In this document: positions 1-64,000 of the stretch, piece by piece | Layout: each line of letters opens with the position of its first letter | Position numbering within the stretch: the stretch's first letter is position 1 | From: Perna viridis | Taxonomy: Eukaryota | Length of the DNA: 64,000 nucleotides | Direction: 5' to 3' | Assembly (NCBI GenBank): GCA_037379345.1 | Contig: CM074519.1 | Span: forward strand, 41,708,851-41,772,850 | Program-made: the position numbers and the translations under genes | Notes under the pieces: model-generated | What the model saw: only the letters and a program-made list of their open reading frames with translations | Told to the model about the DNA's origin: nothing | Databases searched by the model: none

Positions 1-226
1 TCTATTTTTAGTAATAGCAGCCATGTTTTTTTATCCATACGGTCATTTTGTGCAGGATACTATGAGGAACAGTCATTATAAGTTTCGTGTAAATCAATTC
101 AGAAGTTTCAGAGGAGAAGATGTTTGAAGTAATTGTTAACGACCACAACAACGACAACGATGATGATGACCACAGACGCCAAGTGATGGCAATAGCTCAC
201 ATGGCCTACGGCCAGGTGAGCTAAAA
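1..226 (+). mobile_element. 3' end of a bivalve HINE/Helentron-type non-autonomous element
   Basis: (gac/aac/gat)n microsatellite, then cgccaagtgatggcaatagctcac-atggcc-tac-ggcc-aggtgagctaaaaa terminal hairpin. Confidence 0.75.
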
Positions 227-699
227 ATGTGTCGAATGTCTATGTATTGAGACAATACTATAAAAATGAGTTACACTGCAAGTATAAATGTTTCTTCTAA
301 AATGATGCAACATGCTTCTTTTTTTTAAATTACACTAATTTCAGCTAGTGAATGATGGATCAAAATTTTCAGTAAAGAACATCAGCATATTACCATTTTA
401 CATCCATGGTTGGATAACAAATGCTTTGTTCAAGAATCATATTGTTAATAATGTTTGTTCTGGATTCAATTTAAAAGTAGACATTGCCCCTACTGGTACT
501 AATACCCCCACAGCCTGTTGAATCCTGTACATTTGTGGACCAATGTAGCCACACAATTCATATTGGACACAATTATTATGGCAAATAAACTAACCACTTT
601 CGACACACAATTTTGCTGCCATTTCAAAAACACCCAACTTCAAACTGCAACAGTACTTTTTTTGACAACATAATGACAGAATATGACTGCAAATTTACT

Positions 700-1165
700 T
701 TAAACATAAATTCCTGATTATATGCAAGTCCCAATATGGTAAATTAACACCCCATAAAGTTTCACAACTATCCTGTGAGTTGTTAAGGAGTTGAGGACAA
801 CAAATGAGGCCAAGTCCAACAGCTGTCATTTCTAAAAGTTTTGCCCAAACATAAATTCCAGAAAATATGAACATATCACAATATGGTAATCTAATATTCC
901 ATTAAGTTTCATAACAATCCAATAAGTTGTTGAGAAGGAGTCTCGTAGTTGAGGACAAAGCATGAGACCAAGTTTTGCTGAAAAAGGCCCAAGTTCAAAC
1001 AGCTGACATTTCTTCAATCTTGGTCAAAACGAATTACTGACAGTATGCACATCTCCATGTGGTTATATTACATCTGACAAAGTTTCATAATGCTGCAAGC
1101 TGCTAATAAAGTAGTTCCAAAAGACAGACGGACAGACAGGCTTCGTTTGCAGGGTGTTTCAACAC
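700..1165 (+). repeat. Degenerate HINE-type repeat with tandem cores
   Basis: Repeated aagtttca-aacaatcc...agttgaggacaa units ending in a gacagacggacagac microsatellite. Confidence 0.55.
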
Positions 1166-1189
1166 GATATTATCAAGAATCTACATTAC

Positions 1190-1538
1190 CTCCTTTTCTC
1201 CAACATCTGCCATCAGATAAATTTCTTATCGTCTCTACATCACTCTCCAGAACTTTCTTAAAAACAGTATTTATAATCAGCTCCTTAATCTCTTTATCTA
1301 CATGCTGACAATTCCGTGATTTCTCTTTATTCTGTTCTCTTGGTTCAAAATCTGTGGACCATTTCTGTCCACTGTCAAGTTTTTGGTATTTAGCACTTCC
1401 AGGGTCTGATTCTCCGGTTGAGTTGTCATGGCTCTTTGTCTTTGATTTTGACCTTGACTGAATATAAACAGTTCTTCTACTGTCCACTTCTGCCTCCTCT
1501 GATTCAGGATATGTTCTGTCTTGTCCAATAAAACACAC
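1190..1538 (-). CDS. TRMT44: TRMT44 exon 9
   Basis: VCFIGQDRTY...FEPREQ...RNC...RCWRKG G|gtaatg. Confidence 0.88.
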
Positions 1539-4500
1539 CTATTAATATAGGTCAAACATATATCTTGAATTCTAATATGATGTTCCACAATTGTCAAATG
1601 ATATACTTGTATTACCGAATATATCTACTCCTGGGAGATTCAGATGCAGAAATAGCTTTTTTGTCACATTAGAATAGAAATAATTCATGTTAGGTATTGA
1701 GTTGTACTCGTTTACACATGGGCTGGGTCATTATATTTATTATTAGTGAGGTATAAAATATCAATATAAAGGCCCCATTAATATAAAAACTCAGTCCATG
1801 TGTAAATGAGTACAACACCATACCCGTATGAACTATTTCTTTCAAATGCATACATTTACATGCTGGATATATCCCCACTCCTACAGGTAACTAATATCAC
1901 ATAACAACAAAAACTTCATGCTACATGTATATAAACCATGTATCATATTTTAAATCAATTACTCCAATGGCAGCCATACTGTAAACATATTCATTTTGGC
2001 CGCTTCTGTCAAGTGAACATATTCATGGGTATCAATTATTTCTCCATCCAAAACTGGTCTTTGATAGCATTTTTTTTTATACTTGTTTATAGAAAATATG
2101 TGTATAAAACTTGCAGTAAAGGACATCCATGAACTAAAAGAAATGCAGGTTTGGTTGTAGCAGAACAAATTTAAAAGCGTCCATGACAGACATATACACA
2201 AGGGAATATAAATTAAAAAAAAAAGAAAGAACATCAAAACTAAGAGATATATGTAGATACTTATTACTTACTCTTTTTGTGGAGGGTATTCTCAATGTAT
2301 CCTCCTGAACATTGAACCCACAGACCTTTCCAACTTCCTTCACAAAGTTGAGGTACGTCCTGTAGTTACTTAGACCAGGCTGTTTACTGCCAAACTTACA
2401 ATCAAAATCATAGTGGCAACATGGGAGAACAAAGTACTGACAAGTGTAACTGGATCTGGAATAAAAAAAAATGTCATGGTGTTTAATAAAATGATTCATG
2501 GTGTGTAGCTTGGTACAACCACTCAGGACAAACTCTTGATAGTTGGGCAAGTATTGACATACCAATCAATCATAATAGAGCCTTGGATTTTCATTTGCTG
2601 AAAGATAAGAATTTCACCAAAAGTGAAGTGGCTCATTTTTTTATTTTTAATTCATAAATGGTACGTGTCAAAATTTCCGAAATCAATCCCAATCTTCTTG
2701 GCAATTGTGGTACAATTTCAAAGAAATCCATTCACTTTCATTCAAGTTAGCATGTAGACATTGAGATAATGCTTGTTCCTGAATGGTTCCTGAAGTTACA
2801 ACCCCCACAAATTAATCTCGGCCTTTCCTTGGTGGTATGACACCTTGTGTTGTGCTGTAATTTTAAAGAGCTCCATTAGTCCTGACTTCAGGAAAATACT
2901 TGTTTCTAAACCTTGTTTTTAATTTTGATATAGATCAACTATTAAGATATCACATGAAAACCAAGTCTCTACCAGCAATGATGTGGACAACAGTGCCATA
3001 CAATGTTACAACTGCATTTTTTTTTAAGTTGAATAAAAGATGAAGACAAAGAAGACAGGAACAACATGAAGTTAGGTATATTTGCATATGCCTTTACTCT
3101 GTTACTGATATGGAGGATAACGGAAAAAGACGAATTTTGCCAAACATTTCATCCAAATATTACTACATGGAATATGCCAAGATTATTTCTGCATTATTTG
3201 TTATCCTGATTTAGCTAGATTCATCTCAGTTAATATCATTGGAAAAACATATAACTACCTAGAGTTATCCCTCTTTGTATTCAGATATAAATTTGCATTC
3301 CCCTCCATCTATTCCAATGTTCAAAGGGGTATAACTCCAACAAAGTCAGTAGATCACGAATTCCTTGATTGAATATACAAAATTGTATATCATATCTTAT
3401 CTACCCTCAACTTTTCAAGAAATTTGGTGAAGTAGTTTCCTAAAATTGATGGACATACAAACCCAAAAGAAATGCTTGCATTCGGCACTTTTCTGTCCTC
3501 AATTCTTCATAGTTAAGGTCATAACCGAAAAAAAAAATCAATCACAGTATGATCTTTGTGGTATGAAACCTTGTGGTACCATTGCACAAAAATCTTAACA
3601 CTTATGAAATTATGTAGTCAAATTGAATGAAATACAGTCCTTTGACCATCATTCCTAAACAATGTGGGTCATAACTCCTCTAAGCTATTGTCTACAAAAC
3701 AGGAAAATGCTTGTGTTCCCTTCACTTTATATACTGAAGCTAATTTCATATTTTATTAATGCTTGTTTATATGACCACCATTTTTTTATGTTTTTTTTTT
3801 TAATTTAAAAATCTATATAAAGAATTAGCAACATACCTTGCTGCTATAAGAGGGATCCAGGGGGTTAACTCATCACTGTGGTTACCAATTAGCCAATCAT
3901 ATTCAGGAAATGTATTCTCTGCTGATGGTGTGACTGTTACTTCCTTAAAGCATTATGAACAATATATGCTATAATGTGGAACAGCAAATCACCTACATAA
4001 TGTTGTTTCATCACCAGAATAATAAGTTGTGAATGCAAAAAGTGTAAAGTTTACAAATGCACCCAACCCCACTTAATTAAAATATGTCAATTTTATAAGA
4101 TTTCAAAATGGACTGCAGAAGTGATACATGTACCTAACGTCTATTACATGAAGTAAGTGATGGATATTGCATTTCAAAAGACCTTAAGTTTTAGAAATTT
4201 AAACTTTTATAAACAGAAAATGTAGAGCAAAATTTTGAGGTTTTGGCTCTGAGTTGTCATTAGTAATGTTTTTGTTTTATTTATCATTTAGATGACACAG
4301 AAATAAAATCAACAATCTACATGTAGTTTTTATGTAAACTACATAAAATTTGAAACTGAAAAAATAACAGATACCAACCATATTGATACACATGTACATG
4401 GAACAACAAAACTCCCACAAATTTCAGTGGTAAAAATTATGATACTATGCACAACTACATATCTACACAGTTTCATGAAATTACCAAGGACTTGAGCTTA

Positions 4501-7500
4501 TGAAAGTGTGACAGTTGTACAAGGCAGAAACAATGTCTCCCCACCACATAATTACAATTAAATGGCCCTAATATGGCAACATTTCAATAACAATTCAAAT
4601 TAACAAAAATCATTATAATGAACATCAATGCATTAATTTGAAGTAATATTTTTACAATATACAAAACAATTACTTAGTAATAATTTAAATAATCTATAAT
4701 ATCATTCCTAGTATCATGAACAAGAACATTATATTTTCTAGTCTTAAAACAATCAAAAATATATTGCAAAAATAATATTATTCATGATAGTAAAACTTTT
4801 AATATTTTTCTGAGATTATATTACAGTAAAGTGTCTTCAAATTACTGTACACAGAACATTCTAAAAGAAAATTTATTTTGCCTTCTATGTAGTTTTATTT
4901 ACATTCTGTTTATATATACCTTAAGAACTGTACTGTCTCCATACATATCCCAAATCTTCCTCTTCCGAATATCAAGACCAACACCAGGGTGCTGTAAGGT
5001 ATATAATAGAAACAATTTGGACAGTTGAATAATAGAGAGCAGCTTTTGTTAAAAGTACAACTATGAAGGATCCCACAATATTTGATAATTTAAGTATTGG
5101 AATAGCTTCTGTGCCAGTGAATTGGCTAGATACTGAAAAGTTGAAAAAATAAGTTGTCCTGAAGACATAAAAGCATAATCTGGAAATTCCTGAAACACTG
5201 TATGTAGCAACTTATTTATTTTTAAAGTCAGAATAAAAAAGGATCTTACAATCCTGTCAGTTAAATAATGAAATCTCTCAATAAAGTTTTACTGTCTTGA
5301 TTGTAGAAATGTGGTAACCACCTACTGATTAAGATTCTATACATAGAACATATTTCAACTTTACTAAGTAAGACCTACATAATTCAAAGCATATTTCTAT
5401 CAAAATAATCCAACATCCCACTCCATTTCCAAACCTTACCCCTTAACACAATATGTATATGTTCTATTACCAGTAGACCATTTCCACATTCCAGATCTTC
5501 CCCTTTAGAAGACAATATGTGTACCAGCAGACCGACCAACCCCTTCAGAAGAAAGTCTGAGTACCAGTAGACCATTCCAACATCCCAGACCTACCCCCTC
5601 AGAAGACAGTATGTGTACCAGTAGACCATTCCCCCATCCAAGACCTACCCCTTCAGAAGACAGTATGTGAACCAGCAGAGGATTCACATATCCTAGACCT
5701 ACCCCTCCAGATGACAGTATGTGTACCAGTAGACCATTCCCCCATCCAAGACCTACCCCTCCAGAAGACAGTATGTGTACCAGTAGACCATTCCCCCATC
5801 CAAGACCTACCCCTTCAGAAGACAGTATGTGTACCAGTAGACCATTCCCATGTCCCAGACCTACCCCTTCAGAAGACGGTATGTGTACCAGTAGACCATT
5901 CCCCCATCCAAGACCTACCCCTCCAGAAGACAGTATGTGTACCAGTAGACCATTCCCCCATCCAAGACCTACCCCTTCAGAAGACAGTATGTGTACCAGT
6001 AGACCATTCCCATGTCCCAGACCTACCCCTTTAGAAGACAGTATGTGTACCAGTAGACCATTCCCATGTCCCAGACCTACCCCTTCAGAAGACAGTATGT
6101 GTACCAGTAGACCATTCCCATGTCCCAGACCTATCCCTTCAGAAGACAGTATGTGTACCAGTAGACCATTCCCCCATCCAAGACCTATCCCTCTAGAAGA
6201 CAGTATGTGTACCAGTAGACCATTCCCATGTCCCAGACCTACCCCTTCAGAAGACAGTATGTGTACCAGTAGACCATTCCCATGTCCCAGACCTATCCCT
6301 TCAGAAGACAGTATGTGTACCAGTAGACCATTCCCCCATCCAAGACCTATCCCTCTAGAAGACAGTATGTGTACCAGTAGACCATTCCCACATCCAAATC
6401 CTACCCCTTCAGAAGACAGTATGTGTACCAACAGACCATTCCCACATCCCAGACCTACCCCTTCAGAAGACAGTATGTGTACCAGGAGACCATTCCCACA
6501 TCCAAGATCTACAAAGGATTGTTTCTTCTCTAACTTCTTTTTCTCTCTTTCCATCTTCCATAATACCTACAAAAAGAGATAAATGAAAAACCATTAGTTC
6601 CTTCTGTAAGTTCATACTCAATCACAGCTTAAAACATCAGTGACATATAAACAATTTTTAGTTTGCAACTGTCTTTTTCTCCCGGGAAACATAACATTAA
6701 AAAATTAAAAAATCTATGGATCTTCTCTTTGGCGTAGTTGTCCATCGATCACTTCACAAAATGTTTTTATATCCAAAGAGTACAGTAACATTGTAGTAAA
6801 AGTTTAAAGGAGCAATCAAGGGAACCAATATTTTAGTGGAAAACAAAAGAATGTAATCCAGAGACAAAGATCACACATGGAAAACAGATACACACAAAAA
6901 AGAACATTATTTTAAGTTCGGTGATTTAAGGTGAGTTAGTCAACAGCATGGGAAACAATTAAATTTCTTAAATTATGGCTCATCATGAACACTGCATACA
7001 GGAAAGGCATATAACTACTTTACCAGCAAGTAAGAAGCTATGGCTACATCTTCATAAACAAACTTTTGTGGATCTGTACTTTCAGGCCAGTTCTAAAATA
7101 AAAAGAATAGTGATTAAAGGTTTTATTATCAACTGGAAACCACAAAGTTTATTCTTTAACAATCACCTTTAATTCATGCTGATTATTTCATAGTCTTCTT
7201 CTCTTATAATTCTTAAATCTATTTAAAAAAAAACATCAACAATTCTTCCAAAAGCTCAGCCAAGCATCAAGTATTTTGACCTATTTGTACACTTTCATCA
7301 TCTTCATACCCCAACAAAAAATACATTTACTTTAGTATCAGCATTGACAAAGGTGGAAATAACTTGAATTAAACAGTGAGTACTCTTTTGAGGAAGGTAC
7401 AGTTTGTTGTCTTTTGTTCTATTTGTTAAGGTGTTCTGTATCCATCTCAAGAGTGAAATCTAACACTGACAGATTGTTTTATTGATGTATTTTCCCACCC

Positions 7501-10500
7501 CTGTCCCTGGTTAGGGGAAGGGTTGAATGCTCACAAACATGTTTAAACCCAGCCAGATACTTTATGTGCCTGTCCAGAGCCAAGAACCAGTAGTTCAGTG
7601 GTTGTTGGTTTTTTTATGTTCATTGCTATTCCTTTTATGTTTTTTCTTTAGTTTAGGTCAATTTCATCTTTTATGGATAGTTTCATATAATCTATTTTGG
7701 GGTCTTTAACAGGTCACTTTAAGATATGGGTTTTACCATCATTGAAGATGCAGGGACGGATCCAGGGGGGCCCTGTCCCCTCTTAGAATTGCAATTTTTA
7801 AAAATTGTTGAAATATTGTTCAAGATACCCCCAGAATGCAGGATTTAAGGTTTGATATTTCAAAATTTTATTGAAATTTTATCCAAAGCCCCTAACAAAT
7901 TCAGATCACTTCGTGACCTGTGATCCTGTCAAGAAATTTTTATGAGGCCCCCCATTACCTAAAACTCTGGATCCACCATTGAGATGTATGGTGACCTGTA
8001 GAAGTTATTTGCCATTTGGTGGATGACTAGCAATCATACCACATTTCCTATTTTCACATCCTTACAACAGTAATCACAAACAATTGTAAACATAAAATAA
8101 AGTAATTCATGATTTACTACAACTAATCCAATAAAACATTAAAAACTTTTTGTGAATATAGCAACTGGAAACTAAAAAAAATTTCTAAAAATTCTAATTT
8201 GTTGCGACATCACATCATTATATTTATCTTTTTTATTTCATCAACTATTAATAGTTGATACTATAAATGCGATTCATTTTTACAGCCAGAATCTAACTAG
8301 AAAAACTCAGACCAAATCTCACTAAAGGATACTCCCCCTCATCAGTAACTATATGGTTAAATTAATAAAGAAAGATGTTGAATATGAAGTAGGTGTTGCT
8401 TCAATCTGAAATCATTCTCACAGTAAAGCTTCCATCACAGTATTAGGTTGCCATGGTAAGTAGTTGCAGAGAAAACTAAGAAAAAATTGTGAACAGATGA
8501 ACAGATGTACTAACAGACAGACTGAAAACACAACTAATGATCAAATTACCACCCACAAAGCAGAGGATATTATAATTGGAACTTTAATCTAGCATCCCTT
8601 ACCTGAACAAAATATCTTCCATACTTTTCCTTTAATGTGTTGTAAACCTGGCTATACTCCTCAATGGGAAGTTGTCTAAGGGAAGTAACTGTTGTTTTTA
8701 GTTTGGACTCAGCACTCCAGGAACATAGCTTTGGTAATAAAACAGTGGACATCCAATCAAGAACACTTGATTCATCACATGACTCTGTAATATTTATCTT
8801 CTTCAGCTGAATTCTAAAATATACCTTATTGATATAGAATCATTTTGTTCATGGATGGTAACACTGCTAGTTACTGTTTTTTTTTGCCAAGTATGCAGTG
8901 AGTAGGAGACAGAGTGACAATTGAATGGTTCTGAGTTCAAATAATGCTTTGGGGTGAGATGACATATGCCTAACTACAGGCCAAGATTCTGTGAGCTAGC
9001 ACAATAAAAATCCAGCTCAGCTTGTCATAGTATTAACAAAATTATGTGTTAATTTTGTCAAAAATTTTACCCTCACAAATTGTATCCCTAGGAATTACCA
9101 GATCAAATCAAGCACTTTCAAGTAACAACTTTTTGTGATAAAAGATTGTTAAAGAAGACTTATATTGATTATGTATGTACCTGTTGTTGGATTGCTCTGG
9201 ACCAGTAACAAACACTAACTGGTAGGATGATACATCTGGAAACTTTTCCTCATTATATACATAAAATGATGCTACTACACTCCTCTCTTTGTCTAAAATA
9301 CAGTATCATAAATGTTCTGGGTTTCATATGATGTAAAATGTATCAAGTGTGAAATGATTACTAGATGTTCACTTTATACATGTATATAACTTGGTCCTAT
9401 TGTCTACTTCTCAGATGAGTAGATAATTGTGATTATATATCACAACAATGTGATACCATCAAGCACATTCTTTTCTTTTTTTTGGTTGCAATTGGTTATT
9501 GTGTGATTGTTTCATGTTGACAATGAAATCTGATTGGTTAAAAGAATCATACTGACAGTTCTTGCACTGTTCTCATAGACAGAAAATCCTTTAAATTTCA
9601 TGCCAAATATCAAGCACTGAAATATTCCAAATGATATCTCATTAAACCCAGGCAAACTACAAAGTTATTCAATTTCAAAATCATAACAATGTGGGTAAGG
9701 CAATATACCCAGTAATTAAATCATCAATGCTTACAACACTGTACTAAACATGACCTGTGACATTGTCAAAACTGATTTGTGACATTGTTGCCTGATCTGT
9801 GAGATTGCTATCATACATGTGACATTGTTATCTGATCTCTGACATTGTTATCTGTTCTGTGATATTGCTATCATATACATGACATTGTTATCTGATCTCT
9901 GACATTGTTATCTGTTCTGTGATATTGCTATCATATACGTGACATTGTTAACTGATCTGTGACATTGCTATCATACATTTGACAATGTTATCTGATCTGT
10001 GACATTTCTATCATACATGTGACAATTTTATCTGATCTGTGACATTGTTATCATACATGTGACATTGTTATCTGTGTGACTTTGCCCATGTATGATCATT
10101 GAAGACAATGGTTGTATTGATGAACAATTTATAGAGAGCTACGATGATCAGACGTATTACAGTCCTGATCTTCATCAATATATGAAAATGAGAGAGTGAC
10201 ATCACTTTAATTTTGGTGTTGTCAGAGGGTAAAATGACCAACACCAGGACAACTACTTTGCCCAATCGCCAGTAGCATGAACTATGATCAACAGTCTGTT
10301 GACAGGCAGCTCAGTACTGACATGTAGTCATAAGTTGGTGTTACCTTTAGTTTTTCATTCACTGTTGATGTGGCAAACATGAAAGATTTCTTTTATTCTT
10401 ATTTGAATCAAAGAAATTTTTCCTTGAATTGAACTGGTTTATGTTTTATATAGTTCTATTCCAGACAATTATTTAAAAGGATTTTAAAAGTCATGACTTA

Positions 10501-12669
10501 AAGTACTGAAAGAGTAATCAAGGGAACCAAGGTTGTAGTGGTAATCAAAAGAATATAATCCATGGACAAAGACCAGACATGGAAAACAGATATACACAAT
10601 AAAGAACATACAGTAACTAAAATAATACATACAAAGTAACAAAAGTAAATGAGCAACTTGGACTCCACTAAAAACTCGGAGCATGGACCAGATGTACCAG
10701 TAGGGTAAGCATGCTCAGCTTTTCTAGAAACACCCGCCAAGTTGCACATAAAAAGTCAAGTCCAGGGTAGACGAAAGAGGAAAGGAAAACTATGACACGA
10801 TGAACAAATCAGTTTTCGTGGCACAGATGGATACACCATAATAATCCACAAGTTCATGATGATGACCATAAAACTTCTGTAGTGATGACTTCAATCTTGT
10901 AGCAACACAACCCTTAGTCAAAATTTCCTCTGTCCCTGCAACCCTCCTCTTTGTTATTTGGATATTGATATGTTGGGTTGGGGTCAGAACGATGTGCCAT
11001 ACAAAAAGTTGGAGATTTAGCGGTACCGCAGAGTATCGCCCTTCAACCGCTTGCAACGACTTTCAAGTTGAAATTGTGCATGTCACACCTACCTAGTTCG
11101 ATTCCGGAATCATTTTCCTGTATGCTGATACCAAATTTGCTACAAAAATTACATTTATCATTGAAGTTTCGATAATTTTTTACGAGAGACCCTGTTTTGT
11201 TGACATTTTGAACCGTAATAGAGAGTAGGCGGAGCTTGTTACCTTTGGAACGGAACGGAGCAGAAACGATTTTTTAAACAGGAATCCAACAGAATATTTC
11301 AAAATTCCGCTGAAAAATTACGTGTCCATTACCTTTCCGTTCCAAAAGTAACAAGCTCCCCCTACTCTCTATTACTTTTGGAACGGAAAGGTAATGGACA
11401 CGTAATTTTTCAGCGGAATTTTGAAATATTCTGTTGGATTCCTGTTTAAAAAATCGTTTCTGCTCCGTTCCGTTCCAAAGGTAACAAGCTCCGCCTACTC
11501 TCTATTACAGTTCAAAATGTCAACAAAACAGGGTCTCTCGTAAAAAATTATCGAAACTTCAATGATAAATGTAATTTTTGTAGCAAATTTGGTATCAGCA
11601 TACAGGAAAATGATTCCGGAATCGAACTAGGTAGGTGTGACATGCACAATTTCAACTTGAAAGTCGTTGCAAGCGGTTGAAGGGCGATACTCTGCGGTAC
11701 CGCTAAATCTCCAACTTTTTGTATGGCACATCGTTCTGACCCCAACCCAACATATCAATATCCAAATAACAAAGAAGAGGGTCAGAGGAAATTCGGACTA
11801 CACAACCCTGTTCCAGAGCCTACTTGTTAGAATTGTAGCGCGATACAAAAAGTTTGCTTAGTTTCGGCAAGCTCTGGCATAGCACATGAGTTGTGATATG
11901 AACACTTCATACACAGGTAATGAAGTACTGAGAGGTTTGAAAAAAAATATATGTCTTTGAACATGAAAATTTTACTTTCAAATGCTTCCTGTTTCCATAT
12001 AAATGTATCATTCTAATTTGTTTATGAAATTATCAATTCAATGAGAATCTCTCCAATATTATCCCAGTTATAATCTCAAATAAAATAGATCTTTTCTATA
12101 ATGGAAGCAAATGCGTTTATAAGTCATCTAAGGGACTGTGATGTTTAGTGAAAGTTACTTCTTTCAGTATAATTTTGATTGAAAAAAAATCACTAGATTA
12201 CGTGTACATGTAAGTCAATTCAAAACAAATATCCTTACATGTAGCTTTCTGAAACTTCAACCATTGAAATCTTTAAAGTACCTTCAATAAGAATTAATTC
12301 ATTTGTATTGTTCCTCACATCTTTACTATTCTTGTAAATCAATTTTCTTTCAATGACAGCTGTTTCATTTTTTGGAATGTCCTGTAGATTTTCTATTTCA
12401 AGAAAAGTAGTCTCTTGGTGAATTTCGTTGTGACCTATCGAATTTCTTGATTTTTTCAAGTAATCGTTTATCTTTACACTATCGCCGTCCACAAAACAGA
12501 AATTCAATATACAGGTACCACAGAGTCGCCTGTTCACGACATGTGGTTTGTTTATCCAGACTGTGATGGCATCAATAAAACCAGACTTATTACCGTTCGT
12601 GGTTTTTTCGGCTATAATATGGTCAAAATTAAATGGGTCACACATATCGGAAATCTTTTCAGTAGTCAT
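1190..12669 (-). CDS. TRMT44: tRNA (uracil-O(2)-)-methyltransferase TRMT44/Trm44, multi-exon, 3'-incomplete in this window
   Basis: Exons in transcription order: 12669-12282, 9292-9181, 8813-8603, 7092-7024, 6566-6459, 4991-4920, 3943-3837, 2455-2272, 1538-1190. All introns are GT-AG and phases are compatible. Family motifs: [105 protein letters not shown]. The C-terminal exons were not found in 1-1189. Confidence 0.95.
2272..2455 (-). CDS. TRMT44: TRMT44 exon 8
   Basis: SSYTCQYFVLPCCHYDF...[11 protein letters not shown]|gtaagt. Confidence 0.93.
3837..3943 (-). CDS. TRMT44: TRMT44 exon 7
   Basis: [36 protein letters not shown]. Confidence 0.93.
4920..4991 (-). CDS. TRMT44: TRMT44 exon 6
   Basis: [26 protein letters not shown]/GT flanked. 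Confidence 0.93.
5440..6512 (-). repeat. 54-bp minisatellite (about 20 units) derived from the TRMT44 exon 5 end plus 5' splice site
   Basis: 54-bp period (e.g. agaagacag at 5763 and 5817); each unit encodes (V/I)GLG(C/W/H)[13 protein letters not shown]; 18 units in one open frame plus about 2 degenerate distal units. Confidence 0.97.
6459..6566 (-). CDS. TRMT44: TRMT44 exon 5 (SAM-binding motif I)
   Basis: [36 protein letters not shown]|GTAGGT. The first donor is assumed; further in-frame donors follow in the 54-bp array. Confidence 0.85.
6810..6915 (-). repeat. Short fragment of the same Penelope-like 3' UTR repeat
   Basis: aatcaagggaaccaa...catggaaaacagatacacacaa matches 10516-10600. Confidence 0.65.
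7024..7092 (-). CDS. TRMT44: TRMT44 exon 4
   Basis: [25 protein letters not shown]/GT flanked. Confidence 0.93.
7751..7981. mobile_element. MITE with CAGGGxCGGATCCAG TIR and 5-bp TSD (hAT5-like)
   Basis: TSD AGATG at 7746-7750 and 7982-7986; TIR cagggacggatccag / ctggatccaccattg; nested in an older repeat at about 7490-8060. Confidence 0.75.
8603..8813 (-). CDS. TRMT44: TRMT44 exon 3
   Basis: IQLKKINI...WMSTVLLPKLCSWS...YNTLKEKYGRYFVQ|gtaagg. Confidence 0.9.
9181..9292 (-). CDS. TRMT44: TRMT44 exon 2
   Basis: ttttag|..DKERSVVASFYVYNEEKFPDVSSYQLVFVTGPEQSNN|gtacat; open and bridges phase 1 to phase 2. Confidence 0.75.
9755..10082. repeat. 20-bp minisatellite with 40/60-bp higher-order pattern
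   Basis: Alternating gtgacattgttatctgatct and gtgacattgctatcatacat units. Confidence 0.9.
10497..11920 (-). mobile_element. Penelope-like retroelement 3' fragment (RT C-terminus and 3' UTR), split by the foldback element
   Basis: Joining 11920-11810 to 10914-10790 gives a degenerate PVYEVFISQLMCYARAC...EQGCVATRLKSSLQKFYGHHHELVDYYGVSI, a PLE RT C-terminal region common in bivalves. The UTR part 10500-10740 matches 63800-64000. Confidence 0.7.
10915..11800. mobile_element. Non-autonomous foldback DNA transposon, AcademH-like
   Basis: Termini TAGTC...GACTA; 9-bp direct repeat CACAACCCT at 10906-10914 and 11801-11809; near-identical inverted arms 10941-11351 / 11372-11782 around a 20-bp spacer. 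The AcademH label rests on recalled family traits (TAG termini, 9-bp TSD). Confidence 0.8.
12282..12669 (-). CDS. TRMT44: TRMT44 exon 1
   Basis: ATG at 12669 (MTTEKISD...[15 protein letters not shown]...LILIE); donor GTACTT, phase 1. Confidence 0.85.
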
Positions 12670-15600
12670 GAAAACATCTTTCAAGGTTATTGTCCGTCAT
12701 CTAAGAGGTTAAAATGACGATACTGTAAAAGGACGGCACTGGTATTTGATGTTTGTCTTCTCATAATTTCAACATGAAAAAGGGGGCTGACATCTTGGAA
12801 AACATAATACCCTAACTCATTGACGGACAATTCCGGATATTTCACATTCACGTATTAGGATGAACAGTGGTAGAAATATATTTTATACACTGACCCAATC
12901 ATCTGTGCCATGGGAAAAATTAAAATTTCAATTAAAAAGCATTATGTGCACAAAATACTTGACAACTTGTATGCTGGGCTGGATTATGAGATGTTTAAAA
13001 AAAAATGATAGTTGAGGGGAAGCATGGACTCGTTAATAGTTAGGTAATTATTACCCCCCCCCCGTCTTTTGCATAAAAAATGAACGATATCCTGGATCAG
13101 CCCCAGTAGTCTTATATACAGCTACATACACTGCTAAGTAAACAGATCTTTGGTTTGGTTTACATAATTTGATTGAAAGACAAGTTTCTTCATTTGAATT
13201 TATTGAAAGACAAAGAGTAATTAAGACAATCGTAAAATACACCCCATTATACTAACATTCACCAAAAGATTTTTTAACTAAAACAAGACTAAAAAACCTT
13301 CTACGTGACCATAAAAATGAGATGATATTTTTTTTATTCATATGTAAAATTAATTTGAAAAATGTAATCTTTAACAGTTCTTCTTTCATTGCGAACGCAT
13401 ATCTCAGGTGAAATATTAGTGCCCTAAATCTGATAAAAAGTGTACTTCATAAAACAAAGGCACGGATGGTTCCTTTTTTCTCAATTTAAGAGGCATTCGT
13501 GAATTTAATTTACTTAATTAAAGGTGCTGATCCACAGGTGGGTGTGATTATATTGATCATAAACATTTTGTATCTGGTCTGGAAAATTGGCTTCTTTATG
13601 AATTTAAGAGTTTTCTTCTTGCCAGTAAGTTACTGATTTAAACTGAACACCAACATGACTTAGGACGTCAATTTGTATCAAGAATTTAAGAATTTAAATT
13701 ACTTTTCAACATTTCCAGGGACACGGACGTTTACATATGTCCCTGCCATTTCTGATGATTTCATATCACAAGATGGTTGACAACACAAGGGCAATAGAAA
13801 ATACCATGTAGTAGTGCATTGAAGATTAAATGAGTACCAGGAGCTTGTTCGTGGTTACATACCTGTGGGGCTGCATATTTGATCGTGGGAGCAAGCCCTT
13901 GTGATGAATGCACTCTTTTGAGAATTGAGGTTGCTCTTCACAGACAAAACATGTAACAGTCATTCCTTGATTATACAGAAAAAAAATCATTTTATCTGTT
14001 GTTTCTAGCAGGGAGCATATATTGAAAGTCCCTGTTTCTAGTGGTCATCATGGGTCAAGCATGCATTAAAATGCCAAATGTTCATCTATCTTTCGAATTA
14101 AAAAATATAAATAAAACATAAGTATTACGATATCAAATTTAAGGTATTATATATTTCAAGGTTTAAATCACCAGAAGATGATATTACATTATGGCATAAT
14201 TTAATGGATGGGTGTTTCAAAAAACGTCATTGAAAATTTGTATTTGGGAATGAGCAGAAATCCACGCGAAGTATTACTTCAACAAAGGATGATTATATTC
14301 GGATGAAAAATAAATATTAAAAGCAATTTTACTGAATACACAAAATCGTTTTACTTTTGAAGAAATGCCAATATAAGAGACATACAATCTGTAAGGAAAG
14401 GGCTCTTCATTTCTGAGTGGGGATCATTTTTCATGTAAAAAATAAAAGAAGCTATAGGGAATCTTTTTTATGAAGACAATTACAGAATGGGACACTTTTT
14501 TGTGTGTAGGAAATTAAAAGGTGACATTGTCATAACTTATTGCGTAATTACACAAAGGAATTAGATATACATTTGTATGTGGATTTTTTGGAGGGGTCGG
14601 TGTTTCTACTGTGGTTGTACCATCTTGCTATAGTCAAACTTTGAAGAGAACAAGAGGTGAAGGTTGTTGTCTGAGTGATAACATTTGTTCCAAGTGACTA
14701 TGACATTGAGATTGACCTTTATATTCAAACATCTTGGTATATCAGTGGGAATGGCCCATGAATTCCAACTTTGGTGATATTGAAGAAACTTACATTGTAT
14801 TTGTGTCACAACCTCGAGGGGGGGGGTATACTTCAGTTAAAATTTGGTACGGGATGAGCTAGTTCATAAATAAAAACAATAGGTCCCCAGCATTTTGTAG
14901 AAAGGGCACATAATTGCTAAATGTTTTGACCGAATCTCGTACATCTGTAATTTATCAATACATCACCTTATCAGTTAAGATTAAACAGACATTTTCCCCA
15001 TGGCTATTAGCTGCAGCAGACACCAATTGAAGATTAATAGGTGATATAATTGGAAAGTTTGTCTTTTCAATAAACCGTACATTTAAATTGTAGAAATATG
15101 ACCCATTGTAATAGTATAGTTCAGAAATGACAGCTCATTGACATATGAAAGTAAAAAAATATGACCCAATCATATATTTCAACTCTAGAAAAAAAACAGA
15201 CACATTTCAGCGGCACGTCTGTATATACTCAGTCTGGTACAATGTACATAGGGAGTGACAATTTCCACCTCCCCCCTCTATGGTCACAACTCGTTCAGCA
15301 CCTGGAAACATCTGAATTATTACATAATAAATATGAAATAAATCAATAAAATTTTAAAAAGAAGAATATAATTTGTGTTAACTATATATCTAACAAAATA
15401 GGGGTGACATTTTATTCAGAAGGGCTAGAGTGGGGGGGGGGCATTTTTTCTCAATCAGCATTAGAGGGGGGGGGGGTTTACATATTTTTTTTCTTTTTTC
15501 ATTGGTCAGGGATGAGAAGATCCTGGTAAGTCGATATCCCTAATAAAGTAGTTTTTCTATCGAAAAATAAGTGTAATGTTGAAAACTACACATGACGGGA

Positions 15601-17650
15601 TTCTTTGCCAACTTTCTTCGCGTCATTCTAGATTCAAATATGGAAACAGTTTATTTTTTTCCAAGACAGTCAATTATTTACAAAAACAACAAAAGATTTT
15701 AGGAAGTTGATTACCTGACTATATAGTACCAGTACAATGTACCAAATTATACTCCGTGACATGTCATATCCTATTTTTTCAGGGGTAACTTCCATTCTTC
15801 GATTTATATACGGAAAGTTCTCAATGTTTTAAAATGCTGTTGAACATTGAAATGCTGGCGTTGTGCGACTGTTTCTGGTGTTGTTTCAGTTAGAAGCATT
15901 CATGCAACGGGTTATTAGTTAACATAGAATTAAAATGCTTAAGAAAGCAAGGAACTGTATATCAGAGACGTGGAACTGACTACATTTACACGAAAGAGAA
16001 CGATAATTATCACAACAACAAAATATATTCAGTAACAAACCCTATTTTCGAATGATATACAAACAATGAAGACAACATATCGTATGTCCATATTCATATC
16101 TGAATAAAAAACACACCATTAAGGAATGAACATTAAAACCACACCCCAACGCACGTTTAACTACATGGACTGCACGTGAATGTAAAGACGAAGAAAGAGA
16201 GTAGAAAAAAAAACATTTAATATTTCCGACAGTCGTCAAGATTAAAACGAATTGCACTTTTCTATATGTAAATAAATATTAACAATTGTTATTGGTTCCC
16301 ACGGGAATTATACCATGTTTAAAAGTATTATACGACACCTTTTCACGCTCAAAATGAAATATTTATTACTTTTATTTTGTATGTTGACATAAGTTTACTT
16401 TCAACATGCATTGAGTTTACAATCAAATAAATTAGTAGAACGGCATTCACGGGCACTCAGGCTGATAAGCAATTGCACGGACGGACTGACAAGAACACGG
16501 TGAAATCATGAAATTATTCCTACAACATGATTTATAGCGTGGAATTCCGTTCCTCCATACTCAAACGATGACACCTATACAGTAAATTCATTATATAGCT
16601 TGCCATATACAAACTCTATAGCATCCCTGGAGAAGCAGATAAAGCAGGCAGTTGTTCACACGTGGATACGGGTAGACAGACAGATAATTGAGTGAGCAAA
16701 CTGTCACGACCAGTAGAAACACAAAGTGACAAAAGAAATGAAAATGTTTATGAAGGTTTTTGTTACCGATAACGCGAATTAAGGTCTGGAGGGCCGGACG
16801 CGCGTGAATTAAAAGAAAATTACTGAAGCGGACTGTGTGTGTCCCGTCCTTAGGTCAGTCAGCAATTTCTTCAATTCCCGCATCCACTCGGCCCTGAGAT
16901 TAACGAGTTTTCTTGCGAAAATATACTACGAGTCGTCATGGACTTTAGTATATGAACATATCTGAATTTTATTAAAAGATGCAATCAGCAGTCAACTTTA
17001 TTGACCAATTCCTTATATAAACATAGTAAGCCTTTCTACTAAAATGTATCTATACACAGTCCTAAAATTTACAGCCTGACAAATATATACATAGAAAAGA
17101 TTTGCCGTAAGATGATGAGTGCAGATAGAGATATAATCATTTACAAACAATAACGCCGGTCTCTATAAAATAAAGGAGTTATAAAACATGTAACAAATTC
17201 ACTGTGCAAACACAAATGTATTTTATTGCAGTAGAACATTTATGTCTTTTGTGGTATTGTAGTTACCTGAATAGCTTCAGGAATTTTAAAATTGAATTGG
17301 TCATTATCTTACTTTTGTAAACATTCTTTTGAAATGTACCTAATTTGATCATTAAGATAGTATTTTTAACCTGATTAGTCACTTCGTCCCACAGTTAGTC
17401 TGTGACGCGACCACTTACCTGGATTTTTACCTGTTTCAAGGTGGGGATAATTCATAACAACATTCCATACATAATATGTGTGTCATATTTGAATTTTCGA
17501 AAATGGAAGTGAATTTGTGAACAATATGTAAAAGGAGGAAATTTTGGATTTTGTTTCTCATTCTGTATGTATTCAGTTTTTGTTGATAAACTTAGTGTTA
17601 AGAAGATCAATTTAGATTTTACTGTTCAATCAAAACTTCTATAAACCAAG

Positions 17651-18659
17651 ATGGCGACTAAAAATCCGGTAACAATTCCTTATATGTGTTTGGAGTTATT
17701 AGTTTTCGTCTCTTTTGTTTTCGGTGCGACTGTATTTAGAGACAGCGTTGATTATATTGTACCAAGTAATGCACAAACTGGACATATTATAACAAAACTT
17801 GGGTGTAGTGACACCGGTATATTAATACGACCTGAGATCAGAGGTCAACTAGATTATCAACTATTTTCAGAGTTGTTTTCTTTAGATAAAAGCGGAAATC
17901 TAGTCGTTAAAAGTGAGTTGTCTTTACACGATGGAAAATATTTTACAATATCGGTATTTTCAAAAGATAATTGTTTTCAAAATGTCGAGAACACACGGAC
18001 GTTTGGTGTTGTTATATCAAACCCACAAGATCATTTAGACTTGGGAAGACAAATATTCAAAGGTTATGTGGATGGAAATTCAAAACCTGGAGATCTAGTG
18101 AAAGGACTGGAAAATTTAGTGCAATCGTTGAGAGACCCATCAATTTCATGTTCCCTGATTGGTGATAGTGCCAATTTGTTCGATTTATTACCCTCATCAA
18201 AGGGTGTAAAAATCTTGTCAAATCCCTTATCCCAGGGTGAATCCGTGTATTACTCACTCCAATGTATCAGAGGTAACGCTATAACAACTAATGGTCTCCA
18301 TATATCATATCAAAATCAATCACCAACAGACACCGCGGCCGATCAATCCGAACCACTAATTGACAATCTCCTCAAATCTTTTGATCAAATATCGGTATAC
18401 CCACATACACAGTCACATCACCGTAGGAAACGACAAAGTATCGATGTCCGGACGCTCACTGTCAAAGAGAACGTCACTGAAATCGTAACCCTACCTAACG
18501 ATGCACAAGGAAACATACAATGGTCAATCATAGACAACACCGATACATTTACAGTAAACAATCAAGGCAAAGTCAGTGTGAAGCCTGGCAAGAAACTGGA
18601 CTATGACTACGGTAGACGACAGTATAGTATTACTGTTACTGTAGCAGATGGGCAAACTG
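17651..18659 (+). CDS. CadN: cadherin exon 1 (signal peptide, pro-region, RRKR, first EC)
   Basis: MATKNP...HHRRKRQS...[22 protein letters not shown]|gtaggt. Confidence 0.88.
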
Positions 18660-21600
18660 GTAGGTATACACAATCATCTGCATCAATAACTTATAGTGCA
18701 CATTGCGTACATTCACCAATGACTTAATACTCGATCATTGACTAAATTTGAATAGCACACTTGTAGTTTAAAATATATTTATTTCATATACACTGTCGTG
18801 TACATCGGTTCCTTTCCAACTTTCAAGACGAGCCCTTTTTGTTAAATTCCGTGTACACCACCCTGTCACAACATTGCAATTCACTCGACCATAATATCAT
18901 TTTATTTTAAGTTTAATCCAATTTTAAAAAGTATGAACAGTTGTTCTGCTGATAGGCTTAGGGGGCAAAGGTCAAAAGGTGTTTAATAGGCATTAAATGG
19001 TATGTCCTGTGTTCTGTTACTATTTTATGGTAGAGTTGACACATGTATACCCACAGGACTAGTGCATGTCAAAGGTACATTTGTACACACGAAACTGGAG
19101 GAATGCATGTCAAAGGTCAACAAATTATAAACATGTATGACTTGTATACCACAAATTCATGTTTAGAAACAAGGAAGACTGGTTGATGTCATATTGACAA
19201 TAGTTTGAATCTGACTGGCAATTGGCACCTACATGTACACTATAGTACATGTACATGATTGTGCGTTTTAAGTGTTTTAGTTCTATAGCTTGTCACCCCA
19301 TTGTAATGGTATGACAGTATAATAATTGAATTCTTCGATAACTTTATCTTAGGTTATCATCAGAATAAACATAACAATTTCTGCATAGACAAAACAAATT
19401 AGGAAATGTTGAGATTGAGTCGTTTACAATGCAGGAAAGACAAAAATGCAGTTTATTTATATTATAGTGAACACAAGTAAATGTACATGTACCGCTATCA
19501 TAGTTGATAACTAAGCATTCGTAATGTTCACTGTTAAAACCGATGTCCCACCCCATGTCTGCATTTGTTAACCAAACACCGTGACCGAACTAACATAAAT
19601 ATACCCCAATCTTACAGTTAGTCCAAAATTTCTCTTGACACCGCAACTTTTTTTTATTTGGGCCGACATATCAATATCCAAATACATGTAATAAGGAGGG
19701 TTTGTGGCAAACGCCAGAAGAAAATAGTGTGTGAATTGGTCCGTGTATGACTCGTAAAGGAAGAGCATTCGGATATGTCCAGGTAAGAGCAGAGATTTCA
19801 TCTCAGCCGAAACAAAATACAACGGCCCAGTGTCAACCATGTGGAGATATAGGCAGAGGCTGTTCTTGCTTCGAAAATTTTGTCGTGAGAAAAAAAGATG
19901 CAAGACCTGTACCCAGATACTGCACAGTGCTGAAAACCCGGACGGACGGACGCCCGGCATTTCCATGTTCCCTCGACGCGTTTTAAAGCTTCTGCACTGG
20001 AAAAGGAATACGCTATTTTTTTGCAACGTGACTTGCAAATTGAAAACACCATATATATACCTTCTCCAGTGCCGATGTGGTATGCAGGACGTTGGCGAAA
20101 CAAAATAACCTTTCAACAGGCGTATGAATGGTCATCGCAGTAACTACAAGTGTAAACCAGACTTCCCTCTAAGTCGCCATCTTAGATCTGCCGGACACAT
20201 CCACGAGTATCTCCACAACATTGCTTTTACGATCATACTAACAATTGGTCAAAAAAGTAAAAGAGTATCTCTCGGGAAAGCTTAATTTTGGATGAAAAAA
20301 TTACAAACAATTTCTCCAGATGGAATAAAACGAGAAAAAATAATTCATTGTTAGGTCCGGTTATAAAGCTGTTATAGCAGTAAATGCTATATATCAATGC
20401 GTCGTACTAATATAATTTGACTTTTCTTAATTGTTTTCCACATTAAAATCATTTCTAGTTTTTGATACAAACACTCCCGTTTTCGTTCTCATTCAGATTC
20501 TTTTATCATTTGCGTATGTGTTTCTTTGATATAGGTACAATCACCCACAGCGTGATTCAGCTTCAGAATCAATTAATGTTTTGATCTTGAACTTTGTTAG
20601 TTTTATGTTGAAGAAGGATATCGGTTATCCGAAATATTTAAGGTAAATTTTACCATCATTTGGTTATGTTGAACATGTTTAGACGTTTATATATATATAT
20701 ATTTGACAGTTCTAACATCGTTGGGAATTTTTCAGATCCTTCTATGTTACATTATCTTCCCTGTATCAATTTGATCCGATGGAGCAGTGTAGCGAAAGGA
20801 GTCGTCACATTCTGAGACGTTTGTATAATATTGATTTGTTGTGACATGTATCGTTAATTTGCTCCTCTATCCAACATAAAAACACCTAGATGAGCTGTCC
20901 CGTACTACCATACATCATGTATTAAGTTACAGACCCTCCTATGCTTACATTATCTTCCTTGTGTCAATTTGATCCGATGGAGCAGTGTAGTGAATCGAGT
21001 CGTCTACTAAGGGTTTTTTTTAACGTCCTTGACTACCCTATCGGGTCTCGCACGTTCAGATGGAGTCGTCAAATTCTGAGACGTTTATATAATTTTTGAA
21101 AGACTTGTGCACGGTAATATGTTTCGTAAAATAGAATTAAGTGAACGAACTTGCATTTTGTGATAACATAATTCTTAGTACATTGACCACACAAAAAATC
21201 GCGAACTGCTCTAATTCTTTGTTTCGTTTTTAAAAGGACGCTTTTGGGTCAGAATAGAAAATTTTAGTCATATTCGGACACTAAACAGGAAATAGATCTA
21301 TATTAAGCTTGGTGTAATAATGTTACTCATACTTAAACAAACATGAAAATCCAGGTATACCCAGGTGAAGGGACAATAAATTAACCATTTGTACTAATCT
21401 GTTATTTATCGGAAGTCCAAACATAAAAACTATTGGACCGTAACGCGGGTTGATTCTGATCAGCAGATAGGTGTATTTAGCTGATCATAGAACTATATAC
21501 ACTTACATCAAGGATTTAAACTACTATATATGTAAACACTTATTAGAAATAATGGCCTCTTTGGTTGATTCTACATCTGAACTCTTAATTATTGTGCGTT

Positions 21601-24600
21601 GAGTATATATTCTATGTACCCTCTCCACTTTTCCACTACATGTACATGTAGGTAACAAGACTTACCTCTTACTGTTGTTACGCACATTAATTTCTTTACT
21701 CTTCTACGCCGTGTTTTTTTTTGTTATTGTTTTTTTTTATGGGGGTAGTCCGTCTTCGAAGTTCAGTTATGCTCTGTTCACTGCGTTTTTTTTATTATAA
21801 TGTACATTTAACTGAATAATGAGTCTCTCTATTATATATAGAATTTTCTTCTTCTATTTGAAAGTACATGTGTACTTATGGCGGTTGCTTTCAATATGCT
21901 ATATACATCGGAAGGCAATAAAATAATGTATTATAATGAATTAAAACCGATTTTTGTGTGAAATCAGACGAATTCGCGTTATTTGCACAAATCTAATTTT
22001 ATTCAAAATTGTCATTCTGCCAAGTCATTTTTGGGTGACTCGGTCACCATTCGAATTCAGAACTACAACCATAGATCGTTTGAGTATAACCTACATATCC
22101 CGTAGCATATATATTCTACATTTAATAGATTATTCAATACCTAAAGAGATCGATTGGCCTTAGGGTAAAAAAAACCTCCAGATTATAATACATGCGATTA
22201 CGTATGGTTCAAGTATTTTGTATAAATCCAAGTAAAATTCAGCGCAAAAGATGCTTTGAATAATGATACATACACTGGGGAGGAGGACTAATGCAATTTG
22301 CATTCACCAAACCAGACAATCAATAAATATGAATCTATGCTAAGATATATTTCATCCGTTTTCCTGTCGTTTAAAATGGCAACATAAAACTATACAAGCT
22401 TAAGTGTTAGACCCGAAGAGATTTTATCTTTAACACCACTTTAAATGTTTACCCTTATAGATAAGTTACTTTAAGATGTATAGAACTTGTAACAGACACT
22501 GGAATAAAAGTTCGATTATATATACATGGTACCAAGGATAATATATAAATATTCTATAATTAACTCCTTGCTGATACGGACCATTTTTGTATGAAAATCT
22601 CTGCTTTATTATGTTATGTTGTCGTTTTAAAACTGCATATTATTATCACCTATGTTACAATGTATATAAAGGAGCCCATGTTGTTATGCATGTATATATG
22701 ATAATAATTTGATCATATACAGTCATATATGCCCTTCAAACTTGGCTGAGATTGGGAAAATCTGTTAAAAAGGATGAAAAACACCATATGTTTAGCAGTT
22801 TTTCACTCTTTTAACTATGGCCACACGCGTGTTAACTCTCGTCTAGACTGGTTCCCTATCGCAATATTCAGTATGTTACACATATACAAATGAGTGAGAG
22901 TGTATTGCTAGTAGCTAATACCTGGAACGTAGTCCCAGTAACCAGGAAAACTCTCGTCCTTCATATATTTTGTGTATAATTGTCAGTTACAACTCATGTA
23001 AAAATATCTTGAATCAACAGATGTGTGGCCAAGTCTGTTCCTCACAAAAAGCATCCTAAAAATTAAATGTTAAAAGTTAAAAACTTTTGTAAAAGTTACA
23101 TAAATGCAGACTGTTATTTCTGAAATAACGTTATGAATCTTATATTCTTCGTTCGCGTCCATTTTACTATACTAGTACTACCTAGAAATCAGCTATAATC
23201 AAATTTTCAAATATTCTCAAGTTATGAGGCCGAAAGGGAACCTTACCGAACTTTCTCCTTTGAATAAGAATGAGCTACTGATAATCTTGAACCCTTTCAT
23301 AAATTTTTAGATCCGCCCGCCCTGAATAAGCGGTTATTTATGTGACAAATTGCGATAAAAAGCCCGCATTTCACGATTTCCATAAGCCGACTTTGTTTTT
23401 CTCTGGTCGGTACAAATGTATTTTTTATCCTTTTTTGAAACTACAAATACATGTAGAATACGAAATGGAGAACACTGCCGACAATATTCTATATAGCTGT
23501 GCACAATACATATCATGTTGTATGTATATTGTATGTTCTTTTGAAAAGTAAGAAAATTGTTTTAGAATAAAATGACAAAAATATGGAAAGAAAAACAACA
23601 ACAACAACAACAAAAATACACATGCATAATTACGACAAAAGAAATTGACTTAAAGTACATATTGTATAATTGAAAGAAGGTTTCTGTTTGTCATCATATT
23701 AAATTATACAAAATCAGTACCCTATCGAACCCGTCTGTTCATAGCTTCTCCTCTTTGGCAAATTTTGTTTTCTGTACGCCTTGCGATTGTAATCAATGAA
23801 TTGTGGTAGTCAGCACAATGTATTTTTTGAAACAATATGTTAGTATAAGGATACATGCCAAGAGACTTGCAAGGGAGTCCACTTTTTGTTGTTAACATGG
23901 ACATGGTCGGTAATTTACACAATTTACAATTACGAAATCATTCAGATTATAAATAAATAAATAAATAAGTTTTATTAAGAATCGACATGAAATACACAAT
24001 AATAAACATAAGCTCTATTGATCTTTGACCGACATATTTCTATATGACTAATATGAAAAAAAATTGAAACATGAAACATTTCAAAGACAAAATTCTTACT
24101 AAGCAATGAACATTTTGTCAGCATTGGTTTGACCGATGTTTTATTAATGCTGCTGATTTCTATAGTTAGCGATACTACCACCTTTTATAATTCTTGAGCG
24201 TGTACATTGGATTGGGTCTTGTTGATATTTTTTTTAATAGATTCAATAGCCCCTTGTGATTTTTCGATGCTTTCTATAGCAAGGCTTGTACGTGCACATC
24301 GTTATGTGTTATCAATTTCCCTAAAATTATAAATCAAGAACTCCAAATAAAACTGTCTTGTGTAACATCATTGAATTACATCAGGCACGTTCAATAGTGA
24401 TTAATAAACCTTATGTGGGTAAATAGGAAAGTGACTCACACCACAATATGCATACCATGGGAAATGTTTACGTCTAGGAAAAACATTACAGGTAATGATC
24501 AAACACAATAAAACCAATATATCAGGTGAAATATATACCTGTCATACTTACATGTTACATTCTTATAAAATTATCAAATTTAAATATTTGAAAGATTTTG

Positions 24601-26447
24601 AAAATATAGTGCATTGGTTTACATGTACATACACTCCCGAATTATTTAAAATTATATCATTCAAAGCCATGGCAATAGGTCAAATCCAGATCAAAATATG
24701 GTGCGTTTAAGGAACCCAAAGGGAATGTTAAATATATGCTGTAATAAGAGTGAATCTAGTGATTGTTTTGTTTCGTGGTGGTTGGAGTGGTAGACAGTTC
24801 CTACCGTTCTCTTCTTTATTCAAATTTGATTTCTATACACCGGTTACACCCACTTTCAGACCCCCTAACTTGTGCCACTTAACAGCCCCTGTGTTCCTGG
24901 TAAATACTGATTTGTCTAAACCAGGAAACACTACGTTCGCTCGGATTTGAACAATGGTCACTCGAAAAAAGAAAATAAGGCAAGGTTTGATTTAAAAAAA
25001 TTAATCAATGTAAGTTTAACGTCGATCCTTAACATTTAAAGCCAGGGGCGGATCCAGGATTTTAGCTTTGGAGGCATACAGTTATAATTTCACCGAGCGG
25101 AGGGAGGCGAAAAAAATTTTTGAGGTTAAATCTTCTAGAGTGGGTGCAATGTAAATAACTTTTGTGGTAAAATAAGCGAGAAATTAAAGTTTTAACCTAA
25201 AGCTCCTAAATCTACCCCTGACAACCCATGTTTTGCAAATTTTAAGGGGGGCATACGCCCGCCACACCCATGCCTGAATCCGCCTTGAAAGCCACGTTCT
25301 GTGATCAAGTCAGTCTTGAGAATATTATTAGACTAATCAAATCGTCAAATGTTCTATGCCACTGATTTTGGGTTGCTTTCAACATCCATGTAAATTCAAT
25401 GTTCCATTATTAAATCAATCTGTGAAGGTATATGTATGGACTTGGTTCAGATTTTAAAACACATTTAAAAAAATCACAAATTTTGGTGAGCTGAAACTTT
25501 AAGATTTAGGTCGATCATAGAAAGACTATGCTAGGTTGGTAATCGTGTTCTTTTCTATTTCACATCTTTTGTACATTACTAGCAAATTACGTGTAATTAT
25601 ACTTGACTCTTTAGAACTATATTAACGAACGTAACAATTCGTCAATCGGCTGAGATTGACTTTAAAAGTGATTTTTTTTGGAAATATTAATAAGGATTTA
25701 ATATACAAATGAGGAAAAACAAACACTGATCCTATATAATCACATTAATATCAGACTCCGATAGACTCCAAGATCATATGCTTTATACGTAATACGGAGT
25801 GCACGTTTGCGAGAAAACAGCGTGAAAAACCTGTCAGTCATTCGTCCATCTTATGTCCGATTCATCATAGATGTTACTTCATGTTTGATTTAACAGAAAT
25901 ATAGACACCATTGAGTTAAATTAAAGAAGGCAATCTTGTAAGTTCGCACCCGTTTCATTCCCCAGTTGATTATCTCTCGTATCTCTTTGAAGCTGATAAA
26001 CGATCTAGACTTTTTATGAAGACCACTAAAAGAGTGAATTTAATAATTATGTTGATAATGACATATAAATTATATGGAATATTTAACTCAATCAAAAGCA
26101 ATACAATTAAAAAATAGTTTTTTTCTCTGGTAAGTAACTGCCTGGGTTACCCTGCCTTATTTCATACTATGTCCAAAATCTCCCCCTTTTGACATCATTG
26201 TGGGTATGATTTGATATCAATTTTCAATGGATCATTGATAAATGATGTGCATTCAGTTTCATGATACATTATAATTTCTGTTGAGATTTAGTGTCAGAAT
26301 TCTAGCTGGATACTTACTAAAGTACCAAATCAGAAAATGTTTTTTGATAATGAATCCTAAAAGAAATAACAGATGCTTAATGATTATGGTGTCAGGCTTA
26401 TAAGAGCAACCAATGTGAAATCATGTATTAAATTTAGTAATAAATAT

Positions 26448-26478
<31 letters not shown>

Positions 26479-29400
26479 TTTCCTAACTTCTTATGATCAG
26501 TTTTTATTGTTACTTTTTAGCAGTTCTGTTTACATTGTAAATTGTATTTATATGTATTTCAGCACTGAAGAATTACCAAGTTGATATCACAGTAGATGAT
26601 ATTAATGATGAACTACCAAGAATCATCAACCATCCTTCACCTTTCCAGGAGCGAGTAGATCCAGCCTCTGCTACGCCTGGTACAAGGGTGTACCAACTGA
26701 AAGGATTTGATCCTGATGGAGGTTCATCACTAAGTTATTATCTTGATGGTAAGCACAAACTTTTAATTGTCCATCTATGTAGATTGTCATTATTATTCAT
26801 CACAATATTCTCACTCAGTCATTGGTTTCTTTGCTTGAGATGGTATACTGGAAGCTCAAAAATCATTTCAATTGAAAGTAACAATGGTAGTCTGTATATT
26901 GGTCTTATATTTGTGTTACTATTTAAAACAAGATGTGCATGTGTCCTTTGTTTATATATCATCATGTGTCCCTAGTTTCTAGCAATTATATTCATTGTGA
27001 TCCTGTTGTACATCAGTCAGTAAGAACAAAGGAAAATTTGTAGTGTTACGCGACAGATACTGATATTTTGCAGAATTCCTCTGCTGGTATTCATGTTTAA
27101 AGCCATCAAATTCTGATTGCGTGTCTCAGAAGTTTTTTCCTTGGTAGCAGGGTTTGATTAGGGGATACCCACAATGCAAGCAGCCTAACTAGTATATAAA
27201 AACTAAAAAGGGTGATCCTAGATTTGGGGAGTGCATTACTTCATCACAATTATTTCGAATATTGTATTGTTATTAACTGCTCTGTAATCACTTTACTAAG
27301 GATGGATCCAATAGATATAGATTTGTACATTCAAACTCCACATTTCTACAAGTGCTTGGACAGAAAGTGAAATTACTGCAATTGCTAGACAAAACTGTTT
27401 TTAGAGTTTCTGGTGTCATTGCACACCACATGATAAGTATCAAGGAAACCTGGTCTAGTGATGTCAAGGTATCAAATGATTCCTGAGACTCTGAAAAAAA
27501 ACTTTAATAAAGAATTATAATTTTTAGGATTAAATGACAATTTTGATGTTGAATTAACTGGAGGGTGGATCATAACAAAGAGACAGTTGAGTAGCGATAA
27601 TGTTTACACAGTCAGAGCTTATGTTATGGATACAAGAGCTCCATCAACACAAAGGAGTCCAACAGTCGAGGTCTTTATCTACACTAGGGACTTGAAACCT
27701 CAGTTCAATGAAACAGCTTACACAGCTAAAGTACAAGAAACCAACCAGCCAAGTCAGACGTAAGCTTTTTCACAAGTGTGGTATTGTTTTTTGTCTTTTA
27801 ATCATCATTTTCATGTACAAGTACAAGGTGTGAACACGACTTTGCTGTGTATTTTGTGAACATGTACATTTTTTATTATTCCAATATACTATATAGTTGG
27901 AGATCCTGGACACATTGGTGATAAATCAAATACAAACACATGTCTACTGATAATAAAAACTATTTTATTGTGTTTTCATTGCAGGATAAAACAATATTAG
28001 AGTATTGTTGAAAAAATACAGCCTTTAGGAGTACTTGACACAGGACATTCAATTTCCATTAAAACTTGACTTCTTGCTGATTGTTTGTGAAAAGTGCTCT
28101 GCATCATTTTGATTTTCACAGGATCTCTTTCATCCACCCCAGCTTGAAATCCTTGATAGTTCCTGTTAGCATCAGTTCAGTTATATACCTAACTCTTTTT
28201 CAGCTTTGATACATATAGGCCAGATGGCCATGTTAGTCTTGTTAGTGTCAAAAACTTCCAGGCCAAACTTGGTGGCAGTACAACGATTGCCGTCATGGAT
28301 GGTGGCACAGAATCTAATAAGTTTAGGATAGACGAGGATGGACGTGTTGTTACCATGACATCGTTAGATTATGAAACAGATCCACAGACTTTTGATCTGA
28401 AGATCGTGGCAACTGATACCAAGTCTTCAATGAGCTCTTCAGTTAATGTAGGTTTTGGATTAATTTTAACTTTCATGAAGCATTTTATATTTGCTATTTT
28501 TTATGGTGGATAGTGGAAAAAAGTATAAAACAATATTTCTTATTCAATGAGACTTGCCATCCTTTTTGAAAGTCAAAACTGCATAGAAATAATGCCACTA
28601 AACATATTTATTCTACTAAATCCCCACAAAAGAAGCTTCCATAAAAATTACTTTTACACCTTTACATTAAGTTTATTTAAACTTGTTTATGTTGACTCAC
28701 CTTTGTTTGTTATTCCACTGGTGCAGAATTTGCCAAATTAATTTTCAAAAAAATGGTAGTGGTGGAAATTAAAAACTACATAACATAACTCTTTATTTGC
28801 TTTGTAAATTATCATTTAAAAAAAAGAAGCAACTAAATTGTGAAGACCTTAAAGTGTTGTGACTGATATTACCTTGTCATTACAATTTTGTTTTTTGGTA
28901 TTTGTAGTTAACAATAAATCTGCAAGATAGCAACGAATATGACCCGACCTTCACCTTGTCAACATACACAGCTAGAATAGCAGAGAACCTGGCCTCAGGA
29001 TCATCTGTTCTGCCAGGTAATTATTTGCCACAACAGTCACACTCCTCTAGACAGTCATAAGGAAGATGCCTTGACAGTCACAATTTTCCTACTGCTTTGG
29101 GGAAGGGACCTGGGGCCCATGCAATTGGCAAAAAGTCTTTAAAAGACTAAAATGTACAATTCTTGAGATGAAGTCACAATCTGGAATTTCACTAAAGAAA
29201 TTTGGGAAATTTGTCTTCAGGAATGTGACCGAAATTGAGACCAAAATAAGGTTTGGAATACAACCGAAGGAAGATGTCTCAACAGTCATACTTTTGTCCC
29301 TAAGAAGGGCCATGGTACTCACAAAATTGTCCGATTCAATGAGTCATTACAAGCAAACTACTGTCCATATTGAAAGCCATGACACTCCTGTCCCATAGAG

Positions 29401-32400
29401 GAAGCCATGACAATTCCATCCCATAAAGGAAGCCATGACATTCTTGTCCCATAAGGGAAGCCATGACACTCCTGTCCCATATATGAAGCCATGCCACTTC
29501 TGTCTCAAACAGGAAGCCATGACACTCCAGTCACATCAAGGAAGCCATGGCAATCCTGTCCCATAAAAGAAGTCTTGACAATCCTGTCCCAAATAGGAAG
29601 CTATGATACTCCTGTCCCATAAAGGAAGACATGACATTCCTGTCCCATATAGGAAGCCTTGACAATCCTGTCCCATAAAGGAAGCCATGAAACTCCCTGT
29701 CCCATATTGAAAGCCATGACAATCACATTTTGTTCAAAGATGGAATTGGGTATCAGTCAATGGATTTATTAATATTTCAGACCATTTGGTTTCCTGAGTT
29801 GTAAATGGCAATGATAGCATAGGCCCTAAATAAATAATAATAATAATCAAATCCATGGCTATGATTTCTGAATGTACCTGGACTTGTACTGAATTCTTTC
29901 TTTAATTTCTGTGTTGACAAAAAATTACCCACATTCCATTAATTAAGTTTTCTGTGACTTTCTTCAACCATTGGGATAAATAAACAACATGACAATAATA
30001 AATTGTTTTGTACTGACAATCAATCACTCCAGATAGCAGTGTTGTCTTAGTTCTTCATTTTTCTATCTCTCTTTTTTTTTCCATTTTAGCTGGTAACACA
30101 GGTATTTTGATTACATATAAAATGGTGTATTATAATTATCCTTGTATTATGTATCTATTATGACTTTTACCTGTTTTAACTTGGTCCTATTTTACTTTTT
30201 AGTTTATAATTGCTCCCAGTATTTGGTTTAATACCCAGTCTCATCATAATTGTCTGATATAATCTCTAATCCAACTACAGCTGTACCGACTTACAGCCTA
30301 TATGTAAACCTTTGGTTCTAGTTCTGCTAATCACAAATAATCTTCCATAGCTTCTCTGGGTACAAATTTAACCAATGTTGTGAATTATGAAGCCAGTATG
30401 ATCTGTTGTTGAGTTGGTTTAGATGTTTCAAAGATAAGGATGTGAAGCGCAATGTAACAACTGATCTCATGGTAGGTTGATGTTACCATTTGTACTGGAC
30501 TTTAAGCCATGCTTCCTTAAACACTTTAATATATCCTGTTTGTTGTGGAAGTTACATCCTTATTTACTGTTCTGCTTCATAATTTCATTTTTGTTTCTGT
30601 TTGAAAAATATTTGGTTTTATTTTCCTTCACTTAGTAATTCTATATCCATACTGTCCTTTGATGATTCCCATTGTGTTTTTGTACCATAAATACTTGTGA
30701 TTTGCTTTGTTCACAAGGTACAGATTTACCAGATACACTTTATACAATTTACCATCAGTACATTTCAAGTTAACATTGTACAGCTATATATACCATTGTA
30801 TTACAGTGAATAACAGAATCTAACACTATGTACCTAATATAAGTGTATAGTTAATCAGAACAAAGATGGGTGGCAGACAGTGCTCTGACACAATGTACTC
30901 CAGAAGATAGAGATGTCTCCCTTTGATAAAGCTCAGTGCCTTTTAGATAGGTCGATCTTTCTATGAGTGCACTATTAAGGAGCAAAGTGCAGTATTTGCT
31001 TCTCCCAAATTTTGCTTTATTGGTTAAAGGTTTGATTTTATCAAGAATTTTGCAAGGAATTTTTCAGAGTTAATTATTTGTCATACATTGATAGAAACAG
31101 TGCTTTGGAATGTGAAAGTGATTGATGAAGTTTGTTGAAGATTTCTGTTAACCAGTAGATCTGTTTGATACAATATATTATTATAATGTACAGGACATGT
31201 AATCTTAATTTGGCTTGTGTGTATTCCTTTTATATCTCATTTAAATGTGGAAGACAACATTGTGGAATTGCCTTGAAAGTATCGACTTTTGTATTGCATT
31301 TTTAGGATATTCCACACTTGTTACCCCAGTTGTAGTATAAAGCTGAGTCTTTTACTTAGGTCACTACGTCTTACTTACAACATTAATATATATCTGACAT
31401 AGAAAAAGAATGTGGCGTTTATTTATAAACAGGTAAAAACTTGCATCTTTTCGTACAATATCATGTAAGTTTCACAGAATCTGATCTACTTATGTGTGTA
31501 TTGTTTGGTTTTACAGTGACAGCAACTGACCAGGATGCAAACTCGGTTTTGACCTTTTGGGTCAGTGAACCTTTATTTTCTGTACAGTCTTTAAGTGACA
31601 CAGTTGGTGAACTCAAAGTGAATGGGTAAGTCAGTGACACTTGACATTTGAGTGGCTATAACTAAACCACCACAATTAAGTTCAGGTGAATGAGTAAGTC
31701 AGTGACATTTAAATTTTAAGTGGCTCTAAATAATCCACCACAATTAGGTCAGGGTGAATGAGTAAGTTAGTGGCATTTGCCTTTAATGGGCTATAACAAA
31801 ACCACCATAATTAGGTCAAGGTGAATGAGTAAGTAATTGACATTTGCCTTTAATTGAGCTACAAGTAAACTCCCACAATGAACAGGGTGAATGGAAAATT
31901 CTTTAGAAACCTGGCTCTGTAGGGCTGACCAAACAACCCCAATGAACTGAGGGTGAATGTGTAAATCTATTGAAACCTGGCTCTGTAGGGCTGACCAAAC
32001 CACCACAATGAACTGAGGGTGAATGTGTAAATCTATTGAAACGTGGCTCTGTAGGGCAGACCAAACCACCACAATGAATTGAGGGTGAATATGTTAATCT
32101 ATTGAAACCTGGCTCTGTAGGGCTGACCAAACCACCACAATGAACTAAGGGTGAATGTGTAAATCTATTGAAACCTGGCTCTGTAGGGCTGATCAAATTA
32201 TCACAACTATATATTTAGGTAATTCCATTTCAATCTACTGTTTTGATGTTTATAAAAAAAATATTCTGGATTTGAATTGTGTTGTAAATTAACTTTCTTA
32301 CATGTAACACTTTCCTTACTGATTCTTACTTTTGAAGCCATGAACCTCCATAGACGGAAATAAATGCAAAAATATTATTATAATATGCAAACCAACATTT

Positions 32401-35400
32401 TAAAGCTGGACCTTTGCCAGTTCTTCAAAAGCTTACATGGCATTACCCATAGTTCTATTCATATTAATATTTTCCATTGATAATTTTTATGATGAAATAA
32501 AGTTCAAGTATTCAAAGCTTAGCCAATCATCATATGTGACTGTAACCCAACAAAGACCAATGGATAACAGGTTCTTTACAATATCATTTGAATGTGATGG
32601 TATTCCTTTTTAGAACCCTTGATTACGATAGATTGACAAGCCACAGGTATGAATTTGACATTTACGTGAAAGACAATGGACAACCGAGTAAGACAAGTCA
32701 AGCTAAGGTGCTGATTGATGTTACCAATGTAAATGATGAAAAACCTGAGTTCCAGAGCAACAATATGGTTACTACCATTAAAGACAGTATACAAACAGGT
32801 TCAGATATCTATCTGGTGCAGGCTGTAGATCTGGATGGAGATAAAATCACATATACCTTTGAAAGTAAGTAGATGAACTGAATTAAAGACAATAAAATTA
32901 TTAATATGTATCTACCAGGCGTTCAAATAAGTGCAGATCCCAGTGTTTGAGACCCCCAATTTTGTTATGAAATATCATTTAACCCAGGTCCAGGATCTAC
33001 CAAACTTCACATTTAATCATATTGAGGACCTTTCACTTTCTTCTGGTTTGGACCTTTCAACATTATATGATTGGTTTTACAGCTTAAAGCCTAATTGACA
33101 TTTATTTTTAATAAATTTACTGTAATTGAAATTAGAAAATTTTGAAAATTGCAGTTAAGCACATTTTTCTCTAAATTAACATCCATATTTTATTTTATAC
33201 TTGAAGATCACTTAAGGTATATTTACTTTTCTAGATAATGCTCCGCAGAGAGATATCTTCCAAATCGACAGTAATACTGGCCAGATTAAGATTAAGTCAG
33301 GACAGTCAATCCCATCCAATGTTGACGTGTACAACCTTCCTGTTTGGGCAACTGACGATGGAAGTTGCTGTGGTGGCACCAACAGGCTTACAAGTGAAGC
33401 TGTAGTCACCATAAACATTGTGGATTCTGTAAACACTAAACCTGAATTTACACAGTGTAATACTTACAGACCTACCATAATGGAGAATAAAGAAATTGGC
33501 ACTTCAGTTATAACTGTAAGTCAAGCTAGGCTAATATACAACCTATGCTTCACATACAACATAAGTTCAACTTTAAATAAAATTGAGTTGAATAAAATAT
33601 GGGATAGAATAATCACATATCTATTGCAATGTCATGATTAAATAACATCAAATCTTAAATTACAAGAAATATTAATAGTTTATCGTCCTTTATTTTATTA
33701 TATCATGTTTGAACTGCATTTAAGTTGTGTCTCCTGTTCTTGTTGTATAATATACATGTTAGAATTGCATTATAGTTGTCCCTCCAGTTATACATGTTAG
33801 GTCTCTTCTGTGAGGGTGATATACAGGATTGTCCTGTTACCATGTTATAACTGCATTATAGTTGTCTCCCCTCTTGCACTAATTCAATTAAGCTTTCTCT
33901 CATGTTGCAGTAATATACAGACTATAACTGCAGTGTAGCCATCTCTCATGTTACATGTTAAAACTGCTTATAGTTGTTATGATTATACATGCTGTATTAT
34001 ACTTGGGTATCCTGTTATGGTACTGCATAATAGTTGTCTTTCCTGTTTCAGGTATCGGCAACAGATAATAACAGAGGAGAAAACGGAATAGTGGATTATT
34101 TTGCTGTTACACCTGGAAATCAAGAAGTTTATTTCACCATAAACAAAACAACTGGAGTTGTCAGTACAGAGAAAGTTCTAGATCGAGAAAGCTTTGGATC
34201 TCGGTATCTCTTCTTCACAGTTAAAGCTGTTGATAGGGGAACTCCCCCTGGTGATGAATACTGTACATTTCAGATTTCGATAGGAGATGACAATGATAAT
34301 AAACCTGAGTTTGGAGTGTCATTGTATAAAGGTAATATTGTAAGAACTGCTGGTATTGGGAGAATTGTTATGACAGTGAAGGCAACAGATAAAGATATTG
34401 GACAGAATGCTGAGATAGTCTACAGTAAAGTAACAGCATCAGATTTCTTTGATATAAACAATGCCACTGGTGTAATCTCAGTTTCTCAAGCTCTGAGCAG
34501 TGCAGTAAGTTTAAATTTACATATTTTTTGTATGCGAGCTACATTTGTATCACAATCTTGTATATTAATGAAATTCTTTACTTAAATCTGTAACTTTCTT
34601 CTAGCAAAGGTATTTACATGTATTACTATTGTTGTAAACACTTACAAAATATATCCTAATAGCCGAACATTTTTAAGTGTAAAAAAATTTTAAATTTACT
34701 AAGTGAGCTAAACATTATTGAATTTAAATTTTAAGCCTGTCTGTTGGTTTTAACAAAATGCTTTCGCTCTCACATAATTCCTGCATTGTTGATCAAATTA
34801 ATTGAAACTGAGTTCAATGTTCAAGATTATTACTGTCTGATGTCAACTATGTACTCAGACATAGAAAGGAAACTGGTACATATTGTTTTTCATACTGTAT
34901 TTCTTTATTTCAGCCCAATCCTACAACATTCAGTATTAAAGCAACAGATAAAGGTACACCATCCCAGAGTTCTGATAATGTTTCAATAGAAATAACAATA
35001 ACAGACAATGATGATTTAAGCCCACCAAAATGGAGTACAACATCACCTCAGTTTAGCGTTAATGAGACTGTCCCACAGGATTTCTTAGTTGGCAGTTTGA
35101 CAGCCACATCTCAGATTGCTGGTAGCACTGGTGTCACATTTACAGCAATTGCTGATGGTAATGCAGGAAGTCAGGTCCCACCATTTTATATAAAACAGGA
35201 TGACAATAATCCAAACCAAGTCAACATCTACATCCTGAATAGATTAAATTATGAAGAAACGAAATCTTACTCCTTCCAGCTGAGAGCTAGGGTTAGTATA
35301 AGAGATTAAATTTATAGAATTCCTATCAACTATGAATGATACTGTTATGATAATGATATCATATCATGGTGGATTGCTTAATGTACCACATTTAACATCA

Positions 35401-38400
35401 GGTTATGTAATGAAATGGCTTTAAAGAAAACTGTAAACATGAACATTTTTCTAAGATTATCAGGATTTCCTAGTTCATTCTCCGTAGGTGTAAATTTTGC
35501 AGTATAATCTTTAAAATTAATTAAATCAGGATATTGATGAATGGTTGTTATATATTGGTTAAAGTGCATTAGGCTGTTCAAAGTCAGTATTTTGGTTCAA
35601 AGTTCATTTTTTATAAATACAAAGAAAATAGAAATGATGTGGAGCTGCTGTTTTGTTGTTACAGAAAAAACCTGTCTAAACCAAACTCTGAATAATTAGA
35701 CCTTATTCTAAGATAATCCTTCTTGGTGTACCAGGCACTGAGGATAGCCTATAAATTGATACCTTATTTTAGGTTAACCTTTATTGGTGTACCAGGTACT
35801 AGGGAGAGCCTGTGAACTGATACCATATTCTAAGGTAACCCTATTTAGTGTACCAGGCACCAGGTTGAGCCTACAAACTGAGGCCTTATTTTAATCCTAC
35901 TTGGTCTACCATAATATTTGTATATGGACAGTTACTGTTTTATCATTTTAGGATAGCAAACTAGGTGTACAGGTAACCAGTGATGTCTTCCCTCAGATTG
36001 TTATTTTGGATCAAAATGATGAGATTCCTTTCTTTCGTGGGCGTGATCCAATTACTACATTCATTGAAGCATCAGTCCAGGAAAATCTAGCGGCTGGTGC
36101 TGTTGTCACTACTTTAGCTGCTGCTGATGAAGATATTGATGCACGCTTTAAACAAGTGAGTTCTGAGACTTCTGTAAGGAAAATCTTTTTTTTTTCTATT
36201 CTCAGCCAGTTTATGAATATGCACACGTCTTTCTAATATCAAGGTAGGGCTTTAATTTTTGTATTGCTTTTCCATGATTTGAGTGTTTTTTTGGTATATT
36301 ATTTTTTTTTTCATTTTGAGACACATTTCTTCTACAGTCAAACCTTGGTTAAAAGATAAAACATCTTTTTTGAAAGAAAAAGTAAGGATTTAAAATATCC
36401 ATTGAAAAGCTTCCTTATCAAATATTAATATCTATCTGCAGGAAATAAATGAAAACTGGGCAGTGCTTACTAAAACTATACCCTCACTTCTCCAAAAGTG
36501 ACTGTATACACAGAAATCTTAAATCTTGATATATTCAAAAGTGCTGTGTACTTGTCACCTTTGAAGTGTATATCATCAAACATCTTATCATTCCTTCTTA
36601 TGGGTGTTAAGACATCTGTGATGGAAAATTTCCCAATACCGCACATGAAAAAATTCTAAATCGCTCGAAAAACATGAAGTAAATGACCTAGAAAGCTGGA
36701 AATGGGAAACACTGTTCAAGTCATGATGCTTAAGCCATATTCAGAAAAACTAATCATTCCCTTGAATGGGTGCTGAGAAATCTGCTGTGGAAAATTTCCC
36801 ATGTAAAAGCAGGAAGTAGATGACATAGAAAACTTAAAAAAAAGTACAAGTCATCATGCTTAAGTCATACACCAAAAAAAAACAATCATTCCCTCAAATA
36901 GGTTCTGAGAAATCTATGACACAAATTTCATAATACCTCACATGTAAAAACTGTTAAGTCGCTCGGAAAACAGAAAGTAGATAACCTAGAAAGCAGGAAA
37001 GGGTAGACATGGTACAAGTCACCATGGGTAATTCTTATATCATATATCTAATTATTCCAACTTGTAGAAACCAAGAAATCATTGACAGAAATTTTAGTTA
37101 CAGACAGAATGACGGACAGACACTATCATCACTATATTTCCCATGCTTTTTAAGTAGGGGTATAATGAAGGTGAACCTTTATCTTATCAATCCTTTTCTT
37201 TATTATTGTGAAAGTATTTTAATTCGTGGATACCAATTTTCATGAATTACGGAAGAAACACAAGTTTGTGGATTCTTGAATTTGTGGTTTTGAGGTTTTC
37301 AGTATACACATCAAGGGATTCTCCTTTTCATTGGGAACCAAATTTCGTGGTTTGGCCTATCCATGAAAACCATGAAAATTGGTGCCCCAAAAAAAATAGT
37401 GCTTTCACAGTATTGTCTGAAAGTTCAGTGTTTTACTATATGAAAACCATTTTTTAATTAAAATTTTCAGAAGTTGAATTTACATATATTAAAATTACAT
37501 TGATATCTTCTAAATTCCTCCTCATTACATGATATACATTGTATAAACATGATTTTACTCTTCCACAGTTGAAGTACTCATTAGATGGTGTTAGTGCACA
37601 GAACTTTACAATTAATGAACAAACTGGTGTTATACAAACTGCTTCAGTATTTGACAGAGAGAGTATACCTGGACACTACATTGTCTTAAAGGTCGAAGTA
37701 AATGACGGTTACCCATCGGCACGTCCCGGTTCATCCAATAACCAACCAAACAGCGGTATGTTTTAGGCAGTATGATGGTCCTTCATAGTTTTGATTTTTA
37801 AGCTTATAGAAAACAGTGTGGATTCATGTAGCTATAACGTCACGGACTTTAATTGGGCATATGATTTGTTTTCAAACTAAAGTTTTTGCAGATATTAAAC
37901 TAATCAATACAAGGTTTCACTAAAAATGTGGAATCAGTATTGTTTACCTGCAATCTTGAGACTCCACCTCAAATGTTTTAACTGAACCAATCTGATGTGT
38001 TGCAGTTTAAGTTGAACTCGTTAATGTTGATGATCAACATATTTTTAAAATAAGTCATTCATTTGTTTTTAAATTGTTTTATCAAATTCCCTCAACAATT
38101 AGATATAACAACTTATATGTATACAATTTATTTCAAGGTTTTTTGAGTTAGTATTCTTTCAAGTATGTGTAAAAATTGGTGATTTAATTCTATCTTTATT
38201 CCAGATACTGCACAAGTACGTGTGAAGATTGGTGATGTAAATGACAACAGACCATTTTTTGAGCAACAACTTTACACAGCTAACATTAGAGAAGATGCTT
38301 TTATATCTGATATCATTACCACAGTTGAGGCTAAAGATCTAGATGGTATGAACACTGTGCCAGAAAATGTAAAAACTGATAAATGAAATTGTTTTAATTA

Positions 38401-41400
38401 CTGGTATTGTAATCACATTTTCTGATTTTTAAATAATTTTTAAAATATTTTTTTTGACTTAGTATTGGCTCAGATATAATTTCTGACTATGTATTGGCTA
38501 AAAGTATGATTTCTGATTACATATTGGCTCAGTTATAATTTCTGACTACTTATTGGCTAAAATATTATTTCTGACTACTTATTGGCTTAGATATAATTTC
38601 TGACTACTTATTGGCTAAGATATAATTTCTGACTACATGTTGACTAAGATATAATTTCTGACTACGTATTGGCTTAGATATAATTTCTGACTACTTATTG
38701 GCTAAGATAAAATTTCTGACTACATGTTGGCTAAGATATAATTTCTGCAATGCTTTAATTTAAAGATTTAAAGAGATATATTTGTACACTTACTGTAAAA
38801 GTGTTAACTTTTGCAGTGTATTAATTTTTGCTATTTTCATGGTGGACTGAAAAGCACAAAAAATTGTACCCACAAAATTGATTTTTAACACTGTAGAACA
38901 CTTTTCATTTTTTAAGCAGCAGAAATTGATACCTGTGAAAATGTTCACTTGACAGAAAAATTAGCAACCACAATAATTAATATGTTTACAAAAATCTATA
39001 CATGACTATTTTTACAGAGGCTGTGTTCCAGTATAGTATAGTACAGGGGGCAGGCTCAAATTTCTTTGCCATTAAGACCAGGGAATTGATAGGAGAAATT
39101 GTAGTAGGTGGTAATCTGGATTATGAAACAGGACCAAATGTAAGCGAACTTTGCTTTTTCATTTTTTTTTCTCAATTTAGAAAGGAAAATTGTTTTTCTA
39201 TGTAGCCATATGTATATTTTCTGTATACTTATGAGAAGCCTAGAAATTACTCAGTGTACAAATACTTGGAGAATCAATATGTATAGTATAATATCCCTTA
39301 AAGTTAATTAAGATAATTATAATGTTTATTCAGTATAACTCTATGTTGTCAGGAGAATTTTTCCTTTTCCCACGGTAAATTTTACTTTTAACCAGCTTTT
39401 TAAAAAAAAATGGGAGTAGTAGGAATGTACTACAAAACATGTGCAAAGCATCTGTGATTGATTGACTAATTTATTGATTAATTAATTGATTAATCATCAA
39501 TCACACCACCTAGTCAATGCTTTAATTAATTAATTAGTCTTTTACTAACCTTTACCTTGCTCATTTTACAGAAATACAATCTCACAGTAAAAGTTGATGA
39601 TGGCAAATTTACTGCTGAGACCATAGTAGAAGTATCGATTATTGATGTAAATGATAATCCACCGATATTTAATCCTTCAAGTTACTTAATCACTAATGTA
39701 ACTGAAGAGGTTGATTACTCACTCAGCAATCCCAAATATATATTAACTGTAAGTATACCCTACTCATATCTTATAAAATCAATTATACTGCAATTCTTCT
39801 ATTGAAGTAACCAAAATGTATTGGCAGTATATTTATTGATGATATATGGTCACTGACAGTATATAACTACTTTCCTACCCTTGCATGAACTACCTGTTTA
39901 TTGTAGTTTCACCATCAGGGGCTACTAGTGGGGAAGAAATGTGTAGTTTCACCATTGTGGTCTACTAGTGGGGATGAAATGTATAGTTTCATCATGGGGG
40001 TCCACAAGTGGGGAAGAAATATGTAGTTCAACATCAGGGGCCACTAGTGGGAAGAAATGTGTAGTTTCACCATCGTGGTCCACTAGTGGGGAAGAAATGT
40101 GTAGTTTCACTGTCGGGGTCTACTAGTGGGGAAGAAATGTATGTGGTTATAAACATGTCGTATACAAATTAAACTTAATTTGATAAATGATTAAAGTATA
40201 AAGACAATAACAGTATTTCGACTAGAATGAAAAAAAATGATAATTGAATTTGGTACAAAAAAGAAATGCTCAGCATAGCCATTTGTTTTATTCTGATTCT
40301 AAACCTCATCTCTATATATTGTTTTCAAGTCAATACACTGTTATTGTCTATGTCTACACAAACTGCCAGGAACATGTAATTAATTTCTGTTTGATGCTCA
40401 TTATGATGTCATTATTACTTTAGTTATTCAATGATTCTAACATGTATATTTCCATACATGTAGTCATCTGATTACCATATGATAATCAAATCATAGGAGC
40501 AATATGTCATAATCATTTGTTGCACTTTGAGCTGTATGAATATTTTATGAGCAAGAAAAGTTTGACAAAATAGTCGTTTTGTTACTTTTCAATTTCTTAG
40601 GTTGGTTATCCACCAAGTAAAGTAGTTTCTTAGCAGTTGTGTTATTAAAATGGCAGTATTTTTTTCAGGATTAATCAATCATGCCATTTATAAGTTTTTT
40701 TTAATATGAACTATCAGAATTAACATGTTTCATGATGTTATCTGTGAACACCGTTTACTGTATATATTTTTGTACATGCAAATTTGAATGATTTCAGGCA
40801 AATGCCACTGATCCTGACACATTTAGGCAGAAAGGTATGGAATATAAAATTGCCAATGACGATCCTAAAATATCTCAACTCTTCACGATCGATTCTACCA
40901 CTGGTGTTCTTAATCTTGTTGGGAAGCTGGATCGTGACAAGCCAGATGGACGTGCCGTTTACCAGTTTAATTTATTGGCCATTGATGAACCAGGTGAAAC
41001 AACAAGATTGACAGGTTATGCCACAGTTCAGATTAAACCTATAGATATAAATGACAATGCTCCTGTGTTTACACCATTAAATCCAACAGGTTCAGTAAAG
41101 GAAAATTCACCTGTGGGTAAGTAACCTGAATTATACTTTGCTTTGAATATATATATATATGGCCAGCCCATGGTAAAATTACTATAAAGTGGAGTTTCTG
41201 TGATTTATATTTCTCCTTTTTTATTTATACACAGCCTATGTGTTCCACGAAATTGTGACTGCTTTTGAGTGAAATTCTGTTGAGAAGTCTGTAAAATGAT
41301 ATAAAATTAATCTGTGACATTGCAAAACAGACTGTCAAATGTCCATGACATTGGTCAAATGGCAGGTCCAGGTGTTAAAAGAATAGGCCTGCAGCAGCAC

Positions 41401-44400
41401 TAAGCTTGTCGTAAAAGGCGACTAAATAGAGCAACTGGGATGTGTGCCCCAGGTGGTGGAATGGGGTACCCCTGGCATGTTACATGCTGGGGTTGTCAGG
41501 CTATAATACGGAAACCTGACCACAAACCATAGTGGTGCACCGTGTTGGGAAAGATGCCACGTTCCTCGCACATTAAAGAACCATACTGTGGTATTCTCCT
41601 GAAGTAGGAACCATAGGGCTCCGCCACAGGAGGCTAAATTGCCCAACCCTACCCACCTCTCCCTATTTCCAGTGGCAATCAAAATTTGTCGACCCCATTG
41701 TCCTTGTGTTCCATCCCTTTTTCATTTCATCATCATTTCATGTTCATTTTATCATCAATTTCATGTTCATCATCTGAATATAGCTGAAATATTGCTGCTC
41801 GGACGTTAAACCCCAACAAACAAACAAAACAAAATTGGTCAAATGTTTATCACTTTTTGAACAGAGCTTTGGTTTTATGAGCTTTGAAACATGTCATATT
41901 AAAATGTTAATTTAATGCTTTCTAAATCAGCTTCAGCTTTTAAAATTTCCTGGTTTTAAGACAATTAATTATTTTTGTTGACATGTACAATTCTTTTTTT
42001 TCCTTAATAATATGATATGTTTGATAGTATGATTATATAAGCCTACATTTGATCACAGAGATCCTTATAATTTTGTCATGACCTTTTATTGCTACTGATT
42101 TAAAATGTTGGTAATTAGATACTCAAGTACATTTAGATTAGATCTTGATGATTTGTCAGTAGCTTACAGTATCATGGAATAAATAGTTTTAACATAAAAC
42201 TAATGAAAGACAATGAAGGTTATTCTATGTTTTTAAATTTGAATGTTTTAGGTCAATCTGTAATGAGAGTTCAAGCTGAAGACTATGATGAAGGAGTTAA
42301 TGCTCAGTTTTCCTTCCAAATGATTGGACAAGGTAATCCTAGTACAGCCTTCAGAATAGAACCTGATTCAGGTATTGTCCATACCACTATTGGTACTTTG
42401 GATCGAGAGATGTATAGCCAGTATACTTTTGTTGTCATGGCGACCGATAAGGGAACACCTCAGGCTCAAAGCAGTACAGCGACTGTCACCATTAATCTGA
42501 TTGACATCAATGACAACCCACCTGTATTCAACCAGACTGTTTATAAAGAAACTATACCAGAGACACATAGTGGACAGATTTTAAAGATCAAAGCATATGA
42601 TCCGGATGTTGATGAAACTCTAAGATATTCTCTCAATAAAGAAGCTTATGCACATTTCACAATTGACACTCAGGGGAGAGAAGGCATTATTGGTGTTTAC
42701 AATGGTAGTGTAAGTTGTCTTATAGTGCTATTCATTATGTTTATAAAAAAACAAAGAGGAGTAGGAGGGTCAACTTTCGTGTCTAGCAGAAAAAAACTGT
42801 AGTCCTCCATAAAGAATAACAATGAAAAAATAGATAGGAAATAGAAATATGAAATCAATAAATCATTTTACAATATAAATAGATATCAACAAACCATCCT
42901 AACAGATATTCACCATTTGTATCAATGTGAAGGAGTTATTTTTTTTGCAGGGTACCAACTTCCATGGGTTAGGCAAATACATGTCTATTTATAGAAGTGT
43001 TTGGTCTATTTACTATGGATTTTGTCTATTTTAAGACTTGCTTCTACTTTTAGAACCCTGACTTCGAAGCGGGAGAAACATTTTTTAATTTAACTGCTAC
43101 GGTAGTGGATAGAGACAACAAGTTTTCAGCATCAACAAACATTCAGATAACAATCACTGATGTCAATGATGAAAAACCAATATTTAAGGAGGAAAACAAA
43201 GAGAAAAGTTTATTAGAGGGACCACAGAATCCAGTGGGGACAGTCATAGCCAACTTCACAGCCACAGATAGAGACAATGGCATTAATGGCCAGATCAAGT
43301 ATGTAATTGTTTATTATTAATTGTTTATTTACAATTGTATTTATTGTACCATTTATTTTGGGGTTTTCTCTGAATGGATGTTGACAGACTAGTTCATTTA
43401 GCTTAGGTGTTACAAGTTTAGTTTGCTTTATTTTTTTGCAAGAATGTTACTCTGAAACTTTACAAAATTTGAGGACTTGCTTTTGAATTCTTTTTGAACA
43501 TGTTGAAATGTTATGTGCCATATTATTTATAGTGATTATGTAATTTTGTAATACTGTGAAAGTTCTATTGTTGGTGGGGAACTAATTTTCGTGGTTTTTT
43601 TGGGTAGTTCAAACAACAAAACTTGGTTCTCAATGAAAAGAAAATTCCTATTGATGTGAATACTGAAAACCTCAAAGGGCATGAATTCAAGAATCCACAA
43701 AATTTGAGTTTCTTCCCTAATCCATGAAAATTGGTATCCATAAATTTCTTTCACAGTAGTTACTGTTTTAACTAAAAATAAACCTTATCATATTTCAGGT
43801 ATTCAATAGCTCAAGCACCTCTTGATCAAGAACCAAGAAAGTACTTCAGACTCCAAAACTACCCAAGTGATGCAGATCAGCAGTACACTACTGTCATTCT
43901 ACAGAGAGAGTTAGATAGAGAGACAATTGCCAAGCATACAGTTAAAATTCTTGCTATGGATTCTGGTATGTAATGACTGATTCTATTCAGTATTTCTGAT
44001 AGAACTCCACAAACTAGTTTTTCAAAGAAATTTAAAAAGTTTTTAAATTTTTTTTGGTCACATTCATTAAAAACCTCTAGACTGCATTTGATTTTTTTTT
44101 TCACATTTTGGTTTGGGTCTTCTCTCTTCCAAACAATGGCTATTCCACTTTTTTCTCTACAGGTATGTGAAAAAAATTGTAAAATTTCATACACGAACCT
44201 ATTCAAAATTCAAGTTCATCAATTATTTGTGTTCAAGTTTAAGAACTAGTGAAATGTTCATTTTCCTTAATAAAATAATTACTATCCCTTAATTCCATTC
44301 CCAAACCATGAATATGACTATTCACTGTATTCTGTCAATATTGGCCCAAAACTGTCTTTAGCAGATAAATATTAATTCGAAGAAAAACTTATATGGACTG

Positions 44401-47400
44401 TACTAGACTTATTCAGTGGAGTAATCTTTCTAACAAGCGGTCCCTTGTCAATAAAAATCACCCAAGATTTACTAGAAATGTAAATCTGTAAGTAACCTAT
44501 ATGATTTTGATCTTGGGTGATGTTCAGTGAGTCATGAAGAATGTTGCTCAGTAATAAATCTGTCTATAATTTTGATTTTAGGTTATCCCCAGCAAACAGG
44601 AACAGCAACTCTAACAGTAAATGTCCTTGATATAAATGATAATTACCCAAGGATAAAAGGTAAACCATATGCTACAGTAAAGGAGGGTGAAGCAGCCCAA
44701 ACACTGGTGACAACTGTTGAAGGTGACGACCCTGATTCAGCAGAATATGGACCACCTTTTGGATTCTCTGAGGTTCCCTGCAATCCAACAGACCCCAATG
44801 CTGCCCAGTGTAAATTTAGTTTGACCTTTGATCGTAGTAAGTGTGTCTTATTGTTAACTTCTTTAATCTGGCTTTATATACCTGACCGTTTGTAAGTTTT
44901 ATGTGATGGGCTCAGTTTTTTTATTAATGGGCATTTGTACATCAATTTGTCCATTGTTCTCCTGTTGGTTTCCTCAGGATAACTTAAGAAGTGATCAGAT
45001 CACTCACTTGAAGAATTTGTTATAAAGACTATTCCAGAAAAAATGTCCTGAGGGTTTGGAACACTAAAGCATAACAGGGGTATCACCAATAGTATTTAAT
45101 TATATTGTAATATTTAGACAATGCTGTTATCAAAGAATGAACCTTAAATGCCTCGATAATAAAAATCCAGTTGAGTTTCAACCCCCTGCCCATTCTAAGC
45201 TGGAAAAGCCCTAAGATGATTGTGTCCTGTCTACAGTCTGATAAAGGCTTGTCATCTGCATAGTACATCCATTTTTTTCCTATATCCTTAAACTTTGTTG
45301 ATAGGTATATAAAGGTTGATGGGATTGATTTTCACTTAACTCAGTAAAGGGTGACCACTGTTTTGGGAGAGGGACTGAACTTTTCTAAAGAGTGTGAATG
45401 GGGGTGCATGGGGTATTGTGAGCATGCATACTAAGGTTCTTTGTCATTGTGTTAATGTTATGTATATTTTTAGATGGGGATGGTGGAAATGGTGTCGCAC
45501 AAATTAGGACAAAGCAGGTGTTTGACAGGGAGCAACAAAAATTCTACTACTTACCAATTAAAATGTGGGACAAGCGGGGAGTGACTGGGGCCTTGTCAAT
45601 GACTGGTACCAACACATTGACAATAGAGATTGGAGACATCAATGATAACCCACATGGTCCTGGTACACAGAATATACATGTATATAATTATAAAGGTAAG
45701 AAAGCTGTTCCTCTATTTCATCTGGTCCTTTCTAGAACAAGTAATCAGTGTTGTTCAGGGGATATAACTTCCCTTTTTGAAGCAAAATAGAAATGAAATT
45801 GGACATGTTAAAAACAAGCATAGAATTGTTTAAACACTTATTATTAATATCTTGGGAAAATGTGTCGTCAAAAACACCCCCTCCTAACTCCCTAGAAAAT
45901 TTCTGGCTATAGGTTTGTTGATTGACTCATATTGAGTATTTACAAAGATGTTTGATATTTTTGATATGTTTTTAATGCTCAAAAACTGGATAGAAGAAGT
46001 AATCAAAGTTGCTATACGTCAAACATTCTTTGTCATTGATTTTGGCTTGCTTTTAGCATCCAAAATAGCATGAATACGATATGCTCCCAAATCAGGTGGC
46101 TCCCATTAGAATCTTGGTTCCTTTGATTTGATTACACTTTCATAACCCTGATGACCCATTAATGTTTCTCAATCAGAACAACCGGTTACCATGAAGTGAG
46201 GGTAATGTTTTTGTTCCACAAGTTTCTCTAAAATTTTAAGCAATCTTTGGATTGCTTATGATATTGACCAGGAAACCAGATTAGGAACCAGATTAAAAAA
46301 TATATGGGGGCCCTGATAATGTTTATGATCTGTATAGTCAATTGTAATGAGCCCCTGTTTCTGAATCAGAGACTGAGTAATATTGTAAGTGAACATATAC
46401 TTTAATTCATAATATAATTATTTTTAGGGATGTTCAAGAACATACCAATAGGCTTTGTGAACTATGAAGACCTGGATGATCATGACATTGATGACAAGAC
46501 TTTTACATTCAGAGGACCGACTGAAATGGCCAAGTTCTTCAGGTATAACACTTTTGAAAGAAAAATTGAGTTCATTTATCTAACTTGGTACATTTTTAGA
46601 TAATTTCCTAGGGAAATTAAAATATATATATATTTTTTATCTTGATAAGAGTGGTATTGGAAAAAATCAACATCAGTTGATTTTTTTTTTTAATTTTGTC
46701 CTTTTATTCGTGGGTTTTATCAAAATATTTTGTAAAACTAAAACACAATAACTATATCCTTATAAAGGCAATGATATCCTATGGTATTTTCAGTGTGAAT
46801 GCAGCAGATGGTATGGTAACCTTATTGCACAATGTGCCTACAGGAACATGGAGGTTTAAAGTAGATGTATATGACCGAAAGTTTGCCACAACAGCAGCAT
46901 CAGATGTTGTTGTGAAGATTGAGGAGATGCCAGAGGAAGCACCGTACAAGTCTGGATCCATAAGGCTTTCTGGTCAGTACTGTCATTTCCTAGTCTAATC
47001 AATAAGCCTTTTTGTATGTATGATTTTTATTTGAAAATGTTTAGTACCAGTAAATTATGAAGTAATGAAATCAGTCTTTGAAAATTAAATAAAAATCAAT
47101 AGCTTACTTTTTATTTATTATTGGTACAGGAACAACCCCACAAAATTTTATTACCCCTGACAGCTCTGGTCAATCACCATACAGTAAATTTCGTTCCCGT
47201 CTGGCATCAAGTCTTGGTACAGCTGTTGAAAATGTAGAGATGATAAGTGTACTACAGAATGGAGATTATACTGATGTGAGATTCTCTGCTCACGGTTCTC
47301 CTTACTACTCGCCAACCAAAATGAATTCTGCTGTTCTGAGGAACGAGGCTGGTGTAAGTAATTTACTCAGTAAATTGCTTTAGAAGACAAGACTAGACAA

Positions 47401-50400
47401 GACTGATTCTTTATTTAACCTCTGACACATTTGTGTACATGAGGACAAAACATAAACAAACATACATTCACACATGTATAGTACAACAAGATATTAATGT
47501 CACTTAGTCTTATAAAAAAGTAAGCATATAGGTTCAGTGTAAATTTTTAAAAAGAAGTTGTAATATATTTCTAACAAAGATGGCTAAGTTTCTATACATT
47601 TGCCAATTACAGAATGACAACATCCCCTTTAGTTTGTATTCACATGGGGTCTGAATGTTGTATTGTGGTATATAAGGTACACACAGATTTTTAACATTAT
47701 ATAAAAGGGTACTGAAATTCATTTCAAAACCATCCTTTTTTATAAATAGTTAAGGGTAATGAAAGAAAATGATGCTTTGAGAGTATTTTTTCAGGACACA
47801 CTAGAAGTTTTTGACTGATAATTTCATTTTAATATACTACATGTTATTTTAGTTTCAACAAGATGCTGGTGGTAAGATAGAAATGGTAAACATTGATGAA
47901 TGTCTGAAGGAGAGCTGTGAATCTGGTTGTTACAACTATCTGAATGTTACTGGTAAAGCCAACTTGGTGAGCATCCGAGGAAACTCAGTTGTTGGTGTTG
48001 AAACATTCGTCACTGGTAAATGTGGATGTCATGAACCAGTCAGCCAAACAGACTGTGATCCTACTTACTGCTTTAATGGTGGAACATGTAAAAAAGATTA
48101 TTGGAATGTTCTAAGGTATTTATTGCCCCTCTTTTAGATTACTGGAAGGTTCTAAGGTAGTTATCTCCCATTACTGGAATGTTCTAAGGTATTTATTGCC
48201 CCTCTTTTAGATTACTGGAATGTTCTGGGGTAGTTATCTCCCATTACTGGAATGTTCTAAGGTAGTTATCTCCCATTACTGGAATGTTCTGAGGTATTTG
48301 TCTCTCCTTTGACCTCTTTGAGGATTTTCTATTTTTATAGGTGTTAAACAATGGTGCATTTGTTGTGTTCCTTTTTCTGTTTTCTGAGATAGTTATCTCC
48401 CTTTCTTTAGATTAATGTAGTGATCTTCCTTGTTTTTTATTACTGGAATGTATGAAGGTAGTTATCCCCCTTTTTCAGTTAACTTTGTAATCCTTCCCTA
48501 CATTTTACTGGATTTTTTTAGGTATAGTTTATCTCCTTAACCTTTACTGGTAATTATTTAGATTACTGTAATGTCCTTGAGATAGCCATTTCATTATATT
48601 TATCTTTTCTATTTATACATGTTTTTTCTAACTCTAATTGCTTACCCTAATTAGTTGTACATTGGAAAATTCAAAGGGTTAGGACAGGTGATGGAATAAC
48701 ATGTAGCACTGTTAATTCTCATGGTTTGAATCCAACATTTATTTATAGATATACGTGTAATGATCTGATTAACAATCTTTATTTTTCAGTTGTGAATGTT
48801 CAGCAGGATTTGATGGACCACGTTGTCAATCAACACGCCATGGATTTGATGGCACAGGATATGCCCTCTACAAACCCTTGGAGCAGTGTGAAAATTCTGT
48901 CACTAGTATTGAATTCATTACAACAAAGCAAAATGGCTTGATCATGTATAATGGTCCAACAATGGATAATTCTGAGCCTCAGGATTATTTCTCCCTGACA
49001 CTCGTCAATGGATATCCGGAACTGAAGATAGACCATGGATCTGGTGTAGAGACTCTGTATATCAACTCTCCAAGACTAAACGGAGGATCTAAACTGAGTG
49101 ATGGCAAGTGGCATCATATCAATATCATCAGAAAGAGCAAGGTAGGATTCTTGTTAAAATAGTCATTAACTATATAGACTCATTGTAGAATGTTCAGAGA
49201 ACCAAGTTGTCTGTCTGTCTGACTGTCTATCTGTCTGTCTGTCTGTAACATGATTCATGTTGTGATGAATATCAGTGAGTCTTTATAATATAAAAAAGCA
49301 AGGTTTTGTATGTTATTTTTCCTATTCAGTAAACACCCTTAATAACTAATAGAAGAAGAAAAATGTATCAGAAAACTATAAGTCTGATTATCCGTGTTAG
49401 CTACAAAAAAAAAACCTAAAGCAGATTTTACTCATTTATGAAAAAAAAATCTCATCACCCATTGTTACTTGGCTTATCTGAGTCATATCTGTCATCTTAT
49501 TTTTTGATGTATAATTAATAATTTTCTATATAAACATGTATTTACATGTAGCTTTGTTATTACAGCGTGTAACGATGACTGTAGACTACTGTAAGGACAT
49601 CCAACCTACCACTGACAGTATTGTAGAAGATAGATCCCCATGTGAAATGACCAAATCAACGCCAGGAGAAAACAAATTCCTTAATATCAACGGACCATTA
49701 CAATTAGGTGGTCGTTACACCACTCCTAATCTGCCAGCAGGAATTACAACTAACAAGTTTGATGGCTGTGTGCGGAATCTCAAGCATAATAAAGAGGTGA
49801 AATAACATCACAATAATCTGTCAGATTATCGTTATTGTAGAACTTTGATAAATTTAAAAGATATTGTATTTTCAAACTTTGTATAGTTATTGTGTGTCAT
49901 AACATACCGATTAAGTTCCAATTTCAGTTTAATATGCACAAAAACTTTTACCATTTTTACCCCTCAAAATTTTTGGCATGTTTGAAACATTGTAGGGTAT
50001 CATTTAATGTTCTATTAGATGCTGTATTTTTTTATTGAGAAGTTATTCGTGTTTGTATATAGATTTTCTTCAAAATGCTTCATTTGCACATGTTACACCT
50101 TACAGAATCTGCCAGCTAGCATAGACAGTCTTACATAAGTGACTGTAAAGTCAGTAATGTCTAAGTGATATAATAAAATAAGACATGTAACTGAATTCTG
50201 ACAACTATGGATCATACTGATGTATTAAAGTAGCAAACTTAATACAAAGCAGTCATTGGTTATGTCTGCTCTTGATAGTATGTATTCCACAAAAAAATGT
50301 CAAAAAGAGACTTAGAAGCCTGACTAGTTGATATAAGTTTTTAAAATGGATAATTGTCAAATTGAATGTTAGTAACATAAATACCTGTTTCATTGTAGCT

Positions 50401-53400
50401 GTACGATTTATACACGGGGTCAAATACCTACCCAGGAAGTTTTGATGGATGTCCTAAAGAAGATGATGCTTGTAATTCTAACAGCATCAACCAGCCTAAG
50501 AAATGTGGTGATAATGGTGACTGTCAGCTGACTAATGCTGTCACTGGAGAAACTGTATGTGTTTGTCACAGTGGTTGGAGAGGCAATAGATGTCAAACCA
50601 GTAAGGAACAGTCAACTAATTATTGCAGATACTTCTTTTTTTAATATATAATCATTGTTGAAAGTGTAATTTGAAATTCTCACCAAGGCAAATCATGAAA
50701 ATTAGCACAAACGAAATTTCCATGTTTAAAGTGACCAAATAGATGTCAGTTATTGTTCACCGTTTAATTCACCATAACAGTCTCACATTCTTTATGTACT
50801 TTTTAACATAAATGTTTTAGAAGTTGGACATAAAAATACTATACTAAAACTCATGCCCCACAACACAGCAGCAGCAATAATCAATTTACATTAACATGCC
50901 ATATTAGGCTGAGTAACTTTATAGTGCTTTCTATCAGGTACAACTGTGAGAGACTTGTACCAGGCTGGTAGTTACATGGACTGGACACTAACTTCAGCCC
51001 TACAGAGTTTGTTGAACCAATGGGATACTGATGTCCATGTGATGTATAGGACACGAGACAAGGATGGTGTAATATTCCATGTGTCGTCCACCATCAGTGA
51101 TGAGTTTATCAGACTTGAGGTATGTTTCCTTTAGACAGAGTTGCGTACCCTTACAATGTTATGTATTGCTTATGACTTTTAGGCAATCTTGTGACTTTTA
51201 GGCAGTCTTATGACTTTTTATGACTTTTAGGCAATCTTATGCCCTTACAATTGTTGTCAAACTTTCTGAATTACTTTTATTCCTAGATTTTTTTTTTATT
51301 TCATTACATCTTTTTTATAAGACTCTCTAACTGTTGTACCAATGGTCATTTCTGGTTTGAAAAAACAAAACAAAACAAAACTATGTCCAGACATAGTTGT
51401 GGTGAAAAGTGATGCATTTTATTCATATTCAGCCACAACTTGGATGGTTACTGTCCACAAAATCAGCTTTTTGTGACAAAAAAGGAACATTTTGATTTTT
51501 TATCTCAATTTACTATTTTTTGGGGCACACCTTACGATTTTCATCATCAGGTCTGCCTTAGAATTTCAGGTTACAAATTACAATTGAAAATAACCTTAAT
51601 CAGTGGGCATATTTCACTCCAGTAGAATATGACTAAATATTCTTGATTTCTGAAAGGTCTGTAAGTTTTCAAATATTTATTATAGATATTTGTAATGATG
51701 ACACCCCATTACTATTTTGTGTTAAAAATACTATGAACAAGTTTTACATATGATAGTTACTAGAGAATATATATTACAAGTACATGTATTCTATGATGTC
51801 TACAGATTGTGAGTGGCCATTTACAAGTATTGTACAACCTTGGTGATGGTAACCATGTTGGTAGTCTAGATCGTGTATCAGCCAATGATGGACAATGGCA
51901 CACCGTCAAAATTAAAAGACGAGGGAAGTTTATGGCTTTGTCAATGGACAATGGTGAAGGTTCACATTACTGGGAGTTCCAGGGACCAGACAGTGGTCAT
52001 CATTTGTTTGAAGTCCGTCCAAACCAAATATATGCTGGGGCTGCCTTGGACTATGGTCACACCACCCCACAAGTGGCAGATAAAGATTTGGATAGCGGTA
52101 AGTCTAATTGTCAGATTTTACATGGAAAATCACACAATAGACAGGTGAATACTGAGCATTCCTGGTAAAATCTGAAAATATTCAAATAAAAGATCTACTT
52201 TATAGACAGCAGGTTCCTAGTTATGTTACCAGTAATCAATATATGAATTTAACCGTTGACCATCTAAGCACTGAGAGTCTGATTTCATTCTGACAGGAAA
52301 TTAATCTGTAATACTGAGTAAGGATCTTTACTAGTTTCCTATTCTTCTATAAAAACAAGATGTTGCTTGCATCTTTAATTTTTTTCAAATTATGAAGAAA
52401 ATTAAATCCTAGCTGACATAAATACATTGGATCAATATATTCAAATTCGACCTCTTACAGGTTCCACCTTTCTTGTATTATTTTCTATTTTAATTCAATG
52501 TTGTATTTATTTCAGTTTGCCTGAATGATATTCGTCTTCATAATAAATGGTTCCCTGTGACAAAAGCAGAAAATTCCCAGACTACATTTGTAAAGTTGGG
52601 TCAGTCTGTGTATACAAGAGAGAACTGTGTAAGGGATGACTGTGCCAATATTGTATGTCCAGATACATTTGTCTGTCGACCTCTGTGGGAGGCCTATGAG
52701 TGTGTGTAAGTATACAAATTATCTTTTGTTAATTGACATCTGTTGATGGCCTTTGAGTGTGTTGTAAGTACAAAAATATTAATTCTTCATATTTTCTGTT
52801 GCTGGAATAGAAGACAAATATAAGGTAGATTTCTCAGGGGTTATGTCCCTTTGACTGAATCTGGTGTAGATACAATGAAATGAGGTCTTATGAATATATT
52901 TTTGTTTTATCATCAATTTTGTTCTTTTTTAGAAACTAATAAAGCATACACACTTATATGGATTGTTAACTTGCAATCTCATCTGAACTTTGAAGTTATA
53001 TATCTTATTATATTATCTGTTTTTAAAAGAGCTTTGTTTCATAATATTTATAAAATCTCTGATATTTTACATGAAAGCGCTGATATGGTCAAATCTGGGT
53101 AAACATTTTTCTCAAAATTCTTGGTATATCTTGTGACTTTAACATACCATCTTGTCTATTTCCAGTTGTCCACCTCACCACATTAAGGTTGGAAGTGACC
53201 AGTGTGTTCCAATCGATTACTGTAGTCAGCTGACACCGTGCCACCCTGACGCAACATGTGTTAACGATGTCACTAATGACTATGGTTATCGATGTGACTG
53301 TCATGCTGGTTGGTCAGGAAGAACATGCTACACGGCACCTTATGTAGAACCAGCCTCTGCAGGCATTTATGCAGAAATATGGGTCCCAATTATAGTTATA

Positions 53401-55900
53401 CTACTTATATGTAAGTCTATTTTACTACTGAAATATTTAGATTTGTTTAACATGATTTATTGCTTTGTTATATCAATTTCAAGATCAAATGTCCCGGAGT
53501 ATTAGATGTGTATATTTAGTACCTGTTCCTTGTTTTATGGTTATTTGTTATTGTCTTGATATGATTTGTCTATTTCAGATAATTTTTTACTATTTCCACA
53601 TTATTTACTTTATTATACCTTGTAAGCACAACTTCTCTTAAATTTTTTAAAGGATTTTGATGAAATTTCATAGGAAGGTTGGGTATCATATGTAGTTGTG
53701 CATGAAGGAATATGATTTTTGTTTGATGACTCCATAAGAAGATATTCCAACAAGCTTTTTACAGTTAAGGCAAATGTACCTCTGTGTTAGTATTATATAG
53801 TTAATAGGTGAAAATATATTTCTCTCTCCCTTTTATCTTTATTACAATATCACACATTTGTAGTTTTCTGCCACTGCGCAAAAGGGGACATAGAAATACT
53901 GGTGACAGTCCGTCCAGTCACACTTGTGGATGCAACTTTGGCTTGGAAACTTGTTGACAGATTTTGTTCAAATTTTGTAGGATTGTTATTTACCAAATGA
54001 GGTTGATCATATTGCCCCACCATTTTGATTCGATACATTTTATAGGAGTAATGGGACTTTAACACTTCCAGTATTTTTGCAGCAGCAGAGGACATATGGC
54101 TACGAATTGCTTGTTTATTCCAACTTTAAACTTTTAGTAGATAACACTGTAAGACTGCCTGGTTAGTCAGAAGGTAATCAGATAGTACCATCAGTACTTT
54201 AAAACTTACTTATAAAGTCAGTTTTTTTCTCTTTGCATCTGTTGTGTATGCCATGTCATTTGAACTTTGACCTTTTGTTCACGGTAGAAGTATATTTTGC
54301 TCTGATTTTTTTTCAGTATTAGTGGCTGCACTCATCTTCTGGAAGTGTCGCACAACTGATGAGGGTCTTATTGATGAAGATGAAAAAGAAGATTATGAAG
54401 TACGGGAAAATGTCATGGATTATGATGAAGAAGGAGCTGGTAACTGTTGTTTTGAATTAAAATTTTGAAGTCACGTTTTGTTTTTTAAGGGTATAAAACT
54501 GTACCATGTATATGGTGTGACTAAAGGCAAAGATAATGAAATGCATATAAAATGTGTTTTTATCTGTGAAATTCATGATTTAGTACATGAAACTGTCAAC
54601 TGAGAAAATCAGTCCACTTATTCTGGCTTCTATTATGGGATAAATGTTGAAGGTTTTTTTTTATTTTGTGTAGTGAATTGATTGTACACAATTAACTTAT
54701 ATGTATATGATGAGAAATGTACATAAAAATGAAAACCCTAGTTATAAGAAGAATTGAGTTGTAGACTTAGATGATGTTTTTAGATTTATTTCAGTTAATA
54801 TTATTATACCCCTCCTCCAAAGGGGAGGGTGAATATTGTTTTACCCTTGTCCTTGTGTCTGTGCTTCTGTCCGTAATTGTCACTGATATATCTATTTTTC
54901 TCTATATGATTTAGATGGCAAATTCACACATAATATAGTTGCCTGACATTTGTTATTTTAGGTGAAGATGATTATGAAGGTCACATAGCTGGACTTGGAA
55001 GATTACCAGATCTGACCCGCATGGATAAACCAGTTCATGTTGATAATCTCAATAGAGGTGGTAAGTATTGATGTACTGCAACATAACAGGAAATCCACCA
55101 ATCATAATTGTCATTAGCCTAGGGGGCACTTCCTTTATATAAGGTGATAAGACATGCCACTGGAATAGGTACCATTTTCCAGCTTGCAAATATGTGAATA
55201 GTTATGGAGAAATGAACATAATTATATGACAGGAAGACTCCACTGTTTTTCTTGAGTTCTAATGTAAAGTTCAGATTAGGTTCCTTTTTAATTTTCATTT
55301 TTACTTCTCTAAGTATGCTGTTTTATACCTTTGCTCCCCCTTTTATACCTTGCCAAATGGTCTGTCCATCCCTTGTAAGTTTTCAGATGATAATCTGAGA
55401 ACAAATCAATGAATGTTTTTAAAACTTTGCACAGTATAAGTAGTATAAAACACAGGTTAAGATTAGTTTGCAATCCCCTTTTTTTCAATATTACATGGTA
55501 GTGTATCACTTAATATTCCATTTTCACCCTTTTTTATTTTTTTAAGATTTGATGTGCATTCTGTATTGCCTTACAATGTGGCAGAGTATCAATTAAATTC
55601 ACATTAGATGCCTTCTTTTCATATTAGTCTTTCTTTTATATTACAGCACCACCAGGTGGTCCAGGGATTGGTGATTTTATTGGTGACCGTTTAGAGGATG
55701 CTGATGATGATGGCGGTGCTCCACCATATGACACAATGAAAACATTTGACTTCGAGGGAGAAGGTAGTGATGCTGGCTCATTAAGTTCTCTTGGCACATC
55801 GACATCTGGTGGCGATCAGGATTACGACTATCTCAATGAGTGGGGACCAAAGTTTGCTAAACTTGCTGACATGTACAATAAATATGAGGACTCTGATTGA
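17651..55900 (+). CDS. CadN: Type III classical cadherin (neural-cadherin/DN-cadherin-like), 35 coding exons, about 2899 aa
   Basis: 35 GT-AG exons sum to 8700 nt in one continuous frame ending TGA at 55898-55900. Domain order: signal peptide, degenerate N-terminal EC-like region, furin-type RRKR site, about 16 cadherin repeats (LDRE/LDYE, DxNDNxP, DDGSCC), nonchordate cadherin domain ([12 protein letters not shown]), EGF-LamG-EGF-LamG-EGF-EGF, TM helix, p120 site ([16 protein letters not shown]), beta-catenin site ([13 protein letters not shown]...[17 protein letters not shown]). Confidence 0.95.
19740..20705 (+). mobile_element. Degenerate Penelope-like retroelement: GIY-YIG endonuclease C-terminus plus pLTR/3' end
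   Basis: Frameshifted CQPCG..KRCKTC...[37 protein letters not shown]...LSRHL...[14 protein letters not shown], the typical PLE CCHH linker plus GIY-YIG; ends in a (TA)n tract. Confidence 0.85.
20601..20648 (+). ncRNA. Degenerate minimal hammerhead ribozyme motif of the PLE pLTR
   Basis: tTGAaGA-aGGATAtcggtTATCC-GAAA-tattTA: stem II GGATA/TATCC, palindromic stem III AAATATTT; C3 is T and stem I is weak. Confidence 0.45.
21005..21062 (-). mobile_element. 5'-truncated retroposon tail insertion with 8-bp TSD
   Basis: GAGTCGTC at 20997-21004 and 21063-21070; the paralogous empty site has one copy at 20799-20806; reverse complement reads catctgaa...ggacgttaaaaaaaa. Confidence 0.65.
25043..25287. 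mobile_element. MITE with CAGGGGCGGATCCAGG TIR and 5-bp TSD (hAT5-like)
   Basis: TSD AAAGC at 25038-25042 and 25288-25292; TIR caggggcggatccagg / cctgaatccgccttg. Confidence 0.78.
26563..26748 (+). CDS. CadN: cadherin exon 2
   Basis: [18 protein letters not shown]...[15 protein letters not shown]|gtaagc. Confidence 0.9.
27528..27759 (+). CDS. CadN: cadherin exon 3
   Basis: [18 protein letters not shown]...[16 protein letters not shown]. Confidence 0.9.
28204..28447 (+). CDS. CadN: cadherin exon 4
   Basis: FDTYRPDG...[32 protein letters not shown]. Confidence 0.88.
28908..29016 (+). CDS. CadN: cadherin exon 5
   Basis: [36 protein letters not shown]. Confidence 0.9.
29360..29722. repeat. 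About 30-bp minisatellite in cadherin intron 5
   Basis: gaagccatgacactcctgtcccata.ag, about 12 units. Confidence 0.9.
31517..31625 (+). CDS. CadN: cadherin exon 6
   Basis: [37 protein letters not shown]. Confidence 0.9.
31618..32197 (+). repeat. 66-68-bp tandem array starting at the cadherin exon 6 donor
   Basis: GTGAATG(G/A)GTAAGT with GT at 31626, 31694, 31762, 31829; 66-bp GTGAATGTGTAAAT-type units at 31961, 32027, 32093, 32159. Confidence 0.9.
32614..32864 (+). CDS. CadN: cadherin exon 7
   Basis: [22 protein letters not shown]...NVNDEKPEF...AVDLDGD. Confidence 0.92.
33235..33515 (+). CDS. CadN: cadherin exon 8
   Basis: [10 protein letters not shown]...[10 protein letters not shown]...KPEFTQC. 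Confidence 0.92.
34052..34504 (+). CDS. CadN: cadherin exon 9
   Basis: [12 protein letters not shown]...LDRES...DDNDNKPEF...QALSSA. Confidence 0.93.
34914..35291 (+). CDS. CadN: cadherin exon 10
   Basis: [16 protein letters not shown]...[16 protein letters not shown]. Confidence 0.92.
35698..35910. repeat. About 61-bp degenerate tandem repeat
   Basis: ccttatt.taag.taacc...ggtgtaccagg...agcct.taaa.tga, about 3.5 units. Confidence 0.8.
35952..36155 (+). CDS. CadN: cadherin exon 11
   Basis: DSKLG...[10 protein letters not shown]...[11 protein letters not shown]. Confidence 0.92.
36605..37166 (+). mobile_element. HINE/Helentron-type element with internal tandem core repeats
   Basis: Repeated degenerate cores (gagaaatct...aaattt, cctagaaagc-ggaaa), acagacagaatgacggacagac microsatellite and terminal ccc...ggggtataa hairpin. 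Confidence 0.65.
37206..37410 (+). mobile_element. Tc1/mariner-type MITE (TA TSD), copy 1
   Basis: TA-(c)tgtgaaagt...ctttcacag-TA; homologous to 43554-43756 and 58433-58637. Confidence 0.8.
37569..37755 (+). CDS. CadN: cadherin exon 12
   Basis: LKYSLDG...FDRESIPG...DGYPSARP...QPNS. Confidence 0.92.
38205..38345 (+). CDS. CadN: cadherin exon 13
   Basis: [23 protein letters not shown]...AKDLD. Confidence 0.92.
38455..38750. repeat. About 29-bp minisatellite
   Basis: tattggctaagatataatttctgactac, about 10 units. Confidence 0.9.
39018..39139 (+). CDS. CadN: cadherin exon 14
   Basis: [10 protein letters not shown]...[16 protein letters not shown]. Confidence 0.92.
39572..39748 (+). CDS. CadN: cadherin exon 15
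   Basis: [13 protein letters not shown]...DVNDNPPIF. Confidence 0.92.
39902..40142. repeat. About 40-bp minisatellite
   Basis: gtagtttcaccatc.gggg.ctactagtggggaagaaatgt, about 6 units. Confidence 0.9.
40798..41116 (+). CDS. CadN: cadherin exon 16
   Basis: ANATDPD...[12 protein letters not shown]...DINDNAPVF...KENSPV. Confidence 0.93.
41362..41833 (+). mobile_element. SINE-like non-autonomous retroposon with 12-bp TSD
   Basis: TSD ATTGGTCAAATG at 41350-41361 and 41834-41845; 3' tail gctgaaatattgct...ggacgttaaacccc(aaca)n; GC-rich body against an AT-rich intron. Confidence 0.85.
42252..42709 (+). CDS. CadN: cadherin exon 17
   Basis: [14 protein letters not shown]...LDREMY...DINDNPPVF...GVYNGS. 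Confidence 0.92.
43054..43298 (+). CDS. CadN: cadherin exon 18
   Basis: NPDFEAGE...DVNDEKPIF...FTATDRDNG. Confidence 0.92.
43554..43756 (-). mobile_element. Tc1/mariner-type MITE (TA TSD), copy 2, inverted
   Basis: TA-ctgtgaaag...ctttcacag-TA; the internal sequence is the reverse complement of copy 1. Confidence 0.8.
43799..43965 (+). CDS. CadN: cadherin exon 19
   Basis: YSIAQAP...[22 protein letters not shown]. Confidence 0.92.
44582..44836 (+). CDS. CadN: cadherin exon 20
   Basis: [23 protein letters not shown]...[12 protein letters not shown]. Confidence 0.93.
45474..45695 (+). CDS. CadN: cadherin exon 21
   Basis: GDGGNG...[13 protein letters not shown]...[16 protein letters not shown]...VYNYKG. 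Confidence 0.93.
46428..46542 (+). CDS. CadN: cadherin exon 22
   Basis: [27 protein letters not shown]. Confidence 0.92.
46794..46972 (+). CDS. CadN: cadherin exon 23
   Basis: [10 protein letters not shown]...[13 protein letters not shown]. Confidence 0.92.
47130..47353 (+). CDS. CadN: cadherin exon 24 (nonchordate cadherin domain)
   Basis: TTPQNFI...[18 protein letters not shown]. Confidence 0.93.
47853..48115 (+). CDS. CadN: cadherin exon 25
   Basis: [16 protein letters not shown]...[12 protein letters not shown]. Confidence 0.92.
48096..48590 (+). repeat. 32-41-bp tandem array starting at the cadherin exon 25 donor
   Basis: attactggaatgttctaag|gta repeated about 6 times clearly (48096-48300), then degenerating. 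Confidence 0.85.
48790..49141 (+). CDS. CadN: cadherin exon 26 (EGF end / LamG1)
   Basis: [13 protein letters not shown]...LEQC...YNGP...LSDGKWH. Confidence 0.93.
49566..49796 (+). CDS. CadN: cadherin exon 27
   Basis: RVTMTVDYC...[11 protein letters not shown]...[11 protein letters not shown]. Confidence 0.93.
50399..50600 (+). CDS. CadN: cadherin exon 28 (EGF)
   Basis: LYDL...GCPKEDDAC...[14 protein letters not shown]. Confidence 0.92.
50938..51119 (+). CDS. CadN: cadherin exon 29 (LamG2)
   Basis: TTVRDL...[12 protein letters not shown]...FIRLE. Confidence 0.92.
51806..52097 (+). CDS. CadN: cadherin exon 30
   Basis: [13 protein letters not shown]...ANDGQWHTV...MDNGEG. Confidence 0.92.
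52516..52705 (+). CDS. CadN: cadherin exon 31
   Basis: [13 protein letters not shown]...[16 protein letters not shown]. Confidence 0.92.
53166..53410 (+). CDS. CadN: cadherin exon 32 (EGF + start of TM)
   Basis: CPP...[12 protein letters not shown]...[11 protein letters not shown]. Confidence 0.92.
53855..54010 (-). repeat. HINE-type fragment, reverse orientation
   Basis: ggggacatagaaat...gtccgtcc, the inverted form of the ggacggac...atttctatgtcccc end motif. Confidence 0.5.
54317..54439 (+). CDS. CadN: cadherin exon 33 (TM end, p120 site)
   Basis: [11 protein letters not shown]...[13 protein letters not shown]. Confidence 0.93.
54962..55060 (+). CDS. CadN: cadherin exon 34
   Basis: [33 protein letters not shown]. 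Confidence 0.9.
55647..55900 (+). CDS. CadN: cadherin exon 35 (beta-catenin-binding tail, stop)
   Basis: [22 protein letters not shown]...[13 protein letters not shown]...[24 protein letters not shown]. Confidence 0.95.
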
Positions 55901-58432
55901 ATGAGATAAAAGTGCTTTTATGGTTGTGTGTATGTGCCAATTTGCCATAGCATTGAGCTCATGAATATTCATGAAGTTGTGTGAGTGATTTAACATGTGG
56001 CAGCTGCATCGTTAATATATGCAAATGAGATGCAAATAAAAAACTTTCATTTGAATTGCCATGAAATCAAAAGCTTAAATAATGCTTGTGATTTGATTTT
56101 GTTTTAAATGTAGTATTACTGTAAGAAATGTTTTGTACAATTGATTATTTATTTAAAATCACATTTCTCATTTTGATTTGTCAGAATTATTTTATTTTAC
56201 TACTTGTAATTGGTTGGTAGACTGGTCTTACCTAGATACATGTATTGAATTAGAATTTGCAGGTAAAACCATCTAGAACTACTCATTCCAGTTCTATCTA
56301 CTGGTATTATAGTGTTGTGCTAGGGATTAAAAGGCTGACATGCAGTTGAAAAAATTCCTTTACTTTTGAAAGAAAAAAGAATAGGAAGAGTTACTAACAC
56401 TGCTTTAGATTAATTTGTTCTGAGCTTATTTGTCTGAAATTAGTGCTTATGTTGAGTTTTGTAAGCTTGATACATATACAATGTATTTAATTGAAATAGT
56501 TTAAAGAATTTATCTTTTTTTATGTTTAATTTTTATCAATAGAAGTGTATTTTTGTCTCCTTAATGACCTAAATATCTGTATGTTACTGTCTTCTGACAG
56601 AATATACACCTCATTACATGTAATTTTCATCAATGTCTATTTTTAGATTTTATGCCTTTTTCTAATTTATAGGTATGCATGGAAAATATGATTATTCATG
56701 ATTCATCATTTTTATCTGGATGTATATAATATTGTTCTTTTCATGACAAATTTTTTTGATACAGACATATCATTTCCCCTCAAAGGAGGTTAATATTTAG
56801 ATCATTCCCAAGAACAAAGTAACATCCTTTACTTGCATATTCAATATTGAATTATTTTGAATCTCAGTCTTATGATATTTTTGTGTCACTATTCTATAAA
56901 ACAAACATAGAAATGCAGCTTCAATTATATATTGTACTTATAACTATTGAGCAATGGATATCTACTTCACTGAATTATCATTTGTATATAATGAAGTCAG
57001 ACTTTTAGCTCTACCAGAATACTATTGATTGTTATCTGATGGAGAATACATTTGTAATTGACTTCATTGACAGTCTTTTTTATAAAACCATTCATCATTG
57101 TTGCCATTTCCAATCATTTCATCTGTAAATAAAATTTGAGTCATATGATTTCTTTCATTGAAATCGTGTGATATTTAAACCATTCCATTTGGTATCAGTG
57201 TCACTAATACTGAGGCATGTGATGGTGGCTGTCTCTCACTATTTAATTACCAGCTTTGTATTAATTGAATTGAATTTTCTTTTCTCGTGTAAGCAGTGGT
57301 ATACCTGCATGAACTGAAGGTTCATTTTCAGGTAGAGTCACATGTATATTACGATTTAAATTGTCTAAACCTCCTCTAGATTTTTTTTTGATAAAGTAAC
57401 AGGCATTATTGTTTCCAAAAGGTTCTAATATGTAGAAACTATTAGCATTGAAGGAAAGGTCATTTTACATACAGAAAAATGGCAGTTTTAAAGTCCAGAC
57501 AAAAATAAAAAAAACATAGCAAGCTGTAATTGCTGATAAAAGTTTCGACAAGTTTCTGATTTGTTCAGTATTTTTATGTGATTTTGTGACAATTAGTCTG
57601 CAATAATCACAAGATCGTCATAGTCATTTTCACATAAGTTTGGTGCAGATTTGTAAGTAACATTTATTCTGTTCAATTGATGGGCAGAGTGTCTTGGTTA
57701 ATAATCAATCTTTGATTATAAATAGAATGGAACAGTGTATACAGATGTATAGATTTATTAATATTTACACTTTATTTTGCTAGTTAAAGAGTTAAGAGTG
57801 GTCAAACTTTGATGTAAATATATTTGATAGTTTCATAAAATTAAATTTATGTTCATTTTGCTGCACTTAACATTGAACTTAATATATGACAATGTACTAT
57901 TTTTACTGGAAACCAAGGTTTAATTCTACTTACAACAGACATGCACATGGAAATTTAGGCTAACTAAAATGAAGTTTTGGTTCTCAGGCCTTCCAATCTT
58001 TAAATGGTGCCGCTTTATCAATAAATTTAAAACAAAGTATTACCTCCCTTATTTTCTTTCTGGCCTAAAGTTTCAGTAAAACTGCCAGCTGTGTGAATTT
58101 TTGGGATAATTAAGAAAGTTTGTGTCTTCATTGACCTTTTGAAAAAATGACCCAAAATAAAAGAAATTAAATTTGAATGACATGATTGAGATATCTGTCA
58201 TTTCTGAGACTTTCAATTCATAAGTCACCAAATTATTAGTGCATTTATACATTTAAAAAAAATCAAATTCCCAGCTTAATTTTGGTATATTTTGAACAAG
58301 AACTTTTAGTACTGTCTGATATCTTCCATTACAAAAATTCAGTTGTATAATTTTTTACTGTGTATTCAGAAATTTGTTTAATGGCTCTTATTCCAGTGAT
58401 GCATTATAGCTGAAATGGAATTTTTCTTTATA

Positions 58433-58637
58433 CTGTGAAAATACTCTAATTTGTGGATACCAATTTTCCTGGATTAGGGAGGAAACACATGTTTATGGAT
58501 TCTTGGATTCGTGGTTTTTAAGTTTTCAGTTAATACATCTATGGAAATTTCCTTTTCATTGGGAACCAAACTGCCTGGTATGACCTACCACAAAAACCAT
58601 GAAAATTGGTACCCCACAAACAATAGTACTTTCACAG
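58433..58637 (+). mobile_element. Tc1/mariner-type MITE (TA TSD), copy 3, in the putative cadherin 3' UTR
   Basis: TA-ctgtgaaaa...ctttcacag-TA; same internal motifs (ggataccaatttt, cattgggaaccaaa, ccatgaaaattgg). Confidence 0.8.
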
Positions 58638-59528
58638 TATTGTACACACTAAATACATGTAGGTGTTTTGTTCTTAAATGGCAAAATTGCAATAATACAT
58701 GTAAATGTTCACAATCAGTTCTGAATATATAGTACATATAGATGGATTTTATCAGAATAGAATGTTTTTATGATGTACTAATCTATGAAAGACCCTTTCT
58801 TAGATTTATTGTTTCTATAGAAATCCATGCATGTCCATTGTTGTCATGGTAACAAATCAAAGGTTGTGATATTTTATATGATTAATATTTCTTTTATACA
58901 TATCTCATTTGTGGAACAATGATGATTACTATGTACAATGTCTATTTCTTTAACAAAGTGATTTAGAGAAATAAAATTTTTCTAAAATACTTACCAGTTT
59001 TTCTATTACAGTCTTGAGTAGAGCTTGTTAGGGTAGAAAATCATAACCCACGAAACCAATAGGTGGTACAGATTGATAACCTTGTCTGTCCATCTCCACT
59101 TTAAATAATTGGATTGGTTCCAAATTTGGTATATTATAAGCAATTTTGGTTGCTGTCTGATATCAGATTCCTGTTTAATGGAGATACCCTGCACAACAAT
59201 GTATGTTACTTCATGTTTTATTGGTAATGTTTGCATGGACTATCTGTAAATTCATTTTAAAGTTCTTCTGTTCAACAAGTAGATCTCACCATTATCACAA
59301 TAGAAGCAATTTTCGCTAAAACTGGTCACTAAAATTTACTTCTGAAATCTTTCATGTGATAGCATAAGATCAACAATATATTGGATATCAAATCTTGAAC
59401 AGAAACATTTGGTGCAGGACAAACAGAAACATTTGGAGGTAACAATTAACTTGCTAAAAACAACAAGATAGGTCTTGACCAGTAATACATTTTGTAGTCT
59501 GAAAAAATAAAACTACACTGTGTAAAAG

Positions 59529-59544
59529 AATAAAATACTTTATT
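59529..59544. terminator. Adjacent opposite-strand poly(A) signals between the convergent cadherin and WD40 genes
   Basis: AATAAA (+) 59529-59534 and TTTATT (AATAAA on -) 59539-59544; other plus-strand AATAAA at 56035 and 58970. Confidence 0.4.
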
Positions 59545-60236
59545 TGCAGTTCTTTAAATTCATCCATACATTATGAACAAATTTAAAACAAAACCATAAC
59601 TCCACACTAAAATATTCCAATGCATATCTTCAGTATACTTCAGTACCTAAAAAAATGGTTAAACTGTTGCTTGTTCTATTAGTAGTGGAACACAATAGAC
59701 AAAAAACAATAATAATAATGCCTAGACAATATCTTTACATATCTTTCCTAAGGACTGCAGGTAATTGACAAATATCTACTAAATTTGATTGAAATAATTA
59801 AAAAACAATTTGGAAGAAAAGATCCCATTCCTCTATTGAAGAAAATTGAAAAAAATACAATGTTTTATTGACAGGACATGGTGATACAACAATGTTATTT
59901 ATTGTCCAACACTGTAAGACATACAATGAAAACTGCATGAAACAATAAATTAACATACTCAGCAACAAGTTTTACACAACACACATAGGTATAAAGAATC
60001 ATGTTTACATTGAAAAATCCTGTATAAATAGAAGTACTTTCCATATAATACACAGAAAAGTGCTTAATCATTTGTAGCATGTATGTTAAATTCCTATGTA
60101 TCAAAATAATAAGATAAAACCTTAGAACAGCATATTTACTTTTTTGAGACACAATTAGCATTGCACTTTTCACAAATTAAATATTTTAACACTCAGTTTC
60201 TGAGAAATTTCCTTTGACAGTGTTACTTAGATGATT

Positions 60237-63200
60237 TCAGCAGTCTTTCTCTGGTTTTAGAATGTAGATATTGTTCTTACTGCCAACGGCCATGTAAGGT
60301 CGAAGGCCACTTCTGTCATTATCTATACAGTACACTCCTTGGGGCAAATCAGACAGAAGTCCCTTGGTCTATAAACAAAAAATGTCTCAATGTAACATTT
60401 TCACAAAGACAATTAACTTCACATGTTTATATTTGAATCATGCTTCAGATGAAATCATTATAATTTCCCATAATTGACATGTGAAATTAATGAACAAGTA
60501 ATGGTAAATTCTATAATGAAGGGTTCCTTTATGATATTATTATTTTAGACTACGGATGAAGAGCTATTTGTACACAAATAACGGCTGTTAATGATGTACC
60601 ATCAAGTTGTTATTTGTGAAATCTCATGCAAACAAAATATGAGAGAAACAATTACTTCAAAATTACTTTGGGTTAAAAGTTCAAATTATCACTTCCAAAT
60701 TTAATCATTTTTGATAGAATGATTTTGAGCAATCATGTGTCAGACTCTGAATATAAGTAGGATGTTGCTGGGGCTCCAATACCTTTAAAACAATTCATAT
60801 AACTTACACTAATTGTAATCCAGTTAACAACCTTGGCCAGGTTACCATCAGATCCTCCACAAAGTATACTTTCATTTCCTAACCACTGGCAACAGTATAG
60901 CTAAAACAAAAACATTACGCATTTTTAAAGTATTATTGTTGAATGATTGGGAATAATTTTTTTCCCTAACATTAAATTTTTTCCTGAAAAACTTGATTGG
61001 TTAAAATTTTTTGCAATGTCAACAGATTCTTTGGAAACTCATTCTTGAGTTATTTAATATACACTTATTCGCCTGTCCAAGACTTTAATTTTTGGCATAG
61101 CTGGCTTATAAACATAATAAAACAAAAAACTTACAAAAAACATTTTTCATTCAGTTATCTCCCCTTTTCAATGTAAATTTCCATTTTTTGAAAGAACAGT
61201 TTTTAAATGCCTGCCACTGTGTTTGTATGAGGCAAATTGATATAATTTTTAATAAAAACATTTTCTATTACAATTTGTTTAAGGCTAAAATTTATTTTGA
61301 CTGGACTTTATATAAATTATTTCATATTAACAGTTTTGTAAGTTGAAATGAAATACAACAATTTATGGAAAAATAGAAATCTTATTTCTACACTGTAATT
61401 TGTAAAATTTAGAAAGCAGGTCTCTAGAAAAAAAGGAAAAATTCTTTGAAAAGAGCTACAGAGGCTAGAGAGTACTTAGAGAAGCAATGAGACAAGTCCC
61501 ATAATTGTTGTAGAAGTCTCTATCAATAACAGGCTGAACATGATAAATGAATACAAAAATTAAAGTCTGTTTTTGTCTGCAAAAACATATGTTCTCCCCC
61601 CAACATTCTGCAAACTGCTCTGAGTAGAAATGAAAGCTATGCAGGTAAAAAAAATGGTTTCCCATATTTCTAATTATTTCTATCGGTAAGTTATATCATA
61701 ATATTGTTCTTGGATATTGCAAATACCTCTGAACAATTTTTTTTACCTGAAAATTTTTGTTAATGGAGTTGTGCTGATAAGGTAATTCATGAGGATTTTT
61801 GGCAAATTTCTAAGTTCAAAAATTAGGAGATCAAAATTTCCTGGTAATATGCACAACTACATATGTGTCCTTGCTACATACCAAGTATCTTAAAATTTGG
61901 TTTGGTAGTTTGAGAGAAGTTGAACTGACAAACTTTGTGAAGGACAGACCAACAGACGGACAAGTCAAAAACAATATGTCTCTCCACCAAAAATTAACTG
62001 AAAAAAACAGTTGAAGACCACATAGTCATTCAGATGTTTGAGATAAAAAACATATACTGTTCGAATCAATTTTTGTGGTTAGAGTGAACTAGAGGCTCTA
62101 AAGAGCCTGAATCTATCTTTTTGCAAATGGAAATATGAGGCACCAATGCTAGTTGAATGGGAAACATAAGTGGAAAACTCAAGTGAATGGAAAGCTACTT
62201 TTGCAACAACATCAATGGAAAGAAGAGAAAAGCTGAGAAAACCATACTTCACTCTAAGGATTTATTTTTGGCTACCAAAGACATCACATATCTCTGATAG
62301 CCCCAGGAATTTATGAGGCTATTAAACAACTAACTTTCATTTTTATAATAAAGCAACTAACAGTGACATAATGTCAACAGCTTAATATTGCTTCTTCCAA
62401 TTATCAATTGAATGATATGGAGATGATACTATCTGATTAAACATTCATCCATGGAAATTTTTTTCATTGGAAACTGAATTTTGTTGTTCATTACTAACCA
62501 CAAAAACTATGAAAATTAGTAATGAGCAAAGAAAAATTAATCAACAGTCAATTATATATGAAATAAGCAACTAAGCAAGATTTATCAGTCTGGATTTGGT
62601 TGACCCAAGATGGAGATGAATGTATAGTTTCTCCAAAATCCAGATAAAAAAATACATGTAGCTTTAATTTCATAAATATGGTGTATGAAGATCAAAAAAC
62701 ATATTTTGTTTGGTATTTTTTTCTGCACCTTGTATCACCTTAACCATTAGCAGTGGATGAATTTTTTAAGGATTTGTACTTAATTCAATATTATTACCTG
62801 GCATCTCTGTGAGCTCTCTGGAGGTATGTCTTTCAACTTCTTTCCAGTGTCAAAATCCCAAACCTATAATATCAGGATAAACACAAATTAAAAGAATTAC
62901 AAAACATCAACATTCCTGGCTATTTAGTTCTTACAATGAAGGAAGTAGTCATGTTACATCAGGAATTAATAGAACTAAACAGCCTTAATATTCCTTGACA
63001 TTTAGTTTTTACAATGAAGGGAGAAGTCCTGTACAATCATGAATTAATAGAACTACACAACCTTAACATTCCTGGTCGTTTCGTTTTTACAGTATGGGGA
63101 GAAGTCATGTACAATCATGAATTAATAGAATTACACAACCTTAACATTCCTGATCAATATGAAGAATTGTTTATAGGAGAAATCTGTTTATAAGTTATAT

Positions 63201-63518
63201 GAAAACTGTAATACATTGTACTTGAAATTTGTTTCCATTGCTGTGAAGAGTTCAATTTTAGTCAAGTTTGAAATGATATTATTCCTGAAATGCTTTTTTC
63301 CAATAGATAAATTTTCTGATATAAGTCCATGACCAAACTTCACAAAAATAATACCCATGAATATCATGACCTCCAGAGCATTATATCTAGATCAGAAACC
63401 TAAGTTATACATCACCTCTAGAGGATTTTTCCTTCTCCATGACCCAGTAAGCAACATCCTCTTGTTGACTGGATCAATTTCTAAAGCATCTCCACAAATA
63501 TGGGGGCCACTAATTGAC
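60237..63518 (-). CDS. WD40-repeat protein, last four coding exons (5' part beyond right edge)
   Basis: Exons 63518-63416 (SISGPHICGDALEIDPVNKRMLLTGSWRRKNPLE), 62863-62798 (VWDFDTGKKLKDIPPESSQRCQ), 60900-60808 (LYCCQWLGNESILCGGSDGNLAKVVNWITIS) and 60368-60237 (TKGLLSDLPQGVYCIDNDRSGLRPYMAVGSKNNIYILKPEKDC*). GT-AG, in phase; LLTGS...VWD is a WD40 signature. Confidence 0.85.
62895..63152. repeat. About 78-bp tandem repeat in a WD40 gene intron
   Basis: aacattcctg...tttacaatgaaggga...gaattaatagaacta, about 3 units. Confidence 0.8.
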
Positions 63519-63794
63519 CTTCAAATTGAATCAGTTGAAGATAATTTACTAAAGTTTTAAAAGTATTAATCAATGATAGTGTTAGAAAATTTAAAGCATT
63601 TTAACAACTCTGTATATTTCAACAAACTGGTTGAGTATTAAACATCAAAGCCCTTTTTTTTACATTATTTGGTACAATGATAATAGTGAAGTTGTATCAG
63701 ACCTGTTTATGATACTCTCTGACAATCCATCTTTTTTTTTTACCATATTTTACAAAAATGATTAGTAGAATTATAGATTTTGTGATTTTCAACA

Positions 63795-64000
63795 AAAGCA
63801 GAGGACACTTACCCTACCGGTGCACCTGGTCCATGCTCCCAGTTTTTAGTGGATTCCGAGTTGCTCATTTACTTTTGTTACTTTGTATGTATGATTTTCA
63901 TTACTTTATGTTCTTTGTTGTGTATGTCTGTTTTCCATGTCTGGTCTTTGTCTCTGGATTACATTCTTTTGATTGCCGCTATGACCTTGGTTCCCTTGAT
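63795..64000 (+). mobile_element. Penelope-like element 3' UTR fragment (same family as 10497-10750)
   Basis: gcagaggacacttaccctaccggtgcacctggtccatgctcc...ggttcccttgat is the reverse complement of about 10515-10720. Confidence 0.75.

What the first reader, a model, noticed from the sequence alone, without database searches (positions are those of the whole stretch)
5440..52775. Window-wide pattern: tandem repeats nucleate on exon/intron junctions
Seen: 4 of the roughly 46 donors I located (TRMT44 exon 5; cadherin exons 6, 25, 31) sit in the first unit of a tandem array that copies exon end plus donor into the intron. Other arrays end close to acceptors (33700-34050, 35698-35910, 62895-63152). 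Inference: one in about 12 donors seems high for random placement. It suggests a lineage-wide mutational or selective process, such as slippage or break repair at junctions being tolerated because the proximal donor wins, that grows introns and turns over splice sites. I am not aware of this being described as a system, but I cannot search the literature here.
Basis: inference. Interest (0 to 1): 0.7.

Follow-up and report, generated by a model that had tools for sequence, protein, structure and literature searches.

The report
Repeats pile up on splice donors
Short DNA repeats that copy the end of an exon and its splice signal into the next intron are real here and, in 59 other genes of this likely mollusc genome, are about three times commoner at splice donors than chance but not at acceptors; such repeats are already known from lancelets and humans, and they likely survive because the first donor is still the one used.

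Summary
The four donor cases are real: three tandem arrays (TRMT44 exon 5; cadherin exons 6 and 25) and one decayed two-copy duplication (exon 31). Assembled RNA uses the first donor at all three cadherin sites; TRMT44 was not tested.

In 59 other loci (1,386 homology-validated introns), 37 donors lie in an array against 13.5 expected (2.7-fold, P=2e-8). Acceptors are not enriched (10). A second method agrees. GC content explains only part; 2.4-fold remains. Rates are 1 in 37 overall and 1 in 15 near contig ends, where this window lies, so the window is typical of its position.

Not supported: acceptor proximity, intron creation and splice-site turnover. Donor arrays make up 1.1% of intron bases.

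The kind is known: lancelet "mirage" minisatellites and human F7/CBS/ABCA7 VNTRs. This scan has also noted single cases in other genomes. Nine literature searches found no measured donor-specific excess. Most likely, ordinary local duplications are tolerated at donors, then kept and expanded because one copy is constrained and GC-richer. A mutational hotspot just after the donor is not excluded.

The parts
5534..6512 (-). 54-bp x 18 minisatellite; unit = last 47 nt of TRMT44 exon 5 + first 7 intron nt; 12 of 16 listed downstream units keep GT; the array reads open and in frame for 317 codons after the true donor
   Evidence: donor use not tested by RNA
6459..6566 (-). TRMT44-like exon 5 (methyltransferase motif I); donor at 6458
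1190..12669 (-). TRMT44-like gene, 9 exons within the window
   Evidence: open translation
17651..55900 (+). classical cadherin with EGF, LamG and cytoplasmic domains; 35 exons, 2,899 aa ('type III' label recalled)
   Evidence: joints from exon 6 onward seen in assembled RNA
31618..31879 (+). 68-bp x 3.9 array spanning the cadherin exon 6 donor (exon ends 31625); three downstream GTAAGT copies
   Evidence: RNA joint 31625-32614 in runs of 3 studies
31873..32197 (+). 66-bp x 5 younger derivative of the exon 6 array; its donor motif has decayed
48095..48304 (+). 32/41/73-bp array spanning the cadherin exon 25 donor (exon ends 48115); five downstream GT copies
   Evidence: RNA joint 48115-48790 in run X4; contig lengths agree
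52677..52780 (+). decayed two-copy 58-bp duplication spanning the cadherin exon 31 donor (exon ends 52705); below the TRF threshold
   Evidence: RNA joint 52705-53166 in run X4
33700..34050 (+). decayed copies of the last ~30 nt of intron 8; abuts the exon 9 acceptor but does not extend into the exon
   Evidence: normal joint 33515-34052 in RNA
35700..35894 (+). 61-bp x 3.2 intronic array ending 57 bp before the exon 11 acceptor; not junction-spanning
62886..63152 (-). 78-bp x 3.4 intronic array ending 22 bp before an acceptor of the third gene; not junction-spanning

Best explanation
These are 'mirage'-type minisatellites: local tandem duplications of 20-125 bp that copy an exon end with its donor and are about three times over-represented at donors, likely because they are tolerated there and then kept and expanded longer than arrays deeper in the intron. 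Shown: the arrays are locus-specific; the excess is at donors and not acceptors; the first donor is used at three cadherin sites; downstream donor copies decay like neighbouring bases; unit length shows no frame bias. Inferred step 1: slippage or break repair makes a duplication anywhere, more often in repeat-rich regions near chromosome ends. Inferred step 2: a donor-spanning duplication leaves the first copy intact and the spliceosome takes the most upstream donor, so it is neutral, whereas multi-copy acceptor arrays place rival AGs upstream and would more often be purged. Inferred step 3: the exon-derived copy is under purifying selection and is GC-richer, so the pair stays alike longer and remains able to expand by unequal exchange.
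For: Excess: 37 donors vs 13.5 expected, and 10 acceptors, in 1,386 introns. It holds in dyneins (15 vs 6.7), myosins (11 vs 3.3) and ABC transporters (11 vs 3.5), and far from contig ends (19 vs 8.5). The probe method, independent of TRF, gives 46 of 930 donors vs 18.7 per interior bin (P=1e-6) and 22 acceptors. Survival rather than birth: the excess is weak in young or small arrays (>=94% matches: 7 vs 3.7, P=0.075; <2.5 copies: 6 vs 3.3, P=0.1). It is strong in older or larger ones (3.5-3.8-fold below 94%; 21 vs 4.0 at >=4 copies). Old two-copy relics are enriched at both donors (12) and acceptors (10) against 4.2 interior, as a constrained template predicts. Interior arrays with more copies are GC-richer (rho 0.37). 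First-donor use: and shown experimentally for human F7 (PMC1557585). In 25 of 37 arrays a downstream donor scores at least as well as the annotated one. GT change in the nearest copy is 8 of 74 vs 101 of 808 other G/T positions (P=0.85).
Against: GC weighting removes only a factor of 1.3-1.5. A 2.4-fold excess remains (locus bootstrap 1.6-3.3), and 3.5-fold at >=4 copies. I did not model how much the constrained copy adds. The unit ends 18 nt or less into the intron in 24 of 37 arrays vs 15.7-17 expected (P=0.002-0.008), which a breakpoint hotspot also predicts. A direct test of the anchor was inconclusive: the first unit was closer to the core than the last in 12 of 18 donor arrays (P=0.08). 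Purging of acceptor arrays is inferred only; 10 vs 13.5 is not a significant deficit. Sequence identity is a poor clock for arrays that homogenise. First-donor use in the 59 loci rests on homology-guided models in which exons lying wholly inside arrays were forbidden, not on RNA.
Confidence: 0.55

Rival explanations
1. Mutational hotspot: co-transcriptional events at the 5' splice site (U1 loading, polymerase pausing, RNA-DNA hybrids or the nucleosome edge) would cause germline breaks or slippage a few bases into the intron, so duplications are born there more often.
For: The intron part of the unit is short (<=18 nt in 24 of 37). The excess is donor-specific for multi-copy arrays and survives GC weighting. 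Even the youngest class is 1.9-fold above expectation.
Against: The youngest and two-copy classes are not significantly enriched, while older ones are. Old relics are enriched at acceptors too. Arrays starting 0-60 bp after donors are not significantly enriched (21 vs 45, P=0.15). No direct evidence on breaks or hybrids.
Confidence: 0.25
2. Selection for extra donors: repeated U1 sites would strengthen exon definition, protect transcripts from early cleavage, or give a ladder of isoforms.
For: Most downstream copies keep GT. The TRMT44 array is in frame and open for 317 codons. Positions -3..-1 diverge a little less (8 of 111 vs 116 of 939, P=0.12).
Against: GT decays like other bases (P=0.85) and unit lengths are in frame at the chance rate (13 of 37). 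Array donors are not weaker than average (6.2 vs 5.7). No downstream-donor joint appeared in the listed RNA joints (contigs drop rare forms, and 26 joints were not shown).
Confidence: 0.07
3. Artefact of the null or of the annotation: the placement model underestimates expectation, or gene prediction is drawn to arrays.
For: The sample is 1.99 Mb of 723 Mb from three gene families. Gene models come from my own predictor, and 426 of 1,812 predicted introns were dropped as unvalidated. Arrays cluster by locus (37 in 21 loci).
Against: The result is the same with unvalidated introns included (49 vs 17.6), with a stricter validation (33 vs 11.3), with >=10 bp overlap (32 vs 9.9), with per-locus and pooled nulls, and with a locus bootstrap (2.0-4.2). 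The same pipeline gives no excess at acceptors. The predictor recovered 33 of 35 cadherin exons exactly, though the cadherin was in its training set.
Confidence: 0.1
4. The arrays are an engine of intron gain and splice-site turnover, as the first reader and the mirage model of Ebner et al. propose.
For: The mechanism is plausible and tandem duplication is a demonstrated route to new introns (PMC3443670). Array-bearing introns are longer (median 838 vs 447 bp).
Against: Array-bearing introns are at paralogue-shared positions as often as others (17 of 27 vs 659 of 1,034, P=1.0); near-shifted positions are 3 of 27 vs 118 of 1,034; none of 1,386 introns is wholly an array. Validation by homology selects against shifted junctions, so this test is weak for rare events.
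Confidence: 0.03

Closest known systems
'Mirage' minisatellites of amphioxus: Adh3 (Canestro et al. 2002, not held, known only as cited), globins BflGb6/BflGb9 (PMC3087553, passages read), PGBD5 (PMC3902484, passages read)
   Same: Tandem repeats whose unit spans an exon-intron boundary; overlapping unit sizes (10-160 bp there); normal splicing reported; several cases per genome, suggested to be general in cephalochordates.
   Different: Those papers describe single genes, on both donor and acceptor sides, with no test against chance in the passages read. Here the rate is measured and the excess is donor-specific. Different phylum (likely a mollusc). Length polymorphism was not tested here.
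Human exon-intron VNTRs: F7 intron 7 (37 bp), CBS intron 13, interferon-inducible 6-16, LMNB2, PDGF (PMC1557585, passages and Discussion read); ABCA7 intron 18 (25 bp; PMC5954066, passages)
   Same: The first unit holds the authentic donor, followed by identical pseudo-donors; the most upstream donor is the one mainly used.
   Different: Human cases are isolated loci, and some leak to the second or third donor (6-16, CBS, ABCA7). Here about 1 donor in 37 carries an array, and leakage could not be measured from contigs.
Intron gain by tandem genomic duplication (Rogers model; review PMC3443670, passages)
   Same: A local tandem duplication carrying splice signals.
   Different: That model duplicates an exonic AGGT and creates a new intron. 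Here the duplications sit on old introns and no new intron was found.

Membership tests
mirage / exon-intron junction minisatellite | head-to-tail repeat whose terminal unit spans an exon-intron boundary | tested here: met
   three arrays; exon 31, two copies
mirage / exon-intron junction minisatellite | repeat units retain splice signals (pseudo-sites) | tested here: met
   GT kept in 12 of 16 TRMT44 copies, 3 of 3 at exon 6, 5 of 5 at exon 25, 1 of 1 at exon 31
mirage / exon-intron junction minisatellite | normal splicing at the exon-adjacent site | tested here: met
   for cadherin exons 6, 25, 31 (assembled contigs, rare forms not visible); TRMT44 not tested
mirage / exon-intron junction minisatellite | unit is locus-specific, not a dispersed repeat family | tested here: met
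   no hit for the TRMT44, exon 6 or exon 25 arrays in 59 loci; one match of the TRMT44 stretch in the genome (that search skips common words); the 37 units are unrelated to each other
VNTR | copy number varies among alleles or individuals | not tested
intron gain by tandem genomic duplication | new intron made of the duplicated exon segment, at a novel position | tested here: not met
   0 of 1,386 whole-array introns; positions shared with paralogues at the background rate

The most novel reading that the evidence does not exclude
The 5' splice site is itself a germline duplication hotspot: events tied to donor recognition leave breakpoints 4-18 bases into the intron, so splicing writes a donor-specific footprint into the genome and seeds about one minisatellite per 12-37 donors, a general process of which lancelet mirages and human F7/CBS/ABCA7 VNTRs are scattered examples.
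Probability: 0.2. Interest if true: 0.78.

Novelty: new member of a known kind. Interest (0 to 1): 0.42.

Why it matters
The repeat type is known, but I found no count against chance. A roughly 3-fold, donor-only excess turns scattered anecdotes into a testable rule and gives hundreds of natural experiments per genome on how the spliceosome chooses among equal 5' splice sites in an invertebrate. If the excess proves mutational, it would link splicing to germline DNA instability. In practice, these arrays create false mini-exons in gene prediction: my first models did this.

Tried and rejected
Acceptor proximity: no excess.
Frame bias of unit length: none.
Selective keeping or loss of pseudo-donor GT: none detected.
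Intron gain or sliding: none detected.
GC content as the sole cause: rejected.
Regional repeat density as the sole cause: rejected by the per-locus null and by the excess far from contig ends.
Anchor polarity: inconclusive.
First count in dyneins used models with false mini-exons inside arrays and was superseded.
A lower TRF threshold did not change the result (38 donors vs 16.7).
No listed run is on record as RNA. The runs used are guessed RNA, but their contigs are spliced. In one search only 1 of 4 runs gave the transcript. RNA evidence for TRMT44 was not obtained.
Pfam gave no match for the two exons of the third gene tested; its WD40 identity is recalled from motifs only.
Three primary papers were not held (Canestro 2002, Zhuo 2007, Gao and Lynch 2009). 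PMC10078293 (passages) concerns short-motif repeats and splicing variation and gave no junction-spanning test. No supplements were read; one could hold such a count.
Full report
The window. Reading the sequence and checking frames by script gave three genes. A classical cadherin on the + strand has 35 exons and 2,899 open codons (Pfam cadherin, LamG and cytoplasmic matches). A TRMT44-like methyltransferase on the - strand has 9 exons in view. A third, - strand gene has 5 exons (two of its boundaries were corrected, which changes no array overlap). Together they give 46 introns. The window is G000:C9:41.71-41.77 Mb on a 45.0-Mb contig.

Checking the four donors. TRF lists 25 rows. Fifteen merged arrays with period of 10 bp or more touch introns; 3 span a donor and 0 span an acceptor, against 0.67 expected per side (P=0.024). 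TRMT44 exon 5 carries a 54-bp unit of 47 exon plus 7 intron bases, and 12 of 16 downstream copies keep GT. The cadherin exon 6 array has three downstream GTAAGT copies followed by a derivative array that has lost the motif. Exon 25 has five downstream GT copies. Exon 31 is a two-copy relic missed by TRF but significant by alignment (0 of 930 unrelated introns score as high). The three arrays cited as near acceptors do not span them.

Which donor is used. Spliced contigs of runs guessed to be RNA join exon 6 at 31625 in 3 of 4 runs, from three studies. They join exons 25 and 31 at 48115 and 52705 in 1 of 4 runs, and contig coordinates fit the exon 25 length. No downstream-donor joint was listed, but contigs drop rare forms and 26 joints were hidden. 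TRMT44 has no RNA evidence. Its array is in frame and open for 317 codons, so a ladder of isoforms there is not excluded.

Testing against chance elsewhere. Because the window was picked after the fact, I fetched 59 loci chosen by gene family, not by repeats: 19 dynein heavy chain, 25 myosin and 15 ABC transporter loci (found; 1.99 Mb of 723 Mb). I predicted exons with a homology-guided model. It recovered 33 of 35 cadherin exons exactly, with the cadherin in its training set. I kept 1,386 of 1,812 predicted introns whose flanks align without gaps to a homologue. The null places each array's founding unit uniformly over the same locus's introns. Of 298 arrays, 37 span a donor and 10 an acceptor, against 13.5 expected per side (donor 2.74-fold, P=1.7e-8; acceptor 0.74-fold, not significant). 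The excess holds in each family, with all 1,812 introns (49 vs 17.6), with stricter validation, with at least 10 bp of overlap (32 vs 9.9) and under a locus bootstrap (2.0-4.2). A TRF-free probe test on the 930 introns long enough gave 46 donor hits, 22 acceptor hits and 13-23 per interior bin. The 37 units are mutually unrelated and lie in 21 loci. Within 5 Mb of a contig end the rate is 18 of 278, elsewhere 19 of 1,108, and arrays in general are about twice as dense there. The window's 3 of 46 equals the near-end rate. Treating contig ends as chromosome ends is an inference.

What shapes the excess. It grows with copy number (1.8-fold below 2.5 copies, 5.2-fold at 4 or more) and with divergence (1.9-fold at 94% matches or above, 3.5-3.8-fold below). 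Interior arrays favour GC-richer sequence, but weighting for this leaves 2.4-fold (1.6-3.3). Decayed relics below the TRF threshold are enriched at both junction types (12 donors and 10 acceptors vs 4.2). Pseudo-donors change at the background rate and unit lengths show no frame bias. In 25 of 37 arrays a downstream donor scores as high as the annotated one. Units tend to end shortly after the donor (24 of 37 within 18 nt). A polarity test of the anchor idea was inconclusive.

Reading. The simplest account is duplication anywhere, tolerance at donors through first-donor use, longer life and expansion because one copy is constrained and GC-richer, and more frequent loss of multi-copy arrays at acceptors. 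The last three steps are inferred, apart from first-donor use at the cadherin sites. A hotspot just inside the intron explains the short intron parts and the residual excess, and remains the main rival. That last test is weak for rare events.

Prior knowledge. The kind is described: 'mirages' in amphioxus (PMC3087553 and PMC3902484, passages) and human F7, CBS, 6-16, LMNB2, PDGF and ABCA7 VNTRs (PMC1557585, passages and Discussion; PMC5954066, passages). Nine searches turned up no genome-scale test of donor versus acceptor enrichment and no mollusc case. The library lacks most subscription papers, three primary papers were not held, and no supplements were read. Enrichment of human VNTRs near chromosome ends was seen only as a search listing (PMC7608644). 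Earlier notes of this scan report single arrays of this kind in shark, abalone, annelid and other genomes; I did not check them.

Verdict. The elements are new members of a known kind; the measured donor-only excess is the new and partly unexplained part.

Noticed in passing
window 10941-11351 and 11372-11782: Perfect 411-bp inverted repeat with a 20-bp spacer in TRMT44 intron 1; a young fold-back element or inverted duplication, possibly an assembly feature.
   Followed up: no
window about 41430-41830: Highly repeated element in cadherin intron 16, with RNA-contig depth above 10,000 in the 41513-42169 bin in all four runs; SINE-like by appearance.
   Followed up: no
window 35666-35697: Short motif just before the 61-bp array that RNA contigs show as tandem variants from other loci (table 5c); similar units occur in dynein introns, so it is likely a dispersed minisatellite family.
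   Followed up: partly
window 5534-6458 (- strand): The TRMT44 intron 5 array is an open, in-frame 18-residue repeat of methyltransferase motif I for 317 codons; a likely trap for gene predictors.
   Followed up: partly
L008-L013 (G000:C4 near 21.20 Mb) and L195-L197 (G000:C12 near 0.45 Mb): Large acceptor-spanning arrays do exist: 43 bp x 71 and 74 bp x 46, each filling most of its intron.
   Followed up: no
L087 (G000:C6 near 26.762 Mb): A 64-bp x 13 array whose unit holds a whole 18-nt AG-to-GT mini-exon-like segment; whether it is a real exon was not checked.
   Followed up: no
59 sampled loci: Multi-copy minisatellites are about twice as dense within 5 Mb of contig ends (20.7 vs 8-9 per 100 kb).
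   Followed up: partly
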